In this document: piece after piece, positions 1 through 64,000 of the stretch
Layout: each line of letters opens with the position of its first letter
How positions within the stretch are numbered: the first letter of the stretch is position 1
Assembly (NCBI GenBank): GCA_963816365.1
Contig: CAWFKG010000017.1
Coordinates: 28,415-92,414 of the forward strand
Length of the DNA: 64,000 bases
Reading direction: 5' to 3'
Origin: an uncultured Bacteroidales bacterium
Lineage (GTDB): Bacteria > Bacteroidota > Bacteroidia > Bacteroidales > VadinHA17
The notes under the pieces: generated by a model
What the model was told of the DNA's origin: nothing
Database searches by the model: none
Seen by the model: the letters and a program-made list of their open reading frames with translations, nothing else
Translations under genes and position numbers: made by a program

Positions 1-1041
1 TCATAATTGCTTTGCTTTCAGGATAATTCTCAACAAACCAAATTAAAAAAGCAGTAACATCAATTGTTTCTTCAAGCATTTTTTTGCGTCGTTGCAGAAA
101 TTCATCCTTTATACCGGGTGTTTTTAATAAACTAACGGCTTTTTCTAACAAGACCTGTCGAATTATGGAAACAATATAATAATCCATAAATTTGATGCTG
201 TTCCAAGATATCCAAGTGAAATGGTGTTTATATACAAAGCTGGTGTACCCAGAATGGCACATTCTGATGCAGTTGTCGCTCCTTCACCAATGTACAATGC
301 AGCATAAAACAAAGCATGATGAAGCCTGTCGGGAGAAATTTGCAGCGCATATTTCTCAAATTCCGTGAGGTAATGGTTCTTTCACTTGAGATAAACACAG
401 TTAGCATATTTTGATATCTCTTCTATTAATTCAGATTTCTGCTTTAATGATAAACCGGATTGTCTGAAATCATGTGTTGCATTCCAGGATACAAACCTCA
501 TAATTACAAATTTTTCCTTTTCTTTTACATTCAATTCATTAAGTACTGAAATGTCGGGATTGAACCTCTCGGGATGCAGGTATGCAAGCTCATGAAATCC
601 ATTATATCTGATATGTTTTTTGCCAAGATCTACCTGTAATGACTGTGGTGAAAGTATTACATCACTTACAGGTCTGCTAAAAAACAGTTGTTCCATATTT
701 CCGGTATCTTCCAGGGCAATATGCTTCTTACCTGTAAGAAATGCAGCATATCCGGCATACATCGAGCCATGACTTAGATAACAGATCAGGTTTAAAGTGC
801 CTGGCTATTCTCAATATTTCATATGTAAATCCGAAAATGCCCAGAAGCTTCCTGAGAGATCCGGTTTGCTTTTTCCCGATGACAGCATACGTAAATCCAT
901 TTTCTTCAAGCAGACTGAGCCTGGTGTTCGCTCTTCCCTGACAGTAAAAAAAAACTCATGACCTTTTTTAATCATTTCATGAGCCATATTTTTAAACAGG
1001 TGGACATGTGCAGGATGACCTATATCTACAAGAATTTTCAT
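1..1041 (-). CDS. DUF354-family protein (GT-B/epimerase-like fold), reading frame broken at least 3 times; 3' end lies at or just outside the window start
   Basis: ORF 811..1041 begins MKILVDIGHPAHVHLFKN, a typical DUF354 N-terminus. ORF 382..762 and three further frames of 1..381 (ALFYAALYIGEGATTASECAILGTPALYIN / EQHQIYGLLYCFHNS / LLKTPGIKDEFLQRRKKMLEE) continue one protein. Confidence 0.6.
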
Positions 1042-1068
1042 ACTAATCCAGTCAAATTGCTTATCAGA

Positions 1069-1737
1069 TTATTTCAGAAGCCTGGCAATAACTGTTTCTC
1101 CTGCATAAACCTGTTCTCCCTCCCTGACCATAATATCACAATTTCTTGGTATGATCAGATCAGCCTGCGATCCCCATCTTATTCTGCCAATAATGGCCCC
1201 ATGATCAACTGTCTCACCTTCCTTTACAGAAATTATACACCTGCGAACATAACGTGCTGCAATCTGAACAACTGCAGCTATTATTCCATCCTCCCTCTGA
1301 ATTACTATTGTATTACGCTCATTTTGAACGGTGGATTCCGGATTATTCAGGCCCAGGTATTCACCCGGTGTATGCTTAACCAGTACAACTCGTCCGTTTA
1401 TCGGAGCTCTGTTCATATGAACATCAAATAATGTCATGGCTATGCCAATAAGGTAACAGGGTTGCTCTGGAATATTTGTCTTTGTAATTTCATTAATATG
1501 TGCCAGACGGTATTTCTTTACAGAAACCGGTATTTGTCCCTTTTCAAGCTCTTTAATATAGATAATCCTTCCATCAGCAGGTGAAACAAATTCATCAGGA
1601 TCAGAGGTTATCTTCCTTTCTGGATTTCTAAAAAACCTGTAAAGGAAAAGTAGTATAAATAAACAAAATCCTATAAACGGACTAAATATCAATAACAAAA
1701 CGGTTAAGCGAAATATCGCTGTAATCATATAAAGCAA
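1069..1737 (-). CDS. phosphatidylserine decarboxylase-like pyruvoyl enzyme (small Psd/Asd type) with N-terminal membrane helices
   Basis: Intact 222-aa ORF. The C-terminal half (FDVHMNRAPINGRVV..GEYLG..RWGSQADL) resembles small PS decarboxylase proenzymes, including a G-S self-cleavage site. The N-terminus is hydrophobic. Confidence 0.6.
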   Translation of the reverse strand: MLYMITAIFRLTVLLLIFSPFIGFCLFILLFLYRFFRNPERKITSDPDEFVSPADGRIIYIKELEKGQIPVSVKKYRLAHINEITKTNIPEQPCYLIGIAMTLFDVHMNRAPINGRVVLVKHTPGEYLGLNNPESTVQNERNTIVIQREDGIIAAVVQIAARYVRRCIISVKEGETVDHGAIIGRIRWGSQADLIIPRNCDIMVREGEQVYAGETVIARLLK

Positions 1738-2134
1738 AACCGAAAATATACTGATGCATTATACCCAGCATTATATTATCGGTATAGAGGAATCGTTTGT
1801 TAAATCCTCCTTTTGATACCCAGAAAATAAATGCTGCGGTGCTGTAAAGAAAAGAGGCTAAAATAATTATGATTATTTCCATTTTTAAGTATATAAGATG
1901 ACCACGCTATCGTCTGAGCATAAGGAAAGGCAAAAGGGCAATTTCTGCAAAAGATGGCATAATATCAGTAATATCAAGTACTGCCGGGGACGGAAATTTT
2001 CTATATGATCTTAATAATTTCGCCAAAAGGATAATGTTACCCTTGACAATGCCAGCCAGACTATAAGGAATATCTGTAAGGTAGTGGATCCATTCAGAAC
2101 CAGCATTATCCTCTAAGCTGATAATCCATCTCAA
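1682..2134 (-). CDS. hypothetical membrane protein; two fragmentary ORFs that may be one frameshifted gene
   Basis: ORFs 1682..1882 and 1907..2134 are hydrophobic and show no motif I recognise. Confidence 0.2.
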
Positions 2135-3082
2135 TATTATTCAGGTAATTATAAATCATAAGAGGATAGTTGACCCCGCTCTTAATTGCCATATCAACCC
2201 AGAGCCAGGTCCTGGCATTTACTTCAATAAGCTTGTACTCATTGTCCCTTGAGTCGAGGAGAAACTCAATTTCACAGACACCTGTAAATGAAAGTCTTCT
2301 TAATAGTTTCTCTGCCAATTCGACTAATTCCGGAATATCTGTCCATCGGCTATATGTGGCTGTTCCAAACTGTAATGGATGTTCCCTCATCTTCACTCCC
2401 ATCCAGTATGATTTTATTTCACCATCAATTGAAAAAGAGGTGAAAGAGACGGCTTTGTTCTTTTCAACCGGCACTAAATTCTGAAGGTAAATATCTGAAA
2501 ACGGAACTTTGTCGAATATGGAATCCAAAATCTTTTTTAAATTTTCAGGAGCATTAACAAGCAATGCTTTCTTCCCAGTCTTTTTATAAAATGTAAGTCC
2601 GTTTTTCCCCTTAAGCAGCAAGGGGAATTTAAGTTCTGAAAGTCTGATGTCTTCAGGATTATCAGGGAACCATGAAAGAGGAACCGGAACATTTATAGAC
2701 TGGCATAGTTTTATAAGAAGCTCTTTATTGTAAATTGATTCGAGTATTTCAGGTTTCGGGGATATAATTTTATAATATTCCTGCAGCCTTTCAATATTTC
2801 CGGAAATATTATAAACAGCATGGTCATTCGAGGGCAAAAGGACCCAATCCTTTATCCCTTCATTTAATGCCAGCCTTGATCAAGAAAGTCTATAAATTCA
2901 CCCGATAAATAATCCGGACATTTAAAGAACTTTTTACAGTACCTCGAATAATGGGCCAGGCAATTATACTCACTGACTACAATTACCGGGATTCCGGCTT
3001 TCCCAAGTGCCCTGGCATTGGCCAGCCCCTGCACGTGTCCTTCGATTACTACTACTCCAGGCAAACCAGCTTCAGGTCTCAC
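2106..3082 (-). CDS. ATP-grasp domain carboxylate-amine ligase, one frameshift near 2868-2880
   Basis: ORFs 2864..3139 and 2106..2837. VVIEGHVQGLANARALGKAGIPVIVV is the N-domain and FTGVCEIEFLLD..YKLIEVNARTWLW is the ATP-grasp core. The probable GTG start at 3082 overlaps the upstream TGA (GTGA). Confidence 0.6.
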
Positions 3083-3798
3083 TGCACAAAAATTAATCTC
3101 TTGATGCCATTCTTTACTTTTTGTGTACCATATTCCCACATCCAGATAAACAAATCATCTGACCAGCGTTGAGGATGAACTGTGATCATCAATTGCTCAG
3201 GTAATTTATTGCCAGAAGCTGCTGCAAGTATATTGTCAGAATTTTTCAATCGATTCTTTTAGCCCAGAAAATTCTCCTGAAATACCTTATCGCGGACGCT
3301 TGATCTCTCTCCGTTCCATTTTCGTCCTGTATCGGTCAGATAGAGCACATTAGTAAAATCGAGATCAAAATACGGTTCAGCAATTATCCCGAAATCACGG
3401 TAAGAATAATTATTCCAAAGATCACGGTTATCCCATTTTGAAGCCGGACTGCCATGCATGCAAATTGTTTTTACCGGATAGAAAGTTCTGAAATAATCAA
3501 GATTTGATTCAAAAGTTTGAATCGCATTTTCAGGTACACCATTTGATAATGCAAGATCCTCATAATGATAGCCGATTTCATGTCCCAAGGCAGCTATTTC
3601 TTTCATTACCAATGGATTATTGCTCTCCTTAACAATCCTGAAATAATACGTCCCCCTGATCCCCTTTGAGTTTTCCAACTTTGCAGTATTCAATGAAAGC
3701 AAAGGGGACCGGTCAACATCATGTCTTAAAATCACAACTTTTTCAGCAGGATCATGCAAAAAATCTTCAAGGCTCTGAAATGAATATCCATTGCTCAA
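3079..3798 (-). CDS. polysaccharide deacetylase-like protein with an in-frame TAA at 3259-3261
   Basis: ORF 3259..3798 (ILRHDVDR..GYHYEDL..CMHGSP..DTGRKWNGERSSVRDKV) continues in the same frame after the TAA. It reads ..LMITVHPQRWSDD.. to a TGA at 3079-3081, about 240 codons in total. Confidence 0.55.
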
Positions 3799-3895
3799 CC
3801 AGACAATCCAGTATCTCTGTAAATTTCTGAATCGTAAAATCGAACTGTTTATTCATTTATAGGTATTTAACCACGGAGTTGGAGCTCATGATCAA

Positions 3896-4232
3896 CTCAC
3901 CGCCGTCCCATAGACGTCAACTTAAGGAGTTGAATATAGTAGAATGTAAAATATTGGATATAAGCCTGATACATTTCCCCTCCTTTTGAAGGAGGGGTGG
4001 CCGGACCACTTTATAATTATGTTACAAATACTGATACCGGCCGGGGTGGTTGATTGTTTATTCAATTTCCTGATCTTTTCTTTTGAAGGTTTTTCTTATC
4101 TCATTTTTTACAAATTCAGGTTCCTGGAATACTAACGCTCAGCCCCCTTCAAAAGGGAGGGGAAACTTTTTTATGCAGTATCTCATTCATCCCCCAAAGC
4201 TTAAGTTGACGACTATGGGGATGGGGGTGAGT
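3896..4232. mobile_element. gene-less deletion derivative of the DUF559 hairpin cassette found at 56730-57506
   Basis: 3942-4131 is nearly identical to 56828-57018. The outer inverted repeat is CCATAGACGTCAACTTAAG / CTTAAGTTGACGACTATGG and the inner one is TTTCCCCTCCTTTTGAAGG / CCTTCAAAAGGGAGGGGAAA. Only about the last 25 codons of the DUF559 gene remain. Confidence 0.7.
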
Positions 4233-4347
4233 ATGTAATTGGCAAAAGAAATTCACAATCTACAAGATGTGTAAAAAGGTTATTACCAGCAGGAAGGGCA
4301 ATCAAATAATTTAATTAGCCTCTGTGTTACTCCTGTGTTGAAAAAAG

Positions 4348-5730
4348 CTAAAAGGGAAGTTTTATGGATTCATCCCTTATAATGAATTTTCTTTTCCCGG
4401 AAGGAAGCAAAGGTATTTCAGCAACTATATTGATCTCAATATCAACATCTTTACCGATCAAATCATCAAGACCTTCAGCAATTGCAGCTTCAGTTACTTT
4501 ATTATACCTGTCATTTACAACCAGCAGTACTTTTACCTTATCAGGTTTGGGTTGAACAACCTGGAATTGAATAATTTCTGCAAAATATTCAAAGAAAATT
4601 GTGAACGTATGAACAATTAGGAATTTCCCTGAAGGTGTAACCAGTATGTCTGAATTTCTTCCTTTAATCTGCCTGAAAGATGCTAAATTCATTTCTGAAT
4701 TATGACTTTCTTCCGATTTTTCAATTATATCCTGTGTGTCATAACGGATAAAAGGCATAGCAAGGTTCCATAGATCAGTTGTTATATGTCTTCCGAGAGT
4801 TGCAGGCGAGTCATTGTTATCAAGCACCTCAGTAATTGCATATTCCATAGAGGCAAGGTATGCATTTGCGCTCAGGACCTTCAAAAAACTGGGCACTGGC
4901 TTCGCAGCTGTACGAATCGAAAACCGGGGCGCCAAATGCCTTTTCGATTTTTTTACGGGTATCTGGAGTAAGAATATTCCCGGTCGTATTTATTGCCTTT
5001 GGAGAATATTGTATACTATTCCCATCATTGATCAAACGTGAAAGAAAAAGCAGGGGATCAGGGTAACATCTTATAAATTCGGGTTGAGATTGATTCAGTC
5101 TTTGTATTACATCTTTCAGATTTTCCGGTGTCAGATCCCTGATAAATATGTATTGGCTACGTGTAACAAGGTCCTGGAGTTTCTTATAAAAACCTGTCCG
5201 TGGATTCTGGCTAAGCTTCGCATAGGTGTCACCAAGACTGTATCCCATCCAGTACCAGCCTCGGATAGCACAGGCATAATTCATACTATAAGCTTCAGGA
5301 GTTATGAAATAGGTAAAAGGCGCTCCGGTTGAACCGCTTGAATTAAGACGAATACGCTTTCTCGGTGAGATATTCCTTGCAATATAATAATCCTGCAGGA
5401 TGTTTACGCAGATCATTTTTTGAAATAACCGGAATTTTTTGGAGATCAGCAATTTCTTTATATCAGAAGGTACAAGATGATGTCTTCTGAAAAAGATCAT
5501 GATAGAATGGAACATTTTCATATGCATGTCTTACCAGAAATCCGTAATCGTTCTTCCTGATATGTCTTCAGCTCTTCAGCCTTCCAGTACTGGCTTTCAA
5601 GAAGGAAGTGAAGTGAATCCGGAAATGGATTGTCCGGAAAAAATATCATTTGCCGGAAGAATGATATTTTCCTGTAACCAGTTATAAGACTGCCATTATT
5701 CCCGTAAAGCTTCGAGATCATTTTGATCAA
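4348..5730 (-). CDS. phenylacetate-CoA ligase / CapK-like adenylate-forming enzyme, 2 frameshifts
   Basis: ORFs 5518..5730, 4829..5527 and 4348..4935 join into about 460 aa. The AMP-binding motif NSSGSTGAPF is present and the C-terminal domain ends PLLPSGKRKFI. Confidence 0.7.
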
Positions 5731-5759
5731 CTATTTTACTTTGCTGCGCAGCGGAGTAG

Positions 5760-6812
5760 TTATCTTTTACAGTCTGAATACCCTGCCTGAGCCATTCCGG
5801 CACGAAGGTTGTCATCACTAACACTAAGATGAATATATTTTGCGAATGATTTAATATCTCTGTAATTATTTATCAGAAAGGCATTTACTGAATGAGTGGC
5901 AGCATCGCTTACATTACCGACATTTGATATAACAGGAACACATCCGCAGGCCATGGCTTCAAGCATTGAAGTCGGAAGGCCCTCACTGCGTGAAGGCATA
6001 ACCAGAATTTTTGACCTTTGAAAATAGGATTCCGTATCATCTATGTGACCTGTAAAGACAACGTTTTCAGAAAGACCGAGCATCCTTGCCTGATCAATAC
6101 AGTATTTATAAAGATAGCCATCCCCTATAAAACAAGCCTTTAAAAGATGGGAAATCCTTTTTTAACAGAGTTAGCATCTGCAGTACTTTGTCGGGACCTT
6201 TAAGCTTGCGAAAGGTACCTACAAACAGAACATCAATATCTTTTAATGTGGATGAATTAAAATAAAACTTCGCCAGGTTTATGGCGCCGTTATAAACCAA
6301 TACTTTTGAAGATAAGAATGTTATGGTCAGTCAGATAGCTATTTACAATGCTCCCTTTTGTGGTTATCAGGTCGGTATTCCTTTAATGCCCATAAATTCA
6401 GCCGTTTCAGAAACCATCTGAAACGGCTGTATGTTTCAATTTCCACAATACCCCCAATAAGTGAAAGAATGCATTTTGAACCGGTTAACCTGGCAGCCAT
6501 CAGACTATTAATTCCTTTCGGTATCAGATGATAGCCGTTTATTATATCAGGTCGTATTTTATAGGCATGGTAAATCAGTTGAACAGGTTCCGCAATGAGT
6601 CTTACAAATCTGGACAGGAACCGTGGTTTTATATTCAATATCCAACCAGGCAGGGTAATGTATACTGTTTTTGGAAGCGGAAGTGCTTCCTTTTCCCTGA
6701 AAATGTAAATACGGCTTACTGAAGGATTAATTGTAAAAGGTTCAGCTTTTGAGTAAGTAAGAGATTTGCCCATCCTTCCGACAACCAGGAAACAGATTAA
6801 TTCTTTTTCCAC
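5760..6812 (-). CDS. glycosyltransferase family 4, two compensating frameshifts
   Basis: ORFs 6339..6812, 6106..6300 and 5760..6083. The C-terminal motif is SRSEGLPTSMLEAMACGCVPV (E-x7-E). Confidence 0.7.
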
Positions 6813-7890
6813 AAAGATCCGGATTTAATCTTTATGTTACTAAATAAATATTCTTTCGATTGAGGACTTAATTTGAATATATTCCTGAAAAGATATAACT
6901 TCATGTGGAGCCTTGCATACAGTCTTTGTTTTCTGCATTCATGCAAATATGTTTTCTGATAAAGCTCGCGCGGACCGGCCTGAATCAGGTTCCATTTTTT
7001 ATCCCTGCCTGCATTGTCAGATAATACTTCCTGAGTTATTGAATAATCTTGGGTGAAATCGGGTTGTATCCTGAACTTTTTTACCTGATAATCAATTGAT
7101 TTGTCTTCATTAAGAACCAGATCAACGTACATCCCATTTCTGACATTTTTTGACCAGAACATATCAAAAAGAAAATTCCCAAGGCTGTAAATAATAATTC
7201 CTCCATGATAGTTTTCAACCGGTTGAACAACATGCGGATGATGACCAATAATAATGTTTACTCCATTGTCAATAAGCTCATGGGCAAGATCGACCTGTGC
7301 TGGAGAGGGCCAGGTTACATATTCATTACCCCAGTGGAAACTGAATATAATAAAATCCGGTGATTGTGTTTTAATTTCGTCCAGGGTGTTAAAAAGTATG
7401 TCTCGATCCATGGGAGCGATCAAGTTGCATTCCGGATGATCATTGATCGCATTAAAAGCTGCAAATGCTATTTTCCTGTCTTTGCTTCTGATAATGGCTA
7501 TTTTGGAAATACTTTCCTGTCTCGAGCCTATATGTGATGAATCCATTATCTCTCCAAAGAGTTTATAGTTGAATCAGAACCCTCCCTGCCATGATCGGGC
7601 ATATGGTTATTTGCAATGGAAACAACTGAAATGTTAAGGATCTTCATTAGACGCAGAACTTCAGGATTTCCTTCAAATGGCTTTTTAACAATATTGGGCT
7701 TTATCAGGGGAGCTTCAAGATTACAGAAAACTATATCTGAATTACAAAACGGATTGTTCTTGTTATCGGAATAATATTCAATCAGCCTCGTCATATTACT
7801 TCCAATCCCATTCCCCATTGTATAAGCAGTATCAGCAGGCAATATATCACCTATACATGAAATTCTTATAGACCCCATATATCTAAGCAA
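6797..7890 (-). CDS. CapA/PgsA-type (PGA_cap) metallophosphatase-fold capsule synthesis protein, one frameshift at ~7546
   Basis: ORFs 7546..7890 (SIANNHMPDHGREG) and 6797..7546 (FSFHWGNEY..IIGHHPHVVQP..IIYSLGNF). Confidence 0.7.
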
Positions 7891-7925
7891 TTAACTTTGT
7901 CCTTCATACTGCTTTCTTCTCCCTT

Positions 7926-8045
7926 GACTTAGAGACTTAGAGACTCAGGGACTTAGAGATCGAAGTACTGAGCAATGTCCCTTTGTCCCTTAGTCTCTTA
8001 GTCTCTCAGTCTCTTAGTCTCTCAGTCTTCAGTCACTTAGTCTCC
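7926..8045. repeat. empty imperfect hairpin of the GACTTAG / CTTAGTCT 8-mer family
   Basis: The left arm at 7926-7959 and the right arm at 7986-8045 are complementary at about 29 of 34 aligned positions by eye. The loop is about 25 nt. The right arm ends on the stop codon of the 8045..9447 gene. Confidence 0.8.
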
Positions 8046-9447
8046 TAACCCCTGCCTTTAAGTCTGACATAATTCCACCCTACTATCAAAATAACAGCAG
8101 CAACCAGGTAAACCGGATACCATTTTTTACTTTTCATTTTATAGATCCCATATGCTGCCAGGATTAACAGAAATGGCTTTGCAGGATAGGAAAACCGGAC
8201 GGAAGTGAACATCATTGCCTTAAGCAAGACAAATTGATAACCAATAACAAATGCCAGTAATACAGCCATCTCCTTTCTTTTATACCGCAGGGAATAGTAT
8301 AAACCATAGAAGCTAAAAAAAGCCAATGCAATCCAGAAAATATTTCCTGCTATATGATAATAGTATTCGGAATGTGGCAGATCCCCGGCATTTGGGACAG
8401 TTACAACGCTTGGAAATGGGGAGATATATGACAGAACGGCAAATACAGGTGAGCCGACCAATGCCACAAATGGATTTATTCTTTCCATATATGATAACCG
8501 CTCCTGTGTGAATTCATCAACATTGGTATACTGGTTATAATATTCATCAAATCTGCCAGTTGATTTAAGAAAATATACAAAAGCAATAATAATAATACCT
8601 GCCAGTAAAATATTAAATATTAATGGCCTCCGTTTCAGCTGCATAAAGAATGAAAAACCCGATACCATTAATAGCAAGTATACTTACTGCTGGTCTGAAA
8701 GAAAAATAAGAGGATTATTAATAAAAGTTCCTTAAGCAAATAATGAAGTTTAAAAGATCTTTGTGTTTTAACCATTAGAATAAGGGCCTCGATCATTAAG
8801 AGAACCATAAGACTTTCCTTCAACATTATTTCTGAATAAAACCATGATATCGGATAGAGAACAAGCAATATTCCCGCAAGTCTGGCGGCGGGTCCTTCAA
8901 TCAGCAGACTAGCTAATTTATATCCCCTTACAACAACTATACTGCCTACAAAACAAAGGAAGATCTTTATTACTACCGGAGATAGTCCGAATATGAAAAT
9001 CGGGAACATCAGAAATGTTGAGAAACCTGTATTCGAAATATCATTCTTATAACTGGAAAAAATATGAAGATAAGCATCTCTTATTGTTTGATCTTTCCAA
9101 ATATCAACCGCCTCATTGGCAACACGATAATAAACCATTTCATCCCTTGCTCCTACTGTAAAAAACATATTCCAGGTTTTATAGGAAATTATGAGCAGAA
9201 TAAGCATAGCTACTATCCGGATTATAAATGCAATCCAGAACAACTTATAAACAAAACTTTTTTCATTGATCTGATTGCTGCTTTTAGACAGAATTCTTAT
9301 GCCTGAAATTGTCAGTATAATTATAAATGTTGCAGAAGCAATCCATTCAATACCATAGATTTTTCCAGGGAAAACCAGATATAGAACTATAAATAGAAGT
9401 AATATGAAAACAATAATTTTCCTCTCTATGTCAGAAGTCCAACCCAT
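8045..9447 (-). CDS. polytopic membrane protein, GT-C (ArnT/PMT_2-like) glycosyltransferase or polymerase, one frameshift at ~8670
   Basis: ORFs 8668..9447 and 8045..8677 carry at least 10 hydrophobic segments. The first-loop motif GARDEMVYYRVANEA resembles the DE..Y motif of ArnT-type enzymes. Confidence 0.45.
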
Positions 9448-9453
9448 CGGTTA

Positions 9454-10548
9454 TTATAAATTATTGGCGATTTCTAAAAATTGTTTTGCCCTGCATTCAG
9501 ATGATTGTCCGAATGCAATTTTTATTCCTCTGTCAATTATCCCTTTGCTTTTAGCTTTAATTACTGCCTCTTTGATTTTATTTACAAAATCAATCTTATC
9601 AGCTGCGATAAAAACAAAATCTTCAAAGACATTGTATTCCGCATCTAACCTATAACTCACAAAGGGTTTCCCAAGTGCCAGATATTGATACTGCTTATTA
9701 TTATTAAGATAATGAGCATATTCATGGTCAGGTTTTGCTGCAACCAGACCGATATCCCAGTTAATTACATATTTCCGGAAAATCATTGAATGGAATCAAA
9801 GCCAAGATATTTGACATTAGGATAAGTTAATAACTCATTCCACAAAAGCTGTTCTTCTTTATTTAAATCCAGTTTACCAGCAATTTCAAAATCGTATTCC
9901 GGAAGATTCTTTGCAATAAAAATCATTAATTCAATATCGATAACGTAGTCAATATTCCCAGCTAATCCGATTAACGGATTTCGTTTTTTCTGACAAAAGA
10001 TGCCCATTTATTATAATTCCACAAGTCAAGATCCACTGTATTTGGCCATAACTGTATATTGTCCGGAATAAATCATAATACTTTTTAAAATAATAACTGC
10101 AAAGGCTTTTGCTAATACCCAAAATCAGATTTGCCCGATTTATTATAGGAAATTCCTTTTTGAAATTGCCGGGATAAAGTAAAATACTCGGATCACGAAG
10201 CAGATAGATTAATTTTTGATCCCTTTTCAGGTATGGGAGAAGATAATACTGATTTGGATCAGTAAAAAAAATAAGTTCATAATGACGAAAAAACGAAATC
10301 CATTTAAAAGATCTCAGAAAATGTTCAAAAAATGTAAGAACTCTTATTTTTCTTAACTTTTCTACAGTCCAGAAATGATAAAAGTAAAATTTTATATCAA
10401 GAGATATATTTTTCTTTCTTCTGATATTCAAAACAGAGTTAAACAACAGAATATCAAGATCCGGGTTTAACTTATGAATAGATTCAATCGTTGCTCTGCG
10501 GGTATAGTTAATAAAATCAAGACTACTGCAGACTGTTAGAATTTTCAC
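9454..10548 (-). CDS. GT-B fold glycosyltransferase, 2 frameshifts
   Basis: ORFs 9949..10548, 9783..10007 and 9454..9786 read as one ~360-aa protein. The call rests on size, context and a C-terminal Rossmann-like segment only. Confidence 0.45.
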
Positions 10549-11766
10549 TTATACCAGCGATAAAAGTTCGAAAGCAAATGCATTATAATTCTCTTCAGCA
10601 TTGAAATTCTCTTCCCAATTTCTACGCGAATACAGACGTTTCTTTCCCCATTTCTCCTTTTCTAAATAAACTCCATAAATCGCCTCAGCAATTTCAAGTG
10701 GGGAAGGATTGGCTGAAAGAAGCAATCCGTTTATATTATTTACTATCTCAGGTATACCCCCTACAGCTGTAGCAATTACAGGAATACCAAATGATTGTGC
10801 TTCCATGATTGATACAGGTATTCCTTCATTCGCACTTACAGTCAAAAACAGGTCAACTGGCTTCGATTTATAAAAACTGAATATTTCGGAGTGTGTCAGC
10901 TGGCCTGGTAAAAAACACTGAACCGAAGAATCTTTTAATGAGCTATTCGCCTTTTCTACGTATTCAACCAAATCACTTCCACTTCCCAAATGATACCATC
11001 TTACATTAATTGATGGGAATATGGTACTGAATAATATCAATGAATCTAAAATAAGATTTATTCGTTTGTTTGGATTAATCGCTGAACATGACACCAGGGT
11101 AAGACCAGTATTCCCTTTGGAAAGATTGGTAAATTCCGGATCGGAGGTTCCAAGACGGGAAAGATAATATTTATCAGAAAATTCAGGATATTTATCAAAT
11201 ATATAATTCCGGCCATGATCGGAAATCAGAAACAGCCTGTCTAAATTTTTTATTGTTGCCGCTTTAATAAATGTCAGACTTTTTTCTCCCCTCTCTTCAT
11301 ATAAATCGAAACCATGTGCTCTGCTTATCAGAATTTTAATCCTTCCTTCCCTCTTTAATAAAGCCAACGAAAAGGCGCTGAAATTAAGCCAGTAAGAATA
11401 ATGAACTGATGACTCTTCGGGTATTATTTTTGATAACCTGTTCTTTGTTAAAGTTGCAAATCCCAGGTATTTTAATGCTTTGAAAATAGAAATCTTTTTC
11501 AGTTCATTTTTTATTTCAGGAATTTCTAATATCAAATACCACGATAAAAGTCCGACCAGGTACATTCTAAAAAGGTGCCATTTTTTATCCTGAACCGGAG
11601 AAAGTATCTGAATATTTCCCGGTACATTTCTAGGGGCTCCATCTGCCTTGAAAGGTACTATATAAACATTATTAAAGTGAAGAGAAAGAATTGGGATCTC
11701 AGTTTCCAGGAAGGTCTCTGCGTTCCCAAATGGAAAACTATTTGTATATATTGTCAGGACTGACAT
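10549..11766 (-). CDS. glycosyltransferase family 4
   Basis: Intact 405-aa ORF with the motif SANEGIPVSIMEAQSFGIPVIATAVGGIPEIV. Confidence 0.8.
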   Translation of the reverse strand: MSVLTIYTNSFPFGNAETFLETEIPILSLHFNNVYIVPFKADGAPRNVPGNIQILSPVQDKKWHLFRMYLVGLLSWYLILEIPEIKNELKKISIFKALKYLGFATLTKNRLSKIIPEESSVHYSYWLNFSAFSLALLKREGRIKILISRAHGFDLYEERGEKSLTFIKAATIKNLDRLFLISDHGRNYIFDKYPEFSDKYYLSRLGTSDPEFTNLSKGNTGLTLVSCSAINPNKRINLILDSLILFSTIFPSINVRWYHLGSGSDLVEYVEKANSSLKDSSVQCFLPGQLTHSEIFSFYKSKPVDLFLTVSANEGIPVSIMEAQSFGIPVIATAVGGIPEIVNNINGLLLSANPSPLEIAEAIYGVYLEKEKWGKKRLYSRRNWEENFNAEENYNAFAFELLSLV

Positions 11767-12760
11767 TGAGCAAAGATTTAAACCTTCTTTTTAATCCTAT
11801 TTCTGACCTGATAAAGTGATAATAATATGAGACATAATAAGTCATTACATTAAAAATCAGATTGATTTTTTTAAAGAACGAAAATTTCCTGTTAATTGAA
11901 ATTAAATGAAGAGCAGTTCTAACAAGACTATTGGTCGATGTGTTATAATTGGAGGTTTTTTGTCCTGTGTACCATCTGAACATCCCTATGTCAGAATTAA
12001 AGCGAACAACTCTTATATCAGCCATCAGTAGGCGGCCCCATAATTCATAATCCATAGAGTAATGGTTTTTTTCATTAAGATAGTCTGAATTTATTATTGC
12101 TTCAAGTGGGTAAAAACATGATTGCTGCATGATAGAGTCAACCTTTCTCCAGTAGTTTTTAATATTCAGTAGATCCGAAATGTTCTTTATCGCTGAAGGT
12201 TTGATCTCATCAATAATTTTGCTGTATTGATCAATTCTTAGCCCCTTTCCGATAAACAAAGCATGAATATCATTTTTAAACTGCTCTGCTAAACTTAAAA
12301 GCGCATTTTTACAAAGCATATCATCGCTGCAAATCCAATTGACCAGATCTCCGGTACATATTTTAATGCCTTTATTTATCGCATTACTCTGGCCGAGGTC
12401 AGGTTCACTTACCCAATAGGTTATCCATGGTTCGAATTTCCTTATTATGTCGATTGTATTATCGGTACTGCCGCCATCTATAATAATATATTCAAGGTTA
12501 GGGTAATTTTGTAAGAGGATAGATCTGATAGTTTCCTCAATAAATTGTCCCTGATTGAAACTCGGGGTAACAATGCTTATTCGTGGCCATGGACTGCCAT
12601 CGGACTGAAAAGGAGGAAGATAGTCGCTTTCTTCTGTCCACGGCCACCCCGTTTTCAACGGTACGGATGTTGGGAGATACTCTAACAAGCTTATCTTTCT
12701 ATAAAATATGTTATACCAATAATCAACTATAATTTGCCGGAATAGTTGCCCAGGATTCAC
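11738..12760 (-). CDS. glycosyltransferase family 2
   Basis: Intact 340-aa ORF with ISIVTPSFNQGQFIEETIRSILLQNYPNLEYIIIDGGSTD and a DxD-like CSDD. Confidence 0.85.
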   Translation of the reverse strand: MNPGQLFRQIIVDYWYNIFYRKISLLEYLPTSVPLKTGWPWTEESDYLPPFQSDGSPWPRISIVTPSFNQGQFIEETIRSILLQNYPNLEYIIIDGGSTDNTIDIIRKFEPWITYWVSEPDLGQSNAINKGIKICTGDLVNWICSDDMLCKNALLSLAEQFKNDIHALFIGKGLRIDQYSKIIDEIKPSAIKNISDLLNIKNYWRKVDSIMQQSCFYPLEAIINSDYLNEKNHYSMDYELWGRLLMADIRVVRFNSDIGMFRWYTGQKTSNYNTSTNSLVRTALHLISINRKFSFFKKINLIFNVMTYYVSYYYHFIRSEIGLKRRFKSLLNVSPDNIYK

Positions 12761-13550
12761 ATATGATATCGACCGGATACATTCTTCTCACCTTATACCC
12801 AAGCCAAAATTCAGGGGCAATAACCTTTAGATCCTCAGTAGTATTTAAAAATGCTCCCCACCAGGAATAAGAGGAATTCGAAATAATTAATCTATTGGCA
12901 TTTACCATTAACAAGAAATCAATAATAAAATGATTTTCTTCAATACTGAATGGAACTCTGAGCTTTAAATTCTGTTTAACATATGGAATATCATCACTTA
13001 TAACAAGGACTTTTGTGTTATCATCTATTTCAAGGTGATCAAGCGCATGCTGATAATATTCAAGTGGTAACTGAAGTCCTTTTCCCCCTAATTCTTCAGT
13101 ACCTATATTCAGATAATCCTTTAAACGTACATGGATAATTACAACTTTATATCTTTTAAACAGATCACCGTATTTCTCAGAAAAAATTCTTTGATATCTT
13201 TTTTTTATTCTAAAAAGTTTTTCCCTATCATCATTCTCCACAAAGAGTTCTGCCTGAAAAAATCCTTTATAAATGACTCCGGTTTTTAATGAATCTAATA
13301 TTATTTCTGGTTCCTGCCAGTTAGTGAATTCAACGATTTTTCTTGGAGTCAGAAAAAATATATGTTTCATGATCTTTCTAAAATACTTTCTTTCGTGAAA
13401 TCTGAGTTTAAAGTATTTTTCAACAAGACAACCATATGATTTATCATCAATTATTGCATAAATTTCATGAAGCATTTTTGAGGATCGTCTGATAAATGAA
13501 ATTTGAAAAAGCTGATTCCCTAACTGGCCTTGTAACTGTATTCCGATCAT
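12723..13550 (-). CDS. alpha-1,2-fucosyltransferase-like glycosyltransferase family 11
   Basis: The internal Met at 13550 gives MIGIQLQGQLGNQLFQ. Also present are HVRLKDY (GT11 motif HVRRGDY) and ISNSSYSWWGAFL. This start removes the overlap with the upstream gene. Confidence 0.8.
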   Translation of the reverse strand: MIGIQLQGQLGNQLFQISFIRRSSKMLHEIYAIIDDKSYGCLVEKYFKLRFHERKYFRKIMKHIFFLTPRKIVEFTNWQEPEIILDSLKTGVIYKGFFQAELFVENDDREKLFRIKKRYQRIFSEKYGDLFKRYKVVIIHVRLKDYLNIGTEELGGKGLQLPLEYYQHALDHLEIDDNTKVLVISDDIPYVKQNLKLRVPFSIEENHFIIDFLLMVNANRLIISNSSYSWWGAFLNTTEDLKVIAPEFWLGYKVRRMYPVDIICESWATIPANYS

Positions 13551-13570
13551 AGAATATTCTAGATAAAACT

Positions 13571-14602
13571 TCAGACGTGTCCCGCTGATTTTTGTTTTTT
13601 CCTCTTCATTACCAAAAAGCTGACACCGAATACAAGAGTAAGAGTTGCTATAAATAGAGATGATACCGCAAAGACTCCTATCCTGGTTGGTTTGCAAAAA
13701 AGTTCCACAAGGTAAGACGGTTCTTTATATCTCATCCATTTTTGTTTATAATCTTTAAAAATGTGATCGTGTGTTTCATTGTATAAAAAATCAAGTAATT
13801 CGATATGAAAGTTATGATACCAGGGTTTTGAGGGTTTTCCCAGAATATCATAGTTTGAATGACCATTGTTGTCATAGAAATGAAGGTTGTGTTTAACAGA
13901 ACTTACCCCTTTTCTGAAAAGAAACTGAGCATCCGGATCGTTTGTCATTTTTTGGAAATCATTTAGCGCCTGTAACACAACTATCATTCCGTTTAACACC
14001 CTTGATTGGGGAACATTGTCATCCGCATATTCCTCATACCAGTACCCGGTACTGTCTTTATAAGTCACACCACCATCTTTAACTTCAGTATACAAGACAT
14101 TCATTGATTTTTTTGCATATTCAAGATATATGGTATCATCTGTTTTTTCAAATGCTTGTAAGAATGCTTGCATAGCTCTGCCCTGATTCATTGCTGAACG
14201 CCATGGAGAGGTCATATTATAAACCGGCCAGTTATAGTAATCCAGAAATATAATTGAACTATCATTAAGTACAATGTTATTCTTTATCAACCAGCTTATG
14301 CAGTTAAAAAATTTCCTGTCATCAGTTGAATCTTTTTGGCCAGACAATTTTATTGCCTGTTCAGCCACAGTTACAGAATTATATTGCCTGCCAAGGCTCC
14401 CCTCATAAACTACCAGCGGTACACCAGTAGAATCATTTTGAAGATACTGAGACTTTTTCCCCGAAAGTTTCTGGTATATCCTGGTTTCAAAGCGTTCAAT
14501 GGAGCCTCCTACCTTATTAACAATAAAATAAGTCAGGAGAACTGAGCTTGCGATAAGTAATGAAATTCGATAAAATGCTTGCTTTTTGTTCATATATCTC
14601 AA
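13571..14602 (-). CDS. D-glucuronyl C5-epimerase C-terminal-domain-like protein with N- and C-terminal membrane anchors
   Basis: Intact 343-aa ORF. PWRSAMNQGRAMQAF, WYEEY, RVLNGMIVVLQAL, FYDNNGHSNYD and WYHNFHIELLDFL line up with the conserved blocks of the animal heparan sulfate C5-epimerase C-terminal domain (recalled as WYSAMAQGQAIS, WYEEY, VLNGFMYSL). Confidence 0.7.
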   Translation of the reverse strand: MRYMNKKQAFYRISLLIASSVLLTYFIVNKVGGSIERFETRIYQKLSGKKSQYLQNDSTGVPLVVYEGSLGRQYNSVTVAEQAIKLSGQKDSTDDRKFFNCISWLIKNNIVLNDSSIIFLDYYNWPVYNMTSPWRSAMNQGRAMQAFLQAFEKTDDTIYLEYAKKSMNVLYTEVKDGGVTYKDSTGYWYEEYADDNVPQSRVLNGMIVVLQALNDFQKMTNDPDAQFLFRKGVSSVKHNLHFYDNNGHSNYDILGKPSKPWYHNFHIELLDFLYNETHDHIFKDYKQKWMRYKEPSYLVELFCKPTRIGVFAVSSLFIATLTLVFGVSFLVMKRKKQKSAGHV

Positions 14603-14626
14603 CTCAATGAGCTGATTGTCTGAAAA

Positions 14627-15514
14627 TTATTGGATGAACTGTGAAATCTGTTCGATTTTTTCTTCCGGAATTAATATATAATCGCTTTCTGAAAGGTTTC
14701 CGTCAACAATAAATGAATCTAATCTGGTCAATTTCCAGAGGTGATTCGCTTTGTCCTTATTTATTCTGAAAATACTATAATTCAGATCTTTGAAAATTGC
14801 TTCTATTTGAATCTGTCTGTTTACCCTGTTAACATTGCTCTTAGTATATGCAGGCAGAATTTCAATTATCATTACAGGTCTCTCAGTTGAAATTATTCGT
14901 TTTGCACCAGAAATAACTTCCAGCTCAGCACCCTCAACATCAATCTTGATAATTCCGATCTCTTTTTCATAAAAAAGCTCCAGGTCATCCAGTCTTGAAG
15001 AAATCACATACTCACGTTTTACAACTTTGTCACCGGGACGATAATCAGATATAATCGATGCTGTAACATCAACATCATTATCATAGTAAAACTGTAATGT
15101 TGTTACACCGGTTTTATCACTCACACCAAATGGCATCAGGTTAATTCCAGGAAGATTATTGACCTTTATTAATTCTTTCAGATAGGCAATACATGATGGG
15201 TTCACTTCAAAACCAAAATACTCTCTTCCGCTCTCGATGCTCTTTAATTTCAGAAGTGTTTGACCGGTATTGGCACCGGCGTCAATAAAAATGCCTTTGT
15301 TAGCCGGCAGTAATACTTCAAGTAATTCTGTCATCCATGGCTCATTTTCAAAAATGTTGCTCCATCCGGTATTTTTTAATACAGGTATTTTGTATGTAGT
15401 ATTGCCAAATCTATGTCTCAGAGTGAAGTTAAACGCAGCAAGGCAGTTCCCTTGCAAAATTTTTAGTTTACGTAAAGATTTGGCTATTAATAATGATCTT
15501 TGCATGAGCAACAA
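14627..15514 (-). CDS. FkbM-family methyltransferase
   Basis: Intact 295-aa ORF with FIDAGANTGQT, PFGVSDKTG and IKIDVEGAELEVISGAKR. Confidence 0.8.
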   Translation of the reverse strand: MLLMQRSLLIAKSLRKLKILQGNCLAAFNFTLRHRFGNTTYKIPVLKNTGWSNIFENEPWMTELLEVLLPANKGIFIDAGANTGQTLLKLKSIESGREYFGFEVNPSCIAYLKELIKVNNLPGINLMPFGVSDKTGVTTLQFYYDNDVDVTASIISDYRPGDKVVKREYVISSRLDDLELFYEKEIGIIKIDVEGAELEVISGAKRIISTERPVMIIEILPAYTKSNVNRVNRQIQIEAIFKDLNYSIFRINKDKANHLWKLTRLDSFIVDGNLSESDYILIPEEKIEQISQFIQ

Positions 15515-16766
15515 TTACAATAAATTCTGATACAACTCAATATATTTATCAGCCTGATGGTTTATTGTGAATCCGGTCAGTACTTTATCGCGGCAATTAT
15601 CCGCCATCTTTTTATAATTTTTTTCATCTAACTTAAGTATCTGGTCTATAGCATATGAAAGACCGTGAATGTTGCCCGTATCTGCTAAATAACCTGTTAC
15701 CCCGTTTATGACCATATCAGGAATGCCTCCGGTATCAAAGCCTGCAACTGGTATTCCGCAAGACATTGCTTCCAGCGCGGTTTGCCCGAATGCTTCCTGA
15801 AGGGATGGTATGACAAAAACATCTGCACTGCTATAGATCAATGAGAGTAAATGATTACTACCAACATTCCCCAGATGTAAATTGGCTAAATCAATATTGG
15901 TTGGTAAAGTTCCTGATCCAAAGCTGAGTAAAAATAAGTTTGAATAAATTCTTCGAAGTTGAATTAATGCTGCCAAAAGTTCATGAAACCCTTTTCTTGG
16001 ATTATTAATTCCCGGTGCGCCAAATACAATTATCCGGCTATCGACAGGAATATTTAATGCCCGCCGGCAGGCAATTTTATCAAGAGGGGTGAATTCATCA
16101 GTTTCAATGCCATAATGAACAGTGCCAATATTCAGATCTTTAAGTAAACGGCTTCGTTTTGCTTCACCAGCCAGCCAATGGCTGTCAGCTCTTATTATTA
16201 TTCTTTTTTTAAATTGAGTGATAGCTCTGAATTTTCGTTCCCAGCTGAAATAGGAAAGATCTTTATCTGAGGTTGACCCCAATTGCGGACATTGTCTGCA
16301 GCGTGTTTTGAATTTTTCACAACCGCTGTTATAATGACAACCTCCTGTAAAAGGGAACATATCATGAAGTGTCCAGACTACAGGTTTATTCACTGTTTTA
16401 AAGAACGCCGGCAAATCAACGAAACCAGATGTCCAGTGTAAATGATAAATATCTGCATCGGGCAATTGACGACTGAATCCTGCTTTCAGAGCGCTTCGGT
16501 CGTCGCTGAAGAGTTCCTGATTTGTCTGGCGGGAATTGAGAATATTTAGCAAAATCAGAACTTATAAGGTTCTTACGGCTCCTGTATAGGAATTTTTCAA
16601 ACGACACGGGATATTTATAACTGATAACCGTCTCATCATCAGAGTATTTTGTACGAACGAACATATTAGAAGCAACAGATTTCTGAATCAGACCTTTGTG
16701 AAGTCTGTACGCAGCTCTTGAGGCACCGCCTGAATTGTCAAGAGTGCTGAGATGCAGAATGTGCAT
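15515..16766 (-). CDS. glycosyltransferase family 4, one frameshift at ~16420-16550
   Basis: ORFs 16416..16766 (MHILHLSTLDNSGGASRAAYRLHKGL) and 15515..16552 (IPSLQEAFGQTALEAMSCGIPVAGFDTGGIPDMV). Confidence 0.7.
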
Positions 16767-17791
16767 TACGTAATTTTTTAATTTTTCTCAAAAGAGACTT
16801 CTTATATCGTGTAAAAACATCTTCAAACGGATTTAGAATAATATAAAAGGACTTTTTCAAATTGTAAACTGGATTGTGAAGAAGTTTTTCGATATCATTT
16901 GTTTGTCTTTGCTTGACCGGTAATATTCCCTGATCAATGTCTCTGACCATAGATAAGATCTGTCCGGGATGTTTCCCTTTAAACCTTTTCAGCCATGATA
17001 CATCCCAATAAACACTGAATACACTGAACGGATCCTCGAGATTCATAAAAACTTCGTTGGCCCACCATTCAGCTTTTTTACGCTGTGACCATTCTGCATT
17101 TTTGTAATAGTCAGCCTTTTCGGCAACCTGTTTTGGAAAAACAAAAGAATAATGGTACAGGTAAATGCCCAGTTTTTGTGTCTGTTTTGCTCTTAACCAT
17201 TTTATTTTTCTTGTATCCAGTACCCTGAGCATCAACAACTGTTGGCGGACGATGTGAGGTATATTCAAAACCGGGACCCCATTTAAATAATCTGTGAAAT
17301 TCTTCAGCTCCCCGCTTTAGTAACCAGCTGTCAACGAGATAATCAAATCCTCCCCAAAACTGTAGTTGTTTGAAGGATATTGAGGTAATTTCAGGATCAT
17401 ATTCCAGGATTTGTTTGATTGATTCAATATCTTCATCCTTGTAAAATTCATCAATATCCACCTGCCAGAGATAATTTCCTGTTGCTCTTTTTGCATATGC
17501 CCGGCTTTGCTCATGTTTCTCTCCGGGCCAGAAGCCATTTGGATGACCTTCATCCTCGGCAGTTATAATAGTTATTTTATTTTCAGGATCGTTATGCCTT
17601 TTAATCTCTCTGAGTATTTCAAGAGTTCCATCCTTTGAATGACCATAAGGGTCTGCAACTGCACGGGCCCCTTCACATGCACCCTCGGATATAAGTATTT
17701 CGTGAGCATGAGGATATAGTGCATTGATGCAATAACGGGTAAATGGCTCACCATTAAGAACAATTATGCCGAAGCTTATTTTTGAAGACAT
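16738..17791 (-). CDS. GT-A fold (family 2-like) glycosyltransferase, one frameshift at ~17110-17270
   Basis: ORFs 17111..17791 (SFGIIVLNGEPF..QVDIDEFY) and 16738..17268. The assignment is weak. Confidence 0.45.
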
Positions 17792-18986
17792 GTTAAATAA
17801 ATCTTCTCAAGCCTTTTATTCAGCATATCAATATCATAGTTCTTTGCAATATGAGCTCGTCCTTTGTTACCTAATTTATTTCGCAATTCAGGATTTGAAA
17901 TCAGAGTTTTTAAATAGGTTGCCATAAGTTCTGTGTCTTTACTTTCGACCAGGAATCCGTTTTCTTCATGATGTACAAGCTCGGAAACGGCAGCTACATC
18001 TGGTAGCGATAACCGGCAATCCTGAAGCCAGGGCTTCCATGATAACAACAGGTGTCATTTCATCCAGGCTAGGGAGTAAAAAAATATCGGCATTCTTGTA
18101 TTCAATTAGGAGCTCATCCTTATTTTTAGGACCTGTAAATACGACATCTTTCTGAATATTAAGATCTGAAGCTATTTTCATAAGATTTTCCAGTTCCGGG
18201 CCATAGCCTACAATTCTGTAAGTAAATCCGAAAATCAGGAAGCTCTTTTTTAATTATATGAAAAGCCTCCAATCCATATTGATGACCCTTAATTGAATGC
18301 GAGTCTGCCTACGCTTAATATAACAATTTCATTTGTGCTTTTTGCCGTCTGGCTATTGTTTTGTACTTCTTTGTATCAACACCTACTGGATGAATGATTA
18401 TCTTTTCTTCCGGAACTCCAAACCTGTTTAAATTTTATAAGAATAATTGCTGATAGCCAAAATTTTATCAGCATATTTAAAGCTTTCGGAGTAGATACTT
18501 CCATTTGATTCAATCAGGTTTACGAAGATCATATCTATGCATCATCAGAACAATAGGTGCTTTGATCCCCAATTTCTTTAAGAAGGATAGCCCTGTCCAG
18601 TAATCAGTATAATGAACCTGGATGATATCAATATTTTTATTCAGGAAAGGAAGTACCTGGTAAAAGATCCTTAAAGAGAGAGCTTGTTTTCCGAATTTAA
18701 ATATGTTCAGGCTTTTGAATACCTGTTTATTATTGTCGCTAAAAAGTTTAAAAATAATTGGAATTGATTTAAAATACCGGTTAAGGATATTCTTATGAAA
18801 GGGTATTGGATATATTGCATAAGAATTCAGATCATAGCTCGAAATTTCACGATGAAAGATGCCTTTTTTTTCATATTTTGGGAAAATTAAAACCTCATGT
18901 CCCTGGTCAATCAGGCCTGTAATCTGATTCAGGATAAATGTTTCAGGAAGGCTTGGGAATGCTCCAATGATAAACGCAATTTTCAA
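17776..18986 (-). CDS. glycosyltransferase family 4, several frameshifts
   Basis: The N-terminal ORF 18510..18986 reads MKIAFIIGAFPSLPETF. The C-terminal pieces 17966..18181 and 17776..18048 read LPSLDEMTPVVIMEALASGLPVIAT..ENGFLVE. Confidence 0.6.
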
Positions 18987-19087
18987 GATTTATTTTTTTA
19001 AAATCCCTTGAAATGAATTTAATTAAGTTAGTTAATCCCAAAGCTCATTAAACAGCTTTAGTCTTTTTATAATAAGGATAATTATCT

Positions 19088-19920
19088 TTAACTCACCCAT
19101 CTCAATTCTTTGGGATACAAATCGGTAGATACTCCTTCTTTTATTGAATTTGCAACAAGTTTTAAATGATATTGAATCAGGGCGTTATTAGTTTCTTCAT
19201 TATAATTTCCTATCATATATAGATAGTGGTTCAACATGTATGAAAGTTGTCGTTTTTTTATCTGCTGAGGACCACAAACCTCCTTCATGTACACGCGTGG
19301 TTCCCATTACTTCAGGAAAATATTTAATCTTCCCAAGTTGAGCATACATTACAAATAATGGGAAATCATTCAATAATAATATTTTGATAAGAAATCAGGA
19401 TAATCTAATTGATAATTTCTAAGAACAACCGATAGTGTTGGGATAGAAATTTCTCCTGTAGCCAATTCTTTTACAGTATAAAAATCTTTAACATTCGTCA
19501 GATAGCTATCGTTGACGCCGATCACCAGAAACTGATACATTATGACAAGATATTGAGTAATCCGGATTAGCCTCTAAAAAATCTACCTGTCTTTGCAATT
19601 TATTGGAATCGGTCCAATAATCATCCCCCTCAAGAATTGCGAATATATTTTGCTCCACTGTTAATACAAGCTTGATACACTTGCCTTGCATTTAATGCTC
19701 CTCCCAAATTGGATTTATTTAATGTCAATTCAATGTTTTCAGGATATCTTGTTTTATAACTGAAACATATTTCCCGTGTTTTATCTGTTGAGAAATCATC
19801 TCCAATAAATAGCTTGATAGGAAAAGTTGTCTTTTGTGTTAAAACACTTTCAATTGCCTCTGATATGAATTTTTCATGATTATACGTAATCATTAAAATA
19901 CTCACAAATGGGATACTCAT
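19088..19920 (-). CDS. glycosyltransferase family 2, several frameshifts
   Basis: ORF 19630..19920 (VSILMITYNHEKFISEAIESVLTQ..GDDFSTD), ORF 19506..19691 (LEGDDYW) and ORF 19088..19294. Confidence 0.6.
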
Positions 19921-19967
19921 TTTATTTTTTTAGGATTATGTCAAACCTATAATGGGAATTTATCATA

Positions 19968-20611
19968 TTAGCAGGCTGGATCCAATACTTTGCATTCTTT
20001 AAAACCAATAAAGTTACCCAACTTTAGAAGAAATTCTTTTGTGTACCAAAAACCGATAATAGGCTTGCTATCTTTAATTGAATTGAAATATGCATTTTCA
20101 CGTTCTTCATTATTAAAATAATTCCATAGCCTGTCAGCATCAGGTATGTCTCCAATAAATAATAATCCCTCATATTCTAGCCAATTAAATATTTTTTCGA
20201 AAAGTCTAATTGTATCTTTTTCGTCAAAATGTTGAAGTGCAAAGTAGATTATAACTTTACTAAAGGATCTGTTTTTAAAGATTATTTTTCGGACATCATT
20301 TGTTATGGTGGTGACATTTTGACGTCCAAAACTGTTGATTCGATTAATAAGGGTTTTCGAGATATCAACCGCGGTTATATGTTTGCACTTTTCAGAATAA
20401 GGTATTGAAATTAAACCATTCCCAGCACAAAGATCGAGAAGGCGATCTTGGATGTTGAGATTAATATGTTTTTCAATATATTGAAGTGTAAATATCCAAT
20501 TATCCTCATTAATTGGTTTTTTGTTAATGCTTCGCCCAATCTGAAGTTGAGGATCAGAATTCTTATAATTTGAATTCCATTCCAAAATTTCACCCAGTAA
20601 TCTTTTCCCAT
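19968..20611 (-). CDS. class I SAM-dependent methyltransferase, probable frameshift near 20580
   Basis: ORF 19968..20585 carries LLDLCAGNGLISIPY..ITAVDIS. The overlapping ORF 20411..20611 (MGKDYWVKFWN) probably supplies the true start. Confidence 0.65.
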
Positions 20612-20698
20612 TTTAGTAAGATTAAATTACTACATATTTATCCTTCCAGGCTAGCCTATGAGAGTAGTACAAAAACAACAATTTCTGTAAAACGAAAT

Positions 20699-21541
20699 TT
20701 ACTTTTCTGTCTTTTCAAATAAGTAACCAACATATTCAACATCTTTTTTAAGCCCATTCGGATAAACAATTTCTCCAACTATTTGATAGTCGTGAAAGCA
20801 ACTAAGAAAATGGTTTTTATTAAATATCATCACTGGGATAGTAGCTTGGAATATATAAGGAGGTACTTTTTGAATACAAATAGTGTCATTAGTCAAATCA
20901 TCTTTAAAAACTGGATGAAGATCAAATAAGAGATAGTCAAACTTATATTGCAAAATGTGATTCAATAATTGATATGGATCTTCAATATATTGAAGTGTTC
21001 CAGACAGCATAACTATATTCACATCATTTTCACGGAGGGCTTCTTCGACAGAATAATAAAAAGAAAGTGAAGGATTTGAAAAGCTTTTTTTTCCCTCATC
21101 TACAATTTTTTCTTGTTCAATAATATTCCATTTAAATTTATTCAATCCATTTAAATATTTTCTATATTGATAAAATGAAGTACCGAGAGATCCACCCAAG
21201 TCAATAATATTCAATTCATTATTCTTTTTTATTGCAGCGTAGAGCAACCATGTCAATACATGCCATGAATATTTTATTTTATCATATTTATAATATAAAA
21301 CTGTGTCCCTCTCAAAAGCAGCTAAACCATCTCTGACTTTTGCCAATGAACCAATCGTTTTTGTTATTATGTTATCTTGATTATATCCACCAGATGCTTT
21401 TTGTGCTTCTGCCCAAGATTTATAAACACCCTTGTACCCATATTTTGATGGAAATCCATTAGTTAGAAACTTCGGCAATATTAATGTAACAATTTTTCTT
21501 AACATTATGGTTAAATCTTTTATTTGAAATATACAATTCAA
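20699..21541 (-). CDS. putative methyltransferase of the TIGR04325 (LIC12133-like) type
   Basis: Intact ORF with GYKGVYKSWAEAQKASGGYNQDNI..AAFERDTVLY..IIDLGGSLGTSFY. The true start may be the internal MLRKIV. Confidence 0.55.
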   Translation of the reverse strand: MNCIFQIKDLTIMLRKIVTLILPKFLTNGFPSKYGYKGVYKSWAEAQKASGGYNQDNIITKTIGSLAKVRDGLAAFERDTVLYYKYDKIKYSWHVLTWLLYAAIKKNNELNIIDLGGSLGTSFYQYRKYLNGLNKFKWNIIEQEKIVDEGKKSFSNPSLSFYYSVEEALRENDVNIVMLSGTLQYIEDPYQLLNHILQYKFDYLLFDLHPVFKDDLTNDTICIQKVPPYIFQATIPVMIFNKNHFLSCFHDYQIVGEIVYPNGLKKDVEYVGYLFEKTEK

Positions 21542-21731
21542 GAAGATTTTCTATAAAAACCTGCTGATTAAAATTTTAAAACATACCCTAGGTCACTTTT
21601 ATAACCTAAATTATTCTCTAAATTTATATTTATTAATTATAATGGTATTATTCTTAATTAGTTCCCATCAAATTAATTGAATAAGATTAATCGTCACTAA
21701 TATATTTTTGAAAGGAACGGTATGAAATACA

Positions 21732-22499
21732 TTAAACTAATGAATATTTATTTAAATAGCTGATCGATCCCTCCTTACCGCAATTCATTATTAAGTCTAT
21801 TATTGACAATCCAGGAATAAAAGTTTTAGAGAGTTGATTATATATCAGGTCAGAATTTGTGTTTACAAAATATAGAGAGATCCCGTTTTTTTTAAATTCT
21901 TGCTTACTGTACAAAGATCGACCACCTATTGAATTAATAAAAGTATCTGCATTTTCATTTTTGCAGATGCTCAACACTCTTAAGGTTTTCCGTTCCAAAT
22001 TTGTTATAGATATTCCAGGAAAATCATTTTTATCGAGGACATCTCTTTCAAGTTTACTTTCCAAGTCTACATATTTCTCTGAACCGATTTCAATTGCCGT
22101 AGTTACACGTAAATACTTACATACCTGAGTTATACTAAGATAATTTAATTCTGTTAATTTTGAAGTCGGATAATTTACGACGAATTCGATTAAAGGATAT
22201 ACTTCATCGAAATACTTAGCCTTTTTATAATTTAGGAATATACTATGTAGAATCTTTTTCCTCCAGTTATTACTTTCTATCAATTCTATTTCGTAGATTT
22301 TTTTATATGAACTCTTCTTTTTAAGGGTACGATAAAATAACAAGGATTGCCATTTTTTAAGAAGGTATCCGTTTCTATTCATCCATGCTTCCTTAATGAA
22401 ATTCAAATTATCGTATATAATATATTTATCTACCCCAATAATAGCCTGAAAATATCCAATATAAGGAAAGAAGTAGGGTTGCATTATGGCAATTTTCAT
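21732..22499 (-). CDS. WbqC-family protein
   Basis: MKIAIMQPYFFPYIGYFQ is the hallmark WbqC N-terminus. The protein is about 255 aa. Confidence 0.7.
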   Translation of the reverse strand: MKIAIMQPYFFPYIGYFQAIIGVDKYIIYDNLNFIKEAWMNRNGYLLKKWQSLLFYRTLKKKSSYKKIYEIELIESNNWRKKILHSIFLNYKKAKYFDEVYPLIEFVVNYPTSKLTELNYLSITQVCKYLRVTTAIEIGSEKYVDLESKLERDVLDKNDFPGISITNLERKTLRVLSICKNENADTFINSIGGRSLYSKQEFKKNGISLYFVNTNSDLIYNQLSKTFIPGLSIIDLIMNCGKEGSISYLNKYSLV

Positions 22500-23621
22500 T
22501 GCTTTCACAGATTTAATTATGCAGTCAGCAATATATTCAACATTCTCAGATCCCAGGTCAGGATATATTGGCAGACAAAGAATTTGTCCGGAAACAGAAC
22601 CTGCATTGATTAGATTTGATGAAGCGGAAGAAGGAAGAGCCTTATATGTCGGGAAGTCACTTATGAGAGGATAAAAATATCGTCGGGTAAATATATTATT
22701 CTTCTTAAGTCGTTCATAAATTCATCCCGAGAACAACCAAACTCTTTTGTCATTAACCAGTATCGGGATAATATGCATAGTTATACTGCAATCCGGAATT
22801 TACTATGCAGTAATGTAATTCCCATTTATGCCAGCCAAAAGATTATTATACTGTTCTGATAGTTTCTTTCTTTTGTTTATCGCATCATCAACATGATTTA
22901 AGCTGAAGTAATCCAAATGCTGCCTGAATTTCGTTCATCTTGCCATTTATCCCCGGGGTGACAACTGTTGTTTCACCTGTAAATCCAAAATTTTTTAGTT
23001 GGTCGATATGCATTTTTGTTTTTTTATCATGGCAGACTATTGCTCCTCCTTCGAATGTATTAAATACTTTGGTGGCATGAAAACTAAGAATAGATAAATC
23101 ACCAAAATTTACTATGGATTGTCCCGTTCAATTTTGCACCAAAAGTATGACAGGCATCATAAATAACTTTAAGTCCATAGGTTTTAGCAATTTTTTCTAT
23201 CTGCTGAACTTTACATGGATTACCATAAACATGTACTGGAAGGATTGCAGTAGTTTTTGGAGTAATTGCAGCTTCAATCTTATCAGGATCAAGATTAAAT
23301 GTTTCAGGTTCAATATCAACAAATACAGGTTTTATGCCATTCCACCATAAGAGCATGAGTTGTGGCAACAAAACTAAATGGAGTTGTAATAACCTCACCT
23401 GTGATCTGTAATGCTTGTAATGCAGTTATTAGTGCAAGTGTACCATTTGAGAACAGAGAAATGTATTTTACTCCCAGATATGAGGCAAGAGCTTCTTCAA
23501 GTTCTTGGTGAAAAGGGCCTCCATTTGTAAGGATATGACTTGCCCATATTTTTTCAAGGTAAGGCTGAAATTCCTCCAGAGGTGGAAGAAAGGGTTGAGT
23601 GACGTAAATTGGTTTGGTCAT
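22500..23621 (-). CDS. DegT/DnrJ/EryC1/StrS-type sugar aminotransferase, several frameshifts
   Basis: It starts MTKPIYVTQPFLPPLEEFQPYLEKIW inside ORF 23316..23858. It continues VFVDIEPETFNLD..AILPVHVYGNPC (ORF 23099..23398), then LSFHATKVFNTFEGGAI, then LPIYPDLGSENVEYIADCII in other frames. Confidence 0.7.
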
Positions 23622-24437
23622 TCTATGCTCCTTATTGTTTATAACCATTATCAAATCTTCTTTTTTATTTACCCCATATTTAAAACATTCTTCGTCGCTA
23701 AAAAAACTGTCATTTTTAATAACTTTGACAGTAAAATATTGGGATAATTCATCAAAAAACTGTCTTTTTGATACCATACGAACATGATCTTCCTGTCCAT
23801 AAAACAAAAGCCTTAATTCATCAGTATTAATATTAGGGTCCTCAAAATGGTTGTACAATAATTCTGAATATGGAGTTTGAAAAATCGCAACCCCGTCTTT
23901 TTTCAGGACTCTTGATGATTTCCTTCAATGCTTGTAAGTGGTCAGGAACATGTTCAATTACATGATTGCAGATTAAAATGTCAAAATGAATTTTCTTCAA
24001 AGTCTATTTTTGTTATATCAATTTTCCGCCAGTCTTCTTTTGGGATCAAGTCACATTTTATATATTCCGCTGGTTGAAGTTGTTTAATTTTCTGCGACAG
24101 ATGTTTTTCTGGTGCAAAATGTAGTATCCTTGCATTTCTGAATTTATCCCAGAAAGACAATTTATCAAAAAACATAAATAGATGTCTTTCCCTGTCGTTA
24201 CAATTGCAGTAATAACAACCAAAATTTTCCGTATCACTCCCGACTGGTTGAAAATAATTCACAATCCTTATATTGTCTTTATTTATATGATATTTGTAAA
24301 ATTTTTCAAATTGTTCACCACAGATATAACACTCTTTTATCTTTTTTTTCTTATTATCTGCATAAATATCAGTAGTCTTTCCTAATAGTCTTCAGCAATT
24401 TACGAATTACTTTTTTAATAAACTTTTTTAGATTCAT
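23622..24437 (-). CDS. class I SAM-dependent methyltransferase with an N-terminal Cys-rich segment, frameshifted
   Basis: The ATG is at 24437 (MNLKKFIKKVIRKL). The segments are ECYICGEQF..CYYCNCNDRERH (ORF 23981..24262), DILICNHVIEHVPD in another frame, and the C-terminus in ORF 23316..23858. Confidence 0.5.
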
Positions 24438-24493
24438 GCTTTTAATTATAAAAGAAATGAAGAAGATTCTTAACTATTCAATTTGTTAATCAT

Positions 24494-25765
24494 CTAGTAT
24501 CCAAGAATAACTGAATTAATTTCGGATTTAATAAAAACCGGACGAACAGCTCCAATCCACTTTCCATGCCAGCCGCTGCTTATTCTGTCTTCAAATATTT
24601 CAAATGAACAGGCATTATCATGAATAAATAAAGGAATTGAACTATCCTTAACAAAATAATTCTGAACCCTGTATATCCCATCATTCATCAGATTTCCAGG
24701 AATATGAAAGACAGCTTTGTTCAATCCTTTCTTTAAGTGGAATGCTTTCCGTAGAGATATTAAATACCGGATTTTGATTTATATCCCAGATGACCATGCT
24801 GACATTTATTTTAAGATTTTCATTTAAACTCCAAAACTCTGTTACTATATCAAAAGAACTTTTAACTGTAGATTTTATCTTTATCACATGTAATCAAAGC
24901 GCTCCTGATTTTTATAAAGTCATTCCCCGGAGCATCCTCAACCTCCCAAAAGTTATTCTTTATACTTTGATCACTTGAATCAGAAAGATAGAAGTCAACA
25001 ACTTTTTCAATTTCTCCAGTAAATTCAATGGTCCCTTTATTCAATAATATTCCCGATTTACAGAGACTTTTTACTGCAGTCATATTATGGCTAACAAATA
25101 AAACTGTTCTTCCATCATTACTGCTTACATCCTGCATTTTACCAATTGCTTTTTTCTGAAATTCAGCATCACCTACTGCAAGTACCTCATCAACAACCAG
25201 AATTTCAGGTTCAAGAAAGGCGGCAACTGCAAAACCAAGACGAACAGTACATTCCACTGCTATAACGTTTCACAGGAGTATCAATATATCTTTCACATCC
25301 CGAGAAATCCACAATTTCATCGAATTTGCTGTTTATTTCATTCTTACGCATTCCCAGAATTGCTCCATTCAGAAAAATATTTTCACGCCCGGTCAGTTCA
25401 GGATGAAATCCGGTTCCTACTTCAAGCAATGAAGCAATTCGCCCTTTTACTGTAATACTTCCTGTTGTAGGAGCTGTTACTTTGCTCAATAATTTTCAAC
25501 AGAGTGCTTTTCCCTGCTCCGTTTTTCCCGATTATACCAAGAACATCTCCCTGTTGTACTTCAAAGTTAATATCTTTCAACGCCCAGATATAATCACTTG
25601 TCCCCTTTGTACTTCGGTCATTAATATCTCCAATTTTCAGGTACGGATCTTCCCTCCCTCTGACCAGATGCCACCAGCGTCGAAGATCATGCGAAAGTGT
25701 TCCGGTACCAACAAGACCAAGACGGTATTGTTTGGAGACATTCTCTATTTTAATTGCAGGATCAT
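24494..25765 (-). CDS. wzt: polysaccharide ABC transporter ATP-binding protein (Wzt/TagH type) with an extra ~180-aa C-terminal domain, at least 4 frameshifts
   Basis: Walker [16 protein letters not shown], signature YSSGM and Walker [13 protein letters not shown] are spread over ORFs 25211..25489 and 24862..25257 and untracked frames. A non-NBD tail lies in ORFs 24681..24887 and 24494..24724. Confidence 0.75.
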
Positions 25766-25768
25766 GTT

Positions 25769-25844
25769 TGAGGTTGAGGTTGAGGCTAATGAGGCTAAGG
25801 TTGAGGCTAGTTCTTTTAATCTTAACCTTAACCTTAACCTTAAA
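25769..25844. repeat. empty hairpin, (GAGGTT)n arm against (AACCTT)n arm
   Basis: Left arm 25769-25809, ~9-nt loop, right arm 25819-25844. There is one G-T wobble per 6-mer on the plus strand. The wzm stop codon (25840-25842) lies in the right arm. Confidence 0.8.
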
Positions 25845-26688
25845 CAGTGTCCATAAAGGTTTTCTCAGTTCTGTTAAAAATTGCTACTCCGATAAAAAAG
25901 AGAACAATTGAAAAGATACCACTATAAATAATCCGTTCAGGTAAAATTCACCGGAACCTGTAAATCCATATTTAAATGCTTCAACTACTGAACTTACAGG
26001 ATTTGCCATAATCACCCACCTGTATTTTTCAGGGATCTGAGATATCGGATAAATTACCGGTGTAACATACATCCAGAGTTGAATACCAAACTGAATCAGG
26101 AATGTAAGATCACGGTATTTGGTGGTCATTGCTGAAATGATCAATCCAAAACCGAGTGCCAATATCGCCAGGATAATAATATAAACAGGCAAAAGCAACA
26201 GACTGATATTGGGATTTATCTGTTGATTAGTAAAATAGTAATAAAAGAAAACGCCCAGAAATAAAATGAACTGAATTGAGAATTTAACCAGGTTGGAAGC
26301 TACTATCGATAAAGGAGAAATAATCCTGGGGAAATAGACCTTTGCCAAACAAGCCTGCATTTTTCACAAATGTATCTGAGGTAAGACGAAGACATTCTGA
26401 AAAATAATTCCATACAGTAATTCCTCCAAGATAGAATAAGATCGGAGGAACTCCTCCAGTTGAGATTTTTGCAATTCTGCCAAAGACCAGCAGGAACATA
26501 AGTGTAGTCAGAAGAGGTTGAATGAAAAACCACAAAGGACCTAAAATTGTTTGCTTATATGTATACGGTAATATCTCGTTTAATGAACAGAACAAACAGA
26601 TCACGATAATGCCAGATCTCATCCAGCTTAAGATCAAGAAGATGCTTTTACGTGGAGTGATTGTCGAAATTTTATCCGGTGAATCCAT
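25840..26688 (-). CDS. wzm: ABC-2 type polysaccharide transporter permease (Wzm), 2 frameshifts
   Basis: ORFs 26284..26688 and 25884..26360, plus a terminal frame reading [11 protein letters not shown]. There are six hydrophobic segments. Confidence 0.75.
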
Positions 26689-26689
26689 T

Positions 26690-26788
26690 GTTGAGGTTTA
26701 GTGTTTAAGGTGAGGCTGAGGTTGACAGTTGAGGATGAGGTTGAGGCTTAGTCTTCTTAGCTTTGGACCTTAACCTTAATCTTAGCCT
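26690..26788. repeat. hairpin of the same GAGGTT / AACCTT family with unequal arms
   Basis: Purine-rich arm 26690-26749 is followed directly by pyrimidine-rich arm 26750-26788. It spans the gap between the wzm start (26688) and the wzc-like stop (26782-26784). Confidence 0.75.
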
Positions 26789-29219
26789 TTATTCTTCACA
26801 TAATACTCCTTCGTCTTATCCGTCTTGCCATACTTACCATAATATTTACTGCCATAATAAGAAGTACCATACGAGTATCCATATCCGCTCATATAGCCAT
26901 ATCTGATACCGTATCCATAATATCCCGAAACACTTATATCGTTTAATATAATAGCCATATTCTTAAGTTCACCATGATTATTAAGCTGCTCTATCAGGTC
27001 GATAGTATTAAGTGAGGTATATCTCTGACGAACAATAAAGAGGTTAATATCTGCATATTCGGCAAGCAAAAGAGCATCTGTTACAATTGCTACAGGCGGA
27101 GTGTCAAAAATAATATAGTCATATTCTTTCTTTGCTCTCTGCATGAATTTTTTCATCAGATCAGTTTCAATAAGCTCAGCCGGGTTTGGAGGAACCGGTC
27201 CTGATGGAGCATAGAAAAGATTTTCCACCTGTGTCTTCTTTATTATTTCTTCATATTCACAGTTACCGCTGAGGTAGGTGCTCATACCCGGACTATTTTC
27301 AAATTCAAATATCTTGTTGATACGCGGTTTTCTGAGATCAAGTCCGATCAGTAAAACTTTCTTGCCAAGCATTGCTATTATAGCAGCCAGATTAATGGAA
27401 ATAAATGTTTTCCCTTCTGAGCTTATTGTAGATGATACAGCAATAACTGCAACTTTATTTTCCTTTACATAATATTTTAAAGCTGTGCGTACCGATCTGA
27501 AAGATTCGGATAAGGAAGATGCCGGTTTTTCGACAACAGGTATCTCATTTTTACTGTCACTGTGACTGATATATCCGATTACCGGAACTTTTGTCTTCCT
27601 GATCACATCTTTTTTATCAATTACCTTGTTGTTTAAAAAGTCAATCAGGGCTAATGCAGCAGCAGGCAACAAAAGTCCCAGAACAAGGGCTATCATCAGA
27701 TTTTTTCTTGTTTTTGGTTTTACAAGACCTCTTAATTGTGCATAGTCGATAGTACGGTTATCAGGCAATGTTGATGCCTGGGCAATACCTGATTCTGCAC
27801 GTTTTTCAAGAAGGTAGGTATAGATTGAATTGTTAAGATCGAACTGCCTTTGTATGTTAACAAATCTTTTTTCAATGGAAGGTAATTTGCTCATCTCTGT
27901 TTCATTTATTGATATTTTTTTCTCTGTTTCGGCTTTTGAAAGATTCAGACTTGGCAATGCAGTTTCTTATATTTTCCTTGAGAGCTTCACGTAGTTACTT
28001 CAGATTGTTTATCAATATGATTAAGTGCAGGCTGATTTCCTTCAATATTAAATCTAAGTTTTTCTTTTTCCTGCTTGAGATTGGAAAGATCATTAACAAG
28101 TCCAAGAAGCACCTGATCGGTTATTCCAATAACTGAAGGAGAGATAATTGTTCCTCTGGCATTCTTATCATTTACATATTCCAGCAAGGTAATTGTAATA
28201 TTGCAGCTGCAGTTCAACCTCCGCTTTATCATTATCAGCTTTTTTCAAGACTGTTCTGAATAATTGTATTCTCGTCCTTAAGATCAATAAAATTGTTTTC
28301 CATTCCTGAAATTCTCAAGATTTTTTGCAGCAACCTCAAGTGAATCGGATATTATATCAAGTTGTTCGTTAATAAATTTTATAGTTTGTTCGGCAATCTG
28401 TTTTTTAAAATCGAGACCATAATTGATATATACCTCCATAAGCATATTCAGATAATCGGCTTCCTGCTCAGGTACAAAACCTGAAACTGACAGGGTTACC
28501 AGTGAGGCATCTTTATCTCTAGGTGCCACAGATAAGTTTTGCCCGGTACTGGTTTGCAAGAGTTCCCGGATCTGTAAAATAAAAATAGTAACTATTTGAA
28601 TTCCCTTTGAATAAACAGGTTTAACCGGATTCCTTTTTTCAATAATAAAGTCAAATCCAAATTTAGAAAACCTTTCTCCAAAGTTCTTTTCCGTTTCAAA
28701 ATTCAACTTCCCATCAAGTTCAATCCTGTATTTTTGTTCACTTAATATTGTGATACTCACTTTAACTCCTTTTGGTTCAAGTTCAAGAGAATCATATACT
28801 ACTATGAAAGGACAGGTTTTATACATCATTGATTCAACAATTCCTCTTCTTCCCACACCAAAGTAAACAACATGAAAATCTTCAAGCTTCTTCATTACCA
28901 TATAATTCAGTCTGTATGACTTGAGGATCTCCATTTCATTTTTCAGGTTCTGCTGGCTCTTGAAAATATCTCCACCCGGGATGACACTTGTGGCAATACT
29001 GCCCATTCCCCCGTTCTGATCATCTTTTATAAGAAGTGTAGATGATACTGAATATATTCTTTGAGAATACCTGTTTATACCATAAGCCATCGACAATGAA
29101 ATAAACAATGCAACGGCAAACCAGTACCAGTTGCTCATAAAAAGAGACAGATACCGTTTTATGTCGATGCTCTCTTCTTCGGGAAAATTTGATTGAGGTG
29201 GGTAATTAGTTGGTTCCAT
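26782..29219 (-). CDS. polysaccharide co-polymerase / tyrosine autokinase (Wzc-like), several frameshifts
   Basis: Wzz-type N-terminus in ORF 28284..29219. P-loop SSTISSEGKTFISINLA, Walker B IFDTPPV and a Tyr-rich tail GYYGYGIRYGYMSGYGYSYGTSYYGSKYYGKY lie in ORF 26782..27957. Confidence 0.8.
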
Positions 29220-29351
29220 TTTGATAAATGTTATAGTGTTATGATATTAATGGATGAATCAGTTGCAATGTTTCTAATTTATACGTTTCATTGATTCAAC
29301 TCTGAAACCTGAAACGATAAACACAATAATCTGACTATTTAGCAGAAATAA

Positions 29352-30129
29352 TTAATTAAGTAATAATGTCATGCTGATTGTACCTGTGACTGATGAAATA
29401 ATAAATGAAATTGTCGGCAGGTTCAGATTAAAGATTTTCTGACTGAGTGGTTGAACTATCACAACATCATTCGGAAGAAGAAAATATCCCTCTGAAGAGA
29501 GTATTTGTTTATCCTGCAAATTTAAGTGTAAAGGTTTTGGTCCCTTTATCAACCGGCCGAACAACAAGTATTTTATTCCGGTTTCCGAAATCACCAACTC
29601 CTCCTGCACGTCCGATTGCCTCAAGAACAGTCAGATAATTATTGTAATTCATATATGTTCCCGGGGCATGTCACTTCTCCAATAACAGTAAATTTAAAGC
29701 TTAGCAGTTTACATACAACGGTTGAATTATTTAAATACTTTATCAACAGAAGTCTGGACCAGTTTTCTTGCTTCCTCCAAGTGTTAGTCCGGTAACTTTT
29801 ATTGTCCCAACTAGCAGGCATTATAATATTCCCTTCAGGATTAACATCATAACCATTAAAGAAACCTGCCTGATTCTCCCTGTATGCTACTGCTGCCTGA
29901 AGTACCTGAGGAAAGTAAATCCGTTATTTTACCATCAGCAGTCATTGCCTTGGCAGTAATATACAGGATATCACGAGGCTGGATCTTGTAATCGGGGATA
30001 TCCATCGGGAAAGTTGTCTTCGCCACCTGGTTTCAGGAAGGTTATTCAGGTAGGCGAGTTTCTTTCTGGCTGGTACAACCTGAGGCCAGTAAGAGGGCCA
30101 GTGGTCAGAACGAGGGGAATTTGTTTCAT
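29352..30129 (-). CDS. polysaccharide export outer-membrane protein (Wza-like, Poly_export + SLBB), many frameshifts
   Basis: ATG at 30129 (MKQIP..). The frames contain IPDYKIQPRDILYITAKAM, GYDVNPEGNIIMPA and the ORF 29352..29624 tail. Confidence 0.6.
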
Positions 30130-30156
30130 TTTAGTAATTATAAAGCAAAGTATGTG

Positions 30157-30328
30157 GAAAGATAAAAGGAAAAAGGGTAAAGTATGGTTAAAGATAAAAG
30201 ATAAAAGTCACAAGACAAAAGTAAGAGAGGTTGCTAATTAAGGTCTTCCTCATTTTACTTGTTTTTAACCAGATATTTTGTTAGTTCTTCAAACTTTTAT
30301 CTTTTTACTTTTGTCTTTTGTCTTGTTG
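30157..30328. repeat. purine-rich tract followed by a complementary pyrimidine-rich tract (AAAGATA / TTTTGTC repeats), forming a loose hairpin
   Basis: 30157-30230 (GAAAGATAAAAGG..AAGATAAAAGATAAAAGTCACAAGACAAAAGTAAGAGAGG) against 30247-30328 (CCTCATTTTACTTG..CTTTTATCTTTTTACTTTTGTCTTTTGTCTTG). The motif order is partly permuted. Confidence 0.55.
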
Positions 30329-30441
30329 TTCGGCAAGCTTCCGCCCCGTCAGTCACATCCTTAGAAGTGCCCGACTAGCCCTGAGAATCTATGTCTGCAG
30401 CGTTTCCAGCCTATATCTGAAACACGTCGCTCAATTCGTAA

Positions 30442-31023
30442 TTATCTTCTGCCGGCTGACCCGGTATTCTGTAAAATCAACTTATTGTCTTCATTATTCC
30501 ACAATGGCAGAAGGTCAGATTTTTTCAATTTCATAAGATGACAATCTGCCTCATCGGGATGAAGCACAACATAACTTACCTTTCTCCCTACCAGTTCTTC
30601 TGCCTGCATGACTTTCCTTGCCAGATATTCGCGGTCAATATTCTTCCCTACAAGTATCAGATCAATAACCGGACTATCTTTTCCACGGGCAAAATCTCCG
30701 GTGAGATAAACACAAATAAGATTCCCTATCCGGTGAATTACTTTTTCAATCACCCGGTCAATACCCGCTTCTTTCATTATAATACTATGAATATCACCGA
30801 ATAAAGGATGCTTGAGATTGGCCTGATATACTTTTTTATTGCCATCACGCAGGGAATGTAAAAGACCCGCTTCTTCAAACCGGTTCAATTCGAGACGGAT
30901 TGCATTTGAGGATTCACCAAATTCAGACTCAAGCCCCCGGAGATGAGCTTTAGTGCTGCTGTTAAGGAAAAACTTCCTGAGGAGCTTTATCCTTGTTTCA
31001 GAAGTGATCAGGGCATTAATCAT
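30442..31023 (-). CDS. winged-helix (ArsR-like) domain fused to a minimal nucleotidyltransferase (MNT-like) domain
   Basis: Intact 193-aa ORF. The N-terminus RIKLLRKFFLNSSTKAHLRGLESEFGESSNAIRLELNRFEEAGLL is wHTH-like. LTGDFARGKDSPVIDLILVG matches the G-x-x-x-R-G..D-x-D pol-beta NTase motif. Confidence 0.55.
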   Translation of the reverse strand: MINALITSETRIKLLRKFFLNSSTKAHLRGLESEFGESSNAIRLELNRFEEAGLLHSLRDGNKKVYQANLKHPLFGDIHSIIMKEAGIDRVIEKVIHRIGNLICVYLTGDFARGKDSPVIDLILVGKNIDREYLARKVMQAEELVGRKVSYVVLHPDEADCHLMKLKKSDLLPLWNNEDNKLILQNTGSAGRR

Positions 31024-31123
31024 CAGGTTAAGGTCAGGTTATTGAGTAGCAAATTTACTCGATTTCTTTAATAATGCAATACCCTACTTGTTTTTATTAT
31101 CAAAATCTGCAATTTCTGAAAAC

Positions 31124-31670
31124 GGGCGCGAGGTATGCGGTTTGCGGTGTGCGGCAGAAGGTACGCAGAAGATTATTTGCTGTATGAGGTTTAATATAAA
31201 ATCATTATCTTTAGGCTCAGTGCTAATTTAAATTATTAATCTAAAACGCTGCATCATGGGAAATTTTCAAAAACTTCGTGTTTGGCAAATTGCCAAAGAA
31301 CTTGCCGTTCAAATTTACAAAATGACTCAAAATCTTCAGTTTAGAAAAGATCTGGGATTCAAAGATCAGATTCAAAGATCTGCAGTCAGTATTCCTTCTA
31401 ATATAGCTGAAGGAGATGAATCAGGTACTGATAAATTATCAGTCAGATATTTTTATATAGCTAAAGGATCTATAGCGGAACTTATGACACAATTAATAAT
31501 TGCCAACGAGATTGGTTATATTGATTCTGAAATTAAAAGTCAATTAGTTGATACCTGTGATAAATTATCTTCAATGTTGACTAGACTTATAAATGTAAGG
31601 CGTCAGATGAAATAAAATCGTCTATCCGAAAAACAAATACCGCATACCGCACGCCGCGTACCGCAAGCCC
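31124..31670. mobile_element. hairpin-bounded cassette a (four-helix-bundle cargo), arms (TGCGGTN)n / (ACCGCAN)n
   Basis: Left arm 31124-31169 and right arm 31637-31670 match at about 25 of 34 Watson-Crick positions by eye. Most of the remainder are G-T pairs. Confidence 0.65.
31256..31615 (+). CDS. four-helix-bundle protein (23S rRNA intervening-sequence protein family, PF05635/TIGR02436-like)
   Basis: Intact 119-aa ORF. KDQIQRSAVSIPSNIAEG and YIAKGSIAEL are the family hallmarks. Confidence 0.85.
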   Translation: MGNFQKLRVWQIAKELAVQIYKMTQNLQFRKDLGFKDQIQRSAVSIPSNIAEGDESGTDKLSVRYFYIAKGSIAELMTQLIIANEIGYIDSEIKSQLVDTCDKLSSMLTRLINVRRQMK

Positions 31671-31710
31671 TTTCAATAAGTAGAAAGAAATAACCTAACT
31701 TTACCGCAAT

Positions 31711-32699
31711 ATGAAAGACTTGTTGTTATTATTATGTCAATATCCATTTAAGGAACACAATCTTGACTTATTATCAAAGCTTCTCGATAAAGTTGAGGAT
31801 TGGCATAAGCTTGTTGAGCTGATAAACGCCCACGGCATAATTGCACTCGCTGCATATAATATTAAAGAATCAGGACTGGAAAGGAATGTTCCGAAGGACT
31901 CGATGGCAATTCTGGAAAACGGACTTATGAAGAGCATTGTCCGGAACACCTGGCTGACAGAACGCTGGAAAGAGGTAAATGATTTACTTTGTGAAGCGAA
32001 CATTAAACATATTCTGCTGAAAGGCATGGCACTTGAACATACCCTTTACGGATCAAGAGGTTTGCGTCAGATGAACGACAATGATATTCTGATAAAACCC
32101 GGAGAATCTGTCAGAGCCTGGGAACTGCTTCAAAGGAATGGCTTTATGCCAGAACCTGTTAAATCTCCCCTATTCAAAAAAATAATACTTAATTTCGGAC
32201 AGCACCTTCCGGCATTATATAAAAACGGTTATGCTCTTGAGATTCATTCTACTTTATTTGATCGACAGTAATCCGGATCGTAGAAAATTATGAAGATCCC
32301 TTTTCGGATGCTGTTGAAATAACCATAAAGAATAAAAAGGTTTTAATACTCTCAAAGGAGATGCAAAGTAAATATCTTTTGCACCATTTTGAACACCATA
32401 CTTTTTCAGGTGATTGTCAGTTACGTTTGTATACTGATATTAAACTGCTCGATGATTCAAGTCTTCTTAAGTTCCCTGACCGGTTTATATCAGAACCGTT
32501 GCAGGGTACTAAGAAAGAATATCGAAAACCCACGTACAAAGCCAGAATTCGTACTATCGAACCAAAATACCGCTTAAGATTCCTGATAGGTGATACCTTC
32601 CCTACAATGAAGTGGATGAAAGAACGTTATAAGTGCAGTATGATTAGGGTATTGCTGATGTATCCACTTAGAATCGGGAAACTCAGGTGGTTATTTTAA
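31711..32699 (+). CDS. uncharacterised nucleotidyltransferase family protein (PF14907-like), one frameshift at ~32270-32360
   Basis: ORFs 31711..32271 (ILLKGMALEHTLYGSRGLRQMNDNDILIKPGE..WELLQRNGF) and 32361..32699. Confidence 0.65.
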
Positions 32700-32762
32700 G
32701 GTCGAAGTTGAAGTTAAGATTGAGTCATAAAACCGCATACAGCAAACCACAAGCCCCATACC
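32699..32762. repeat. solo arms: a GAAGTT-type purine arm followed by a second (ACCGCA)-type arm
   Basis: GGTCGAAGTTGAAGTTAAGATTGAG (32699-32724) resembles 31024-31046. AAACCGCATACAGCAAACCACAAGCCCC (32729-32762) resembles the right arm of cassette a. Confidence 0.55.
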
Positions 32763-32906
32763 AGATTTCCATTCGTCAATATTCAATCAATTCTCATAAC
32801 CTAAATCCCAAAAAATACTATATTTGTAGGTTAACACCTAAATGATTACAATGCAACCTAAATAAATTGTTGCGGGTCTAAAAAGAAAATTGCAATACCA
32901 GGCGAC

Positions 32907-35676
32907 ATGAAAAAGACATTACTTTTTTTAATTTCTATTTTATTTGGAGTTTCTGCAGCCGGTCAACTGGTGGGGGATGGGTTAACCCCGGCTACCGCCT
33001 ATTGTGGAACTATTACTAATGCTCAATCATGGATGTTTGCTTACAATGGTGGCACAATCTATGTTGGACAAACCGGCAATGAGGATTTAACAGTTACCAC
33101 CGGAGGTTCCCTGACAATTGAGGCTGGAGTGACTATAAAATTTTGCACCACAGCCTCGGACCTGAAAATTACAAATACAGGACGGCTGACAGCAAATGGT
33201 TCTGGTTCTTCCTATATTACATTTACAAAAGATACCCAGGCAACCTGGGGTCATATAACCATTACTGGCACAGGATCTTGTCAATTATCTTATTGTACAA
33301 TAGAGTGGGGAATGAAAACTGGTGGAGGTATCGATGGATATGGCGGAGGTTTGCATATTAAGAATTCAAATGTCAATGTTTCAAATTGTACAATTAGTAA
33401 ATAACTATGCATTATGGGGCGGTGGAATTATGGTTGATGCATCTGCCAGTCCGGTGATTAGTAATTGTTTAATTTATTCAAACATAAGTACAAATGGAGG
33501 TGGAGGAGTTGAGAGTGATATCGGATCCGGTCCTGCTTTTATTAATTGCCTAATAAGAAATAATAGTAATACCGGTTCCACTTATGGAGGAGGGGGGATT
33601 TTGTTGTGGCAAACAGGTTTGGCAAAGTTAGTAAACTGTACTATTGTCAATAATTCTTCATCCGGCAATAAAGGTGTTAATGTTTACTTTTATGGAACGA
33701 CCGGTGGAAGCTTGATTAATACAATTGCCTGGAGTACTGAGAATTGCGTATTTTTTAACGGATCATATCAATCTTCAAGTCTTATTAATTCTGCAATACA
33801 AAGAGCTTATAACAGAACCGGAACAATTGCAATGACAGCTTTTACTAATTGTATAGATTTAGGTACCACAAATACAGGAATCGACGGTCCGAATTTTGTA
33901 GATCCAAATAATCTGAATTACGAAATTACTTCTATTTCACCCTGTCACAATGCCGGAACTTCAGTTGGAGCTCCAACTACAGATATTTTAGGCAATCCCA
34001 GAACTTTGCCTTATGACATCGGTGCGTATGAATTTATTTCCAACTCCTGGAAATTAACTGCTGCAACAACTGACTGGACAAATGCAGCCAATTGGAACGG
34101 CGGTGTTCCGACAAGTACTAGTGATGTTGTTATCCCTTCCGGAGCCACAAATTATCCGATAAGCACACCTGCTCCTGATTTTACCCTGGGCTCCGGGAAT
34201 AATATGACTCTTGGCCCGGGAGCTAAAGCAACACTGGGTGCTTTCACAAACCATGGCACATTAATTCTTCAGTCCGATGCAGCCTCCGGCTCTGCGTCCT
34301 TAATTGTAAGTTCCTATTCAGGTAATGATGCAACTGTTGAAATATATCTTACCGGAGGAAATCCTGGTGCTCCGACACTGAAATTAAACAAGTGGCATTT
34401 TATTTCCACACCAGTTGCTTTATTGCCCGTAAGTACATTTGCTCCGACCTATACAACAAATGTTGTCGGCTGGTATGACAACCAGGTTTCAGGTACCCTG
34501 GCCTCCGGCTGGATTGCTTATGACGGTTACAGATACTCGACAGGTGGTTTAGGGGGACCAACATTTACAAATCTTACACCCGGAAACGGTTATGACTTTT
34601 TTGCAACCACAGACAGGAATTACTCTTTCTCTGGTCAGCTTAACACAGGAACCTTCGTAATGAATCTGAATTTTACCACTCCCCCGGGCAGCTCATCTCT
34701 TAACGGGTTTAATCTTCTAGGCAACCCCTTCTCTTCGGGTCTCGACTGGGATTATATATTAACCAATACCCCTTACCCCGCAAGTACAAGCAAAGCCCTG
34801 TACTTTACAAGAGACAATGCTCAGTGTTCCTACATAAACGGAGTTGGCATACCCTCAGATGTAACTGGTATTATGCCACCAATGCAAGGGTTCTTTATTA
34901 AGACGTACAGCACAGGAAACTCCATTACCCTTCCTGCAGAAGCACGTGTCCAGGGCGGTATCCATGCCAGGTATAAAGGGCTTGAAATAATACCTCTTGT
35001 TCGTTTAAAATTAGCACAGGACACATTATCTGATGAGACTGTGGTGCGTTTTGATGCAGCAGCAAAATCAGGACTTGATTATGATTTTGATGCACCTAAA
35101 ATGTTTCTCTCATCCGATGTTCTTTCTATCTACACTGTCTCGGAGGGTTCAGATTTTGCTATAGATGGTCTGCCATTTCCTGACACATTCATTGAAATAC
35201 CTGTTGTTGTTAATCTTACCACATCAGGTAACCATTCTATTACCACAACTCAATTACAGGGACTCGACAACTATGATGTCACTCTGATTGATAATACTAC
35301 AGGCATTAGTACCAATCTTAAGACTACCCCTGTTATTAACTTTTCAGCCTCAACCGGAACAATTGCTGACAGGTTTGTCATGAAGGTTGGTACAATAACA
35401 ACCGGAATTGATAATCCGGTCATATCGAACAATACTTTTAATATCTATCCTGTAAACAATATGATCAACATCAGGACTGTCGCTGATGAATGGGATGGAA
35501 AATCAGGTTCTGTAAGAGTTATTGATCTTACCGGTCGAACTGCAGGCTATATCGATAATGCTGAGTTCAGCAAAAACTCACTGATCCAGGTCGCAGCTCC
35601 GGTTACAAAAGGAATCTATTTTGTTGAAATACGGTCAGGGGTGATGAGGTATGTGGGGAAGGTGGTGATAAGATAG
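32907..35676 (+). CDS. T9SS-secreted protein with right-handed parallel beta-helix repeats, one frameshift at ~33392
   Basis: Signal peptide MKKTLLFLISILFGVSAAGQ. Repeats of the type NCTI.NN....GGGI follow, and the C-terminus KGIYFVEIRSGVMRYVGKVVIR is a T9SS sorting domain. The frame is restored by shortening AAA at 33392-33394. Confidence 0.8.
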
Positions 35677-35783
35677 GCGTCAGGTGACGGGCGTCTGGTT
35701 GAGGCGACGGGCGGGAGGCAACACCCGATGCCTATTGCATGATGCTAAAGCCCGATGCCGTTGCCCGATGCCTGAAGCCGACT
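35677..35783. repeat. empty hairpin, (CGTCAGG/GACGGGC)n against (CCCGATG/CCTGAAG)n heptamers
   Basis: Left arm 35677-35722 starts at the base after the T9SS gene stop. The right arm is 35723-35783. Complementarity is imperfect. Confidence 0.7.
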
Positions 35784-35977
35784 TTAAACATGCTCCTTAA
35801 TTAAAGTTCGGAGAACAATGAATTTGTGAATTATTTTAAATAAAGTATTTTTGTAGCACATCTTGAAATTATCTGATTGCATTTGAAGAGCAAGTCGCCA
35901 AAATATATCATCTAAAAAACCATATAGCAAACCCGAGGTTTCCAGAATAGCGCTGGATAATATCAATTTCTCTGGTT

Positions 35978-36088
35978 ATGATGACTGATATACCTCCCAA
36001 CCCTGACCCAAGAGGTTTGAAGGGTGGCGGGAAAAAGGGTAATGATACTCCGTTTCAGAGCCCGTTCGGGGATAAGCCCTTCTCTTAA
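35978..36088 (+). CDS. possible 36-aa small ORF (MMTDIPPNPDPRGLKGGGKKGNDTPFQSPFGDKPFS)
   Basis: It lies between a TATTTTTG box (35846-35853) and an intrinsic terminator (36105-36137). I recognise no homology, and it is below the ORF-track cutoff. Confidence 0.2.
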   Translation: MMTDIPPNPDPRGLKGGGKKGNDTPFQSPFGDKPFS

Positions 36089-36104
36089 AACGAAATTCTA
36101 TAGA

Positions 36105-36137
36105 ATAAGAGCCTGAGATTTGGCTCTTATTTGTTTC
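36105..36137 (+). terminator. intrinsic terminator-like hairpin, possibly bidirectional
   Basis: ATAAGAGCC - TGAGATTT - GGCTCTTAT followed by TTGTTTC. The complementary strand also runs into a T-rich tract. Confidence 0.55.
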
Positions 36138-36140
36138 TAA

Positions 36141-36657
36141 GTGTTGCTGGTTGCTGGTTGCTGGTTACTTCTTACGATAATTAGCAATTAGCAACTAGCA
36201 ACTCGTAACTAGCAACTGGCTAAGTTTTCCAATCAGATTCTACATATTTGATGAAATTGTTAATCATTTTTCCTAAAGTGTCAAGATCCTTAAGAATTTC
36301 TACAAATTCTGAAATCTTTGGGTACAGTTCAATAACAGTAACTGCCTGATTAGTTGCTTCATCGCAGGAAGCTTGAGAATAAACTAAATAACGAATAAAC
36401 TCGGCTTTATACCTTCTTCTGCCGTATCCTTCGACAATATTATCCTTTACGCTTTTTGTCGATCTTCGGATTTGACTTCCTTGTTCATATAGTTCAAACT
36501 GAGGTAACTTAAGTGATGCCTTGTGTACCCTTATAGCTATAACATACGCCAGCTTATAAATTTCCAAATCTTTATAACTCTTCATAATTATTCCTTTCTA
36601 CTTTAGCACGAGCAACAAGCAACAAGCAACAAGCAACTAGAAACTAGAAACCAGAAC
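36141..36657. mobile_element. hairpin-bounded cassette b, arms (TTGCTGG)n / (AGCAACN)n with two alternative right-hand partners
   Basis: 36141-36167 can pair with 36178-36218 (local) or with 36605-36657 (across the gene). Confidence 0.65.
36220..36585 (-). CDS. four-helix-bundle protein (PF05635-like, second subfamily)
   Basis: Intact 121-aa ORF with GSQIRRSTKSVKDNIVEGYGRRRYKAEFIRYL. Confidence 0.8.
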   Translation of the reverse strand: MKSYKDLEIYKLAYVIAIRVHKASLKLPQFELYEQGSQIRRSTKSVKDNIVEGYGRRRYKAEFIRYLVYSQASCDEATNQAVTVIELYPKISEFVEILKDLDTLGKMINNFIKYVESDWKT

Positions 36658-36784
36658 TAATTTACGTGTTATTTTGAAATAATTCGCCTTATTTCCAAAC
36701 CTTTATGATTTTTTTTCGTTAAATTTATGCCTGATTAGCCTTTTCTGCTGGTTGAAGCACAGATTTATAACTTAATCCTGACCA

Positions 36785-39158
36785 ATGAAAAACCGGGTAA
36801 TTTCAATTTTAATTCTATTTATTATCGGCATAAGAATAAGCGCCCAGTCTTCGGAAACTATATACCAGGGTTCGGTTATCAAGGCCGGGCCTGTCGATGA
36901 TGCCGCATATGGGCCATTTAACATAGGATTTAATTTTACCTATTTTGGAAACTCTTATAGTCAGTTTTATGTCAGTACAAATGGTCTGGTATTATTCTCA
37001 GCTGATCCTGCAAATATTTCCTTCATTTCAAATGCAATTCCTGATCCTGCAGCACCGAATAACTTCATAGCTGCTTTCTGGGATGATCTTACTATTGACG
37101 GTACCGGATCAATTTTGTATTCAACTATAGGTGCAGCTCCGAACAGAAAACTGATAATCCAGTTCAGGAATATGGGATTTCATCGTTTTCCTGCCTTCAT
37201 GGGAACTTTTGCAGTCATTCTTCATGAAACATCGAACATAATACAGGTCCAGTACCGAATAATAGTTGATAACACCTCATCAATAGCCCATGGTAAAAAT
37301 GCTGCAATAGGAATTGAGAACGCAGACGGGACAGCAGGAGTTCAGTATGCTTATCATGACTCTACTGCCGTTGCAACCGGCAAGGCTTTATCATATACTC
37401 CTTCAGGTGCATCCTATACCTTAAACACAGATGCTATCTATGATGGTATATATCTCACAACTAATGTAACACTGCCTGAACCAGGAATTCCAATACTCTT
37501 AAGTCCGCCTCAGGATGCTATTATTGGCACTGATTATACTTTTTCATGGGCAGATGCAGGGAATGCTGCTTCATATGCATTACTGATCTCCAATTCACCC
37601 GACCTGGCCGGAGCATCATTTTATTCTGCAGGGACAGCCACATCATTTGAAGTTACAGGTCTCACTCTTGACACAACTTTATATTGGGGCGTTTTTGCCA
37701 CTAATGCCACCGGAACTACCTGGTGTGAGATAAAAAGGTTTACGACAAGTGCCACTCCTCCACTCGCTGCAGTTCCTCAGATAATCTGGGTAGGACAGAA
37801 CCAGGATAAGAAGATCAAACTGGAGTATACTGGAGGAGACGCCTCTGCTAAAAGTGCAATTATCACATCTCTGCCTGCCGAGGGACAACTTTATCAGTAT
37901 TATGGGGGTACAAGAGGCAGCCTAATAACCTCTGTTCCAACAAATGTCTCTGATATAAATAGAAATATCATATATGCTGCAACCGGTAACACTGGTAACT
38001 CTGCTGGCAATTTTAATTTTAAAATCAGCGACAACGGTGGAAGTTCTCCTGAAGCAACAGTTACAATTAATGTCAGTTCTCCTGAAAGTCCCAATGTATT
38101 GTACACTTCAAAAAGTACAAATGTGGAAATTCAGTTCGATATACAAATGGCTGACCCGACAGGTAAACAGAATCAGTTTATTGTGACTGTGGATGGAAAT
38201 CGTGCAGCAATAAGCTCAGCTGGCCTGAAAGACGGAGATCCTCGCACCTTTGTGCTTACTCTGGCAACACCTCTTACCGGAACAGAAACTGTGCTTGTAT
38301 CATATACACAAGGAGATATAACCGGATCAACCGGAGGAATTCTGGTCTCATTTACAGATCAGGCAGTTACACTAAAGTCACAGACTATCAATTTCCCGGT
38401 TATCCCTGATAAACTAATTGGGGACCCACCATTCAATCCGGGGGCGACAGCATCCAGTCTGCTTGGAATAACATATTCAAGCTCAAATCTTTCTGTTGCA
38501 ACTTCCCTGGGAAGTAATATTACTATTCTGTCAGTTGGAACCTCTGATATTACTGCGCTTCAGGCAGGAAATGGAACCTATGCTCCGGCCAGATATACCA
38601 GGACATTAACAGTGAATCCGTTAACCAAGTTAAATCAGACAATAACCTTTGGAGCCCTTCCCAGTAAAATTACCGGAGATGCAGACTTCTTTCTTACGGC
38701 AACAGCCAGCTCAGGCTTAAGCATAGCTTATACAAGTGATAATCCATCTGTTGCAACTGTAACAGGAAACATGGTTCATATTGTTGGCACCGGATCGAGC
38801 AGTAATTACCGCATCCCAGGCAGGAGATATTATTTATAATGCAGCTGCAGATGTACCACAAACTCTTGTTGTCAATCTGTCGACAGGTTTAGAGGATAAC
38901 ACATTATCCCGAAGTAATTTCAATATTTATTCAGCAGGTGGGCTGATTAATATACAGCCACTTACTGATGATTGGAATGGGAAAAAAGGTACTGTAAAAA
39001 TCTTCAATACTACCGGACAAACAGTAAGCATTTTACAGGGAATGGAGTTTCAAAAGAATTCATTAATACAGGTTGATGCTCCCGCGCAGCAGGGGATTTA
39101 TATTATTGAACTAAAGTCCGGAGTAAGACGATATGTTGCAAAGGTGATAATTCGTTAA
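36785..39158 (+). CDS. T9SS-secreted large surface protein (Ig-like/FN3-like repeats), one frameshift at ~38800
   Basis: Signal peptide MKNRVISILILFIIGIRISAQ. ORFs 36785..38839 and 38781..39158. The C-terminus QGIYIIELKSGVRRYVAKVIIR is a T9SS sorting domain. Confidence 0.8.
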
Positions 39159-39210
39159 CCCCGAAGCCTGATACCTGATGCCTGATGCCTGATGCCTGAT
39201 GCCTGATACC
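39159..39210. repeat. tandem heptamer array (CCTGATG/CCTGATA) x7, a single arm without an adjacent partner
   Basis: CCCCGAAGCCTGATACCTGATGCCTGATGCCTGATGCCTGATGCCTGATACC fills the whole gap between the convergent stops at 39158 and 39215. Confidence 0.85.
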
Positions 39211-39214
39211 TTTA

Positions 39215-39766
39215 TTAAACCTTCTTCAGAAAGCTCATCGGTATCTTCAGTATAAGATTCTGATCAAGCTTGTCAATCCTGACCACAACACGGTTTTTGC
39301 TGCCAATTTTAATTAGTTCGCCTGTCAGGCCGATGAGAGAGCCATTTATTACCTCAACATTATCACCCTGCTCGAATTTTTCGGACGAGACTTCTATTTC
39401 AGCATCACTGTTTATAAGAAGACGAAGGTTATCGATTTGGTTCTGCGGAATTGAGACAGGTTGCCCCTCGAAGGAGACAAATTTTACCACACCGATGATC
39501 TTATAGACCCGGGGAAAATGCTTCTTTTTGGTTTTTACAAATATGTATGACGAGAGCAGTGGTTTTTCAACAAGCTTCTTACGGTCGCTCCACATCCTGT
39601 AGGTCTTCTGAAGCGGGAGAAAGGTTTCAATACCTTCCTCAACGAGTCGTTGAAATACCTGCTTCTCAGCTCTTGGACGTGTATATAGGGCATACCATTT
39701 TTCTTCAGAGATACCGGGAGTAATAATTATTTCTTCCTCCGAGAATATGTTGTTGTGGCCGTTCAT
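39215..39766 (-). CDS. UpxY-family (NusG-like, KOW) transcription antiterminator
   Basis: Intact 183-aa ORF with WYALYTRPRAEKQVFQRLVEEGIETFLPL..SSYIFVK and a C-terminal KOW-like GDNVEVINGSLIGLTGELI. Confidence 0.8.
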   Translation of the reverse strand: MNGHNNIFSEEEIIITPGISEEKWYALYTRPRAEKQVFQRLVEEGIETFLPLQKTYRMWSDRKKLVEKPLLSSYIFVKTKKKHFPRVYKIIGVVKFVSFEGQPVSIPQNQIDNLRLLINSDAEIEVSSEKFEQGDNVEVINGSLIGLTGELIKIGSKNRVVVRIDKLDQNLILKIPMSFLKKV

Positions 39767-39788
39767 TATTGTCTATTGAAAACGGTTT

Positions 39789-39796
39789 CAAAGATA
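39789..39796 (-). promoter_or_regulatory. candidate Bacteroidota -7 box TATCTTTG for the UpxY gene
   Basis: It matches the TAnnTTTG consensus and lies 22 nt upstream of the ATG at 39766. Confidence 0.4.
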
Positions 39797-39819
39797 ATTT
39801 TTTTTAAGTTAAATGTTCA

Positions 39820-40366
39820 TTTCTTTTGCTTGCCCAAAAGAACCTAGCAGAAAGTAAAGGCCCGGATTGCAAATCCGCGCCAGCGTCTGCGAGTCAATTG
39901 CCCACGCATTACCTACGTCCGACGAAGTCGGCGAGTTCTCCGCCTGTCGGCGGATCGGTGTCTTCTTATCTAAATCCATGTCACTTTCTTTTTCTTGATA
40001 AAAAGAAAGTAACCAAAGAAAAATCAAGGCTGCAGATAATTTTGGGGCTCCCGTTTTGAGGTTTGCCCACGCAATACAACTCGTCGTCCTGCGTCCTCCT
40101 CAAACAGTATTGCTTACTAAAAGCCACCGCAACAAACCTCAAAACTGTCGCTTTCCCTACAGGCTTGCTCCTTCGCTAAAATTGCCTGCCGGCAATTTCT
40201 TAACGCTCAGCCCTCCCAAAATTCTCTGAGGCCGTCTAAATTCCAATTAACACTCAATATCTCAGTAAATATTCTAAGTTATGGCGCGAGGGAAAGGCGG
40301 AAATGGTGCGAACTTCAGACAAAAGGGTAGCGCCAATAAGGCCAGTGTAGCGGGCGCCCGTTTTGA
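39820..40366 (+). ncRNA. candidate structured RNA or cluster of stem-loops in a GC-enriched intergenic tract; class unknown
   Basis: At least 8 short perfect stem-loops, nested 13-bp (40053-40065 / 40133-40145) and 7-bp (40071-40077 / 40107-40113) helices, and a terminator-like CGGGCGCCCG+TTTT at 40351-40364. The strand assignment is tentative. Confidence 0.3.
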
Positions 40367-40476
40367 AATGAACAAATTAATCAAAATTTAGATTTGAACC
40401 TCTCCATCAATCAAATTAAAATAGATTGCAACCCTGTTAGAAACACCAAATGATCATTTAAAGAACAAATAATTTT

Positions 40477-40484
40477 ATATTTGT
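40477..40484 (+). promoter_or_regulatory. candidate -7 box TATATTTG for the wzi-like gene
   Basis: It matches TAnnTTTG and lies 16 nt upstream of the ATG at 40501. Confidence 0.4.
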
Positions 40485-40500
40485 CAATAAATGACCTGAG

Positions 40501-42173
40501 ATGTCTGACCTGAGAAAAAAACTCTTCCTGTTTTGTATTGTAAGTATAATTGTACTGAATACAAATCTGCTTAGCCAGGAGGTTCCGCAATCAGTGAGCA
40601 ATACCGGGATCTACGAATTCCTTGATGAACTGGCAAACAACCATATAATATCAATCAATTCAGCTGTAAAACCTTACTCGCGGTTATTCATATCAAAGCG
40701 CCTTAAAGAGGCAGAAGAGAAAAAAGATCAGCTTAATGCCAGACAGCAGAAAGAGCTCGATTTCTATCTGATGGATTTCGGGAAAGAGATTAATAATGAA
40801 TGGCTTAATGGCGCAAAGGCACAAACCACCGCAAGGCCGGGGTATGGCTCAATGGCACAAAGGAACAACGAGAGAATGGCCCTCGGAAACGGATTGATCT
40901 GTTCTATTATCAGGATTCAGTTTTCTCTTTGACAATAAATCCTGTGCTCGGAGGAGAGATATTTGGCAACTCCTCAGGCATTGCATATTATGCACGCAAC
41001 GGCGCAGAAGCACGCGGATATATTCAGAAATGGGGATTCTATGCTTCACTTGGTGATAACCATGAGAAACCACTTCTTGGATTGCCTCAATATCTCACTC
41101 CCAGGGTTAACGGTCATATAAAAGGTACTTCTGACTGGAGCGAGATGAAAGGCGGGATTACTTATTCGTGGAAATGGGGAAATGCAGGACTGGTAAAAGA
41201 TAATCAGCAATGGGGAAACAATTACAACGGAGCAAATATATTCGGAGGAAATAATCCGACATTTGTCCAGTTAAGGCTTCATATCTCTCCGGTAAAATGG
41301 TTTGATTTCAATTATTTCCATGGCTGGCTAAATTCTATGGTCGTTGACAGTGCCCATTCCTTCTGGGTTACAAATAGTTATGGTACCAGTTACCGGAGGG
41401 TATATCATAAAAAGTTCATAGCTGCCAATATGTTCACATTCACCCCTTTTAAATATCTTAACATATCGGCGGGAAACAGTATTGTTTATGATAATGATAA
41501 TGCCAATCCGGCCTATCTGATACCACTTTTCTTTTACAAGTCGGTCGATCATTCCTTAACTTACGGCATTACCAACATGAACTCACAGATGTTTTTTGAC
41601 ATCAGCTCACGACAGATAAAAAACACTCATATTTATGCCACTTTGTTCGTTGATGAACTGTCAGTGAGCCGTTTCACTGAAAAAGATCAATGGAACTTCT
41701 TAAGCTACAAAGCCGGATTCAGATTAGATGATCTTCCATTTCCCAACCTTTCATTCACAACTGAGTTCACATATACTTATCCTTTGACATATCAACATAA
41801 TGTGCCTACTCTTACATTTGAGAATGCAGGATATAACCTGGGATATTATCTGAAGGATAACTCCAGGGAATGGTACGTTGCATTTGATTACCGTCCTTTC
41901 AGAACTCTGGATCTAAATCTCTGCTTTATTGATGCAATACGTGGTCCGGATTATACGGAACTTGGTGTATACCGAATTGGTAATCCGCCGTTGGTTTCAG
42001 TTCAATGGCATAATACATCATACGGAATTAAAGCTTCTTACCAGGTTATAAATGATCTTTATACCTGGTTCTCATTTACAGCAGGCAATATAACAGGCGA
42101 TGCAAGATGGAGTCCGGAATATTTTTTCGGAAAAAAGAATACTGTGAATCTGGGTGTTACTTTTGGGTTTTAA
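40501..42173 (+). CDS. capsule assembly Wzi-family outer-membrane protein, one frameshift at ~40887
   Basis: ORFs 40501..40932 and 40929..42173. The frame is restored by lengthening AAA at 40887-40889 (..RMALGKRIDLFYYQDSVFSLTINPVLGG..). The C-terminal region is beta-barrel-like. Confidence 0.65.
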
Positions 42174-42190
42174 TGGCCTCACTGCAGCTT

Positions 42191-42890
42191 TCTTTTCTTT
42201 GCCCCCCTGCCCGAGAAGTTAAATCTCTGTTTATCCTTTTGCCCCCCTGCCCCCCTAAAGGGGGGTTCGTACTCGTTATTTAAGTGAGTTTTGTATATTT
42301 GAAATATTGCTGCATTATTAATGAAAACAGTAATATCTAAAATTACTATGTATTATGGAGCGGATTCCGCGACATTAAGACACCCATATACTTAGAAGGA
42401 GTATGACTAAAGATGAAGGGGTACTATGGAAAAAGTTAAAGGACAGAAATGTATTTAGCAGTAAAATTTAGAAGACAACATCCTGTTTATAATTTCATTG
42501 TTGATTTTTATTGTCATGAATATAAGCTTGTCATAGAAGTTGATGGAGATATTCATAATGATGAAATTGCATACCAGTATGATTTGGGCAGAACTAAAGT
42601 GCTTAACAATTTTGGATTGAAAGTAATCCGATTTACAAATGATCAGATACTTTATAGTTTAGATTCTGTAATAGAGGAAATCCAAAGAGAAGTTGCGAAT
42701 CGAACTCCCCTTAGGGGGGCAGGGGGGCAAAAAAGAGATGAGCATAATAAAATTGGGCAGGGGGGCAAAAAAGAGATGAGTATAATAGAGTTGGGCAGGG
42801 GCAGAGATGAGCATAATAAAATTGGGCAGGAGGGCAAAAAGAGATGGCATTAGGATAATAATGCTGGGCAGGGACAAAAATAACAGAATG
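42191..42890. mobile_element. hairpin-bounded cassette with DUF559 cargo; arms are inverted arrays of a ~38-bp unit
   Basis: The left side has 2 units ending TTTTGCCCCCCTGCCCCCCTAAAGGGGGG (42191-42266). The right side has 5 units, GGGCAGGGGGGCAAAAAAGAGATGAGCATAATAAAATT and variants, starting at 42717, 42755, 42793, 42824 and 42866. Confidence 0.7.
42348..42853 (+). CDS. DUF559 (Vsr-like endonuclease fold) protein, 2 N-terminal frameshifts, C-terminus reads into the repeat arm
   Basis: ORF 42449..42853 (FRRQHPVYNFIVDFYCHEYKLVIEVDGDIH..LKVIRFTNDQI) parallels the intact copy at 56944..57327. Upstream frames give MYYGADSATLR.. and ..MTKDEGVLWKKLKDR. Confidence 0.65.
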
Positions 42891-43057
42891 ACAATTTAAA
42901 GCAAAATGTCTGATGGGTGCAGTCGGGGAAAAAACAAGGAGCATCTTCCGAATACATAATTGTCCGGATAGGAAGATGATAATTACTTTTTAACTGAACA
43001 ATCTTCCTAAATTTTTATTTACTTCGCTATCTCTAACCTGTTGTTTGCAGTTGACTG

Positions 43058-44605
43058 ATGGAAAAGCGTAAATTCAGGACAATAACACTCCTTGCAGATA
43101 TTGTCATTCTTACAGTATCCTTTCTTGCTATGGTATGGACCAAGCCTGCAAGCCTCAGGTTTTACCTGCCATCGCATACACCATTCTTCCTTGGTCTGGC
43201 AGTAATGTGGATCATAGTTTCCTTAATTAACGGGAAAATGCACCGTGGCAGGATCATCAACTTTTCATCACTCTTTACCAGGGTTCTTACAAGTAATATT
43301 ATTGCGGTTTCTATTACTGCCCTTGCAATGTACGCTATCAGAGAGATCCAATATTCAAGAACCATTGTCCTGGGAACAGCTTTGCTCGCCACATTTCTTG
43401 AACTGGTATTCGGCTCTGTCTATATGGCTTACAAAAAGGCAGTTGTACAGGATTTTGATGCTTATGATAAATTCAAGCCGGAAAGGAGGCCAAGTGAATA
43501 TGAGCTTGTAAAGAAAACAAACGGGAATGGACATCAAAAGATAGAACATACTGAGGTAAATCCCCGAATTGCCCTGGCGATCGAAAATGAGTGCGGATCG
43601 GAAATGGCTCTGGCAATCCTGAATATGACTTGTAGCAATTTTACCGATCACACTGCAGTGTTATCGACCACCACTATTTTTAATATTACTAGTCTGGTGA
43701 AAGAAAAGTATGATTATATAATCAATCTTCATAAGATCAATGACATAAAAAAACTCGACAGCTTTCTCGATGCCGTAAACACTAAGCTTGCAGAGAAAGG
43801 TTTTTTCTTCTGCTGTGTCGAGACCAAGGACCAGAGGAAACGCAGACTATTAAATAAGTATCCGTTCCTATTGAATTATATTTATTATTTTTTTGATTTT
43901 ATAATAAAACGGATCCTTCCGAAACTCAGTTTCACAAGGGGATTCTACCTCTTCCTTACACATGGCGATAATGCGGTCATCTCTCGTGCCGAAGCGCTGG
44001 GCCGACTCTCAAGGGCAGGATTCAGGATCAAGCAGGAGTCATTCATAGGAAACCTGTTGTGCATTGAAGCAAGAAAGATCAAAGATCCTTTTCCGATTAA
44101 TGGTAATGTTTATGGCCCATTGATTGCTTTATCAAGAGTGGGCAAGGACGGTAAGATGATTAAAGTATATAAGCTCAGGACCATGCATCCTTATTCTGAG
44201 TATATCCAGAAATATGTCTATGAGATACACAATCTTAAGAATGGTGGAAAGTTTAAAAATGATTTCCGTATAACCTCCTGGGGTGCCATCTGCAGAAGAA
44301 CCTTTTTAGATGAGCTGCCAATGCTCATGAACTTCTTTCGTGGAGATATGAAGATTGTTGGAGTGCGGCCTTTAAGCAAACATTATTTTGAATTATACAG
44401 TAAAGAGCTTCAGGAGCGGAGAATTAAATATAAACCCGGACTTATTCCGCCATTCTATGCAGATATGCCCTGCGATCTGGAGTCGATACAGGCTTCCGAA
44501 CTCAAATACCTTGATGCCTTCGACAAACACCCTGTCTATACTGATTTCCGTTATTTCTGGAAATCGAGCTGGAATATACTGTTCAGGAAGGCAAGAAGCA
44601 ACTAA
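43058..44605 (+). CDS. polyprenyl-phosphate glycosylphosphotransferase (WbaP-like bacterial sugar transferase)
   Basis: Intact 515-aa ORF. The N-terminus has TM helices. The C-terminal domain reads VGKDGKMIKVYKLRTM..DELPMLMNFFRGDMKIVGVRP. Confidence 0.8.
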   Translation: MEKRKFRTITLLADIVILTVSFLAMVWTKPASLRFYLPSHTPFFLGLAVMWIIVSLINGKMHRGRIINFSSLFTRVLTSNIIAVSITALAMYAIREIQYSRTIVLGTALLATFLELVFGSVYMAYKKAVVQDFDAYDKFKPERRPSEYELVKKTNGNGHQKIEHTEVNPRIALAIENECGSEMALAILNMTCSNFTDHTAVLSTTTIFNITSLVKEKYDYIINLHKINDIKKLDSFLDAVNTKLAEKGFFFCCVETKDQRKRRLLNKYPFLLNYIYYFFDFIIKRILPKLSFTRGFYLFLTHGDNAVISRAEALGRLSRAGFRIKQESFIGNLLCIEARKIKDPFPINGNVYGPLIALSRVGKDGKMIKVYKLRTMHPYSEYIQKYVYEIHNLKNGGKFKNDFRITSWGAICRRTFLDELPMLMNFFRGDMKIVGVRPLSKHYFELYSKELQERRIKYKPGLIPPFYADMPCDLESIQASELKYLDAFDKHPVYTDFRYFWKSSWNILFRKARSN

Positions 44606-44608
44606 CGC

Positions 44609-44920
44609 TTACAGACTTAACGGCGCAAAGGCGCAACGGCGCAAAGGCGTGAAGAAATATCCAATTTCCTCCGCAATGATAAGTTGTGTTAACAACTCTG
44701 CACTTGAACCTTTTGCAATATAAAAATGACGGATAGATTGTTTATCTGTTTCAAGTTCATCACCTTCAGCAATATTTGAAGGTACGCTAACGGCAGATCT
44801 CTGAATCTGATCTTTCAATCCAAAGTCTTTTGAAAATGACAGCGTTTGAGTTAGTTTATAAATTCTCACAGCTAATTCCTTAGCCAGTTGCCACACACGA
44901 AGCTCTTGAAAATTTCCCAT
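44609..44920 (-). pseudogene. 3'-truncated four-helix-bundle gene; the last 16 codons are read from the repeat arm
   Basis: The first 88 aa are about 80% identical (70 of 88 by hand count) to the protein of 31256..31615. Helix 4 is missing and is replaced by FFTPLRRCAFAPLSL, encoded by the (GGCGCAAA)n arm. Confidence 0.75.
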
Positions 44921-45098
44921 AATACAGCGATATTAGATTTATAAATAAAAGTTAGCACGTAGGATAAAGATATAACTTTTCTCTGAGATTAACTGGATGT
45001 TAGTTGTTTCCTAAAATTGCATATCGTAATCCCAATAATTATTAATAAACTTTCTCAGCAAGGCCGTTGCGCCGTTGTGCCGTTGTGCCGTTGTGCCA
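44617..45098. mobile_element. hairpin-bounded cassette c, arms (GGCGCAAN)n / (GCCGTTGN)n 8-mers
   Basis: 44617-44650 TTAACGGCGCAAAGGCGCAACGGCGCAAAGGCGT against 45062-45098 GGCCGTTGCGCCGTTGTGCCGTTGTGCCGTTGTGCCA. Confidence 0.7.
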
Positions 45099-45186
45099 TT
45101 TCTTTATAAAAAGTGATTAGTTAATTCCCTTGATTTTTAATTTAATAAAAATTAAATACCTTTGCGGCATAATTAAAATTTTAGCC

Positions 45187-45564
45187 ATGGCTGAAAAGAC
45201 AAGATATTCTGATGATGAGCTTGAGGAATTCAGACAAATTATCCTCATGAAGCTGGATAAAGCCAGGAAAGATTATGAAATACTAAAGTCCAGCATTACT
45301 CATGAAGAGAGCAATGATACAATGGATACCTCCCCGACTTTCAAGGTATTGGAGGAGGGTGCGACAACTTTGTCTAAAGAGGAAGCAGGACGACTAGCTC
45401 AACGTCAGGAGAAATTTATTCAACATCTTCAGGCTGCCCTGATCAGAATTGAAAATAAGACCTACGGCATATGTCGTGAGACAGGAAAACTAATATCCAA
45501 GGAACGACTCAGAGCTGTACCTCATGCTACATTGAGCATGGATGCAAAGATGAAACAGAAATAA
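45187..45564 (+). CDS. DksA/TraR-family regulator (degenerate zinc finger)
   Basis: The internal Met gives MAEKTRYSDDELEEFRQIIL. The C-terminus reads YGICRETGKLISKERLRAVPHATLSMDAK. Confidence 0.7.
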   Translation: MAEKTRYSDDELEEFRQIILMKLDKARKDYEILKSSITHEESNDTMDTSPTFKVLEEGATTLSKEEAGRLAQRQEKFIQHLQAALIRIENKTYGICRETGKLISKERLRAVPHATLSMDAKMKQK

Positions 45565-45648
45565 TGGCTCAAACCACCTTCGCCACCACCTACGCTAAAG
45601 CTTCGGTGGTCAAAGAAGGCTACGGTGGTCAAAGGGCGTAAAGGCAAT

Positions 45649-45679
45649 AAGCTGCTCAGGAAATGGAGCAGCTTTTTTA
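45649..45679 (+). terminator. intrinsic terminator
   Basis: AAGCTGCTC - AGGAAATG - GAGCAGCTT followed by TTTTTT. Confidence 0.75.
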
Positions 45680-45688
45680 TCTTCAGAT

Positions 45689-46105
45689 ATGAAAACTTAC
45701 TTATCAGCAATATTATTTACTCTGATCCTCTGCGGAATATCGACAGGACAGGCTAATGATTCCCTGAAATTCAAATCTTTGCCTCCCGCTGAATTCCTCG
45801 CTGTATATCAAAAGGCGCAAAAGGCAGTACTGATTGATGTCAGGGAGTTTTTTGAGTACCGGAAATCAAGAATTAAAGATGCGATCAATATCCCTTCTTC
45901 GGGAAACCTGGAAGTATCAGCTGACACTTTAGATAAGGAAAGTAACCTTTTTCTATATTGTACTTCCGGATTCAGAAGCAAGAGGGTTGCGAAATTCTTT
46001 TCAGAAGAGGGCTTTACTAAAGTATATTCTCTGGATGGAGGAATAATGGCATGGAGAAAAGAGGGGATGCCGGTAGTGAAGAAGAAACTCAGGAGAAAGG
46101 CCTGA
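45689..46105 (+). CDS. rhodanese-domain protein with signal peptide
   Basis: Intact 138-aa ORF with LIDVREFFEYRKSRIKDAINIP and the active-site loop CTSGFRS. Confidence 0.8.
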   Translation: MKTYLSAILFTLILCGISTGQANDSLKFKSLPPAEFLAVYQKAQKAVLIDVREFFEYRKSRIKDAINIPSSGNLEVSADTLDKESNLFLYCTSGFRSKRVAKFFSEEGFTKVYSLDGGIMAWRKEGMPVVKKKLRRKA

Positions 46106-46127
46106 ATTGTGAGGGGTGGATTGCTTC

Positions 46128-46730
46128 CTATCTCCCCAGCTGCTGTTTAACTATCTTTGCGATATACTTCCCCAGAATATCGAACTCGAGATTAACAACT
46201 GTTCCTTTCCTGATCTGATGAAAATTAGTGACTTCATGGGTAAAAGGAATAATTGCAACTTCAAATGATGCAGCTTTTGAGTTTACTACTGTAAGACTTA
46301 CTCCATTGACCGATATTGATCCTTTTTCGACAGTTATATAATCGTCCTGAGCAGGCTCATATTCGAAAGTGTAATACCAGCTGCCTCCTGCTTCCTTAAC
46401 CAAAGAGCAGACTGCGGTCTGATCAACATGTCCCTGAACCATATGTCCGTCAAGGCGTCCATCCAATCGGGTACTGCGCTCCAGATTTACCTTATCTCCT
46501 GGCTTTAAGGAGATCCCAGATTAGTTTTTTCAAGCGTCTCTTTTATGGCAGTCACAGTATATGTATCCTCCGTCTTTTCTGACGACTGTCAGACAGACCC
46601 CGTTATGCGAAATGCTCTGATCGATCTTAAGTTCATTGACAAATGAACATTTCATGGTTATGTGAAGGTTGTCCTTTTCTTTTTCAAGTTTTACAACCTG
46701 AGCAGCTTCTTCAATAATTCCGGAAAACAT
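46128..46730 (-). CDS. ribE: riboflavin synthase, frameshifted at ~46470-46560
   Basis: ORF 46530..46730 (MFSGIIEEAAQV..SISHNGVCLTV) and ORF 46128..46466 (RLDGHMVQGHVD..SISVNGVSLTV..NLEFDILGKY). Confidence 0.85.
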
Positions 46731-46855
46731 TTTATTATCAGAATTAAATTAATGGGTGTAAAGTTAGAGAAAATTAGTAAAAGGACACACGACACACGAC
46801 TCACGACACACGACTCAAATACGAAGAATTGTTTTGACTTTTTAAAAATGATCTT

Positions 46856-46863
46856 TAAATTTG
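46856..46863 (+). promoter_or_regulatory. candidate -7 box TAAATTTG inside cassette d
   Basis: It matches TAnnTTTG and lies 38 nt upstream of the ATG at 46902, internal to the left arm. Confidence 0.4.
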
Positions 46864-46901
46864 ATTTGGAATAAAAAGTAATCACTTAATCTCGCTGTGC
46901 T

Positions 46902-47261
46902 ATGAGCAATTATGAAAATTTGAAGGTTTGGCATAGAGCCGTTGAACTTGCAGTTTCAATCTATAAGTTAACAGGAACGAACAAATCATTTGTTAAAGAT
47001 TTTGGATTAAAAGATCAAATACAGAGATCATCTGTGAGTATTTCCAGTAATATTTCCGAAGGTGATGAACTCGGAACTGATAAGCAAGCTATCAGGCAAT
47101 TCTTTATCGCAAAAGGATCGGCAGCAGAACTTTATACTCAGCTTACTATTTCCTCTAAAATAGGATACCTGAATGAGGAAGAAGCCAAGTATTATTTGAA
47201 TGAATGCAAAGGCATTTCATCCATGCTGACTAATCTCATTAAATCGAGATCATCAGAATAA
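46902..47261 (+). CDS. four-helix-bundle protein (PF05635-like)
   Basis: Intact 119-aa ORF with KDQIQRSSVSISSNISEG and FIAKGSAAEL. Confidence 0.85.
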   Translation: MSNYENLKVWHRAVELAVSIYKLTGTNKSFVKDFGLKDQIQRSSVSISSNISEGDELGTDKQAIRQFFIAKGSAAELYTQLTISSKIGYLNEEEAKYYLNECKGISSMLTNLIKSRSSE

Positions 47262-47312
47262 ATTATAATAGATTCTATTTAGTTCTTTAAATTCTCTATT
47301 CTGCACGGTGAT

Positions 47313-47760
47313 TTATTCACCGTGTGTCGTGAGCCGTGCGTCGTGTGTCCAAATCATCTTCTTCCCAAACCCCAATCTGTTATCCGTCATCTTAATATGA
47401 GTAAGTTTTACGACCCAGAGATGAGTATCCATGAGCGCTGCCGGAGGAAATTTTTTGAGATACGCCCATTTTGCTTTTGATAACAATTCTGCCTTCAGGT
47501 TCTGAGATTATTCCCTGAAATTGTATTCCGCGGATCTTTCCTATTACCATAGTCTCAAGAACAACCGATCCTGCAACCAACGGATTTTTGACGAATTCTT
47601 TCCCGTGACGGGTATCAGCATCAGTAGTGAAGACCAGCATATTTTCTTCTTCAAGATAAACATAAAAACAATTAGCACACCAGGGTTCATTTTCAACTGT
47701 CGTGGCAATTGTAAGAACATGATGCTTCCTGAAGAACTTTATGATCGTGATGTCAACCAT
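47313..47760 (-). CDS. YhbP-like (UPF0306, pyridoxamine 5'-phosphate oxidase fold) protein, one frameshift; the last 13 codons come from the cassette arm
   Basis: ORF 47392..47760 (HHVLTIATTVENEPWCANCFYVY..IRGIQFQG) plus a second frame reading KAKWAYLKKFPPAALMDTHLWVVKLTHIKMTDNRLGFGKKMIW, then THDARLTTHGE*. Confidence 0.7.
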
Positions 47761-47786
47761 TATTCATCCATCTGAAACCATTACTG

Positions 47787-48341
47787 TCAAATCCTGGCAA
47801 GATCGATGATCCGGTCAACCACCGTCATCACAAGATCATCAATGGTCTTTGGGTTACTGTAAAATGAAGGTGTTGCCGGACAGATAATTGCTCCTGCCAG
47901 GGTAAGTGTCTTCATATTATTAATATGTATAAGGTTGTAGGGAGTCTCACGGGGAACAATTATCAGTCTTCTTCTTTCCTTAAGCATTACATCGGCAGTA
48001 CGGGCTATCAGATCATCGGAGGTTCCATTGGCGATCCGTCCCACAGTACCCATCGATGCAGGACATATTATCATTGTATCATACCTGGAGGATCCGGATG
48101 CGAACGGAGCATAAAACGATGTTATTGTTGTATTCCTTCGCTGCTCCTTCGGCGTGAAATTCTGACCCTATTTCTGATTTCCAGATCTCTCTGCCGGTAT
48201 CTGAAAAAATTACTGCAATCTCCTTCAGCGGCGCCTGTATCTCGTGAAGCTTCTCCAGGAGCTTATATGCATAAATGGAACCGCTGGCTCCGGTTATGGC
48301 GAGGATTATCTTTCGGCGTTTTGATTTGATAAATTGGCCAT
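47787..48341 (-). CDS. ubiX: flavin prenyltransferase UbiX, frameshifted
   Basis: RRKIILAITGASGSIYAYKLLEKL (ORF 48079..48363) and MIICPASMGTVGRIANG..RRLIIVPRETP (ORF 47787..48074). The likely ATG at 48341 needs one extra A in a CAAAAC run. Confidence 0.8.
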
Positions 48342-48501
48342 TGTAAATTGAAAAGTGGTACAAAGATAATTATATTTGCACTATGCACTCGCCCTAGCGA
48401 TTCACTTCGGGACAGTCTAACTCTTTGCTAACGGCCGCCGGCTGTTCGTAAGCTCGGTGCTCCTAAAGGGAGCTAAATTGTGAGCCACGAGAATTGCAAC
48501 A

Positions 48502-49246
48502 TCACGCCGCTGAGCCAGAGGGGACCACAGAGGCGAAGAACAGTTGACAAGACCATTTTTGCATCAGCAGTCTCTCCGTCAGAACTCCAACCCCTGTCGA
48601 AGCCATCTCCCTTATCACCTCCACCTTCCTGTTAACCGGAATCACAACTTCTTTCGGATCAATGAGCCAGAGAGATGCTCTGGCCGGCGCATAGCTGATC
48701 AGTCCTGCTGCCGGATAGACATTCAAAGACGATCCTACCACAACAAAAATATCTGCATTCCGCCGTAAGATTCACCGCCTCATCCATCATCGGAACCTGC
48801 TTCACCAAACCAGACAATATGAGGACGAAGCTGGCTTCCTTTTTCACATTTGTCACCCGGATTAATATCCTTATAACCAATGTCATATATCAGCGATTCA
48901 TCCATACTGCTTCGTGCTTTTGTGAGTTCCCCGTGAAGATGGACGATTTTTGTGCTGCCGGCTCTTTCATGCAGATCATCAATATTTTGCGTAATGATCT
49001 GTACATCAAAATATTTTTCAAGCTTTGCCAACCCGAAATGACCTTCATTTGGCTTGCTGGAGGCCAGCTGTCGTCTTCTTTCATTATAGAATCTCAGAAC
49101 AAGGTCCCTGTTCTTCATCCAGGCCATCAGGTGTTGCAACTTCAGTTACATCGTACTCTTCCCAGAGTCCGCCGGAATCCCTGAAGGTCTTTATGCCGCT
49201 TTCGGAGCTCATGCCGGCACCGGTTAAGACTGACTAGTTTCTTCAT
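48502..49246 (-). CDS. cobB: NAD-dependent protein deacylase (Sir2/CobB family), several frameshifts
   Basis: ATG at 49246. The frames give [47 protein letters not shown] and [12 protein letters not shown]. Confidence 0.8.
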
Positions 49247-49315
49247 ATTGATTCAAGTTAAATCAAGACAAAGTTAGACAATTACCAGGTTCTAAGATTC
49301 TGTAACCACTTTGTT

Positions 49316-49571
49316 GACTCAGAGACTCTAGGGACTAAGGGACTGAGGGACTGCACACCTAAATAGTCTAGGATTGAGTGACATATCGACAGTCTTCCAT
49401 TATTTTCTCATACAGATCCATCAGGGAAAGCTCTTCGTCATTATTGCAACTTAAGAGAATCAGAGGTTTTGTAGGGAAGATATACTAAAGAGTAGTCTAA
49501 CCAGTATGCTTCATTACAGACTCTTCGTCTCTAGTCCCTATAGTCCCTAAGTCTCTTAGTCTCTTAGTCTG
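49316..49571. mobile_element. decayed cassette: arms of the GACTAAG / CTTAGTCT family around a ~40-codon remnant of a four-helix-bundle gene
   Basis: Arms at 49316-49352 and 49518-49571. The minus-strand remnant 49368-49457 reads ..LLSCNNDEELSLMDLYEKIMEDCRYVTQS*, which resembles the C-terminus LSCDYMTEQEHFDLNETYDKILGKL of 54156..54527. Confidence 0.6.
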
Positions 49572-49642
49572 TTAATTATTCGGGATTTTACTATCTTTGT
49601 CCGAATTTTTTATAATAACAAGTTTTATTAATCGCAGATCCA

Positions 49643-52600
49643 ATGGGGAAACGGTTTCCTGAATATAAAGGTCTTGATCTTTCGAAGGTAAATAAGGAGA
49701 TTCTCAGAATATGGGATGAGAATGATACTTTCAACAGAAGTGTACGTGAACTGAACGGAAAAGGTGAGTTTGTATTCTATGAAGGACCGCCTTCAGCAAA
49801 CGGAATACCTGGAATTCATCACGTGATGGCACGTACGATCAAGGATGCAATCTGCCGTTTCAAAACCCAGTGCGGTTATGAAGTGAAACGCAAGGCAGGA
49901 TGGGATACCCATGGACTGCCGGTTGAGCTTGGCGTCGAAACAGCTCTTGGCATCACAAAGGAAGATATCGGAAATAAAGCTTCTCCTAAATATATTTCTG
50001 TTGAAGATTACAACAAGGAATGCCGTAAGGCTGTAATGAAATACACCGATCTCTGGGAAGACCTTACCAGGAAAATGGGATACTGGGTTAATATGGATCA
50101 TCCGTATGTGACTTACGATAACCGTTATATCGAAACACTCTGGTGGCTGCTCCAGCAACTCTATAAAAATGGTCATCTCTACAAGGGTTATACAATACAA
50201 CCATATTCCCCGGCAGCAGGCACCGGACTTAAGCTCCCATGAACTTAACCTGCCCGGCTGCTACCGCGATGTAAAGGATACCACCTGCATAGCACTGTTT
50301 AAGCTTACCAGAGATAAAAAATCGGAATTCCTTTATAATAAGATAGATACTGCCGATGTACATATGATGGCCTGGACAACAACTCCATGGACACTTCCAT
50401 CAAATACTGCACTGGCAGTAGGAAAAGAGATAATTTATATAAAAGTCCGGAGCTTCAATCCTTATTCCGGTGAACCAATCACAGTAATAATAGCTAAAGA
50501 TCTTCTCAATTCATTGTTTCCTGCATCGAATGCAGGTCTTGACTTCACCGAATATAAACCCGGTGATAAAAAGATCCCGTTCAGAGTTTCAGGGGAATTC
50601 ACCGGAGCGGAGCTTGAAGGCATAAATTATGAACAGCTTATCGACTGGATGAATCCGGGGGAAGGTGCATTCAGGGTACTGACCGGTGATTTTGTCACAA
50701 CTGAAGACGGTACCGGGATTGTTCATATTGCTCCTACCTTTGGTGCAGACGACTACAAGGTAGCAAACGAAAATGGGGTACCTCCTCTTCTTGTTAAAAG
50801 AAAGGACGGCTCCTTTGGACCTATGGTTGATAAAAGAGGCTACATGGTCCCGATTGCAGATCTTGATGAGACTTTTGTTAAGAATAATGTCAACAAAAAA
50901 ACTTATGCTGCGTTCGAAGCTCATCCGGTAAAAAATGAATATGATGATAATATTCCTGCCGATGCAGATACGATCGATGTTGAAATAGCAGTGATGCTTA
51001 AGCAACAGGGTAAGGTTTTCAGGATCGAGAAGCAGATACACAGCTACCCTCATTGCTGGAGAACAGATAAACCTGTTCTCTACTATCCTCTCGATGCATG
51101 GTTCATACGTACAACAGCATTCCGCGACCGTATGATTGAACTTAATAATACCATAAACTGGAAACCACAATCCACAGGTTCCGGAAGGTTTGGTAAGTGG
51201 CTTGAAAATCTTGTTGACTGGAACCTTTCACGTTCACGTTACTGGGGAACTCCTCTTCCGATATGGATCACTGAAGACAAAAAAGAGGAAAAATGCATTG
51301 GCTCCGCTTCTGAACTAAAAGCTGAGATTGAAAAATCGATCAAAGCAGGATTCATGAAGCAAGAATCCTCTTGCAGAATTTACAGCAGGAGATAATTCAC
51401 CTGAAAATTACGAACATTTCGATCTGCACCGTCCGTTCGTTGATGAAATTATCCTTGTCAGTGATACGGGAAAGAAAATGTTCCGCGAAGCAGATCTGAT
51501 TGATGGCTGGTTCGATTCAGGAGCGATGCCCTATGCCCAGGTTCATTATCCTTTTGAGAATAAGGACAATTTCAGTGAAATGTTCCCGGCTGATTATGTT
51601 GCAGAAGGTGTCGACCAGACAAGAGGCTGGTTTTTCACTCTTCATGCCATAGCAACCATGATCTCAGACTCAGTTGCTTTCAGAAACATTATTTCAAACG
51701 GACTCGTTCTTGATAAGAACGGAAATAAAATGTCGAAAAGACTTGGTAACGCCGTCGATGCATATTCTGCAATTGAGGAAAATGGTCAGTGATCCTTTGC
51801 GCTGGTACATGATTACCAACTCCCAGCCCTGGGATAATCTTAAGTTCGACATTACAGGAGTGGATGAAGTAAAACGTAAATTTTTCGGTACTTTATACAA
51901 TACCTATTCCTTCTTTTCTCTCTACGCAAATGTTGATAATTTCAGATATGCAGAAAAGGAGATCCCGGTCAATGAGAGACCCGAAATAGACCGCTGGATA
52001 ATCTCGCTTCTTAACTCACTTGTTAAAGAGGTTAGCGGTTGTTATAATGATTATGATCTGACCCGGGCCGGACGTGCAATACAGGATTTTGTAACCGAGA
52101 ACCTGAGCAACTGGTATGTACGCCTCAACAGGAAACGGTACTGGGGCGGCGATTATGACAAGGATAAACTTGCTGCTTACCAGACCCTTTATGTATGTCT
52201 TGAGACAGTCAGCCAGCTTGCAGCTCCAATCGCTCCGTTTTATATGGATCGTCTTTTCTGCTGATCTTAATGATGTGACCGGCAGACATAAGGATAATTC
52301 TGTTCACCTGGTTCTTGTTTCCCGAATATGATGAATCACTTATCGATAAGGCTCTTGAGGAAAGAATGGAGATTGCCCAGAAAATATCTTCAATGATACT
52401 TGGATTGAGGAGGAAAGTAAGCATTAAAGTCCGCCAGCCGCTGGCCAGGATAATGGTCCCGGTTCCTGATAACAACTTCAGGGAGAAATTTGAAGCAGTA
52501 AAAGATCTGATACTTGCTGAAGTCAATGTCAAAGAAGTCGAATATATCGATGACACTTCCTCAATTCTTGTCAAGAAAATAAAACCTAATTTCAAAACGC

Positions 52601-53113
52601 TCGGTCCGCAGATATGGCAAGCTTATGAAGGATATAAGCAACTCGATTGCAGCATTCACACCTCAGGAAATTGTTGCATTCGAAAACTCCGGAACTCATG
52701 CTGTTACTATTAACGGACAGGAGATTATTCTGACCACCGGAGATGTTGAAATAATTTCAGAGGATATACCAGGCTGGCAGGTTGCAAATGACGGTAAGCT
52801 GACTGTCGCTCTTGATATAACTGTATCTGACGATTTGCGTTATGAAGGTATTGCGAGGGAGTTTGTAAACCGGATCCAGAATATCCGTAAGGAAAACGGG
52901 TTTGATGTTACTGATAAAATCACAGTCTTATCGAAGATCATGATTTTGTGCATGAAGCAGTAACCAGACATTCATCCTATATCGCTTCACAGACGCTTGC
53001 TACTTCTGTCGAGTTAGCAGAAACGTTTCGACGGAACCAATATACGTGAAGTAGATATTGATGAGTGGGTGGTGAAGGTGCAGGTGAAGAAGCAAACTTG
53101 TAGAACCTTCTGA
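49643..53113 (+). CDS. ileS: isoleucine--tRNA ligase (long Bacteroidota type), at least 6 frameshifts
   Basis: PSANGIPGIHHVMARTIKD (HIGH region), the editing domain in ORF 50169..51395, KMSKRLGNAV (KMSKS), and C-terminal frames to ..EVDIDEWVVKVQVKK. Confidence 0.9.
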
Positions 53114-53158
53114 TTTAAGCTTGAATAGGTTTATCCATTTTTGTATTATTATACTTAA

Positions 53159-54098
<940 letters not shown>

Positions 54099-54101
<3 letters not shown>

Positions 54102-54710
54102 CTGACGGACTTAGTGACTAAGGGACTTAGTGACTAAGGGACTCAGAGACGAGGGTTACCAACTCCAATTCTCTGGATGGAGGGACATGTTGACAAGCTT
54201 TCCTAATATTTTGTCATAGGTTTCATTAAGGTCAAAATGTTCTTGTTCGGTCATATAGTCACAACTTAACGAGAAATCCAACCAGGTTTGAGTTTCTGCT
54301 GCTTCGCCCTCCGAATCCGTGAGTTTTGCAATAAATGATTTTGGATATCTTCTTTTTCTGAAGGCTTCTGCTAGATTTGAGCATACTGACCTGGAAGATC
54401 TTCTTATTTGATCTGTTAAAGAATAAATCTCTTCTTTGGGAAATCTCTTGGTTAGTTCAAAAATCTTCATTGCTACATCGAACAAAAGACAATACACGTC
54501 TAATTCCTTGTGAGATCTGATTTTCATTTTTCAGCGATTTAAGTAAGACAATTATTATTCCAATCTAAAATTAGAACAAATACTTGAATCCTATTCATAA
54601 TTTGTTTTATATTCTCATCATCCCTATAGTCTCTTAGTCTCTTAGTCTCTTAGTCTCTTAGTCTCCTTAGTCTCTTAGTCTCTTAGTCTCTTAGTCTCTT
54701 AGTCTCTCTT
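54099..54710. mobile_element. hairpin-bounded cassette e, arms GACTTAGTGACTAAGG.. / (CTTAGTCT)n
   Basis: The left arm 54099-54155 begins with the uxs TGA. The right arm 54621-54710 is about 10-11 tandem 8-mers. Confidence 0.7.
54156..54527 (-). CDS. four-helix-bundle protein (PF05635-like, second subfamily)
   Basis: Intact 123-aa ORF with TDQIRRSSRSVCSNLAEAFRKRRYPKSFIAKL. Confidence 0.8.
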   Translation of the reverse strand: MKIRSHKELDVYCLLFDVAMKIFELTKRFPKEEIYSLTDQIRRSSRSVCSNLAEAFRKRRYPKSFIAKLTDSEGEAAETQTWLDFSLSCDYMTEQEHFDLNETYDKILGKLVNMSLHPENWSW

Positions 54711-54758
54711 CTTTTATTTAAATCCCTGGTCGGTCATCGCATTTAGTTAATTTCCTGA

Positions 54759-54766
54759 TATCTTTG
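54759..54766 (+). promoter_or_regulatory. candidate -7 box TATCTTTG just upstream of dnaG (would give a near-leaderless mRNA)
   Basis: It matches TAnnTTTG and lies 4 nt before the ATG at 54771. Confidence 0.3.
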
Positions 54767-54770
54767 AACC

Positions 54771-56717
54771 ATGATAGACCGCTCAACCATAGAACGAATT
54801 CTGGATGCCGCTCAGATTGTTGATGTGGTACAGGAGTTTGTTCCACTGAAGAAACGGGGAGTGAACTACCTGGGGTTATGTCCATTTCATAATGAAAAAA
54901 CACCTTCATTCACAGTATCTCCATCGAAAGAGATTTTCAAATGTTTTGGATGCGGAAAAGTGGGAAACTCGGTCAATTTTGTAATGGAACATGAGCATCT
55001 GACCTACCCCGAAGCGCTTAAATACCTTGCAAAGAAATATCACATTGAGGTCATTGAAAAAGAGCTTTCACAGGAAGAGCTGGAAAAACAGAATGAGAGG
55101 GAGAGCCTCCTTGTGGTTTCATCATATGCTGCCAGGCAGTTCTCTGAAAACCTGTTTCATAATGACGAGGGAATATCTATCGGACTTACCTATTTCAGGG
55201 AACGGGGCTTCCGTCAGGATACATTGAAAAAATTTGAGGTAGGTTACTGCTTTGAGAAACGGGACGCATTCTCGAAAAAGGCTCTTGAAGATGGATACAA
55301 ACAGGATTTTCTTGTAAAGACCGGTCTTTCAGTTCAGCATGAAGACCACATCTTCGACAGGTTCAGCAGCAGGGTGATGTTCCCTATACATTCTCTTTCC
55401 GGACAGGTACTCGGTTTCGGAGGCAGAATACTTAAAACTGATGTCAAAACAGCTAAATATCTGAATTCTCCCGAATCAGAGATATATCATAAAAGCAGAA
55501 TATTATACGGAATATACCAGGCGCGGAAATCGATAACACAGGAGGACAAATGTTATCTGGTTGAAGGTTATACCGATGTTATGTCGTTACATGAAGCAGA
55601 TATTGAAAATGTTGTGGCATCATCGGGAACCTCTCTGACGCAGGAACAGGTAAGGCTTATAAAAAGATTTACCCAGAATATTACAATTCTTTATGATGGT
55701 GACCCTGCCGGGATTAAAGCCTCCATAAGGGGTATTGACCTGGTGCTTGAAGAGGGGATGAATGTCAAGATTGTCCTTATCCCCGATAATGAGGACCCTG
55801 ATTCTTATTCAAAAAAATTAAGCAATGAGGAATTCCGGAAATTCCTTAAGGAGAATGAAACTGATTTCATACGTTTTAAGACGCAGCTTCTTCTCTCTGA
55901 AGCAAGTAATGATCCGGTCAAAAGAGCTGATCTTATACGCGATGTTGTAAAGTCAATTGCTGTTATCCCCGAAGCTATAACAAGGACAGTATATATAAAG
56001 GAATGCAGCACCGTACTTGAGGTCAGTGAGCCCATCCTATATCATGAAGTCAATAAGCTCCGGCAGCATAAAAGTTTTCAGGACAGGAATAAATATCCGG
56101 GTCCCGAGGATCTTCCTGTTCCTCCGCCGGTTATAGTCAAACCTGTTCAACGCGAGACTGTTACGTATTATTCTGAAAAGGAGATAATCAGACTGCTTTT
56201 AAAATTCGGAAATGTAGAATTTGAAAGGACCCTGAATAAAGAAGATGGCAAAGAGGAGATGCTATCTGTAGCTGATTATATTGTCAGGGAGATAACATCT
56301 GACGATCTTTTGTTTGACGACAGCGTATGCTCAAAGATTTTTGCCGATTTCAGATTTCATGTCGAGCATGGTCTGATCACAGGTGACAAACAATTCGTAA
56401 AACATGGAGATCCTGAGATCTCAAGTCTTTCAGCCGATCTGCTTGCCGACTCGCATGAGCTGAGCAGGATCTGGAAGGATAAGCAAACTTTCGTTGAGAC
56501 GGAAGATATGAAGCTGAAAGAGATTGTAGGCGATGCCGTCCTCAAATTCAAGAGTGATAAAATAATGATTAAGAGAAAAGAGATAATGTCACTTCTTGAA
56601 GAAGCCGTAAAAGCCAACGATACTGAGAAGATACTACAGCTGCAAAAAAGATATGCAAATCTTAGTGTTGTCCTGGGATTAATTTCAAGGAAACTGGGGA
56701 ACAGGATATTGCTGTAA
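54771..56717 (+). CDS. dnaG: DNA primase
   Basis: Intact 648-aa ORF. The zinc ribbon is CPFHNEKTPSFTVSPSKEIFKCFGCGKVG and the TOPRIM motifs are EGYTDV..YDGDPAG. Confidence 0.9.
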   Translation: MIDRSTIERILDAAQIVDVVQEFVPLKKRGVNYLGLCPFHNEKTPSFTVSPSKEIFKCFGCGKVGNSVNFVMEHEHLTYPEALKYLAKKYHIEVIEKELSQEELEKQNERESLLVVSSYAARQFSENLFHNDEGISIGLTYFRERGFRQDTLKKFEVGYCFEKRDAFSKKALEDGYKQDFLVKTGLSVQHEDHIFDRFSSRVMFPIHSLSGQVLGFGGRILKTDVKTAKYLNSPESEIYHKSRILYGIYQARKSITQEDKCYLVEGYTDVMSLHEADIENVVASSGTSLTQEQVRLIKRFTQNITILYDGDPAGIKASIRGIDLVLEEGMNVKIVLIPDNEDPDSYSKKLSNEEFRKFLKENETDFIRFKTQLLLSEASNDPVKRADLIRDVVKSIAVIPEAITRTVYIKECSTVLEVSEPILYHEVNKLRQHKSFQDRNKYPGPEDLPVPPPVIVKPVQRETVTYYSEKEIIRLLLKFGNVEFERTLNKEDGKEEMLSVADYIVREITSDDLLFDDSVCSKIFADFRFHVEHGLITGDKQFVKHGDPEISSLSADLLADSHELSRIWKDKQTFVETEDMKLKEIVGDAVLKFKSDKIMIKRKEIMSLLEEAVKANDTEKILQLQKRYANLSVVLGLISRKLGNRILL

Positions 56718-56729
56718 GACATACAGTAC

Positions 56730-57506
56730 TCACCCCCTTCATCCTCCATAGAGAGTGGCGGGGAGGCAAAACCGTCAACTTAAGAAGTTGAATATAGTAA
56801 AATATGGAGAGAGTTTAGTACAAAACAGAATGTAAAATATTGGATATAAGCCTGATACATTTCCCCTCCTTTTGAAGGAGGGGTGGCCGGACCACTTTAT
56901 AATTATGATACAAATACTGATACCGGCCGGGGTGGTTGATTGTTTATTCAAATTCCGGATCTTTCATTTTGAAGATTTTTCTTATCTCATTTTTTACGAA
57001 TTCAGGTTCCTGGAATACCAGCCTGTTTTCAAACCTTAGTACTGAGAATCCAAGGCCTTCAAGATATTGATCTCTTTTTTTATCTTTTTCTATTTTATGA
57101 TATTCACCATGCGGATTTCCATCAAGCTCAATTACCAGTTTTTCTGAAGTACAACAAAAGTCAACTATGTAATTACCTATACTATGTTGTCTTCTGAATT
57201 TTCTTTCATTAAGCTTTTTTGATTTTAAAATGTTCCATAACTCAGCCTCAGCAGAAGTGGACTTGTTCCTAAGAGATGATCTAAAAAACTTAAGGCTTTT
57301 TTTGTTAAAGAGGATTTTGTTTTTCATGCCAATAAAGGTAAGAAAGAAATCAATGAATCAACCACCCCGATCGGGAAATAAAACACTGTATATATCAGAT
57401 AATCAATCGTCCCGACCACCCCTCCTTCAAAAGGAGGGGAAACTTTTTTATGCAATATCTCGTTCATCAATAGAGATTAAGTAGACGGCATGGGGTGGGG
57501 AGGTGA
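56730..57506. mobile_element. hairpin-bounded cassette with intact DUF559 cargo and three nested inverted repeats
   Basis: The outer pair is 56730-56786 / 57467-57506. The middle pair is 56858-56896 / 57409-57444, and each member contains its own CCCCTCC..GGAGGGG hairpin. The inner pair is 56919-56941 / 57354-57376. Confidence 0.75.
56944..57327 (-). CDS. DUF559 (Vsr-like endonuclease fold) protein
   Basis: Intact 127-aa ORF with AEAELWNILKSKKLNERKFRRQHSIGNYIVDFCCTSEKLVIELDGNPH..LRFEN. Confidence 0.8.
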   Translation of the reverse strand: MKNKILFNKKSLKFFRSSLRNKSTSAEAELWNILKSKKLNERKFRRQHSIGNYIVDFCCTSEKLVIELDGNPHGEYHKIEKDKKRDQYLEGLGFSVLRFENRLVFQEPEFVKNEIRKIFKMKDPEFE

Positions 57507-57662
57507 TTACATTAAATATTTAGGGGAATACGGAGGCTAAAAATGCTGCTGTACATCAGGTACCGAAGATCCGGAGCTATAAAATCAAGGAAATCTAATT
57601 TATCATCTCTATTCAAACCGATTAATATTAATTGCTATTTTTGAATTATTAACTCTGACAGT

Positions 57663-58566
57663 ATGAGAAGGCCAATTATCATCCTTATTTTATTTATTTT
57701 ATTTCTTTCAGTCTCCTGCAGACAAGGTATAAAAGAAAAGGATTCATTTAAGCCGGTCTTTTCAACCTATAAATCAGACACCTCAAAAAAGCCATCTACC
57801 TCTACAAAAAAATGAGATCTTTTATGGAATACTTACTCCTGTTGAAATGTGCACAATATTTAACAGGCTGGGGATCACTTACAATAATGCAGCTCTGAAT
57901 CCTGTTTCGAACAGGGATCTCTATTTAAGCATCTCTAAAGCGTCCATAAACACCGGGGTCTATGGAGTTGATTTCGGATATCTTAAGGTTTTTGGAATAG
58001 GACAGCAGATGATCGATTATATGGTCACTATCCGTGATATGAGCAACAAACTCGGCATTCCCGACAGTTACCTCACCGGACCTATAAAGAAGGTGGAAAA
58101 TGATATATCAGATCCTGATACAATTCTGTACCTCATGAACGATGCTTATACTAAAATGGAAGCACACCTTCGTGAAAGCGGAAGAGAAAGCACTGCTGGT
58201 CTTATGATTATGGGTGGCTGGGTCGAAGCTATGTTTATTGCCACCCAGCTTGTTTATAATCCTGACAGGCCCGATTCTGAAGTCGTACAGAAGATCGCAC
58301 AGCAGAAATACACTCTTACCACTCTTCTGAGCTTCCTGAAAAATTATTATGATGACCCTGTTGTAGTTTATTATTCCAAGAAACTTAAATACCTGAAAAA
58401 CTATTTCGACTCTTTTGATATCTATTTCAAAAAGGGCGATCTTGAAATTGATACTGCAAAGCAAGTCTTCCGTTCCACCGGAAGTCAGATGACTGTAACA
58501 GTTGAAACATTGAATAAGATACGCGACTATGTCGCAAAACTAAGGACGGAGATGGTAACGCCCTAG
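57663..58566 (+). CDS. lipoprotein of unknown function, one frameshift in the A7 run at 57806-57812
   Basis: MRRPIIILILFILFLSVSC is a lipobox. ORF 57847..58566 continues it, and the frame is restored by shortening the A run by one. Confidence 0.55.
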
Positions 58567-58733
58567 GAATGTATTATGTATAACAGGCGATTGGCGATGT
58601 GCTTTATTTAATTGTCATTGCGCGCGCGTAGAAGGAACTGCAATCTTAAACTCCAGCCCTCTGAATTTACTCCTGATTTATTTGTATATTAGATTCACCA
58701 ATCTGATCAACTGTTGAACCTAACCACCGCAAA

Positions 58734-61700
58734 ATGAAATCTGCAAAACTCATTCCAATCCTTATTGTATTTCTTATCCTAACATCTTGTGGTTCAAAGA
58801 ATAATAAGTTATTACAGCAAATAAAAAATCAGGGAACTGAAGCCGTCACTGTGAATATTCCTCTTGATAAAGGCTTCAGTGAGTATATTTCAGGATATAC
58901 TTCAGGCGTTATTCCGGCCAATTCAGTTATTGAAGTACACTTTACACCCGAATTTGCTGCTAAGGCTGACAAGTCGGCTTCAGGATTATTTGTGTTTGAA
59001 CCATTTGTTAAAGGGAAAACGGAATGGAAAGATGAAACAACTCTTGTCTTTACACCTTCAAAACATCTCGATCCTGAGACCACTTACTCGATTAATCTTA
59101 ACCTGGACAAACTCTCCGAAGTGAATGACAGGCTGAAAGTATTTCCATTAAAGGTCCAGACTGTCAAAAAAGACTTCCATGTGACTATAGGATCCCTTGA
59201 CTGTTCAGGTGCTGCAGGAAACGGCTATCTGCTTCATGGCCAGATAACAGCTTCCGATTTCATAGAACCTGCTGAAATCGAAAATTATCTGAATGCCAGA
59301 CTGGGAAGAAAAAAGCTGGAAATAACTTGGGACCATTCTGCCAGTCTCATTCATAAATTCACTGTAACAGGAATTGACCGCACTGACAAGGTTCAGGGAC
59401 TTCTTATTACATGGGATGGTTCTTCAGGCCGGGTAAAACAAGAAGGATCTGCTTCAATAAATATACCTCCTGCCGGGGAATTCAATGTTCTGGATGTAAT
59501 TTCAAGCTCGGATGGCAGTCAGAAAATAGATATTATATTTTCAGATGCCATTGATCCTGCCCAGGAAACTGAAGGACTCATTCATTTAGATCCATTTTCA
59601 GAAAATACGTTGAGTATTGCTTCGAATATTGTAAGCATCCTGCCGGCAAAAAGGTTACAGGGAATTGTCATGCTTCATGTGGAGCCGACAATTAAAAACA
59701 ATAAAGGAGCTAACCTCACTCAGTCCTTTTCAAAACAGCTTGACTTCACCTCCCTATACCCTTCAATAGCGGCTGTTGGAAAAGGTGTGATACTGCCTTC
59801 TTCAAAAAATCTTATATTTCCATTCAGGGCTGTAAACCTTAAAGCTGTTGACCTTAGAATAATCAAGATATTTGATAACAACCTTCCTTATTTTCTTCAG
59901 GAAAATGATATCACCGGCAGCAATTCGATAAAACGGTTCGGACGTCCGGTATATTCAGGAAAAGTTGATCTCGTCACTGGCTCAGCAATGAATGATGGTC
60001 AGTGGAGCCTGTATACTATTGATCTTGCTGACTACATAAATATTGAACCGGGTATACTATATAAGGTAGAGCTGGGTATGAGAAGGTCTTACTCTCTTTA
60101 TCCCTGTATAGCCACAGGTGAAGTAAGTAAATATGAAGAAGCCCTTCAGATGGCTGCTGAGCAAAACAAGGAATCATGGGACGATCCCGACAATTATTAT
60201 AGCGAAGATGAGTATGACGTTTATTACAGATACGGTCTTGACTGGAATCAGCGCGATAATCCTTGTAATGACGCTTACTACAGTCCCGATAGAATGATTT
60301 CAAAAAACGTCCTGGCGTCAAATTTAGGACTGATGGCAAAAAAAGGGGAAGACAATATTCTGCATGTTATGGTCAACGATCTTATTACCGCTATGCCATT
60401 AAATGAAGTATCAGTTGAAGTATTTGATTTACAGATGCAGCAGGTTTCTTCGGGAACGACCAATCAGGATGGGTCAGTGGCTATTCATTGTGAAAGAAAA
60501 CCGTTCCTGGTCATTGCAAAAAAAGATAAAGACAGGAACTGGCTTAAAATAAATGATGGAGCTTCTCTTTCTCTGAGTTCATTCGACGTGGCGGGAAACA
60601 AACCCGAAAACGGAATTAAGGCTTTTATATATGGCGAAAGAGATGTCTGGAGACCCGGTGATTCAATTTTCCTTTCAATAATCATAAAAGATATGAAAGG
60701 AAATCTTCCTGAAGGACATCCTGTCCAGTTTGAACTTATTAATCCTCTCGAACAGAAAGTTGATAATCAGGTTCAGAAATTAGAAGGAAAGAACCTTCTT
60801 GTCTTCACATCAAAAACCCCTTCTGATGCAGTCACTGGTGATTATAGAGCCATATTCAGAATCGGGGGTGCCACCTTTACAAAACGGGTAAGAATTGAAA
60901 CTGTAAAACCGAACAGGCTGAAGATAAATCTGAATTTCCAGGGTGAGATCCTTGGCGGGTCCAATCCTGTTGCAAAAGGAACTCTCAATGTGAAATGGCT
61001 TAATGGAAACGTGGCAAAGAACCTAAAGGCATCTGTTGATTATATCCTGAAGCAGACAAAAACACAATTTGACAAATATGGACAATATGAATTTGATGAT
61101 CCAATAAGTGAATTCCATACAGAAACGGTAAACATTTTTAAAGATGCAGTAGATGATAAAGGAAATGCTACTGTTGTTTTTGATCCGGGGAAAGCGACAA
61201 ATGCGCCCGGAATGCTGAATGCTGTGTTTACAGCTAAAGCCTCAGAGCCCGGAGGTGATGAAAGTATTACCCAGACAAGCTATAAATATGCACCATATCC
61301 GGTATTCGTCGGGATAAACCTTCCAGGACTTAAAGGTAAAAGCAGAATGCTTTTTACTGATGCAGTCAATGAAGTCAGATTTGTCACGGTCGACGAGAAA
61401 GGAAAGCCAGTCCGATCAGAAGTTGAAATAACAATTTATAAAATCTCGTACAGATGGTGGTGGGAATCAGATGAAGAAAATCTTGCTTCATTTATTTCCA
61501 ACCAGAATTATAAACCCGTAATTAAAAAAACTATTACCACTTCAGGCGGAGAGGGTTCTTTCACATTTAACATTGATAAAAAAGAATGGGGTCGTTACCT
61601 GATAAGAGCTACCTCTCCCGGTGGCCATACGACCGGCAAAATACTTCTTGTAGACTGGCCCTGGGAATATGGTTCAAAAGGCAATACTGAGGGGGCCACT

Positions 61701-64000
61701 CTGCTCGCAATCAACACCGATAAAGACAAGTATAACACCGGAGATGAAATAAAACTCACCTTCCCTGCTCCCGAAAATGCAAGAGCTATTGTGACTCTTG
61801 AAAACGCTGAAGGTGTTCTGGATGAAATGCGGGTAGGTACTGAGAAAGGCAGCACCGTAGTCTCATTCAAGGCAAGACCTGAGATGGCACCTAATGTCTA
61901 TGCATACGTTACAGTGATCCAGCCTCATGCTCAGACTGTCAACGATATGCCAATGAGGTTGTACGGAGTAGTGCCTGTTATGGTCGAAGATCCTCAGACC
62001 CGGCTTGTACCGAAAATTGAAATGCCTGATGAGATCCGTTCACAAAAACCAGTGGTGATCAAAGTCAGTGAAGCAAACGGGAATTCCATGAGCTATACCC
62101 TGGCGGTCGTTGATGAGGGACTGCTTGATATAACAGGTTTCAAGACTCCCGATCCATGGAACTATTTCTATGCCCGCGAAGCTCTTGGCGTCCAGACCTG
62201 GGATCTTTATGATTTTGTTCTTGGAGCCTTCGGCGGAACTCTCGACAGAGTATTTGCTACAGGTGGAGATGAAACCGTTATTGATAAATCTGCCAATAAA
62301 GCAAAGAGGTTTGTACCGGTAGTAAAATTCCTTGGTCCTTTTAGTCTGACCTCAGGAAAAATCAAATACTCATACTATTACATTGCCTCAGTATACCGGG
62401 TCCGTACGGACAATGATCATAGCCGGAAGCGACAGGGCTTTTGGCATTGCGGAGAAATCCGTACTTGTTAATGACCCTCTGATGATACTTGTAACCGCTC
62501 CCAGGGTTGTCAGCCCGGGCGAAAAAGTCGCCCTCCCGGTCTCCCTCTTCATTCAGAAAAACGGTATCAGCGATATTACAATTAAAGCCGAAGGAAATGA
62601 TCTTATCAGCTTTCAGGAGAAAACAAAAAGTATATCCGTGTCAGGTACAGGCGAGAAAGAATCGGAATTTTCATTTACTGCGGGAGGAAAAACCGGTGTG
62701 GCAAAAATAAGTGTTACTGCAACCGGTGGCGGAGAGAGCGCTACCTATAATATGGAGATTGAAGTGAGAAGTCCTAATCCGCCTGAGTTACGGACTGAAC
62801 TTAAGGTAATAAGAAAGGGTGAAAAGTTTGAAACATCCTTCAAGCCTTTTGGAATTGAGGGATCTAATTCTGCCACAATTGAGGTCTCGTCACTTCCATC
62901 AATAAACCTTGAGAAAAGAATGGAATATCTTCTTGATTATCCGCATGGATGTTCCGAGCAAGTAACATCACAGGCATTTCCACAGTTATGGCTCAAAGAT
63001 CTCACAAGCAATGATGCGAGCTCAAAATCTGTTTCGGATAATATCTCAAAAGCCATTAACATACTTATTTCCAGACAGATGGTCAATGGTGGTATAGCTT
63101 TGTGGCCGGGCTCAGGCCAACCAGATAACTGGGTGACATCATATGCAGGCCATTTCATGAGTGAAGCTGAAAGGAAAGGATACAATATCCCTTCAGGATT
63201 TAGACAGAGATGGCTTGGTTACCAGAGAAAAGCAGCACAGGACTGGCGTTATGATGCTATGTTCAAACAGACAGCCAATGATCAGGCATACAGGTTGTTT
63301 ACGCTGGCTCTTGCCGGTCAGCCCGAAAAAGGGGCTATGAACAGGCTCAGGGAATCACCGAACATTCCTCAATTATCCCGATGGCTGCTGGCAGCTACAT
63401 TTGCCACAACCGGAAGGCCTGAAATCGCTGCAGGACTGCTCGATGTAAGGAATACCGGAACTGAGGCTGAGTTCTGTAATTATTATTATGGCAGTGAGAT
63501 GCGCGATAAAGCTATTATATTATATACCCTTACTCTTTTGAAAAATGAAGAACAGGTGCTTCCTGTGCTTAAGACGATCTGTGATAATTTCAATAATGAG
63601 GACTGGTACAGCACACAGTCAATAGCATGGTGCTTGTATTCATATATGAAATGGACAGAAACAGTACCAGGTGACAAAAGTGGTCCCTCAAAAATAACAT
63701 TCACTTTCAACGGTAACAAATCTGAACAGACAGTGCCTTCGAAACAAGTCTGGTTAAAAGATCTGAAGCAGAATAGCGATAATAACTCACTTATCATTGA
63801 GAACAAATATGAGCAGCCACTGTATGTAACCCTAACAAGGAAAGGGATCCCTCTTGTCTCCGATATGGCACGTGAAGATAAAGGAGTAAGCATGAAAATT
63901 GATTATATGGATATGAACCTGAAACCCCTTGATCAGAAAAATCTTAAACAAGGTTCTGATTTCTTGATGGTTGTAAAGGTCACCAACAATACATTCTCAT
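58734..64000 (+). CDS. bacterial alpha-2-macroglobulin family lipoprotein with thioester motif, one frameshift at the A5 run 62357-62361; 3' end lies outside the window
   Basis: Lipobox LILTSCGS. ORF 58734..62471 carries MG-type domains. An untracked open frame then runs from ~62360 to 64000 and contains YPHGCSEQVTSQ (CxEQ at 62950-62961). Confidence 0.85.

Follow-up and report, generated by a model that had tools for sequence, protein, structure and literature searches.

We found that the window, a 64-kb stretch of DNA from an uncultured Bacteroidales bacterium, appears on balance to hold complete, truncated and gene-less examples of two kinds of small selfish cassette: one of the intervening-sequence (IVS) type with a four-helix-bundle (4HB) gene, which RNase III would render tolerable to the host, and one with a DUF559 gene. 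Sequence comparisons support the view that the 4HB cassette is the same type of element as the ORF-bearing IVS of 23S rRNA. Such a cassette would consist of a PF05635 gene and its leader, flanked by a pair of inverted arrays whose unit is 7-8 nt long, would land directly behind host stop codons, and would decay to hairpin-only and single-arm relics. Of the 38 host intergenic gaps that measure 60 nt or more, 14 are occupied by listed loci, and a literature search found no published description of such cassettes as a general system.

The five 4HB genes picked out by an earlier, sequence-only reading of the window (at 31256, 36220, 44609, 46902 and 54156) all match PF05635/TIGR02436 in profile searches (E 1e-22 to 1e-34), and the inverted arrays around them use the units which that reading had named, namely TGCGGT, GTTGCTG, GGCGCAAM, GACACAC and GACTAAG. 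The arms are inverted arrays of 7-8-nt tandem repeats, and when the entire cassette is folded they pair with each other across ~450 nt. These minimum-free-energy folds show arm-to-arm pairing of 21-45 bp in nine of ten strand cases, and the arm pairs give more stable folds than their dinucleotide shuffles (z -3 to -8). Cassette A (31125..31672, plus strand) has a 5' arm of GGTATGC-type heptamers (31125-31175), a leader (31176-31255), the 4HB gene (31256-31615; Pfam E 1.4e-34) and an ACCGCAT-type 3' arm (31626-31672); it coincides with inverted repeat I6 and TRF arrays, forms 28-29 arm-to-arm bp, and has a counterpart with matching site and arm type in L002. In cassette B (36143..36656, minus strand), (GTTGCTG)n followed by (TAGCAAC)n at 36143-36217 (TRF) and (AGCAACA)n at 36611-36656 surround the gene at 36220-36585 (E 1.7e-22); the arms pair over 21 bp on the minus strand and just 2 on the plus strand, and the same position in L035 is occupied by another 4HB lineage. 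Cassette C (44609..45097, minus strand, inverted repeat I3) is truncated at its 3' end: the arm of GGCGCAAM octamers (44619-44649) lies within the end of the ORF (44609-44920), the Pfam match covers profile positions 1-85 of 106 alone, and a leader (44921-45062) separates the ORF from the other arm (45063-45097, GCCGTTGT). In cassette D (46783..47350, plus strand), a GACACAC arm (46783-46817) and a GTGTGTC arm (47321-47350) enclose the gene at 46902-47261 (E 3.4e-31); they form inverted repeat I2, which is 93% complementary, with a fold z of -7 to -8, and this arm type recurs beside D-like proteins at different sites (L064, L067 and L072). Cassette E (54095..54707, minus strand) has an arm of GACTAAGG octamers (54095-54143), the gene at 54156-54527 (E 2.2e-29) and a second arm of ten TAGTCTCT units (54613-54707), with a TRF score of 153 and 41-45 arm-to-arm bp.

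The window also has gene-less loci. Hairpin-only sites had been placed at 7926, 25769, 26690, 30157 and 35677 and a single arm at 39159, and each was verified. The hairpin at 7926..8044 consists of (GACTTAGA)4, a 17-nt loop and (GTCYCTTA)8 by TRF; it folds at -49.7 kcal/mol (z -4.2 to -4.6) and its units belong to the family of cassette E. At 25768..25843, (TGAGGCTAAGGT)n is followed by (TTAACC)n (TRF, shuffles and fold), and at 26690..26789, (GTTGAG)n is followed by (ACCTTA)n (TRF and fold), with far better pairing on the plus strand (z -3.2 vs -0.9). An A-rich hairpin lies at 30147..30329, with (AAAGATA)n and (CTTTTGT)n arrays (TRF, inverted repeats I7 and I21, fold). The hairpin at 35677..35779, which pairs GGCGTCA-type with CCCGATGCC-type units (TRF and fold), lies immediately 3' of the stop codon of a 784-aa gene, and L035 has an orthologous hairpin at the equivalent position. 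The single arm, (GCCTGAT)6.6 at 39166..39211 (TRF score 78), has convergent genes on either side and matches the 3' arms of AGGCRTC-type cassettes elsewhere. The tract at 32699..32765 (ACCGCATACAGCAAACCACAAGCC), previously called a single arm, is doubtful; it is at best degenerate and contains no TRF array. The locus at 49316..49574 had been described as a gene remnant: its GACTAAG-family arms are real (inverted repeat I17, 31-34 arm-to-arm bp), but the ~170 nt between them may be the relic of an E-like 4HB gene only on weak evidence, a score reached by 27 of 1000 shuffles.

ORF-bearing IVSs of 23S rRNA, as in Leptospira, Coxiella, Brucella and alphaproteobacteria, are excised by RNase III. 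The window cassettes resemble them in placing an S23p/PF05635 protein within the loop of a long stem, in a sporadic, insertion-like distribution, and in stem arms with tandem heptamers; in Coxiella, two to three tandem GACAGAT units lie at the RNase III site and their number differs among strains (PMC4990558). On an Azospirillum lipoferum plasmid, a genuine LSU rRNA gene (Rfam RF02541) was found to contain a PF05635 gene in a layout identical to that of the window cassettes, i.e., arm, 20 nt, gene, 32 nt and arm, the arms being GGACGGA/GGACAGA heptamers. The earlier proposal of IVS-like insertions in ordinary intergenic DNA is thus upheld, by this shared layout in a true rRNA IVS and by occupied and empty sites that differ among relatives. 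Unlike 23S IVSs, the window cassettes lie in ordinary intergenic DNA, immediately after protein-gene stops and in either orientation; the Bacteroidales cassettes are equipped with a leader and a likely promoter; and the window genome holds many unit types. Cleavage by RNase III is demonstrated for rRNA IVSs and presumed for the window cassettes.

The layout first seen in the window is family-wide: among 75 homologues taken from other genomes, 89% had flanking inverted repeats (score at least 28), compared with 0.8% of the 365 control positions (for the scores, Mann-Whitney p 2e-38). Arrays of period 7-9 were two-sided in 71 of 83 4HB genes and one-sided in the remaining 12. Arms also flank 4HB genes on finished plasmids of Nostoc, where they are (GGGAAAA)n/(CCCCTTT)n, Picosynechococcus (cmr2/cmr3 gap), Pseudanabaena (cas6/cas4 gap) and Gemmatirosa, and the design is common to almost every sampled relative, across several bacterial phyla. 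The outer arm edges lie a median of 8 nt from the stop codon of a neighbor and 98 nt from the start codon of a neighbor. Five of the seven cargo genes had been said to lie antisense to both neighbors; this pattern is seen inside the window but not across 66 related loci (24 sense, 19 antisense, 15 divergent and 8 convergent). The dN/dS of the protein is 0.06-0.19, with saturated synonymous sites, which indicates that the protein evolves under purifying selection. For one cassette in 10 population samples, the sole difference was a 14-nt (two-unit) arm deletion, best read as slippage of repeat units.

As anticipated, collinear relatives are not alike in which sites are occupied and which are empty. 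At site S1, L004 and L074 are empty and armless, L003, L024, L038 and L078 have a 4HB cassette, and the window has a DUF559 element. Site S2, the slot of cassette C, shows a series among relatives: L198 is empty (57 nt), L195 has three units, L189 has arms identical in kind to those of L004 around a 45-nt loop without the gene, and L004 has a full cassette. Since these slots are found empty, full, arms-only or with residual units, the arms and gene seem to be gained and lost as one unit. One lineage, defined by protein and arm type, is found at several sites, and several lineages are found at one site. The arms are specific to their locus: a cassette's own 3' arm ranked first as a partner in 35 of 66 loci and within the top three in 55, and arm similarity follows protein identity (Mantel r 0.24, reached in 0 of 999 permutations).

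In the IVS-type reading, the arms of a transcript that crosses a 4HB cassette would pair to a long duplex, which RNase III would cut by analogy with rRNA IVSs, and such cutting could make the insertion tolerable in rRNA, operons and 3' UTRs. Their repeat composition would let the arms pair in any register, so that pairing could outlast frequent slippage. The arms run purine-first (62 vs 4), a polarity that may conceal a C-rich, Rho-attracting tract in host transcripts. The protein would be selected for a role of its own. In Bacteroidales copies, a conserved leader separates the 5' arm from the ATG and likely contains a promoter; the mRNA of the 4HB gene itself probably lacks the 5' arm, and it would form no stem because the leader sits inside the arms. 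The suggested role of the stems in processing or terminating host transcripts that read through the insert found no support at the sequence level: G:U and A:C mismatches are balanced in both the gene frame (227 vs 198) and the frame of host transcription (128 vs 132), which counts against an RNA stem because one acting in a single transcript should leave a strand signal.

These symmetric mismatch spectra are what DNA would give, and we regard it as possible, at a clearly lower probability, that the arms act as DNA, as arrays of binding sites for a unit-reading factor, possibly the encoded 4HB pentamer; they would then be the terminal repeats through which the cassette is excised, integrated or copied, the RNA hairpin being incidental. 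The units obey a common grammar, GGYNYRA(N), in which the core is conserved and the variable positions are fixed and mirrored from one arm to the other (r 0.50 vs -0.08). The arms are only about 75% complementary, and shuffling the unit order within one arm hardly reduces this (mean z 0.44). Together with the balanced mismatches, the indifference to order and the shared variable positions argue that the arms match as unit arrays and not as a selected base-paired stem. Arm type is also co-inherited with the protein lineage despite the saturated synonymous sites, but this could be plain co-descent. The accessory protein Avd (bAvd) of DGRs belongs to the homologous fold family, and Avd relatives bind both nucleic acid and a reverse transcriptase; the bAvd/Avd profile match of cassette E is weak (20 bits vs the 80-bit Avd equivalog cut-off), and the neighbors of the 4HB cassettes are housekeeping genes, neither a reverse transcriptase nor a template/variable repeat pair being present beside them. 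A role of the IVS ORF in mobility was proposed by Ralph and McClelland, as quoted in PMC4990558. A search of the 4HB cassettes for a transposase, target-site duplications and near-identical multi-site copies found none, which counts against the IVS-type reading. Against action as DNA, neither target-site duplications nor defined ends nor recent multi-site copies were found, identical proteins being invariably in a single context, and unit copy numbers from 2 to >30 fit poorly to a fixed pentamer footprint.

It is rather unlikely that the hairpins are host elements (terminators, insulators, mRNA-end stabilizers or G-quadruplex repeats) with selfish genes lodged in or near their loops, even though hairpin-only loci are roughly as frequent as full cassettes in the window, one of them keeps its position in L035, and the arms of L189 and L004 are alike around unlike interiors. 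Solo G-rich arrays in several genomes also lie between the stop codon of a DksA-like gene and its intrinsic terminator. Xanthomonas (GGGAATC) and heterocystous cyanobacteria (STRR, GGGGAYT) likewise have 7-nt intergenic tandem units near the 3' ends of upstream ORFs, often as convergent (G-first) inverted pairs of variable copy number, with 70-75 such pairs in Xanthomonas ~28 nt past upstream ORFs (PMC4692102), and one Xanthomonas-type array adjoins XCC0516, a crystallized PF05635 protein. Those repeats are described as one genome-wide unit, quadruplex-forming and tied to no gene family, whereas the window units vary by cassette and bracket a specific gene. At least five unit types within 64 kb argue against a single host motif, and quadruplexes are excluded as a general explanation because many arms (GACACAC, GTTGCTG, GACTAAG) lack G-runs. 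Genuinely empty sites without arms, decay intermediates (cassette C, the S2 series) and protein lineages that predict arm type at differing sites point the same way. Very improbable is an invertible switch, in which the inverted arms would recombine and so turn the gene around together with its promoter. The near-random orientation relative to neighbors would suit it, as would the enrichment of "DUF559 domain-containing protein" among predicted targets of programmed inversion (odds ratio 14; PMC9881135), but an adjacent recombinase gene is absent, the arms are imperfect and short for homologous recombination, no lineage occurs in both orientations at one site in the sampled genomes, and the cassette followed in ten population samples had a single orientation. 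Explanations by chance, by low-complexity composition or by an artefact of long-read assembly can be regarded as refuted by the shuffles, the control positions and the rRNA and finished-plasmid cases; the source genome was assembled from long metagenome reads (a MAG) and many of its ORFs are split, but the architecture also occurs in finished genomes and plasmids and in short-read assemblies of many projects.

The DUF559 elements form a separate class. The units at 56944 and 3896 had been placed between short-period tandem repeats, but the inverted repeats at their flanks are long and composite, TTTCCCCTCCTTTTGAAGGAGGGGTGGCCGG ... GGGGTGGTTGATT; tandem units are confined to 42348, which has two of 8 nt. 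One common system with the 4HB cassettes was rejected, the DUF559 terminal repeats being conserved and non-tandem and the element separately mobile. Judged from these comparisons, the element would carry a Vsr-like nuclease gene, be unrelated to the 4HB cassette and have moved recently. Its conserved terminal inverted repeats, gene-less derivative and many near-identical copies in unrelated contexts liken it to MITEs and small TIR elements, including free-standing homing-endonuclease genes; the 4HB cassettes differ in their variable tandem-repeat arms, the lack of recent copies found, and a protein without known nuclease or recombinase activity. Element F (56727..57510, minus strand) has terminal inverted repeats of ~150 nt, ACTCACC..CCATAG.CGTCAACTTAAG..TTTCCCCTCCTTTTGAAGGAGGGGTGGCCGG..GGGGTGGTTGATT (I1 and I22), around a gene at 56944-57327 (Pfam DUF559, E 5e-34). 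It recurs at ~90% nucleotide identity in ~80 unrelated metagenome contexts, with identity that stops at the element edges, and its inverted repeat is present in 95% of 59 homologues; neither a transposase nor a target-site duplication was found for the DUF559 elements. By alignment, element H (3893..4232, minus strand) is a MITE-like, gene-less internal-deletion copy of F that retains 25 C-terminal codons (F residues 103-127, 84% identity) and forms 77-82 arm-to-arm bp in whole-element folds. Element G (42191..42880, plus strand; I4, I12 and I13) has arms TTTTGCCCCCCTGCCCCCCTAAAGGGGGG/CCCCTTAGGGGGGCAGGGGGGCAAAA and a DUF559 ORF at 42449-42853 (Pfam E 5e-25, profile positions 32-108), the N-terminal part being out of frame, possibly by assembly error. 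Its downstream arm motif is repeated within a 38-nt tandem repeat (42717-42850), a homologue in L061 carries identical arms, and in relatives its slot is either vacant or occupied by a 4HB cassette. Relatives also have GIY-YIG and DUF559 nuclease genes in slots used by 4HB cassettes, and nested and tandem insertions were seen among DUF559 copies.

The five small genes at 31256, 36220, 44609, 46902 and 54156 (cassettes A to E), which the sequence-only reading had assigned to a four-helix-bundle (4HB) family, are clear members of PF05635/TIGR02436: their products score 80–119 bits against Pfam PF05635 (cut-off 33.8) and 86–114 bits against TIGR02436 (cut-off 24), above both curated thresholds. 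A pentamer of four-helix bundles is a feature of this family, also named S23p. Within the motif Q-I-x-R-S-x2-S-x3-N-x2-E, the five window proteins share Q38, I39, R41, S42, S45, N49 and E52 without exception, and the motif matches the GxxRxxxSxxxNxxE signature quoted in PMC3936711. By sequence similarity, the nearest relative with a solved structure is XCC0516 (PDB 2GSC; E 7e-16). The 4HB protein is under selection, with dN/dS values of 0.06–0.19 among cassette orthologues and paralogues; synonymous sites are often saturated. Cassette C is 3'-truncated, with an arm fused into the ORF. An identity with Avd, the DGR accessory protein, was rejected, as NF033474 is matched by cassette E only, at 20 bits against a cut-off of 80. 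No reverse transcriptase was found among the identified immediate neighbours of the 4HB cassettes, and a PADLOC search for defence-system membership gave no match for the 4HB proteins.

Tandem Repeats Finder and an inverted-repeat search recovered the previously listed arm pairs on both flanks of each of the five 4HB genes. These pairs fold better than dinucleotide-shuffled sequences by 3–8 standard deviations, and folds of whole cassettes (516–651 nt) bring arm against arm over 21–45 bp in nine of ten strand cases. The sites with a hairpin alone are likewise real, as is the single arm at 39159; the interpretation of 49316 as a gene remnant is at best tentative. Listed loci occupy 14 of the window's 38 host intergenic gaps that measure 60 nt or more.

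The survey of homologues shows that this cassette design is the rule for PF05635/TIGR02436 in the sampled clades. It comprised 79 loci with A-, C- or D-like genes on one-genome-per-species contigs, mostly from Bacteroidales and also from Desulfobacterales, Geobacteraceae, Leptospirales, Nitrospirae and Saprospiraceae. Inverted repeats with a score of 28 or more flank 89% of the 75 genes with usable flanks, compared with 0.8% of 365 same-locus control positions (p 2e-38). Of 83 genes, 71 are bracketed by arrays with a period of 7, 8 or 9, and the other 12 have such an array on a single side. Arms are also present in six of eight distant homologues (30–44% identity) on finished plasmids, such as those of Gemmatirosa; Nostoc, with (GGGAAAA)n/(CCCCTTT)n arms; Picosynechococcus, with the cassette located between cmr2 and cmr3; and Pseudanabaena, with the cassette between cas6 and cas4. 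Insertion between cas genes offers a simple reason for the recurrent 'CRISPR-associated' reports, and repeat finders may misread the 4HB arms. The outer arm edge lies at a median of 8 nt from the neighbour's stop codon compared with 98 nt from a neighbour's start. The antisense orientation that was conspicuous in the window is not a general bias. In L189 (3378–3997), the DksA-like host gene has its intrinsic terminator within the arms of a 4HB cassette; in L190, L194 and L196, solo G-rich arrays just after 3378 are located between the DksA-like stop codon and the terminator, and hence within the 3' UTR of the host mRNA.

Numerous fetched loci are collinear with the window, and comparison of the orthologous intergenic regions reveals sites that are empty in some relatives and occupied in others. 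The slot between the orthologues of genes 40929 and 43058 (S1) holds a 100–120-nt spacer without arms in L004 and L074; a complete 4HB cassette, with an arm beginning at the host stop codon, in L003, L024, L038 and L078; and a DUF559 element in the window. A second slot (S2) was followed in ten further collinear genomes obtained by exact-protein look-up of the DksA-like protein. It is empty in L198 (57 nt from stop codon to promoter), retains three leftover CGGTATG units in L195, and keeps both CGGTATG arms with a 45-nt loop between them in L189. L004 shares with L189 the arms, the secondary solo arm and the right flank (95% identity) but has the full gene; in the window a different cassette, with GGCGCAAM arms, occupies S2, and in L196 a DUF559 element does. 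In these genomes the slot beside S2 is either unoccupied or filled by solo arrays, a GIY-YIG gene or a 4HB cassette. The gap that separates the 784-aa gene from the following gene is taken up by a B-type cassette in the window and by a C-like cassette in L035, the latter with different arms and with junctions within a few bases of those in the window; both keep a hairpin-only element right behind the stop codon of the 784-aa gene. The gene comes and goes together with its arms, identical slots are reused repeatedly, and cassette decay is the best reading of the loci with only a hairpin or a single arm. One lineage of A-like proteins with TGCGG-type arms occupies three different sites, which shows that the cassette unit relocates. 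A search via identical proteins found no recent multi-site copies of 4HB cassettes; two 4HB proteins present on 24 and 12 contigs have one context each. No target-site duplication is visible at the S1 and S2 junctions, and no transposase exists in or adjoining the elements.

Intervening sequences (IVSs) of 23S rRNA are situated in helix 25 or 45 of the 23S rRNA gene. Like them, the 4HB cassettes possess complementary ends that form a long stem, and like the ORF-bearing subclass they hold an S23p-family ORF in the loop. Unlike the IVSs, the window cassettes are flanked by protein genes (DnaG, sugar transferase, DksA-like protein, riboflavin synthase), and the window contains no rRNA (zero Rfam matches). 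The last of the eight distant plasmid homologues, from Azospirillum lipoferum (L088), lies inside the LSU rRNA gene (Rfam RF02541, 2139 bits), with arms TCAGAGGACGGATGACAGAGGACGGAGGACAG and its complement at 20 and 32 nt from the ORF; it is a classical helix-45 IVS and has the same layout as the window cassettes. Together with the occupied and empty sites, this true IVS supports the earlier description of the cassettes as IVS-like insertions. In the Coxiella IVS, the S23p ORF is preceded on its 5' side by GACAGAT heptamers in tandem, two or three depending on the strain, with RNase III cleavage at the first of them (PMC4990558).

A second resemblance is to the GGGAATC repeats of Xanthomonas and the cyanobacterial STRR: in both, as in the 4HB cassettes, the arrays are intergenic, are built of tandem units (7 nt, or 7–8 nt in the cassettes), lie close behind the upstream ORF (median 8 nt from a stop codon for the 4HB arms) and often form convergent pairs, which in the cassettes are purine/G-first. 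Unlike these heptamer repeats, which have one dominant unit throughout the genome and G-tracts capable of quadruplex formation, the cassettes show at least five unit types within 64 kb, several of which (GACACAC, GTTGCTG and GACTAAG) contain no G-tracts, so that a G-quadruplex was rejected as the general explanation. The GGGAATC repeats form 70–75 convergent pairs close behind upstream ORFs (PMC4692102), and the supplementary table of PMC4692102 includes, at XCC0516/XCC0517 of Xanthomonas campestris (XCC0516 being the protein of PDB 2GSC), a GGGAATC array of four units that overlaps the annotated start codon and lies at 6 nt from bccP. The repeats were not linked to the 4HB gene family by the authors of PMC4692102, and PMC4990558 likewise gives no general link. 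We found no general description of the architecture, or of the link between repeats and gene family, in the literature, and an earlier account in subscription journals is possible. Other known systems were dropped: integron cassettes, as the window has no attC or intI; retrons, as no reverse transcriptase is adjacent; REP/RAYT, as the arms differ between cassettes and share no single REP-type palindrome; and type III toxin–antitoxin repeats, as the units are 7–8 nt instead of about 36 nt.

PF05635/TIGR02436 is a very large protein family for which we know of no function; the 23S rRNA IVSs have, to our knowledge, had no known origin since 1990; and we know of no source for the heptamer repeats in the intergenic DNA of cyanobacteria and Xanthomonas. 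A single cassette design connects the three. What is new is the generalisation of ORF-bearing IVSs to an intergenic cassette that is widespread and follows defined sequence rules, namely a unit grammar, an arm polarity and a placement directly behind stop codons.

The arms are hypervariable through slippage: 10 population samples of one cassette differ, over ~400 nt of flanks, solely by the deletion of two units (14 nt). They are also cassette-specific. Of 66 candidate 3' arms, a cassette's own ranks first as partner at 35 loci and within the top three at 55, and arm similarity drops as the proteins diverge (Mantel r 0.24, 0 of 999 permutations). Across 100 arrays the unit follows the grammar GGYNYRA(N), with position 4 free and, in octamers, position 8 as well. 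In 62 loci the 5' arm is rich in purines and the 3' arm in pyrimidines, versus four with the reverse arrangement (p 2e-14), and C exceeds G in 64 of 73 3' arms; because the arms are inverted, this purine-first polarity holds on both strands.

By analogy with what is established for IVSs, a transcript that runs through a cassette would fold into a long imperfect duplex and be cut by RNase III, which would explain why insertion is tolerated in rRNA, cas operons and 3' UTRs. Since arms built from repeats could pair in any register, pairing would survive slippage. We further infer that the purine-first polarity would keep the C-rich arm of the host transcript paired with its already transcribed partner, that the cassette's own transcript, without the 5' arm, would end in an exposed C-rich tract suited to Rho, and that this would insulate the neighbours in both directions. 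Several observations speak against a pure RNA stem and fit arrays of a recognised unit, or arm-to-arm conversion, at least as well. Neither with the 4HB gene as reference (227 vs 198) nor with host transcription (128 vs 132) are G:U mismatches in excess of A:C mismatches, and the fold energies favour neither strand. Permuting the unit order in one arm hardly reduces complementarity (mean z 0.44), the variable positions within the unit coincide in both arms (r 0.50 vs −0.08 for rotated registers, p 1e-10), and the grammar is shared. The arms may therefore have a DNA-level role and may be recognised by the encoded 4HB protein. A wider proposal, which we consider unlikely, is that PF05635 proteins read their own 7–8-nt unit, GGYNYRA(N), so that gene and inverted arrays would constitute a self-recognising protein–repeat element that spreads into intergenic DNA, operons and rRNA helices and decays to the hairpin-forming STRR and GGGAATC repeats. 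If true, a single cause would account for how rRNA IVSs arose, for what a very large protein family does and for the heptamer repeats of prokaryotes.

The Bacteroidales cassettes have a conserved spacer from the 5' arm to the ATG (TATCTTTA..GTGCTAA..AAATCGCTGCATYATG). In a subset of cassettes, comprising 17 loci (L005, L007, L009, L012, L015, L018, L020–L023, L029, L030, L032, L035, L037, L042 and L074), a leader hairpin is located ~45 nt 5' of the 4HB start codon, with an invariant GUGGAAU loop and an 8-bp stem, all eight pairs of which covary through compensatory changes. Cassettes D and E in the window keep only a TTGGAAT remnant of it. Rfam at gathering thresholds, applied to the window and seven related loci, returned no family for the arms, the cassettes or the leader hairpin. 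Given the conserved spacer with its hairpin, the Bacteroidales 4HB gene is probably driven by a promoter of its own that lies within the arms. The arms of deltaproteobacterial and cyanobacterial cassettes adjoin the ORF directly.

The DUF559 units had been grouped with the 4HB cassettes as genes between short-period tandem arms. This does not hold for those at 56944 and 3896, which have composite inverted repeats of ~150 nt instead; the 3896 unit is a copy of the 56944 unit with an internal deletion. The 42348 unit has other arms (GCCCCCCT twice), conserved with the L061 homologue. The composite inverted repeat of the 56944 unit is conserved in 95% of 59 metagenome DUF559 homologues and present in 0.9% of controls, and the element ends read ACTCACC..CCATAGCCGTCAACTTAAG ... 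CTTAAGTTGACGGCTATGG..GGTGAGT. Sequence with ~90% nucleotide identity to the window element, ending at the element ends, exists in ~80 different contexts, and the host flanks of these copies are unrelated, or 75–79% identical and elsewhere in the window. No target duplication is visible at 20 aligned ends, and the element ends are fuzzy. Like MITE/TIR elements, the DUF559 element has terminal inverted repeats conserved among copies and is near-identical at unrelated sites with dissimilar flanks; unlike MITE/TIR elements, the 4HB cassettes have arms that differ between copies and identical proteins in one context only. The DUF559 element is recently mobile and distinct from the 4HB cassettes. 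Its only PADLOC matches are weak ones to DpdF and homing endonucleases. In a published survey (PMC9881135), the 'DUF559 domain-containing protein' shows statistical enrichment among predicted programmed-inversion targets, an enrichment that probably reflects these inverted repeats.

Some DUF559 copies sit within tandem arms of the 4HB type and others are arranged in tandem, with cases in L116 (around 1372–2061), L090 (134–748 and 1674–1860) and L168. One DUF559 element lies within a GCCGTTGC-type tandem arm, so that the two element classes are nested, and an adjacent pair of DUF559 elements occurs on two contigs. At 42717–42850 of the window, a 38-nt tandem repeat of 3.8 copies repeats in each copy the arm motif GGGCAGGGGGGCAAAAA of the 42348-type unit, and L196 contains a similar ~70-nt reiteration. 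Small GIY-YIG nuclease genes (L193 3581–3853 and L197 6081–6365) are found in collinear relatives in the same slots as the 4HB and DUF559 cassettes, with a palindromic repeat of their own (GATTGCTTCGCTTCGCTCGCAATGAC) in several tandem copies and one inverted copy; they are a third class of small selfish gene in these slots.

The host genes around the loci are ordinary, including DnaG primase, a sugar transferase, a DksA-type zinc-finger protein, a rhodanese, riboflavin synthase and a NusG/UpxY-like protein, in a window with a GC content of ~38%. The assembly is a long-read MAG with numerous split ORFs, which fit long-read homopolymer errors; apparent pseudogenes therefore call for caution, and single frameshifts should not be taken as such. 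A SIR2-family ORF at 48780–49139 on the minus strand covers its profile in part only, and neighbouring genes are broken into short calls, as in the contig generally, according to the L080 gene calls. A long, densely packed run of minus-strand genes extends over 8045–25500, and no listed cassette or hairpin locus lies between 8045 and 25768, in contrast to the cassette-dense second half of the window. An unannotated 36-aa ORF (MMTDIPPNPDPRG...TPFQSPFGDKPF) is located at 35978–36088 on the plus strand, followed by a terminator hairpin, and is kept in the orthologous spacer of L035.

Follow-up and report, generated by a model that had tools for sequence, protein, structure and literature searches.

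A short intergenic segment of an uncultured Bacteroidales genome as a probable relic of a DUF559 cassette with IS231-type ends

The segment at 3895-4232 of the window, by which we mean the whole 64,000-nt stretch of Bacteroidales DNA analysed here, is very probably an internally deleted, non-coding, MITE-like relic of a mobile insertion cassette that carries a DUF559 gene. We refer to this segment as copy A and to a longer copy, at window 56728-57509 on the minus strand, as copy B. We have good confidence that the cassette itself is a non-autonomous element with ends of the IS4-family, IS231 type, whose sole gene encodes a 127-aa DUF559 nuclease. Cassettes bounded by CATAGCCGTCAACTTAAG repeats are present at many intergenic sites in Bacteroidales genomes, and most of them are gene-less through differing internal deletions. 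Copy A is an ordinary relic; the family to which it belongs is abundant in environmental Bacteroidales. The annotation label for the 340-bp segment is a decayed insertion-sequence-derived cassette, and neither a regulatory RNA nor a feature of the glycan locus.

Anatomy of the short copy

From its left end, copy A starts with an extra inverted flank, ACTCACCGCCGTCC (3895..3908), lying outside the left terminal repeat and complementary to 4218-4232. The left terminal inverted repeat, CATAGACGTCAACTTAAG (3909..3926, plus strand), is the end downstream of the gene remnant; it is of the IS231 type, fitting CAT-------AA--TAA, and is close to the IS231C end. The sub-terminal spacer that follows (3927..3973) lacks a 28-nt segment found in copy B and other family members. 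Two hairpins come next, H1, TTTCCCCTCC-TTTTGAA-GGAGGGGTG (3974..3999), which is invariant family-wide, and H2, GGCCGGACC...ACCGGCC (3999-4042), whose stems co-vary across the family. Directly after H2 stands the conserved box GGGGTGGTTGATT (4043-4055), and then the remnant of the DUF559 gene (4058..4132, minus strand), in which the stop codon and the 24 codons before it survive; the tblastn match to this remnant spans 25 residues and extends three bases further, to 4135.

A 10-nt deletion junction, TAACGCTCAG (4133..4142), marks the place from which ~400 bp are missing, comprising codons 1-102, the leader, the box and the upstream H2. The sequence resumes in a degenerate H1 of the upstream arm, CCCCCTTCAAAAGGGAGGGGAA (CCCCCTTCAAAAGGGAGGGG; 4143..4164), as had been described in the sequence-only reading, where about 25 retained codons were followed by a jump to the right arm. 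Next come the upstream-side sub-terminal spacer, ACTTTTTTATGCAGTATCTCATTCATCCCCCAAAG (4165..4199), and the right terminal inverted repeat, CTTAAGTTGACGACTATG (4200..4217, minus strand). The second extra inverted flank, GGGATGGGGGTGAGT (4218..4232), pairs with 3895..3908. The outer inverted repeat is indeed retained, since the terminal repeats CATAGACGTCAACTTAAG / CATAGTCGTCAACTTAAG are intact and complementary at 17 of 18 positions, and complementarity continues beyond them for ~14-15 more bases, out to 3895 and 4232. Between its terminal repeats copy A measures 309 bp, among the shorter forms of the family. With the 3' codons and both ends kept, the earlier view of the short copy as a MITE-like derivative formed by internal deletion agrees with this anatomy.

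Copies A and B align without gaps over 3941-4132 and 56827-57018, with 185 of 192 positions identical (96%), and the match first noticed at 3942-4131 / 56828-57018 is real. Two further blocks are shared, 3915-3940 with 56773-56798 (25/26) and 4143-4190 with 57421-57467 (~93%). In shuffled sequence, 0 matches are expected for the hairpin and 0.01 for the repeat, which excludes chance. Divergence between the copies is uneven, as had also been claimed: mismatches affect 1 of 117 non-coding bases versus 7 of 75 bases in the coding remnant (Fisher p = 0.006). Inspection of the alignment shows that some of these differences arose on the lineage of copy B, where its orthologue L142 and other members carry the state of copy A.

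Two copies that are 96% identical inside one 64-kb window, in an assembly whose many apparent frameshifts suggest that it is error-prone, could also reflect a segmental duplication or an assembly artefact. We find this hardly credible. Similarity stops at the ends of the element and the flanks differ; the two copies differ in structure and by 7 or more substitutions; orthologues of copy B occur in three other assemblies; and more than 100 further family members are present in other genomes and metagenomes. The structural differences, the substitutions, the unlike flanks and the orthologues together make an assembly duplication unlikely.

No ORF of at least 45 aa is found in copy A, and as a single strand the segment is predicted to fold end to end (z = -6). 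An Rfam scan of the whole window matched no known RNA family. The operon strand of copy A has GC-rich hairpins but no terminator-like site, and the sole terminator-like matches lie on the opposite strand.

Copy A would have arisen from a full cassette by loss of ~400 bp (codons 1-102, the leader and the upstream H2 arm) and of the 28-nt spacer segment, probably in place. Its deletion junction has 0 exact matches in the metagenome contig collection; a unique junction gives no evidence that copy A ever moved as a short form and is consistent with a private deletion in place. With its ends intact, copy A may be mobilisable in principle if a matching transposase is present.

The long copy and the two insertion sites

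Copy B (56728..57509, minus strand) is a full cassette with damaged ends located just 3' of dnaG, with dnaG on one side and a gene of ~299 aa on the other. Its DUF559 gene (56944..57327, minus strand) is intact and encodes 127 aa (Pfam PF04480, E = 5e-34). At one end (56747-56790), CATAG is split from CGTCAACTTAAG by a 21-nt insert, AGAGTGGCGGGGAGGCAAAAC, which is common to the orthologue L142. The other repeat (57474-57492) is degenerate, CATGCCGTCTACTTAAT, with the gene between the two ends still intact. Copy B is therefore probably immobile despite its gene. Calling it autonomous-looking, as the sequence-only reading did, does not suit an element that encodes no transposase and whose IS231-type ends are damaged, when elements that bear a transposase exist elsewhere.

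Three independent metagenome assemblies (L141-L143; DnaG 99% identical) have an orthologue of copy B at this site, and these orthologues share the oddities of its ends. In a more distant relative, L144 (DnaG 93% identical), the site is empty: ~890 bp are absent and the two genes nearly abut. One gene beyond this site, L144 has another, different DUF559 cassette, which the window lacks at the corresponding position. The relative L145 has neither of these two cassettes, and DUF559 relics are found elsewhere in it. Since copy A has intact ends and lacks the 28-nt spacer segment of copy B, it is not simply derived from copy B.

Copy A separates two minus-strand genes, lying between the stop codon of one that is capK-like and the start of one that is deacetylase-like; the deacetylase assignment was made by eye. 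Another relative, L146, is 84-91% identical across window 2-10795 (~90% in the genes beside copy A) and lacks copy A. The corresponding intergenic space, where the sequence-only reading had suggested checking for an empty site, holds an unrelated inverted element made of octamer repeats. Intergenic DNA has been replaced in the relatives, so the exact insertion points of both window copies cannot be reconstructed.

A family of DUF559 cassettes

Intact members of the family measure 722-732 bp (unit ~726 bp) between 18-bp terminal inverted repeats with the consensus CATAGCCGTCAACTTAAG. The ~726-bp unit recurs at 89-93% identity to copy B in unrelated gene contexts, and similarity ends at the repeats. 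Read in gene direction, a cassette consists of a terminal repeat, a ~31-nt spacer, H1, H2, the box GGGGTGGTTGATT, a leader and the DUF559 gene; 3' of the gene follow the reverse box AATCAACCACCCC, a second, inverted H2, a second, inverted H1, a 70-90-nt spacer and the other terminal repeat. The two boxes thus form a palindrome that brackets the gene. H1 (CCCCTCC-TTTTGAA-GGAGGGG) is invariant in the family. H2 has many different GC-rich basal stems in which complementarity is kept: true partners pair over a mean of 7.6 bp, with 77% reaching at least 7 bp, against a mean of 5.4 bp and 23% for mismatched partners.

The DUF559 protein of the window has more than 2,300 homologues, many of them 85-92% identical and on short metagenome contigs; an exact look-up of the protein itself returned no record. 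Two identical proteins (P0009 and P0014) are each encoded in several different gene contexts. A scan of species-representative genomes for H1 found at least 120 loci, nearly all of which, among the matches listed, belong to MAGs of uncultured Bacteroidales, Rikenellaceae or 'Bacteroidetes', with at least 9-20 loci per MAG. The plasmid and viral collections matched neither the element nor its terminal repeat. Literature searches for DUF559 as a mobile element, and for Bacteroidetes insertion cassettes, returned no description of the cassette family.

Only 7 of the 45 unique repeat-bounded elements in the genome loci have an intact gene, and 38 (84%) are gene-less or degenerate, among the matches listed. 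The non-intact elements range from 168 to 732 bp and show differing internal deletions or frameshifts; two more, of ~2.2 kb, contain nested insertions. A 427-bp gene-less derivative occurs at two sites in MAG GWA2_40_15 (L035 and L112), the two copies being 97% identical and flanked by different duplications. Its presence at two sites in one genome indicates that gene-less forms can move.

The two ~2.2-kb elements were considered as autonomous partners and rejected, being DUF559 cassettes with nested insertions: by eye, an apparent group II intron with a 481-aa reverse-transcriptase-like ORF in L089 (2300-4545), and an IS1182-like insertion sequence with a 511-aa ORF in L139 (90-2291). The smallest forms, of 168-172 bp (L092 5044-5211; L145 11096-11267), are composed of a repeat, a spacer, a single H1, a spacer and a repeat. 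Both come from one MAG (MFD05705.bin.1.174), and one has a perfect duplication, CCCCCAACCC. Recombination of one H1 hairpin with its inverted partner apparently gave rise to such minimal forms.

Two other identities were tried and set aside. Core sites unlike GTTRRRY and the absence of an integrase nearby, both judged by eye, do not fit an integron attC site. A homing endonuclease gene, whether free-standing or intron- or intein-borne, does not fit an element with terminal repeats and 10-bp duplications at many unrelated sites.

Ends, target duplications and transposases of IS231 type

Elements of the IS231 subgroup have the end consensus CAT-------AA--TAA--- and direct repeats of 10-12 bp (PMC2266710, Table 1). 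The family repeat fits this consensus at 8 of 8 conserved positions, and the repeats of copy A do likewise. The IS231C end, CATGCCCATCAACTTAAG(AA), read from a B. thuringiensis plasmid (NZ_CP083105.1), is identical to the family repeat at 15 of 18 positions, and that copy of IS231C is flanked by an 11-bp duplication, GGGTACCGCCA.

In 54 unique elements of the family, the 10 nt outside both ends are direct repeats, matching at a mean of 6.7 of 10 positions versus 4.0 for random pairs. Duplications of at least 9/10 occur in 19 of the 54, versus 1.6% of controls, and the signal, absent in the 6-, 8-, 12- and 14-nt registers, is confined to the 10-nt register. The family therefore inserts with a 10-bp target-site duplication. 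The consensus of the duplicated target is SSS-(T)NAA-SSS, that is, SSS-N4-SSS. This is of like type to the target of IS231A, GGGNNNNNCCC (GGGN5CCC, with an 11-bp duplication; PMC2577343), with a spacing one base shorter. Together with copies 90-92% identical to copy B in different gene neighbourhoods and with presence or absence between relatives, these duplications bear out the proposal that the two copies belong to a mobile family.

Target-site features at the outer ends, which the same reading had suggested looking for, are thus found in the family and not at the window copies. There is no direct 10-bp duplication at copy A (1/10) or, from its flanks by eye, at copy B. Both copies instead have ~15-19 extra inverted bases (TACTCACCSCC...TCC) outside their repeats, which counts against our explanation, and inspection revealed no duplication outside these extended flanks. 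Similar C-rich flanks of other family copies resemble parts of GC-rich hairpin targets.

Scanning metagenomes for the repeat recovered more DUF559 cassettes and short gene-less forms, as well as 15 elements, 1.44-1.86 kb long, that are bounded by this repeat. Clear 9-10-bp duplications flank several of the 15 (in L208, GGCCGAAGCC on both sides), and others have none. Of the 400-453-aa ORFs in these elements, both of those scanned against NCBIfam match its model of IS4-family transposases, NF033592, with 181 and 242 bits (cutoff 115), and all three scanned against Pfam match DDE_Tnp_1. In the printed transposase sequences, the motif LYRIRWQIELIFKIWK fits Y-2-R-3-E-6-K (YREK). For one transposase, the best relatives in the plasmid database are Bacillus IS231-family proteins, with 28-33% identity across 95-98% of the length; Bacillus accounts for 700 of its 802 match records there. 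At the right end, several of these insertion sequences have a T-run and a hairpin, e.g. TTTCCCCATTCCTTTGGAGAACAGGGG, that resembles H1, which suggests that the cassette arms probably derive from the insertion-sequence end.

We propose that the cassettes would be moved in trans by the DDE transposase of a 1.6-kb insertion sequence with the same ends, probably by cut-and-paste, as reported for IS231A; matching IS4/IS231-type transposase genes would then be expected between CATAGCCGTCAACYTAAG ends. Mobilisation in trans is suggested, at the level of sequence, by duplications that flank intact as well as gene-less copies and by the occurrence of one form at two sites. A point against this explanation is that neither the window nor ~1.2 Mb of Bacteroidales genome loci yielded a transposase with such ends. 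Large ORFs beside orphan terminal repeats in the genome loci were considered as transposases and rejected as ordinary host genes. For the transposase-bearing metagenome contigs, low G+C is the sole host feature that fits; their flanking genes and a cluster look-up indicated no taxon. As neither copy A, copy B nor the rest of the window encodes a transposase, the window elements are non-autonomous.

Comparison with known mobile elements

Mobile insertion cassettes are elements of 0.7-3 kb with insertion-sequence ends and no transposase that are moved in trans (PMC6199540). With IS231-type ends, no transposase and one unrelated gene, the DUF559 element belongs to this class, as MIC231 does. Like MIC231, the DUF559 cassette is ~0.7 kb long and transposase-less and carries one unrelated gene between two IS-type inverted repeats. 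With MIC231 and IS231 of the Bacillus cereus group it shares the end consensus (15/18 identity to IS231C), a GC-flanked, AT-centred target and the existence of transposase-bearing relatives with the same ends; the target duplication is 10 bp in the DUF559 family against 10-12 bp in IS231. The hosts differ, being uncultured Bacteroidales for the DUF559 cassette and Bacillus for MIC231, and the transposases with DUF559-family ends are only 28-33% identical to those of IS231. MIC231s carry varied genes, the cassettes described here always DUF559; and in these cassettes, unlike MIC231, the inverted arms are long and nested, each containing two hairpins. Movement in trans, part of the definition of MIC231, is for the DUF559 cassette a probable property read from its sequences.

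The features that mark IS4/IS231 elements are spread over different levels here. Ends of this type are present in copy A; a duplication within the 10-12-bp range is found in the family, not in copies A or B; a GGG-N5-CCC-like target preference is seen at the family level; and a YREK DDE transposase between the ends, absent from the window, is present in the 1.44-1.86-kb metagenome elements. Copy A, which retains only ~25 codons, is a relic of a mobile insertion cassette and not itself one, while copy B and the intact members carry DUF559. Copy A is MITE-like in being a short, non-coding derivative of a longer element, formed by internal deletion and ending in terminal repeats (17/18); unlike a MITE, it still has a recognisable gene fragment. 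Duplication and multiple copies, which copy A lacks, are found in other short forms of the family.

Other loci in the window

A third DUF559 locus, of a different type, is located at 42191..42888 (plus strand) and has inverted GC-rich units and no IS231-type ends. Its gene (42321-42712, plus strand) is frameshifted, and the protein is 78% identical to one in L144. The flanking units are TTTGCCCCCCTGCCC(CCCTAAAGGGGGG), two of them on the left, and the right side has a hairpin and four 38-nt tandem units; the ends, GTTCGTAMTCG..., are not IS231-like.

The presence of several inverted GC-rich units on both sides of this locus, and of a small gene bracketed by inverted GC-rich hairpins in the cassettes, recalls REP/RAYT systems, in which case the hairpins would be REP-like sequences dispersed by DUF559 and copy A a REPIN-like doublet. 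We consider this very unlikely. DUF559 is a PD-(D/E)XK enzyme and not an HUH/Y1 transposase; every GC-rich hairpin in the 64-kb window belongs to a DUF559 locus, with no dispersed solo copies; and the cassettes have terminal repeats of IS231 type and 10-bp duplications, which REPINs lack.

The window also contains three 23S_rRNA_IVP (PF05635) genes, at 36220-36585 (minus strand), 46902-47261 (plus) and 54156-54527 (minus). Their loci (36143-36656, 46784-47349 and 54095-54707) are bracketed by inverted arrays of 7-8-nt tandem repeats whose unit differs by locus (GTTGCTG, GACACAC, TAGTCTCT). The copy beside dnaG is present in L144 and absent in L141 and L145. These loci look like a second family of small cassettes. 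Inverted 7-8-nt arrays without a gene or with a small ORF are found at 7926-8044, 31132-31669, 44619-45097 and 49316-49574. In L146 and L145, arrays (units CGCAAAG and CACAAAG) lie at the intergenic sites matching those of DUF559 copies A and B, and a possible half-array remnant is seen at window 4316-4340.

Throughout the window, many genes are broken up into ORFs that overlap in different frames, e.g. at 3259-3857, 4348-5527, 16416-18048 and 49643-53076. They include the deacetylase-like gene, the capK-like gene, ileS and the type-2 DUF559 gene. The same pattern of split genes is seen in L144 and L146, both long-read-style assemblies. The frameshifts are probably homopolymer or indel sequencing errors and not pseudogenes.

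The DUF559 protein as passenger or partner

The DUF559 protein of copy B matches a solved N. gonorrhoeae protein (PDB 3HRL) with E = 4e-22 over 100 residues; the printed alignment places its conserved acidic residues (VDF, ELDG) opposite those of 3HRL. Against the equivalog model of E. coli YcjD (NF007294) it scores 76 bits, below the cutoff of 218. Stand-alone DUF559 proteins (YcjD, 3HRL) and Vsr are of the same fold family as the cassette protein; unlike it, the stand-alone DUF559 proteins have not been described as cargo of insertion-sequence ends.

No passenger other than DUF559 was seen in these cassettes, and DUF559 occurs with the same ends in two diverged lineages, the second lineage being 134 aa long and ~37% identical to the 127-aa type. 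Between intact family copies, dN/dS is mostly 0.05-0.25 at dS 0.2-0.45, indicating purifying selection, and the cassette arms are better conserved than synonymous sites. A sole passenger, purifying selection and conserved arms are unexpected for a neutral hitch-hiker and count against our explanation. They leave room for a role of the nuclease in the success of the cassette. DUF559 may serve the cassette as a functional partner, e.g. a structure- or sequence-specific nickase acting on the H1/H2/box arms, that promotes retention, copy correction or transposition; we hold this to be unlikely. If true, it would explain why DUF559 is the sole passenger in two lineages, the strong selection and the conserved hairpins, and the cassette would be a two-component selfish element made of IS231-type ends and a Vsr-like nuclease.

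A further-reaching proposal is that the cassette mobilises or maintains itself, with DUF559 cleaving or nicking the palindromic arms or empty targets and driving copying by homing and repair, or assisting transposition as TnsA does in Tn7; copy A would then be a non-autonomous derivative relying on DUF559 from full copies. This would agree with DUF559 being the only cargo in both lineages with the same ends, with its low dN/dS, with an invariant H1 and co-varying H2 stems (77% vs 23% of at least 7 bp), with the boxes GGGGTGGTTGATT / AATCAACCACCCC that bracket the gene as a palindrome, and with a weak PADLOC match to a homing-endonuclease model. We nonetheless judge it rather improbable. The ends, the duplication length and the target type are those of IS231, and there are elements with identical ends that encode a transposase. 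One gene-less derivative has transposed in a single genome, and the gene has been lost without repair in 84% of copies, among the matches listed. To our knowledge, no strand-transfer activity has been described for a 127-aa PD-(D/E)XK nuclease. The reading that we prefer remains that of a non-autonomous, IS231-ended cassette with a DUF559 passenger.

Significance

The cassette family explains why many close DUF559 homologues are found on short, broken metagenome contigs, and it provides a concrete origin for a large share of small proteins annotated as 'very-short-patch-repair endonuclease'. It also raises the question of why a Vsr-like nuclease is a constant and selected passenger. IS231-type elements and their transposase-less cassettes have been described almost only from the Bacillus cereus group (PMC2266710); the same logic of end, target and cassette is now seen in a high-copy family of environmental Bacteroidales.

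Follow-up and report, generated by a model that had tools for sequence, protein, structure and literature searches.

A doubly membrane-anchored homologue of the GLCE catalytic domain is a fixed member of a conserved Bacteroidales glycan operon

Animal D-glucuronyl C5-epimerase (GLCE), with structures available as 6HZZ, 6I01 and 4PW2, is a protein of 617 aa that functions in the Golgi lumen and is anchored in the membrane at its N-terminus. It consists of a dimerising β-hairpin domain, a β-sandwich domain and an α-helical catalytic domain (PMC13308652), the β domains helping to form the dimer and the substrate cleft. That 2026 paper, which cites Debarnot et al. 2019, names E499, Y500, N510, Y560 and Y578 as key residues (PMC13308652), and according to a 2026 review Tyr578 is the base that takes the C5 proton and Glu499 the acid that re-protonates the opposite face (PMC12834895). 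The pathway setting of the animal-type epimerase is that of heparosan and N-sulfoheparosan, with a heparosan synthase, an N-deacetylase/N-sulfotransferase (NDST) and O-sulfotransferases.

Uronate C5 epimerisation at the polymer level is also carried out by AlgG in the periplasm and AlgE outside the cell, both acting after export. These enzymes convert ManA to GulA and are built on a right-handed β-helix. Among bacterial members of the C5-epim_C family (PF06662), RED65_08024 (RED-C5epi) of the gammaproteobacterium Bermanella marisrubri is said to have been proven a GlcA C5-epimerase by Raedts and colleagues in 2013. This 448-aa protein (PMC3068255) was the only assayed bacterial enzyme as of June 2026, and a sequence alignment reportedly suggests a GLCE-like mechanism (PMC13308652). 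A larger class of candidates was described by Raedts et al. 2011, who listed 38 sequences from about 32 prokaryotic organisms, located beside glycosyltransferase genes (PMC3068255). Their list includes a Bacteroides as well as E. coli O112ab and Shigella boydii 15, where the genes belong to O-antigen clusters (PMC3068255); the O-antigens encoded by these two PF06662-containing clusters contain L-IdoA and are among the few bacterial glycans that do (PMC3068255; PMC7685785). Another small protein, comprising an α-helical barrel only, is Agl32 (VNG1058H) of Halobacterium salinarum, an archaeal GlcA C5-epimerase of N-glycosylation that produces IdoA in a surface glycan; it lacks the GLCE catalytic residues and falls in an AglQ/AGE-like group (PMC13308652).

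We examined a GLCE homologue encoded in a window of 64,000 nucleotides from an uncultured Bacteroidales bacterium (GCA_963816365.1 CAWFKG010000017.1:28415-92414). The preliminary description of this DNA had reported an intact reading frame of 343 aa, and the frame is indeed uninterrupted over its whole length (Table 1). The ATG at 14593 is the likely true start and yields a protein of 340 aa, a form identical to the database protein P0001. The motifs listed in the preliminary description are all present and align with GLCE (PWRSAMNQGRAMQAF, WYEEY, VLNG, YDNNGHSNYD and YHNFHIELL), and the hydropathy scan found a transmembrane helix at each end of the protein, where hydrophobic segments had been claimed. 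Scans of the window for tRNA genes and Rfam families gave no match. A T9SS sorting domain is encoded elsewhere in the window and, together with the closest relatives, assigns the organism to the Bacteroidales.

Table 1. Features of the epimerase gene and its surroundings, in positions of the window.
Feature	Position	Strand	Remarks
C5-epimerase homologue, CDS	13571..14602	-	uninterrupted; 343 aa counted from TTG at 14602
Epimerase stop codon	13573-13571	-	
N-terminal transmembrane helix	14519..14575	-	aa 10-28; hydropathy scan
PF06662 C5-epim_C catalytic domain	13733..14221	-	aa 128-290
E191 codon	14030-14032	-	GLCE alignment
Y192 codon	14027-14029	-	GLCE alignment
N204 codon	13991-13993	-	GLCE alignment
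Y251 codon	13850-13852	-	GLCE alignment
Y262 codon	13817-13819	-	GLCE alignment
C-terminal transmembrane helix	13610..13666	-	aa 313-331; hydropathy scan
GT11 fucosyltransferase-like gene, downstream	12723..13550	-	PF01531 E=3e-18
GT2, constant downstream partner	11738-12760	-	
GT4, constant downstream partner	10549-11766	-	
Weakly TuaH-like GT4, constant downstream partner	9454-10548	-	frameshifted in assembly
Polytopic membrane protein, constant partner	8045..9447	-	~10 transmembrane helices; frameshift-split
FkbM-type methyltransferase, upstream	14627..15514	-	intact; PF05050 E=7e-15
GT4 glycosyltransferase, constant upstream partner	15515..16766	-	frameshift ~16535; 416 aa in L002
ABC-2 permease fragment	25884-26360	-	Pfam
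Wzz/GNVR/P-loop tyrosine-kinase-like genes	26782-27957, 28284-29219	-	cluster head

The homology of the protein to GLCE was examined at the level of both sequence and structure. The match to PF06662 is highly significant (E=3.1e-43; 147.9 bits against a gathering cut-off of 23.3), and the alignment spans profile positions 19-187 of 188, nearly the whole model; an NCBIfam scan of the protein gave no curated model at E<=0.001. When the sequence was searched against solved structures, the GLCE chains 4pw2, 6hzz and 6i01 were matched at E=1e-13 to 9e-15, with zebrafish GLCE (4pw2) at E=9e-15 and human GLCE (6hzz) at E=3e-14, and the identity to the animal catalytic domain was 25-28% over approximately 215 residues. 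An AlphaFold2 model built from an alignment of 30 homologues was of high confidence (pLDDT 93.7, pTM 0.86) and contains the α-helical barrel fold of the GLCE catalytic domain. In a Foldseek search of the PDB with this model, the best 8 matches were all GLCE chains (E approximately 1e-9, probability 1.00), and the superposition upon 6hzz_A gave an rmsd of 2.4 Å over 213 columns. GH76 mannanases and cellobiose 2-epimerases ranked after GLCE, at E>=5e-6.

The catalytic residues of GLCE are also present. In the alignment, 6i01 differs from 6hzz by a single Tyr-to-Phe change, which we take to be the Y578F mutant of GLCE, and the presumed position of this mutation fixes human numbering as the chain position plus 90. 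The offset is consistent with the rest of the alignment, in that each of the five listed residues is then paired with one of the same type; the aligned pairs (this protein/human GLCE) are E191/E499, Y192/Y500, N204/N510, Y251/Y560 and Y262/Y578. All five are invariant in 30 diverse homologues with identities down to 32%, archaea included, and among about 148 family representatives clustered at 50% identity each is kept in 119 to 143 (80-98%). The preliminary description had staked its assignment on a significant domain match and on the presence of the catalytic residues. Since the domain assignment is strong and the residues are present, neither a failed match nor a missing residue speaks against it. 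These data indicate genuine homology of the protein to the catalytic domain of GLCE.

The homology is confined to this domain. The alignment with GLCE is limited to chain residues 314-520, and the three-domain architecture of the animal enzyme is not seen; apart from the helical domain, the model has only the helices at the two ends and some short strands. Substrate recognition must differ from that of GLCE, because the β-hairpin and β-sandwich domains are absent. A further difference is the extra transmembrane helix at the C-terminus, which animal GLCE does not have. AlgG and AlgE, of an unrelated fold, gave no sequence or structural match to the protein (Foldseek), and in contrast to Agl32 the protein keeps all five GLCE catalytic residues. 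RED65_08024 shares PF06662 with it, a comparison made by description only, but is longer and comes from a gammaproteobacterium rather than from a Bacteroidales glycan operon. The closest counterparts are the candidates of Raedts et al. 2011, for example Gae of E. coli O112ab and S. boydii 15 (323 aa) and a protein of Bacteroides sp. 1_1_6 (305 aa), which are likewise small PF06662 proteins among glycosyltransferases. Compared by description, these have N-terminal signal peptides and not a double anchor (PMC3068255), whereas the protein studied here has an N-terminal transmembrane helix, accompanied by the C-terminal one. The epimerase homologue is a small PF06662 protein whose gene lies in the company of genes for glycosyltransferases and polysaccharide export, and it belongs to the prokaryotic glycan-cluster C5-epimerase candidates of Raedts et al. 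2011.

The gene lies within a long same-strand cluster, every gene from approximately 29.2 kb down to approximately 2 kb being on the minus strand. Genes of export and chain length stand at its head. Counting those in Table 1, the cluster encodes three methyltransferases and several GT4 and GT2 glycosyltransferases; it also encodes a DegT aminotransferase, WbqC, a PGA_cap/CapA-like protein and a PaaK/F390-synthetase-like ligase. Gaps of only about 20-33 nt separate the epimerase gene from its two same-strand neighbours. These are the GT11-like and FkbM genes named in the preliminary description, whose positions and Pfam matches were confirmed. The true start of the GT11 gene is the ATG at 13550, so that it does not really overlap the epimerase gene; the overlap of the open reading frame 12723-13697 is an artefact of ORF calling.

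Comparison with related metagenome-assembled genomes (MAGs) identified which of these neighbours are constant. A glycosyltransferase-rich locus of about 15 kb is common to seven Bacteroidales/Rikenellaceae MAGs. Over 4.3-19.9 kb the window is colinear with L001 and L002 (OY970276.1, 1,412-1,433 kb), two MAGs of uncultured Bacteroidales, the nucleotide identity being approximately 75%; with five more, one of them a Rikenellaceae MAG, it is partially colinear. The six related MAG loci that span the region have the gene order GT4-[FkbM]-epimerase-[GT11]-GT2-GT4-GT4-membrane protein; the seventh, L005, is a 3-kb contig that shows GT4-FkbM-epimerase only. By ortholog mapping, the constant core is GT4-epimerase-GT2-GT4-GT4(weakly TuaH-like)-membrane protein. 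The last of these is 466 aa long in L002 and has no family match; it may be a polymerase or a GT-C enzyme. Of the 8 related loci, the window counted, 6 have the FkbM gene, the exceptions being L003 and L004; the GT11 gene is found only in the window, L001 and L002. The mapping thus identifies the epimerase as a fixed component of the pathway and FkbM and GT11 as variable inserts, so that the two genes stressed in the preliminary description as the context of the epimerase are not its constant partners. The epimerase gene is a fixed member of a conserved same-strand Bacteroidales glycan operon.

A potential concern with the analysis of this locus is the number of broken genes. Segments that run for at least 100 aa without a stop make up 81% of the window as compared to 97-99% in L001-L007. 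Frameshifts, one to three per gene, affect 8 of the 14 genes that the locus has in common with L002, and the locus contains 12 or more in all. The essential gene ileS is also split in the window, into at least five pieces, and for this reason assembly error is the more likely cause of the broken neighbours. These data point to many indels in the assembly and not to decay in the organism. No break lies in the block 10549-15514, to which the epimerase gene belongs. We considered whether the epimerase might be a pseudogene or part of a decaying locus, and rejected this because the gene is full length and conserved.

Homologues of the protein are far more numerous than the preliminary description had supposed. 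In place of the few bacterial homologues it mentioned, a search of 1.84 billion representatives with a family profile gave 5,723 matching clusters (50% identity) with E<=1e-3, of which 1,246 reached E<=1e-30. A strict motif scan gave at least 107 matches to the subfamily among 185,579 species genomes, spanning Bacteroidota, Ignavibacteriales, Zixibacteria, Cloacimonadota, Nitrososphaerales, Methanotrichaceae, Thermoplasmata and others, and plasmid-borne homologues in RefSeq are annotated as 'D-glucuronyl C5-epimerase family protein'. What is rare is biochemical proof, not homologues. The genomic setting differs across the family. The neighbours of distant homologues (115 neighbours, two genes per side) represent 120 Pfam families with no dominant partner, no sulfotransferase family is among the 25 commonest neighbour families listed for these distant homologues (each with at least two members), and outside Bacteroidales the epimerase gene often has no adjacent glycan genes. 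The glycan-locus setting is a feature of Bacteroidales and not of the family as a whole.

We propose, with a little more confidence than doubt, that the protein is a doubly anchored hexuronyl C5-epimerase which faces the periplasm and acts upon the glycan of its operon, either as a polymer or while lipid-linked, with D-GlcA to L-IdoA as the most probable reaction. The K/R-rich tails would lie in the cytoplasm and hold the catalytic domain at the periplasmic face of the inner membrane. The substrate would be a finished or growing glycan, lipid-linked or exported, and not a nucleotide sugar. Tyr262, the counterpart of GLCE Tyr578, would take the C5 proton from a D-glucuronic acid residue, and Glu191, the counterpart of Glu499, would re-protonate the opposite face to leave L-iduronic acid within the polymer. 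Such a scheme would parallel GLCE in the Golgi lumen and AlgG in the periplasm; the likeness to the post-export, polymer-level epimerisation by AlgG and AlgE is one of analogy.

The identity of the uronate has to be judged from the genes that accompany the epimerase. Pfam and NCBIfam scans covered approximately 45 ORFs of the window and 18 genes of L002, and within the locus no Ugd, identifiable glucuronosyltransferase, heparosan synthase or sulfotransferase was found. The Ugd-type catalytic-Cys motif, for which the window and 79 related loci were scanned, was matched just twice, in neither case in a Bacteroidales locus. The heparosan/N-sulfoheparosan pathway setting is thus not seen at the locus, and the substrate is unlikely to be either polymer, because the genes for a heparosan synthase, an NDST and a sulfotransferase are lacking. 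With no Ugd, heparosan synthase or sulfotransferase nearby, the conversion of GlcA to IdoA is one that we can only infer; an iduronate-containing polymer is a plausible product of the locus. The UDP-GlcA decarboxylase at 53162 to which the preliminary description had pointed is a homologue of human UXS1 (E=2e-96). A frameshift near 53300 breaks its gene, which is 39 kb away from that of the epimerase, and all that can be read from it is that UDP-GlcA is probably made by the organism.

The same chemistry at the same location could instead be directed at another uronate, converting D-ManA to L-GulA, D-GalA to L-AltA, or a HexNAcA such as ManNAcA to L-GulNAcA. We regard this as unlikely, yet as a serious alternative. 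The catalytic residues specify proton exchange at C5 of a uronate and not which uronate, the domains that help form the substrate cleft of GLCE are absent, the locus contains no GlcA-specific gene, and differing specificities have been proposed for paralogues (Raedts et al., PMC3068255). In addition, the DegT and WbqC genes, together with the hexapeptide acyltransferase and FabH-like enzymes encoded in the loci of relatives, point to modified amino sugars. On the other hand, all assayed PF06662 enzymes, from animals (GLCE), snail and Bermanella, convert GlcA to IdoA (PMC13308652; PMC12834895), the sole prokaryotic correlation with a glycan structure, that of O112ab and S. boydii 15, is with IdoA, and the UXS gene implies a supply of UDP-GlcA. 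These considerations favor D-GlcA to L-IdoA as the reaction of the periplasm-facing enzyme.

We also examined the membrane anchors, as these bear on the side of the membrane where the catalytic domain is found. In the AlphaFold2 model, long helices at aa 6-47 and aa 307-341 frame the helical domain. Of 98 full-length homologues, 85 have both terminal helices, as do 144 of 202 mid-length family members; this double-anchor architecture is conserved, and we found no description of it in the literature searched. The N-terminal helix is preceded by the K/R-rich tail MNKKQAFYR and the C-terminal one is followed by the basic tail MKRKKQKSAGHV. Among the homologues the mean net charge is +2.1 for the N-terminal tail and +3.2 for the C-terminal one, as compared to +0.4 and +1.8 on the domain side. 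By the positive-inside rule, basic tails favor a cytoplasmic location for the tails and a periplasmic one for the catalytic domain. Further evidence comes from relatives with additional modules: 4 of the 10 long relatives examined combine the domain with modules of an extracellular kind, namely PKD, TIG, dockerin or CARDB. The charge bias, with which the fusions mostly agree, suggests that the catalytic domain probably faces the periplasm, and would thus be extracytoplasmic, as in animal GLCE.

If the domain faced the cytoplasm, it could convert UDP-GlcA to UDP-IdoA, as proposed for Gae, or act on an undecaprenyl-linked intermediate before export. Counts of K and R alone, with net charge ignored, do not separate the two sides (39/85). 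In one relative the epimerase domain is directly joined to a GT4 with no transmembrane helix between, and in the relative P0195 the two-helix module follows a heparinase II/III-like domain, implying an epimerase domain on the cytoplasmic side; because these two arrangements disagree with it, the periplasmic orientation is something we infer rather than observe. The ABC-2 permease of the locus would fit complete assembly in the cytoplasm, and a UDP-L-IdoA pathway via Gae has been drawn in a review of E. coli O-antigens, by its own statement not on an experimental basis (PMC7685785). Against a cytoplasmic enzyme stand the strongly basic tails and the extracellular modules of the long relatives, as well as the requirement of the characterised GLCE for polymers of at least six sugars and an extracytoplasmic compartment (PMC13308652); moreover, the Pfam scan found no nucleotide-binding motif or domain. 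We consider a cytoplasmic enzyme improbable. Very improbable is a non-epimerase (α/α)-barrel, that is, a glycan lyase, a hydrolase or a non-catalytic glycan-binding protein of trimming or export, a reading favored by the weaker Foldseek likeness to GH76, cellobiose 2-epimerases, the EPS hydrolase PssZ and a polysaccharide lyase, by the initial C5 proton abstraction that uronate lyases share, and by the heparinase II/III-like domain fused in one relative, but opposed by E-values that are more than a thousandfold better for GLCE chains than for any other fold, by the conservation of the complete GLCE catalytic set including the re-protonating Glu, and by there being no known PF06662 lyase or hydrolase.

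The gene itself will not surprise specialists, because the family, its prokaryotic spread and its association with glycan clusters have been published since 2011. As a compact epimerase in a conserved operon, it is a reasonable candidate lead to an IdoA-containing bacterial polymer. It is also a candidate for a small, bacterially expressible C5-epimerase for chemoenzymatic glycosaminoglycan work, for which the animal enzyme is hard to produce. The double anchor raises the question of the stage of the export pathway at which polymer-level epimerisation takes place.

Two-helix proteins of about 335 aa are found in Bacteroidota, in many other bacterial phyla and in archaea (Nitrososphaerales, Methanotrichaceae and Thermoplasmata). 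We tentatively suggest, with the balance somewhat against us, that these may constitute a distinct 'mini-GLCE' class, located on the outer face of the cytoplasmic membrane, which would epimerise uronic acids in flipped, lipid-linked glycans other than glycosaminoglycans. Few prokaryotic glycans are known to contain L-iduronic acid. If such a class exists, L-iduronate or other L-hexuronates would be far more common in the surface glycans of environmental prokaryotes than the known structures suggest.

The glycan locus of about 15 kb (window positions 4335-19900) that contains the epimerase gene is colinear, at approximately 75% nucleotide identity, with loci in several uncultured Bacteroidales/Rikenellaceae MAGs. 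Colinearity extended over the full length in L001 and L002 and over part of the region in L003, L004, L006 and L007. Such stability is unusual among surface-polysaccharide loci. The locus has a fixed core, around which GT11, FkbM, PGA_cap and GT4a are cassettes that may be present or absent. A conserved polytopic membrane protein, for which neither Pfam nor NCBIfam gave a match, is always encoded by the fourth gene downstream from that for the epimerase; it is possibly a polymerase or GT-C enzyme of an unclassified kind. The PaaK/F390-synthetase-like ligase and the PGA_cap protein occur in the locus constantly or often, and hint that the polymer is decorated with an acyl group or amino acid.

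A variable cassette was observed at window 19968-21541, compared with L002:1263-4463. The window encodes two methyltransferases here, one of Methyltransf_25 and one of the TIGR04325 family (E=2e-54), and the counterpart in L001-L004 encodes a methyltransferase, a hexapeptide acyltransferase, a 310-aa protein with weak similarity to GH130, and a FabH-like KAS III.

Features of the window, with counterparts in the related locus L002
Feature	Window	L002	Remark
PaaK/F390-synthetase-like adenylate-forming ligase	4348-5686	18975-20318	fragmented; downstream side
PGA_cap (CapA-like) protein	6797-7890	16796-17878	fragmented; downstream side
Membrane protein	8045-9447	15284-16684	466 aa, ~10 transmembrane helices; fragmented; downstream side
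Weakly TuaH-like GT4	9454-10548		fragmented; downstream side
GT4	15515-16766		fragmented; upstream side
ORF	16738-17791		fragmented; upstream side
ORF	17776-18986		fragmented; upstream side
Beta-helix protein, T9SS C-terminal sorting domain	33322-35676
Bac_transf initiating sugar-phosphate transferase	43058-44605		515 aa; 30 kb from locus
ileS (essential tRNA synthetase)	49643-52963		split into at least 5 pieces
UXS	53162-54101		frameshift-type fragmentation
Bacterial alpha-2-macroglobulin	58734-62471		1,245 aa

Frameshift-type breakage of ORFs is pervasive throughout the window. Only 81% of it lies in stop-free segments 100 aa or more in length, as against 97-99% of syntenic relatives, and 8 of the 14 locus genes held in common with L002 are broken. 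This breakage most likely stems from an indel-rich, possibly long-read, assembly and not from pseudogenisation. The T9SS beta-helix protein, the Bac_transf transferase and the alpha-2-macroglobulin are all ordinary for Bacteroidota.

Outside the window, the epimerase's relatives in its family include fusion proteins (P0184, P0195, P0230, P0231, P0232, P0243 and P0266). In some of these C5-epim_C is joined to PKD, TIG, dockerin or CARDB modules; its other partners are a Wzx-like Polysacc_synt transporter, a GT4 glycosyltransferase and a heparinase II/III-like domain. These fusions suggest that the family includes secreted, cellulosome-like and biosynthesis-coupled epimerase variants.

Follow-up and report, generated by a model that had tools for sequence, protein, structure and literature searches.

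Among the systems described so far, those closest to the elements reported here include the REP/BIME/REPIN repeats that occur with RAYT (TnpA_REP) transposases, including the 'atypical secondary structures' that flank the Bacteroidetes RAYT subclass 2.6 (PMC6006769, PMC3733652), the canonical REP hairpin having a stem of 7-20 bp (PMC6006769). A second group comprises the MITEs and modular repeats, such as Correia/NEMIS, RUP, ERIC and the BOX A-B-C elements of Streptococcus pneumoniae (reviewed in PMC2229807, PMC10969869), and on the RNA side the ENE/MALAT1-type 3′-end triple helices and the H-type pseudoknots with major-groove U.A-U triples, for example in telomerase RNA (PMC7583470), bear comparison as well. 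The PATEs derived from IS200/IS605 and the invertible promoters of Bacteroides capsule loci are two further comparators. In IS200/IS605, both end hairpins function on the same (top) strand.

The tract studied here lies between the divergent UpxY and wzi-like genes in a 64,000-nucleotide stretch of DNA from an uncultured Bacteroidales bacterium (the window). We propose that it is probably a nest of non-coding interspersed repeats, namely MITE/REP-like elements that are non-autonomous and fold in single-stranded form. Every hairpin, nested helix and duplicate listed in the initial annotation was found in the sequence, with two shifts of one nucleotide: the second TTGCCCACGCAWTAC copy begins at 40063 rather than 40062, the first being correctly placed, and the second TAnnTTTG box lies at 40476-83 instead of 40477-84, the first box being exact. 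The confirmed features are as follows.

39820-40366, as first described: intergenic tract between the divergent UpxY and wzi-like genes
39823-28/39835-40: CTTTTG/CAAAAG stem
39863-77: hairpin CGGATTGCAAATCCG
39919-31: hairpin CCGACGAAGTCGG
39940-53: hairpin CCGCCTGTCGGCGG
39980-93/40000-13: 14-nt stem, 93%
40181-96: hairpin ATTGCCTGCCGGCAAT
40053-65/40133-45: 13-bp perfect helix
40071-77/40107-13: GCAATAC/GTATTGC helix
39898 and 40063: duplicate TTGCCCACGCAWTAC, chance expectation 0.11
40351-64: CGGGCGCCCG followed by TTTT
39789-96, minus strand: TAnnTTTG box, kept in relatives
40476-83, plus strand according to the initial annotation: TAnnTTTG box, kept in relatives

The GC enrichment described earlier was borne out and is mild (0.445-0.485 over 39800-40300 vs 0.33-0.40 in the flanks), and the MFE z-scores against shuffles, -2.18 for the plus and -2.49 for the minus strand, place the structure of the whole tract modestly above chance. 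The scan for intrinsic terminators (GC-rich hairpin plus T run) gave 0 sites in 39500-40700 vs 0.9 expected, the terminator and sigma-70 scans, both uninformative, found no conserved promoter or terminator in the tract, and 39978-40373 holds no TAnnTTTG box, the spacer at 40251-40280 having none on either strand. In line with the initial annotation, neither UpxY nor the wzi-like gene has the tract as its leader; the supposed 'near-consensus box' TTCTTTTG belongs to the conserved hairpin arm GTTCATTTCTTTTG, and CGGGCGCCCG+TTTT is a type-1 hairpin apex joined to its remnant arm. The direct repeats D1 and D5 share a spacing of 165 nt, which is absent from the initial annotation and results from two successive repeat units; a tandem array was rejected, as three aligned 165-nt 'units' gave patchy similarity only and two successive elements are present instead. 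BLAST, pattern and profile searches found no other copy of the tract in the remaining window, and an exact-protein look-up of the window's UpxY and wzi-like ORFs returned no record.

Region 39978-40373 is shown to be one copy of a recurrent composite of ~400 nt, wherein a type-2 unit (~215 nt) faces a type-1 unit (~155 nt) in convergent orientation, and this copy is shown to have been modified later, having gained a 58-nt mini-element and being without ~190 nt that are found in the related locus L001. Region 39815-39977 proved to be an older copy, broken by a mini-element and deletions, and each unit proved to be an imperfect hairpin of considerable length, in which the internal loops are conserved and which ends in an AT-rich hairpin of 13-14 bp. 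The parts are listed below.

39815..39842, plus: decayed terminal hairpin module (GTTCATTTCTTTTG, loop CTTGCC, then CAAAAGAA), 3′ arm cut after GAA
39843..39897, plus: piece of a 'CCGAGC-type' mini-element with the CGGATTGCAAATCCG hairpin, sitting in the 3′ arm of the preceding hairpin
39898..39977, plus: decayed type-2 remainder, containing TTGCCCACGCATTAC from the core as well as the short GC hairpins CCGAC-GAA-GTCGG and CCGCC-TGTC-GGCGG
39978..40250, minus (better-folding strand; the element's own reading is left to right on plus): complete type-2 unit
39980-40013: type-2 terminal hairpin
40014-40023: type-2 A-rich linker CAAAGAAAAA
40023-28: ATCAAG, complement of the hairpin loop CTTGAT at 39994-99
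40028-46/40215-33, 40053-65/40133-45 and 40071-77/40107-13: type-2 nested helices
AACTCG...CTCAAACAG: type-2 conserved internal loop
40156..40213, plus: 'module C', a 58-nt secondary insertion within the type-2 unit (CCCTACAGG...GCTCAGCC, hairpin ATTGCC-TGCC-GGCAAT)
40251..40280, no strand: variable AT-rich spacer between the composite's two units
40281..40373, plus (better-folding strand): type-1 unit in reverse orientation

On the left, 39815-39877 corresponds to positions 1-65 of the type-1 profile (nhmmer, E=8.9e-7; E=3.8e-6 with the type-2 profile), and the module at 39815..39842 matches the family hairpin of at least 120 genome loci. The adjoining mini-element fragment has 85% identity to L001 1537-1590, and in L001 the same CCGAGC-type mini-element breaks a type-1 unit at G^AAA. 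Further right, TTGCCCACGCATTAC is the invariant core of type 2, CCGCC...GGCGGATCG is similar to the variable apical hairpins of type-2 copies, and 39913-40020 is 98% identical to L001 2128-2021 and 97% to L003. The complete type-2 unit has full-length matches in ~20 loci at 82-88% identity (E down to 9e-74). Module C interrupts none of the other type-2 copies aligned in A3 and A5, where GCTTT is directly followed by CTCCCAAAA, and is present in L001; independent copies lie inside the L112 type-1 unit and in L072, L083, L024, L055 and L038, and an inverted one upstream of UpxY in L001-L003. The composite spacer differs in length and sequence between copies (alignment A3). Beyond it, 40281-40365 makes up the 3′ ~55% of a type-1 unit, after which GAAATGAAC (40365-73) forms the final arm of the terminal hairpin; 40281..40373 matches type-1 profile positions 69-154 (nhmmer, E=6.5e-14), and the pattern GAAGTTCGCRCCATTTCCGG has one match in the window vs 0.00 expected. 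The L001 copy, 99% identical, runs on after 40364 with the ~190 nt absent from the window, which are canonical sequence plus two mini-element insertions. The 'graveyard of decayed hairpin arms' once envisaged here comes nearer than a single RNA but falls short: 39815-39977 is truly decayed, but 39978-40373, which makes up most of the tract, is a recognizable family member whose helices are maintained by compensatory changes.

Among relatives, the intergenic region measures 281-288 nt in nine orthologous UpxY/wzi-like loci vs 734 nt in the window, and these nine loci keep both promoters and both genes without any units. A hairpin occurs at the place equivalent to 39815..39842, at a distance of 39-125 nt from the start of UpxY, in L011, L064, L146, L222 and L244, and L007 retains a remnant, GTTCACTTCTTTTGC. 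In at least five further lineages, type-1/type-2 composites occupy the same intergenic region and begin within this range of distances; an UpxY homologue was present in 21 of the 241 loci retrieved via the elements, the chance expectation being roughly estimated at ~1%; and the window and L001 share 98-99% identity over the tract vs 85-90% over the flanking genes. Recurrent occupancy in several lineages could reflect a local function, and these three observations would suit an element specific to the polysaccharide locus, with a regulatory or insulating role, that is kept between the divergent promoters of UpxY and the wzi-like gene. We regard such an element as improbable, since the nine ~281-nt loci retain promoters and genes with zero units, unit content, order and orientation vary between lineages at the UpxY locus, identical unit types recur at many unrelated positions and in further phyla, and both TAnnTTTG boxes are outside the tract. 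The position upstream of an UpxY/polysaccharide locus, the flanking inverted hairpin modules and a composite order relative to UpxY opposite to that of other lineages also recall the invertible promoter segments (invertons) of Bacteroides capsule loci; however, the composite has no internal TAnnTTTG promoter, each 'inverted repeat' is itself palindromic, hundreds of copies sit at unrelated sites, also in phyla without such systems, and a Pfam scan of nine tract-flanking ORFs found no recombinase, so that an inverton is very improbable.

The units were found in many genomes and metagenomes outside the source genome. The exact hairpin occurs at at least 120 genome loci, several per MAG, and in isolates that include Chitinilyticum, Chitiniphilus, Maribacter and Luteimonas, and the type-2 core in at least 120 metagenome stretches; the matches extend to isolates of Fusobacteriota and Betaproteobacteria. 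The AT-rich hairpin of 34 nt has one and the same sequence in Bacteroidota, Betaproteobacteria and MAGs assigned to other phyla, Fusobacteriota carry a close GTTAC variant with the same layout in multiple copies, and the remainder of each unit follows the host base composition. Plasmid collections gave matches in Ilyobacter, Chondrinema and Aureibacter only, none of them annotated, with 19 places on the Ilyobacter polytropus plasmid pILYOP01, and phage collections gave no match. Cultivable carriers include Ilyobacter polytropus DSM 2926 and Chitinilyticum litopenaei DSM 21440. At the gathering score, Rfam 15 had no match in the 64-kb window; an E-value scan of the tract returned chance hairpin matches only (E>=1.4), 14 loci with canonical copies yielded one tRNA only, and for two canonical composites searched at E up to 10 all matches were far below the family gathering scores, the best being mir-753, a microRNA precursor (E=0.014, 24 bits vs a cut-off of 62), while the Bacteroides sRNA model BTnc231 scored 13 bits vs a cut-off of 80. 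A literature search on four element sequences and on MITE/REP in Bacteroidetes found no description of the family, and it appears to be undescribed so far.

Each unit ends in GTTCATTTCTTTTG-loop-CAAAAGAAATGAAC, or a GTTAC variant thereof, followed by CAAAGAAAA and then the loop complement; the composite is bounded by inverted hairpin-plus-linker modules, and in single units the module occupies just one of the ends. Type-1 units have a constant length of 152-158 nt, with 96.3% of cells paired vs 85.6% in shuffles and 37-60% with partners slid, a covariation score of 0.263 vs 0.083 shuffled (reached in 0/500 shuffles) and both-side changes in 16 pairs. For type 2, RNAalifold predicted 46 pairs, 15 of them with compensatory changes. 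The loop-flank helix is 91.5% paired, with both-side changes in 3 of 4 pairs, and a three-way covariation joins a stem C:G pair with a linker G (59/19/2/0, Fisher p=1.8e-16, uncorrected for relatedness), which is also compatible with the linker pairing to the 5′ arm instead. With RNA and DNA parameters alike, 47/47 type-1 and 109/110 type-2 copies have the reverse strand as the more stable one. Forward-strand mismatches are A.C and pyrimidine-pyrimidine, which become G.T and purine-purine on the other strand. Type-2 mismatches were counted at Watson-Crick consensus positions only, since raw G.T vs A.C counts are dominated by one conserved U.G and the conserved internal loops, and the 110 copies were aligned arm by arm from anchors, as nested insertions defeat plain MAFFT alignment. 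A reading of the composite on one strand was discarded, type 2 and type 1 folding best on opposite strands.

These properties do not fit the single structured RNA of ~530 nt first suggested for the tract, which is missing from most orthologous UpxY/wzi-like intergenic regions (~281 nt), is a mosaic whose every unit recurs alone at many unrelated sites, contains two main units that fold better on opposite DNA strands, and has no conserved promoter or terminator. The overlapping ORFs of 53-77 codons exist (39809-40027 minus, 39826-40059 plus, 40056-40229 plus and 39981-40142 minus), and that they encode small proteins is hardly credible, as all start with TTG, indels and compensatory changes between unit copies ignore any reading frame, and the units occur in both orientations and with insertions. 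A leader peptide or small ORF (ATGAACCAAAGAAAAGGAGGCCGGAAATGA, with the SD-like GGAGG) was likewise rejected, its ATG and GGAGG being swapped for covarying alternatives in many copies.

A more serious alternative, which we still consider rather unlikely, is that the units are genes or cis-acting modules for small structured RNAs, read on the G-rich strand, a reading that places the AT hairpin module at the 3′ end. There the U-rich linker, hairpin and loop-complement would form a pseudoknot or a U.A-U/C+.G-C triple helix guarding or defining the 3′ end, and the two RNAs of a composite would be transcribed divergently from the spacer. The strong covariation, the constant unit length, the loop-flank pairing and the three-way covariation speak for such RNAs, as do a better-folding strand that is G-rich, like known structured RNAs, the internal loops AACTCG...CTCARACA and the hairpin, kept across phyla despite helix drift, and the type-1 linker, in which UUUUCUUU lies in parallel register with the purine strand AAAAGAAA. 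However, no conserved promoter motif precedes either unit, the spacer is variable in sequence and length, and the terminator scan found no site; orientation relative to neighbouring genes is random (52 vs 47), so that read-through would yield the 'right' strand in no more than half of the cases; the copies show nesting, truncation and interruption, as expected of selfish DNA; Rfam gave no match, Bacteroides sRNA models included; and the sole frequent G-U of the loop-flank helix falls on the opposite strand.

The distribution of insertions is consistent with the interspersed, non-autonomous repeats that we favour. L001 and L002 contain a 57-nt mini-element that the window lacks, the sequence being otherwise 98-99% identical. 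All three CCGAGC-type insertions (3/3) lie at G^AAA and read GAA[...]AAA vs GAAA at the empty site, the 'AA' being either duplicated or element-owned, and module C, found in differing host units, allows a duplication of 1 nt at most. Units lie within the 3′ arm of another hairpin or immediately past a terminator-like one. Their random orientation towards neighbouring genes and the lack of a conserved promoter or terminator show no tie to gene expression. No clear target-site duplication was seen beyond the ambiguous 'AA', and whole type-1 or type-2 units yielded no clean pair of empty and filled sites. In 1.6 Mb of retrieved loci, no autonomous parent element was found by ORF clustering, by a search for inverted hairpin pairs or with an HUH-Y1 motif: the 1082 ORFs of 120 loci contain no enriched transposase, the enriched neighbours having housekeeping or polysaccharide functions, no gene lies within an inverted hairpin pair, and the motif scan gave one truncated IS200-like TnpA only, in L211.

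We infer that the units move as non-autonomous DNA of the MITE/REP type, and that the folding strand of a unit would always be the one with the AT hairpin at its 3′ end. Insertion may be preferred beside or within existing hairpins, which would build nests in long permissive intergenic regions, such as the heads of polysaccharide loci, where the copies would then decay. Our leading conjecture for the mover is an HUH/RAYT-like transposase that would be specific for single strands and act in trans.

With REP/REPIN, the units share short, non-coding, palindromic intergenic units in many copies and clustered mosaics, inverted pairs, one favoured strand, a structure kept while the sequence drifts and, presumably, recognition as single-stranded hairpins; the type-1 apex on the better-folding strand, GTAGCGCC...GTAGCGGGCG, bears two GTAGCG motifs beside a short GC stem (CGCC/GGCG). 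However, that stem has 4-5 bp vs the canonical 7-20 bp and offers a mere candidate for the GT[AG]G tag that REP elements have 0-2 nt 5′ of a GC-rich hairpin of 20-65 nt, the units measure 155-215 nt vs 20-65 nt, their conserved end consists of an AT-rich hairpin of 14 bp whose loop is complementary to the flank, the doublet pairs two different unit types, and no RAYT gene lies near any copy in the 1.6 Mb of retrieved loci. Like MITEs, the elements are small (100-400 nt), non-coding, multi-copy, dispersed in intergenic regions in either orientation, modular, nested or truncated, and folded into long hairpins, and the composite has terminal inverted repeats. They differ in having no demonstrable target-site duplication and, in the retrieved 1.6 Mb, no cognate transposase or parent IS with the same ends, in a terminal 34-nt hairpin that is identical across phyla, and in internal helices far more compensatory than simple terminal inverted repeats need. 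The cross-phylum identity of that hairpin, the conserved loops and the loop-flank covariation exceed what MITE ends typically need and would fit a functional RNA too. PATEs resemble the present family in subterminal hairpins, single-strand polarity and a short specific insertion motif (here G^AAA of the mini-elements) without obvious duplication, but the composite's two units fold best on opposite strands, and no TnpA or TnpB is associated with them.

The order on the better-folding strand, namely closing stem, U-rich, turn, U-rich, closing stem, A-rich, also resembles that of ENE-type elements, with UUUUCUUU parallel to AAAAGAAA and a lone C/G position that covaries across all three strands, although the triplex is here predicted purely from sequence and the same covariation fits linker-5′ arm pairing. 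To our knowledge, an ENE-like triplex in a bacterial repeat element has no precedent. As a speculative and, in our estimate, unlikely extension, the units may form a cross-phylum class of strand-specific structured RNA or ssDNA intermediates, whose 3′-terminal module, in the proposed order closing stem, UUUUCUUU, turn, UUUCUUUU, loop and AAAAGAAA, would be either a pseudoknot with a pyrimidine-motif triplex or a recognition structure for single-strand transposition. If true, it would represent a bacterial counterpart of the ENE/MALAT1-type 3′-end triplexes, carried by a repeat element.

In conclusion, hairpin-rich long intergenic tracts of Bacteroidales, especially at the heads of polysaccharide loci, should be screened against the present family before novel RNAs are proposed. 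The cross-phylum hairpin identity, the loop-flank pairing and the linker-stem covariation are unusual among bacterial small repeats and are signatures of specific molecular recognition, which may be exerted by a transposase or by RNA tertiary folding, a question made directly testable by the cultivable carriers.

The hairpin-rich tract between the divergent UpxY and wzi-like genes (39815-40373) is a nest whose members belong to a cross-phylum, apparently undescribed family of structured interspersed repeats, and not the single novel RNA gene proposed in the initial annotation. All features listed there were located in the window, with coordinates exact or off by one base; the GC enrichment is mild (0.445-0.485 against 0.33-0.40 in the adjoining AT-rich flanks), and the GC skew of the tract is negative on the plus strand. 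Its folding beats that of dinucleotide shuffles (z = -2.18 for the plus and -2.49 for the minus strand), and the common spacing of 165 nt of the direct repeats D1 and D5 gave the first hint at repeated units. The suggested Rfam comparison assigned the tract to no family: at the gathering threshold nothing in the entire window matched, the tract gave chance hairpin matches only, and no family matched the canonical copies of the repeats. None of four element sequences occurred in any paper of the literature searched.

All copies share the order A-X-A'-B-X', in which A and A' form an AT-rich stem of 13-14 bp, X is a 6-nt loop, B is the linker CAAAGAAAA, and X' is the reverse complement of X (pairs seen include CTCCTC/GGAGG, CTTGCC/GGCAG, CGCGGC/GGCCGC, CTTGCA/GTGCA and CTTGAT/ATCAAG). 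The type-1 unit (47 distinct copies, alignment A4) has a steady length of 152-158 nt and continues after X' into a long hairpin composed of CCGGAAA(T/A)G, an asymmetric internal loop, a variable stem of ~17 bp and a conserved apex. In the type-2 unit (about 215 nt, alignments A3 and A5), three nested helices enclose a conserved internal loop, AACTCG-(variable hairpin)-CTCARACAG, which is recognisable too in the proteobacterial, Thermotoga-MAG and Ilyobacter copies. A type-1 unit lies next to type 2, convergent and at most 330 nt away, for 45 of 110 distinct type-2 copies, and the resulting composite of ~400 nt, with inverted hairpin modules at its borders, is seen again in about 20 loci at 82-88% identity. 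The tract and its flanking genes decompose as follows, where mini-elements are short secondary insertions and L001, L003 and the like denote loci fetched from metagenomes or genomes.

39215-39766, minus strand: NusG/UpxY-type gene flanking the tract
39815-39842: hairpin module, whose 3' arm stops at CAAAAGAA, where a CCGAGC-type mini-element fragment interrupts it
39843-39897: CCGAGC-type mini-element fragment, 85% identical to the insertions in L001
39898-39912: type-2 core fragment
39913-39977: short GC hairpins, common to L001 and L003
39978-40250: complete type-2 unit, with its hairpin at 39980-40013 and B at 40014-40023
40023-40028: X' (ATCAAG) of this type-2 unit, complementary to the loop CTTGAT at 39994-39999
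40156-40213: 58-nt insertion (module C), missing in the other type-2 copies of A3 and A5
40251-40280: variable spacer
40281-40365, reverse orientation: 3' ~55% of a type-1 unit (profile E=6.5e-14)
40365-40373: GAAATGAAC, fused directly to the partial type-1 unit
40501-40932 + 40929-42173: wzi-like gene, split in the window and one 550-aa ORF in relatives

By this decomposition, the previously noted hairpins are of several kinds, some being stems or apices of elements and others belonging to mini-elements, and the nested 13-bp and 7-bp helices are the middle and inner stems of the type-2 unit. A scan found no terminator-like site in the tract, and CGGGCGCCCG+TTTT was rejected as a terminator, being the type-1 apex fused to a leftover arm. 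The L001 copy, 99% identical, carries ~190 nt extra at the 40365 junction, namely the missing type-1 sequence and two mini-element insertions. The 58-nt insertion occurs independently elsewhere, for example within the type-1 unit of L112. A separate module C copy, 85% identical to window 40155-40213 and oriented opposite to the window copy, lies ~100 nt upstream of UpxY in L001 (3837-3896), L002 (284-343) and L003 (1747-1806).

Several genes of the window are split or truncated (40501-42173; 49643-52264; 53340-54101; 31711-32271; 36785-39158): the wzi-like gene (40501-42173) encodes 143 + 414 aa where relatives have 550 aa, IleS (49643-52264) is spread over at least three ORFs, the epimerase gene begins at profile position 74, NTP_transf_5 has 186 aa against 389 aa in homologues, and the gene of a T9SS-sorted protein is broken at 38781-38839. 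This suggests indel errors of long-read assembly or widespread pseudogenisation, and short homopolymer differences in the tract are therefore read with caution. Genes for a 23S rRNA-intervening-sequence protein (PF05635; 36220-36585) and a DUF559 endonuclease-like protein (42449-42853) flank or interrupt the polysaccharide locus, and are found there again in relatives L007-L013.

UpxY homologues with 80-95% identity are frequent in metagenomes, and contigs were fetched for three of them. Judged from these sequences, the tract is an insertion relative to most relatives: in nine loci (L004-L010, L012-L013) the UpxY/wzi-like pair is divergent with an intergenic region of just 281-288 nt, and the two TAnnTTTG boxes are retained. 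Between window 39913-40365 and L001 the identity is 98-99%, against 90% for the UpxY gene and 85% for the wzi-like gene, and an ATPase gene separates the tract from UpxY in that locus. L002 carries pieces of the tract in opposite orientation, downstream of a different gene, and the intergenic region of L011 (1.1 kb) holds several partial copies in both orientations; no further tract copy was found within the 64-kb window. The 372-aa ATPase_2 (PF01637) gene adjoins UpxY at varying positions (L001 2295-3413, L003 205-1323, L004 5208-6326, L005 3664-4782), between tract and UpxY in L001 and downstream in L004 and L005, and behaves like a movable cassette. The 'empty' intergenic regions of the nine loci (e.g. 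L007 3720-4000) contain a different repeat with CACAGAG/CTCTGTG motifs (...GTTACACAGAGGTTCACAGAGGAGACACAGAGGGCCACAGAG...), which may be another structured repeat family. L006 (ERZ28658979 scaffold_381) is a near-perfect palindrome at 136-6989, centred between two UpxY copies with HicA, HepT/NTP_transf_2 and 23S_rRNA_IVP mirrored, probably an assembly artefact.

The intact form of the first hairpin of the window, GTTCATTTCTTTTG-N6-CAAAAGAAATGAAC, is present in L011 and L001, and an exact-pattern scan for it over one genome per GTDB species matched at least 120 stretches; a scan of metagenomes for the type-2 core likewise matched at least 120. Among the hairpin matches listed, Bacteroidales MAGs are the majority, often with several per MAG, and the isolates include Maribacter, Chitinilyticum litopenaei DSM 21440, C. 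piscinae, Chitiniphilus eburneus, Chitinolyticbacter albus and Luteimonas. The hairpin was further matched in MAGs labelled Thermotoga, Dehalococcoidia, Desulfobacterales, Piscirickettsiaceae and Clostridia, where the short contigs may be binning errors. In a plasmid collection, pILYOP01 of Ilyobacter polytropus (Fusobacteriota) has a composite of ~440 nt whose ends are the same, and the element occurs at 19 places of this plasmid, none annotated. Since the flanks in Chitinilyticum are not the same from one species to another and there is a second, partial copy close by, the copies there are repeats and not a single conserved locus. In GC-rich Proteobacteria, the AT-rich hairpin is set inside a longer GC-rich palindrome, e.g. 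GGCCGGGCGGGCCG-hairpin-CGGCCCGCCCGGC (L028 3545-3660, L093 6320-6390, L124 4730-4800; Chitiniphilus, Luteimonas and, for L124, one further locus), with the same 28 conserved bases in another context and without the B linker.

The alignments argue that the unit structure is under selection, on one strand. Type-1 pair cells hold standard pairs in 96.3% of cases (column shuffles 85.6%, slid partners 37-60%), with a covariation score of 0.263 against 0.083 shuffled (0/500 shuffles as high) and 0.035-0.054 slid, and both-side changes at 16 pairs; in the X:X' helix 91.5% of cells are paired and 3/4 pairs show double changes, and type 2 has compensatory changes at 15 pairs. G-U intermediates are scarce on the A-first strand: mismatches in the type-1 distal stem are A.C (41) and pyrimidine-pyrimidine, not G.T (5) (kinship ignored; at least 9 A.C against 2-3 G.T in events judged independent by eye), and Watson-Crick consensus positions of type 2 have 35 A.C against 14 G.T and 54 YY against 24 RR (kinship ignored). 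As these are tolerated G.T and purine-purine on the complement, it is the complementary strand, with the AT hairpin at its 3' end, that has the more stable fold, in 47/47 copies of type 1 and 109/110 of type 2 (kinship ignored). RNA parameters put the mean difference at -6.7 (type 1) and -10.2 (type 2) kcal/mol, DNA parameters at -4.3 and -3.4 kcal/mol. In the composite, the favoured strands of both units are opposite and diverge from the spacer.

Besides X:X', linker B covaries with the stem: stems with a single internal C:G pair have B = AAAGAAAA (59 copies), and pure T:A stems have a pure A run (19 copies, from both the GTTAC and GTTCA hairpin classes), with 2 exceptions (Fisher p=1.8e-16, kinship ignored). 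This covariation is equally compatible with B pairing with A instead, which in type 1 leaves a bulge of one base. Triple-helix topology is established for ENE/MALAT1 and telomerase-type pseudoknots. The favoured strand reads X, UUUUCUUU, GGUUCA, UUUCUUUU, X', AAAAGAAA, and the first U-tract of type 1 mirrors the second instead of copying it, hence its register with the purine strand is parallel, as would be required for a U.A-U/C+.G-C triple helix that X:X' closes; we take this as a lead and not a result. Such a putative triplex of the terminal module would have the topology of ENE/MALAT1 or telomerase-type pseudoknots (PMC7583470).

Element copies are intergenic and randomly oriented relative to neighbouring genes, the gene at the hairpin side pointing toward the element 52 times and away 47 times. 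Many copies lie 15-20 nt past terminator-like hairpins or within the 3' arm of another element's hairpin, and CCGAGC-type mini-elements are inserted at G^AAA in 3/3 cases. A 57-nt CCGAGC-type insertion in linker B, present in L001 and L002, is missing from the otherwise 98-99% identical window copy, implying recent gain or precise loss. No transposase was found near elements among the ORFs of element-bearing loci, nor was a gene enclosed by an inverted hairpin pair, and an HUH-Y1 motif scan of 1.6 Mb of these loci returned one truncated IS200-like gene only. This gene (L211 3330-3630), a 5'-truncated TnpA (NHLH...YIKNQQEHH, the IS200-like TnpA signature of subclass 1.2; PMC6006769), adjoins a DNA methylase gene, with a CCGAGC-type mini-element about 150 nt downstream. 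ORF families enriched near elements (IleS, epimerase, DksA-like protein, UpxY, wzi-like protein, sugar transferase) in part reflect synteny with the window's own neighbourhood.

A UpxY homologue lies within the fetched DNA of 21/241 loci retrieved through elements alone (L014-L254), with the divergent wzi-like gene in 10 of these 21, which looks like enrichment at the head of polysaccharide loci. The UpxY/wzi-like intergenic region holds a type-1(+)/type-2(-) composite in at least five lineages (L011; L064/L177/L226; L146; L222; L244), beginning 39-125 nt from the UpxY start, the place of the window's decayed hairpin at 39815; the unit order in the window is opposite. Together with a remnant, GTTCACTTCTTTTGC, left at the composite-start position near UpxY in the 'empty' L007 type, this indicates a site long occupied with heavy turnover. 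The site could be a permissive sink or have a local function, and the former is favoured by the nine relatives without units.

The kinds closest to this family are bacterial MITEs and the REP/BIME/REPIN elements that go with RAYT transposases. Among the latter, the 'atypical secondary structures' at the flanks of Bacteroidetes RAYT subclass 2.6 (Quentin et al.; PMC6006769, PMC3733652) may or may not belong to this family. The family fails or leaves open the target-site duplication and parent IS of MITEs, the size and GTAG-footed GC stem of canonical REPs, and the same-strand ends of IS200/IS605 derivatives. A transcribed RNA family is an unlikely reading, and local regulatory readings of the tract retain a small residual probability; we consider that the family is probably non-autonomous mobile DNA working via a folded single strand.

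Follow-up and report, generated by a model that had tools for sequence, protein, structure and literature searches.

Among the systems described so far, several resemble the locus reported here. In REPIN/RAYT systems, short palindromic units lie in intergenic DNA, inverted doublets of ~100 bp form the non-autonomous unit, and the associated gene, which encodes a Y1/HUH enzyme, is flanked by cognate repeats; the ends are conserved while the spacers drift, there is no target-site duplication, and copies show long vertical persistence. MITEs with their parent IS (Correia/NEMIS, Nezha) are likewise small, occur in many copies and have terminal inverted repeats, and they represent an internal deletion of a longer coding element in which both termini are retained. 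Free-standing homing endonuclease genes (the seg and mob genes of phage T4, and I-Bth0305I, a homing endonuclease of the Vsr fold) are small nuclease genes in the intergenic slots of conserved genes; close relatives are polymorphic for their presence, and one and the same slot is hit more than once. DUF559, the domain encoded at the locus studied here, is a very large family. A survey of PD-(D/E)xK proteins groups it with Vsr and with a group I intron homing endonuclease (PMC3424549). In the literature that we searched, there was no description of DUF559 as a cassette or mobile element, and nothing on REPIN/RAYT that linked PD-(D/E)xK nucleases to such repeats.

The locus lies between a porin-like gene and a sugar transferase gene in a 64-kb stretch of DNA from an uncultured Bacteroidales bacterium (hereafter the window). 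We consider it probable that it represents an inactivated copy of a small selfish element, in which a nuclease gene is combined with its cognate repeats in a MITE/REPIN-like manner. Family A is our label for the family of elements that have these ends. The features of the locus, in window coordinates, are as follows.

42190 to 42212, minus strand: extra partial outer-end unit on the left (TTCTTTTCTTTGCCCCCCTGCCC), an inverted array core without hairpin
42235 to 42269, plus strand: left terminal inverted repeat, CCTTTTG-C6-TG-C6-TAAA-G6-TTCG, with a mini-hairpin inside at 42250-42265
42270 to 42320, plus strand: 5' subterminal leader, common to full-length and mini-elements in the alignments
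42321 to 42714, plus strand: DUF559 (Vsr-fold PD-(D/E)xK nuclease) pseudogene, from tblastn in three frames and PF04480
42701 to 42733, plus strand: right terminal inverted repeat, CGAA-CT-C4-TTA-G6-CA-G6-CAAAAAA, with a mini-hairpin inside at 42707-42719
42715 to 42853, plus strand: spurious C-terminal tail by which the ORF enters the array (..RGAGGQKRDEHNKIGQGG..), as judged from the protein ends of relatives
42717 to 42890, plus strand: direct array of five ~38-nt units, starting at 42717, 42755, 42793, 42824 and 42866
42891 to 42975, strand not assigned: non-conserved spacer from the last decayed unit to the upstream DNA of the sugar transferase gene, delimited by comparison with related contigs and uncertain as a part of the element

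The DUF559 gene is thus enclosed by terminal inverted repeats of ~35 nt. The original prediction of inverted units on the left and right, to be abandoned should the inversion be lost on formal alignment, withstood that comparison: a repeat search paired the left side (42190-42262) with the right side in eight inverted matches, the best of which (42237-42262 versus 42707-42732) extends over 26 nt with 96% complementarity, and blastn matched 42191-42269 to 42701-42776 read in reverse complement (77% over an alignment of 82 nt, E = 3.7e-9). Mini-hairpins, expected at both inner ends, were found there as CCCCCC-TAAA-GGGGGG on the left and CCCC-TTA-GGGGGG on the right; they are the only two C4+/short-loop/G4+ hairpins in the 64-kb window, and the right-end C-run is shorter than that of the relatives. 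An HMM built from the mini-elements of other genomes (described below) matched the left end with an E value of 4.8e-14 and the right end, on the minus strand, with an E value of 1.8e-7, placing both window ends in the correct orientation. Folding gave a divided result. When folded alone as DNA, each end was no more stable than its shuffles (z from -1.3 to 0), so that the mini-hairpins are unsupported by energy alone, while in a single-strand fold of the whole element the two ends pair in a long stem (z = -7.1; 0 of 100 shuffles). The functional-looking end is the ~35-nt terminal repeat with its hairpin. An Rfam search of positions 41900-43200 at E values up to 1 returned no match, and consensus scans found no terminator-like site and promoter-like sites at chance level only. 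Within the 5' leader, the motif TAtaTTTG (42294-42301) resembles the Bacteroidetes -7 promoter consensus and may act as a promoter.

Compared with intact relatives, the DUF559 gene is split into three frame segments (42321-42380, 42388-42465 and 42461-42712), with stops in frame between them, and contains two frameshifts. The proteins of the relatives end in ..ELTPL* or ..FTPP*, with the stop codon in the loop of the 3' hairpin; since the C-run of the window copy is one base short, the natural stop TAG (42712-42714) is displaced out of frame and the ORF continues into the array. The DUF559 frame had been predicted to enter the array, and the ORF 42449-42853 does so, but as an artefact of decay, and by comparison with the ends of related proteins its extension is foreign to the ancestral protein. 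This ORF matches the DUF559 profile PF04480 with 87.8 bits (cut-off 20.6; E = 5.4e-25), the match spanning profile positions 32-108 only, and an intact relative matches PDB 3HRL (E = 1e-17). The invariant residues D62, E73, D75 and H79 are all kept in the window copy (VDF...EVDGDIH; translation FIVDFYCHEYKLVIEVDGDIH). Membership in DUF559 is therefore indicated by the profile and by the conserved acidic and histidine positions, and the intact reading frame is missing. PADLOC and PHROGs returned weak matches to nuclease domains only. Homopolymer lengths would be uncertain if the assembly were long-read only, which could partly affect the pseudogene call; a 2-nt deletion lies in diverged, non-homopolymer sequence and is not a homopolymer-type change. 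In view of the two frameshifts and the displaced stop, we regard the window copy as a fossil.

On the right, each unit of the direct array consists of an outer-end fragment, GGGCAGGGGGGCAAAA, followed by about 20 nt, and the copies are increasingly decayed rightward. Tandem Repeats Finder reported a period-38 array at 42717-42850 (3.8 copies, 79% matches) whose score of 173 is the highest in the whole window, and the repeat search found five direct copies spaced by 38, 38, 31 and 42 nt, in agreement with the five unit starts proposed at the outset. The 16-nt core GGGCAGGGGGGCAAAA occurs five times in the 64 kb with at most 1 mismatch, always at this locus (three times on the plus strand on the right and twice on the minus strand on the left); a sixth match, with 3 mismatches, lies at 56756, and six matches were reached by none of 100 shuffles. 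The idea that the arms are built from a ~38-bp unit had to be given up, because the units are repeats of the outermost part of the end plus about 20 nt, that is, end fragments and not the building block of the arm. A CRISPR-like array was also rejected: the units have spacer sequence in common, and cas genes were not seen. The sugar transferase gene has conserved promoter-proximal DNA, which begins at ATGATAATTAC (42976).

The sugar transferase downstream of the element has many orthologues in uncultured Bacteroidales and Bacteroidia. We compared the slot between the two host genes in seven related contigs, listed here with the percent identity of the host protein.

L001, host protein 93% identical: slot of 164 bp, without family-A sequence
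L002, host protein 90%: family-A DUF559 gene on the opposite strand
L122, host protein 84%: slot of 466 bp of other sequence
L123, host protein 84%: slot of 102 bp, without family-A sequence
L124 and L125, host protein 83%: solo remnant with another end type
L126, host protein 83%: intact copy (127 aa), in the strand orientation of the window

The discrete cassette between inverted arms with mini-hairpins, as originally proposed, is thus gained and lost between conserved genes in the relatives, and it occupies this one slot in two orientations. The ends of the L126 copy read C6-AA-C6-TGAA-G6 (twice) and C6-TTTA-G6-TT-G6, after which come two units of 30 nt. In L001, a family-A element is found one slot upstream, with the same ends and with a 5' array homologous to that of L002, which argues that the arrays travel with the element; the DUF559 copies of L001 and L002 are 88.5% identical. 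The DUF559 of the window shows just 59-64% identity to the copies of L001, L002 and L126, versus 83-93% for the host proteins, so that the occupants of the slot do not descend from one vertically inherited insertion. Two further readings of the slot were rejected: the ends are not terminators of the flanking genes, as in L001 they travel with the gene to another slot, and the orientation seen in L002 did not arise by a mere flip between the arms, given that gene and 5' array have kept together.

Far from being confined to this cassette, the arms belong to a dispersed repeat family, most copies of which have no gene. A scan for GCCCCCCTGCCCCCCTAA with one genome per species found it in at least 118 stretches, mostly gene-less mini-elements and nearly all from Bacteroidales MAGs, with a few stretches from Marithrix and cyanobacterial MAGs; one MAG alone contained more than 20. 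Among the matches listed, 131 oriented ends share a 24-nt motif (consensus TTTTG-C6-TG-C6-TAAA-G6-TTAATTCTC), and conservation breaks off sharply ~5 nt outward of the first C-run. Complete mini-elements of 76-175 bp account for about half of the ends among these matches; their second end reads C6-TTTA-G6-(CA or TT)-G6, often with a GC-rich hairpin inserted between the G-runs. Most of the remaining ends belong, in the same set of matches, to such elements with a slightly degenerate partner end, and fewer than 10% of the ends listed adjoin DUF559 sequence. Paralogous copies within one genome have unrelated flanks and sharp boundaries; in orthologous copies across species the ends are kept and the interior drifts. 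In 13 complete mini-elements, a small sample, a search for target-site duplications found no direct repeat of 2-8 nt above the permutation null. Only 3 viral contigs matched the arm core, and there is thus no sign of a phage vehicle.

The interiors of the mini-elements align to the full-length form, the window copy among its members, at two places: its 5' leader (TTAATACTC.GT.TTTAAGG..) and the last ~30 nt of its coding region (AATCC..GGAA.A.CACCGAATTAA-C6). Intermediate truncations of the DUF559 element were found in three loci (L049, L055 and L072), and no coding cargo other than DUF559 or its fragments was found between family-A ends. Because they share both subterminal regions with full-length DUF559 elements, the mini-elements are internal-deletion derivatives, and on these alignments the full-length form appears to stand to them as an autonomous element to its deletion products. 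A second type of DUF559 element in the window repeats this pattern: its copy at 56.8-57.5 kb is intact, the one at 3.9-4.2 kb has lost internal sequence, and the two are 96% identical.

In order to survey the flanks of DUF559 genes for G/C-tract mini-hairpins, as the original prediction had suggested, we collected 80 DUF559 relatives from metagenomes (42-65% identical), 68 of which had at least 120 nt of flank on each side. This survey came out in favour of the prediction: a C4+/short-loop/G4+ hairpin lies within 220 nt on the 5' side of the gene in 46 of the 68, on the 3' side in 40 and on both sides in 35, and the more specific C-run/linker/C-run/loop/G-run form was seen 5' of the gene in 34 and its complementary form 3' of the gene in 31. 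Control windows elsewhere in the same loci contained such a hairpin in 11 of 488 cases, but since these windows are mostly coding DNA, the contrast of 46/68 with 11/488 is overstated. Arm sequences vary by DUF559 subclade, both in the linker (TG, AA, AAA or TAAAT) and in run length (4-6). Two or more double-run units are present on at least one side in 19 of 61 DUF559 genes versus 9 of 121 family-A ends among the matches listed, so that multi-unit arms go with gene-bearing copies. Some DUF559 genes lie between whole mini-elements and not inside one (L158-L160). As had been predicted, the arms of the window element are unrelated in sequence to those of the DUF559 element at 56.8-57.5 kb, and the combination of the same architecture with different arms recurs around other DUF559 genes when subclades are compared. 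The likeness that had been drawn to the four-helix-bundle cassettes fails in detail, since inverted arrays of 7-8-mers flank these genes (23S_rRNA_IVP), both in the window and in relatives; GIY-YIG cassettes have yet other repeats. The association of DUF559 with its arm type is specific, and the finding of a separate arm type for each small-gene family speaks for arms cognate to the gene.

A full-length family-A element has about 0.5 kb between its ends, or about 0.7-0.8 kb once the arrays are counted. A leader with a promoter-like motif precedes the gene for a DUF559 endonuclease of 127-131 aa, the stop codon of which lies in the loop of the 3' hairpin, and the ends are ~35-nt inverted repeats (TTTTG-C6-TG-C6-TAAA-G6-TTAAT), each with a palindromic mini-hairpin. 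According to the selfish-element model that we favour, the DUF559 nuclease would be the enzyme that acts on the ends and drives mobility: it would recognise and cut the structured ends, or the junction in gene-less copies, and host recombination and repair would copy or move the unit after cutting. Cycles of cutting and repair beside a gene-bearing copy could have given rise to the direct arrays of outer-end fragments, which would then be repair stutter or footprints. Against this model, a single-domain nuclease of ~130 aa is incapable of strand transfer and so would not by itself account for dispersal to new sites. The negative search for target-site duplications in 13 elements and the DUF559 genes that lie between whole mini-elements also count against it. 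Moreover, many of the mini-elements are of old date and occupy orthologous sites in different species, and the family may be largely static or kept for a host function.

In its presumed working, family A would be most like REPIN/RAYT and MITE/parent-IS pairs, and its population behaviour seems like that of free-standing homing endonuclease genes. It differs from REPIN/RAYT in that (i) its protein is a Vsr-fold PD-(D/E)xK nuclease and not a Y1/HUH enzyme, (ii) its ends read TTTTG-C6-TG-C6, with no GTAG or CGTC head, (iii) its mini-elements hold remnants of the leader and of the 3' coding end of the gene, and (iv) the gene is multi-copy, position-polymorphic and often decayed. Unlike the parent IS of MITEs, the coding element has no recognisable transposase, its only ORF being DUF559; no target-site duplication was detected in the 13 mini-elements, and each end has a palindrome within it, often with direct arrays of end fragments beyond. 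Classical free-standing homing genes, for their part, lack terminal inverted repeats and miniature derivatives at many loci. The intervening sequences of 23S rRNA also consist of a small ORF between inverted ends able to form a long transcript stem, but the family-A element lies between protein-coding genes and not in rRNA, and its cargo is a nuclease and not a four-helix-bundle protein. An IS200/IS605 element was rejected, as terminal inverted repeats are present and neither TnpA nor TnpB is.

The main rival to the selfish-element model holds that REP- or MITE-like ends owe their spread to an unlinked enzyme or to general recombination and that DUF559 does not mobilise them, the gene being a passenger or, in a variant, a homing-type nuclease gene that prefers such repeats. 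More than 90% of the ends among the matches listed are without the gene, mini-elements persist at orthologous sites in different species, some DUF559 genes lie between complete mini-elements, and the lack of target-site duplication in 13 elements fits a non-DDE or recombination route; all this would be expected if the gene were incidental to the spread. It is difficult to reconcile with the mini-elements themselves, which carry DUF559-specific leader and 3' coding sequence and show graded truncations, and with the absence of any other cargo seen within family-A ends. Furthermore, each DUF559 subclade has its own arm sequence while other small-gene families differ in arm type, and the hairpin itself encodes the stop codon and the C-terminal TPL/TPP. 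We therefore regard both the passenger and the homing-type variant as doubtful. Three other readings (regulatory, inversion-switch and integron) account less well for the data.

If the repeats were terminators, RNA-processing or stability elements, or nucleoid sites, and DUF559 a host repair or defence nuclease lying between them by chance, one could understand why orthologous ends are conserved while the interior drifts, a pattern suggestive of selection on the ends; RNase III could plausibly act on the long stem between the two ends if the unit were transcribed by read-through, and PADLOC did give weak matches to restriction-type nucleases. Such a host function is nevertheless unlikely, given that neither a terminator-like site nor an Rfam family was found, that the slot of the closest relative is without the unit, which sits elsewhere in that genome, that the gene is decayed in the window, and that paralogues with unrelated flanks and sharp boundaries indicate a transposition-like spread. 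Programmed inversion of the DUF559 segment, served by the inverted arms, would account for the two gene orientations at the same slot (window and L126 versus L002), and 'DUF559 domain-containing protein' has been found 14-fold enriched among predicted programmed-inversion targets (PMC9881135). That enrichment is to be expected, since a screen based on inverted repeats enriches any gene overlapped by terminal inverted repeats; with no invertase adjacent, a 5'-side array that travels with the gene in L001 and L002 in place of a simple flip, and only about 59% identity between the DUF559 copies of opposite orientation, we judge an invertible switch to be very improbable. An integron-type gene cassette with attC-like hairpins is suggested by the ORF, which is small, poor in promoters and followed on the 3' side by a structured site, and by the several unrelated small 'cassettes' of the window. 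We rejected it as hardly conceivable: the ends are symmetric on both sides and also occur as gene-less doublets, the cassettes are single units scattered between housekeeping genes and form no array, and no integrase was found in the ORFs examined.

Should the nuclease and the G/C-run ends form one selfish unit, as we favour, this would give DUF559 a function open to testing and account for a major class of the intergenic repeats of environmental Bacteroidales, and orphan repeats such as BoxC would have a concrete candidate partner. Annotation pipelines name DUF559 genes but overlook the structure around them, and ORFs that enter such arrays, as in the window, are to be regarded with caution as artefacts of decayed copies. 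A wider reading, which we put forward tentatively as a possibility, is that DUF559 is the dedicated partner of G/C-run palindromic repeats widespread across phyla, in Bacteroidota, Beggiatoaceae, cyanobacteria and possibly, with BoxC next to ycjD, in E. coli; the structured ends would be cut by the nuclease, and repair would copy the unit and make the arrays. Nuclease-repeat partnerships would then have a second case, parallel to RAYT/REPIN but using PD-(D/E)xK chemistry.

The E. coli case resembles family A in that the DUF559 stop codon lies in a palindrome and is followed by a duplicate of the gene end and then by a dispersed repeat; it differs in sequence and phylum and is a single example. 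In E. coli K-12, the stop codon of ycjD (DUF559) is located within a C-rich/G-rich palindrome; about 100 nt downstream, 23 nt of the ycjD 3' end are duplicated, and after that comes a 66-nt repeat, probably the BoxC of the fabI/envM region. BoxC has been described as a 56-bp repeat with 32 copies (PMC2267715). For the 66-nt repeat near ycjD, the median is 16 places in an E. coli genome, and part of the repeat is inverse-complementary to the 3' end of ycjD.

Around the slot occupied in the window by family A, the DUF559 nuclease element with G/C-run mini-hairpins at its ends, the following host features were delimited in the window and in three comparison contigs (L001, L002 and L123) that share this position between a porin-like gene and a sugar transferase:

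Window 40501-40932 and 40929-42173: two ORFs of the upstream porin-like gene
L001 ~955; L002 ~2505; L123 ~1665; window ~42976: junction between variable intergenic block and conserved promoter-proximal DNA

The porin-like gene, a single ORF of 550-606 aa in the relatives, is divided in the window by a frame shift near 40810-40863, within a repetitive, indel-rich stretch. Across the relatives, conserved promoter-proximal DNA meets the variable intergenic blocks at one and the same junction (marked by a slash): before the porin-like gene it reads ..at/attctatttaattatata, and before the sugar transferase /atgataattac. The pattern looks like an exchange of whole intergenic blocks.

The second DUF559 element type, intact at 56.77-57.50 kb, was also found as a shortened copy (96% identity over 192 nt):

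Window 3915-4235: internally deleted copy of the 56.77-57.50 kb DUF559 element

Both arms (CCCCTCCTT..AAGGAGGGG) are kept in this copy, while the gene remnant consists of the last ~25 codons only.

In place of G/C-run hairpins, the four-helix-bundle (23S_rRNA_IVP) genes have on their flanks tandem arrays of 7-8-mers, such as TAGTCTCT x10, in inverted orientation, and inverted arrays of this sort also occur without a gene:

Window 31256-31615: four-helix-bundle gene
Window 46902-47261: four-helix-bundle gene
Window 54156-54527, minus strand: four-helix-bundle gene
Window 44654-44920, minus strand: four-helix-bundle gene
Window 54095-54143 / 54627-54707; 46784-46817; 44619-44649 / 45063-45097: examples of arrays beside these genes
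Window 7926-8044; 36143-36651; 49316-49574: inverted arrays without a gene

Further observations concern comparison contigs:

L003 3037-3366 and 5563-5892; L082 161-490: GIY-YIG genes, 109 aa
L210 (E. coli K-12 NC_000913.3 1351030-1351840): 3' region of ycjD (DUF559)
L096 ~1790-1880; L113 ~6290-6380: family-A mini-element (gene-less derivative) between tRNA-like 3' end and 23S-like sequence
L020 (Marithrix MAG) 4779-5400; L017 and L035 (cyanobacterial MAGs): family-A end motif outside Bacteroidota

In relatives, the GIY-YIG genes occupy intergenic slots of the same kind as the DUF559 cassettes, and the tandem units 3' of them overlap the C-terminus ..GLRRPPASGSQ*. In E. coli K-12, ycjD ends in a C-rich/G-rich palindrome, followed by a 23-nt direct duplicate of the gene's 3' end and then by a BoxC-like repeat. 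This repeat, which the median E. coli genome has at 16 places, matches the 3' end of the gene in inverted orientation (25 nt, 80%).

The L096 and L113 mini-elements, from two species, lie at an orthologous position, directly 3' of the tRNA-like end and followed by sequence resembling the 23S rRNA start. In Marithrix, a DUF559 gene directly follows the family-A end motif, and more copies of the motif lie downstream of the gene. A GC-rich hairpin is often inserted between the two G-runs of the mini-element right end (..GGGGGA-CAGCCGCGCAGCGGCA-GGGGG; many cases, e.g. L007 and L034), and between orthologous copies (L045 vs L087) it differs in sequence and length.
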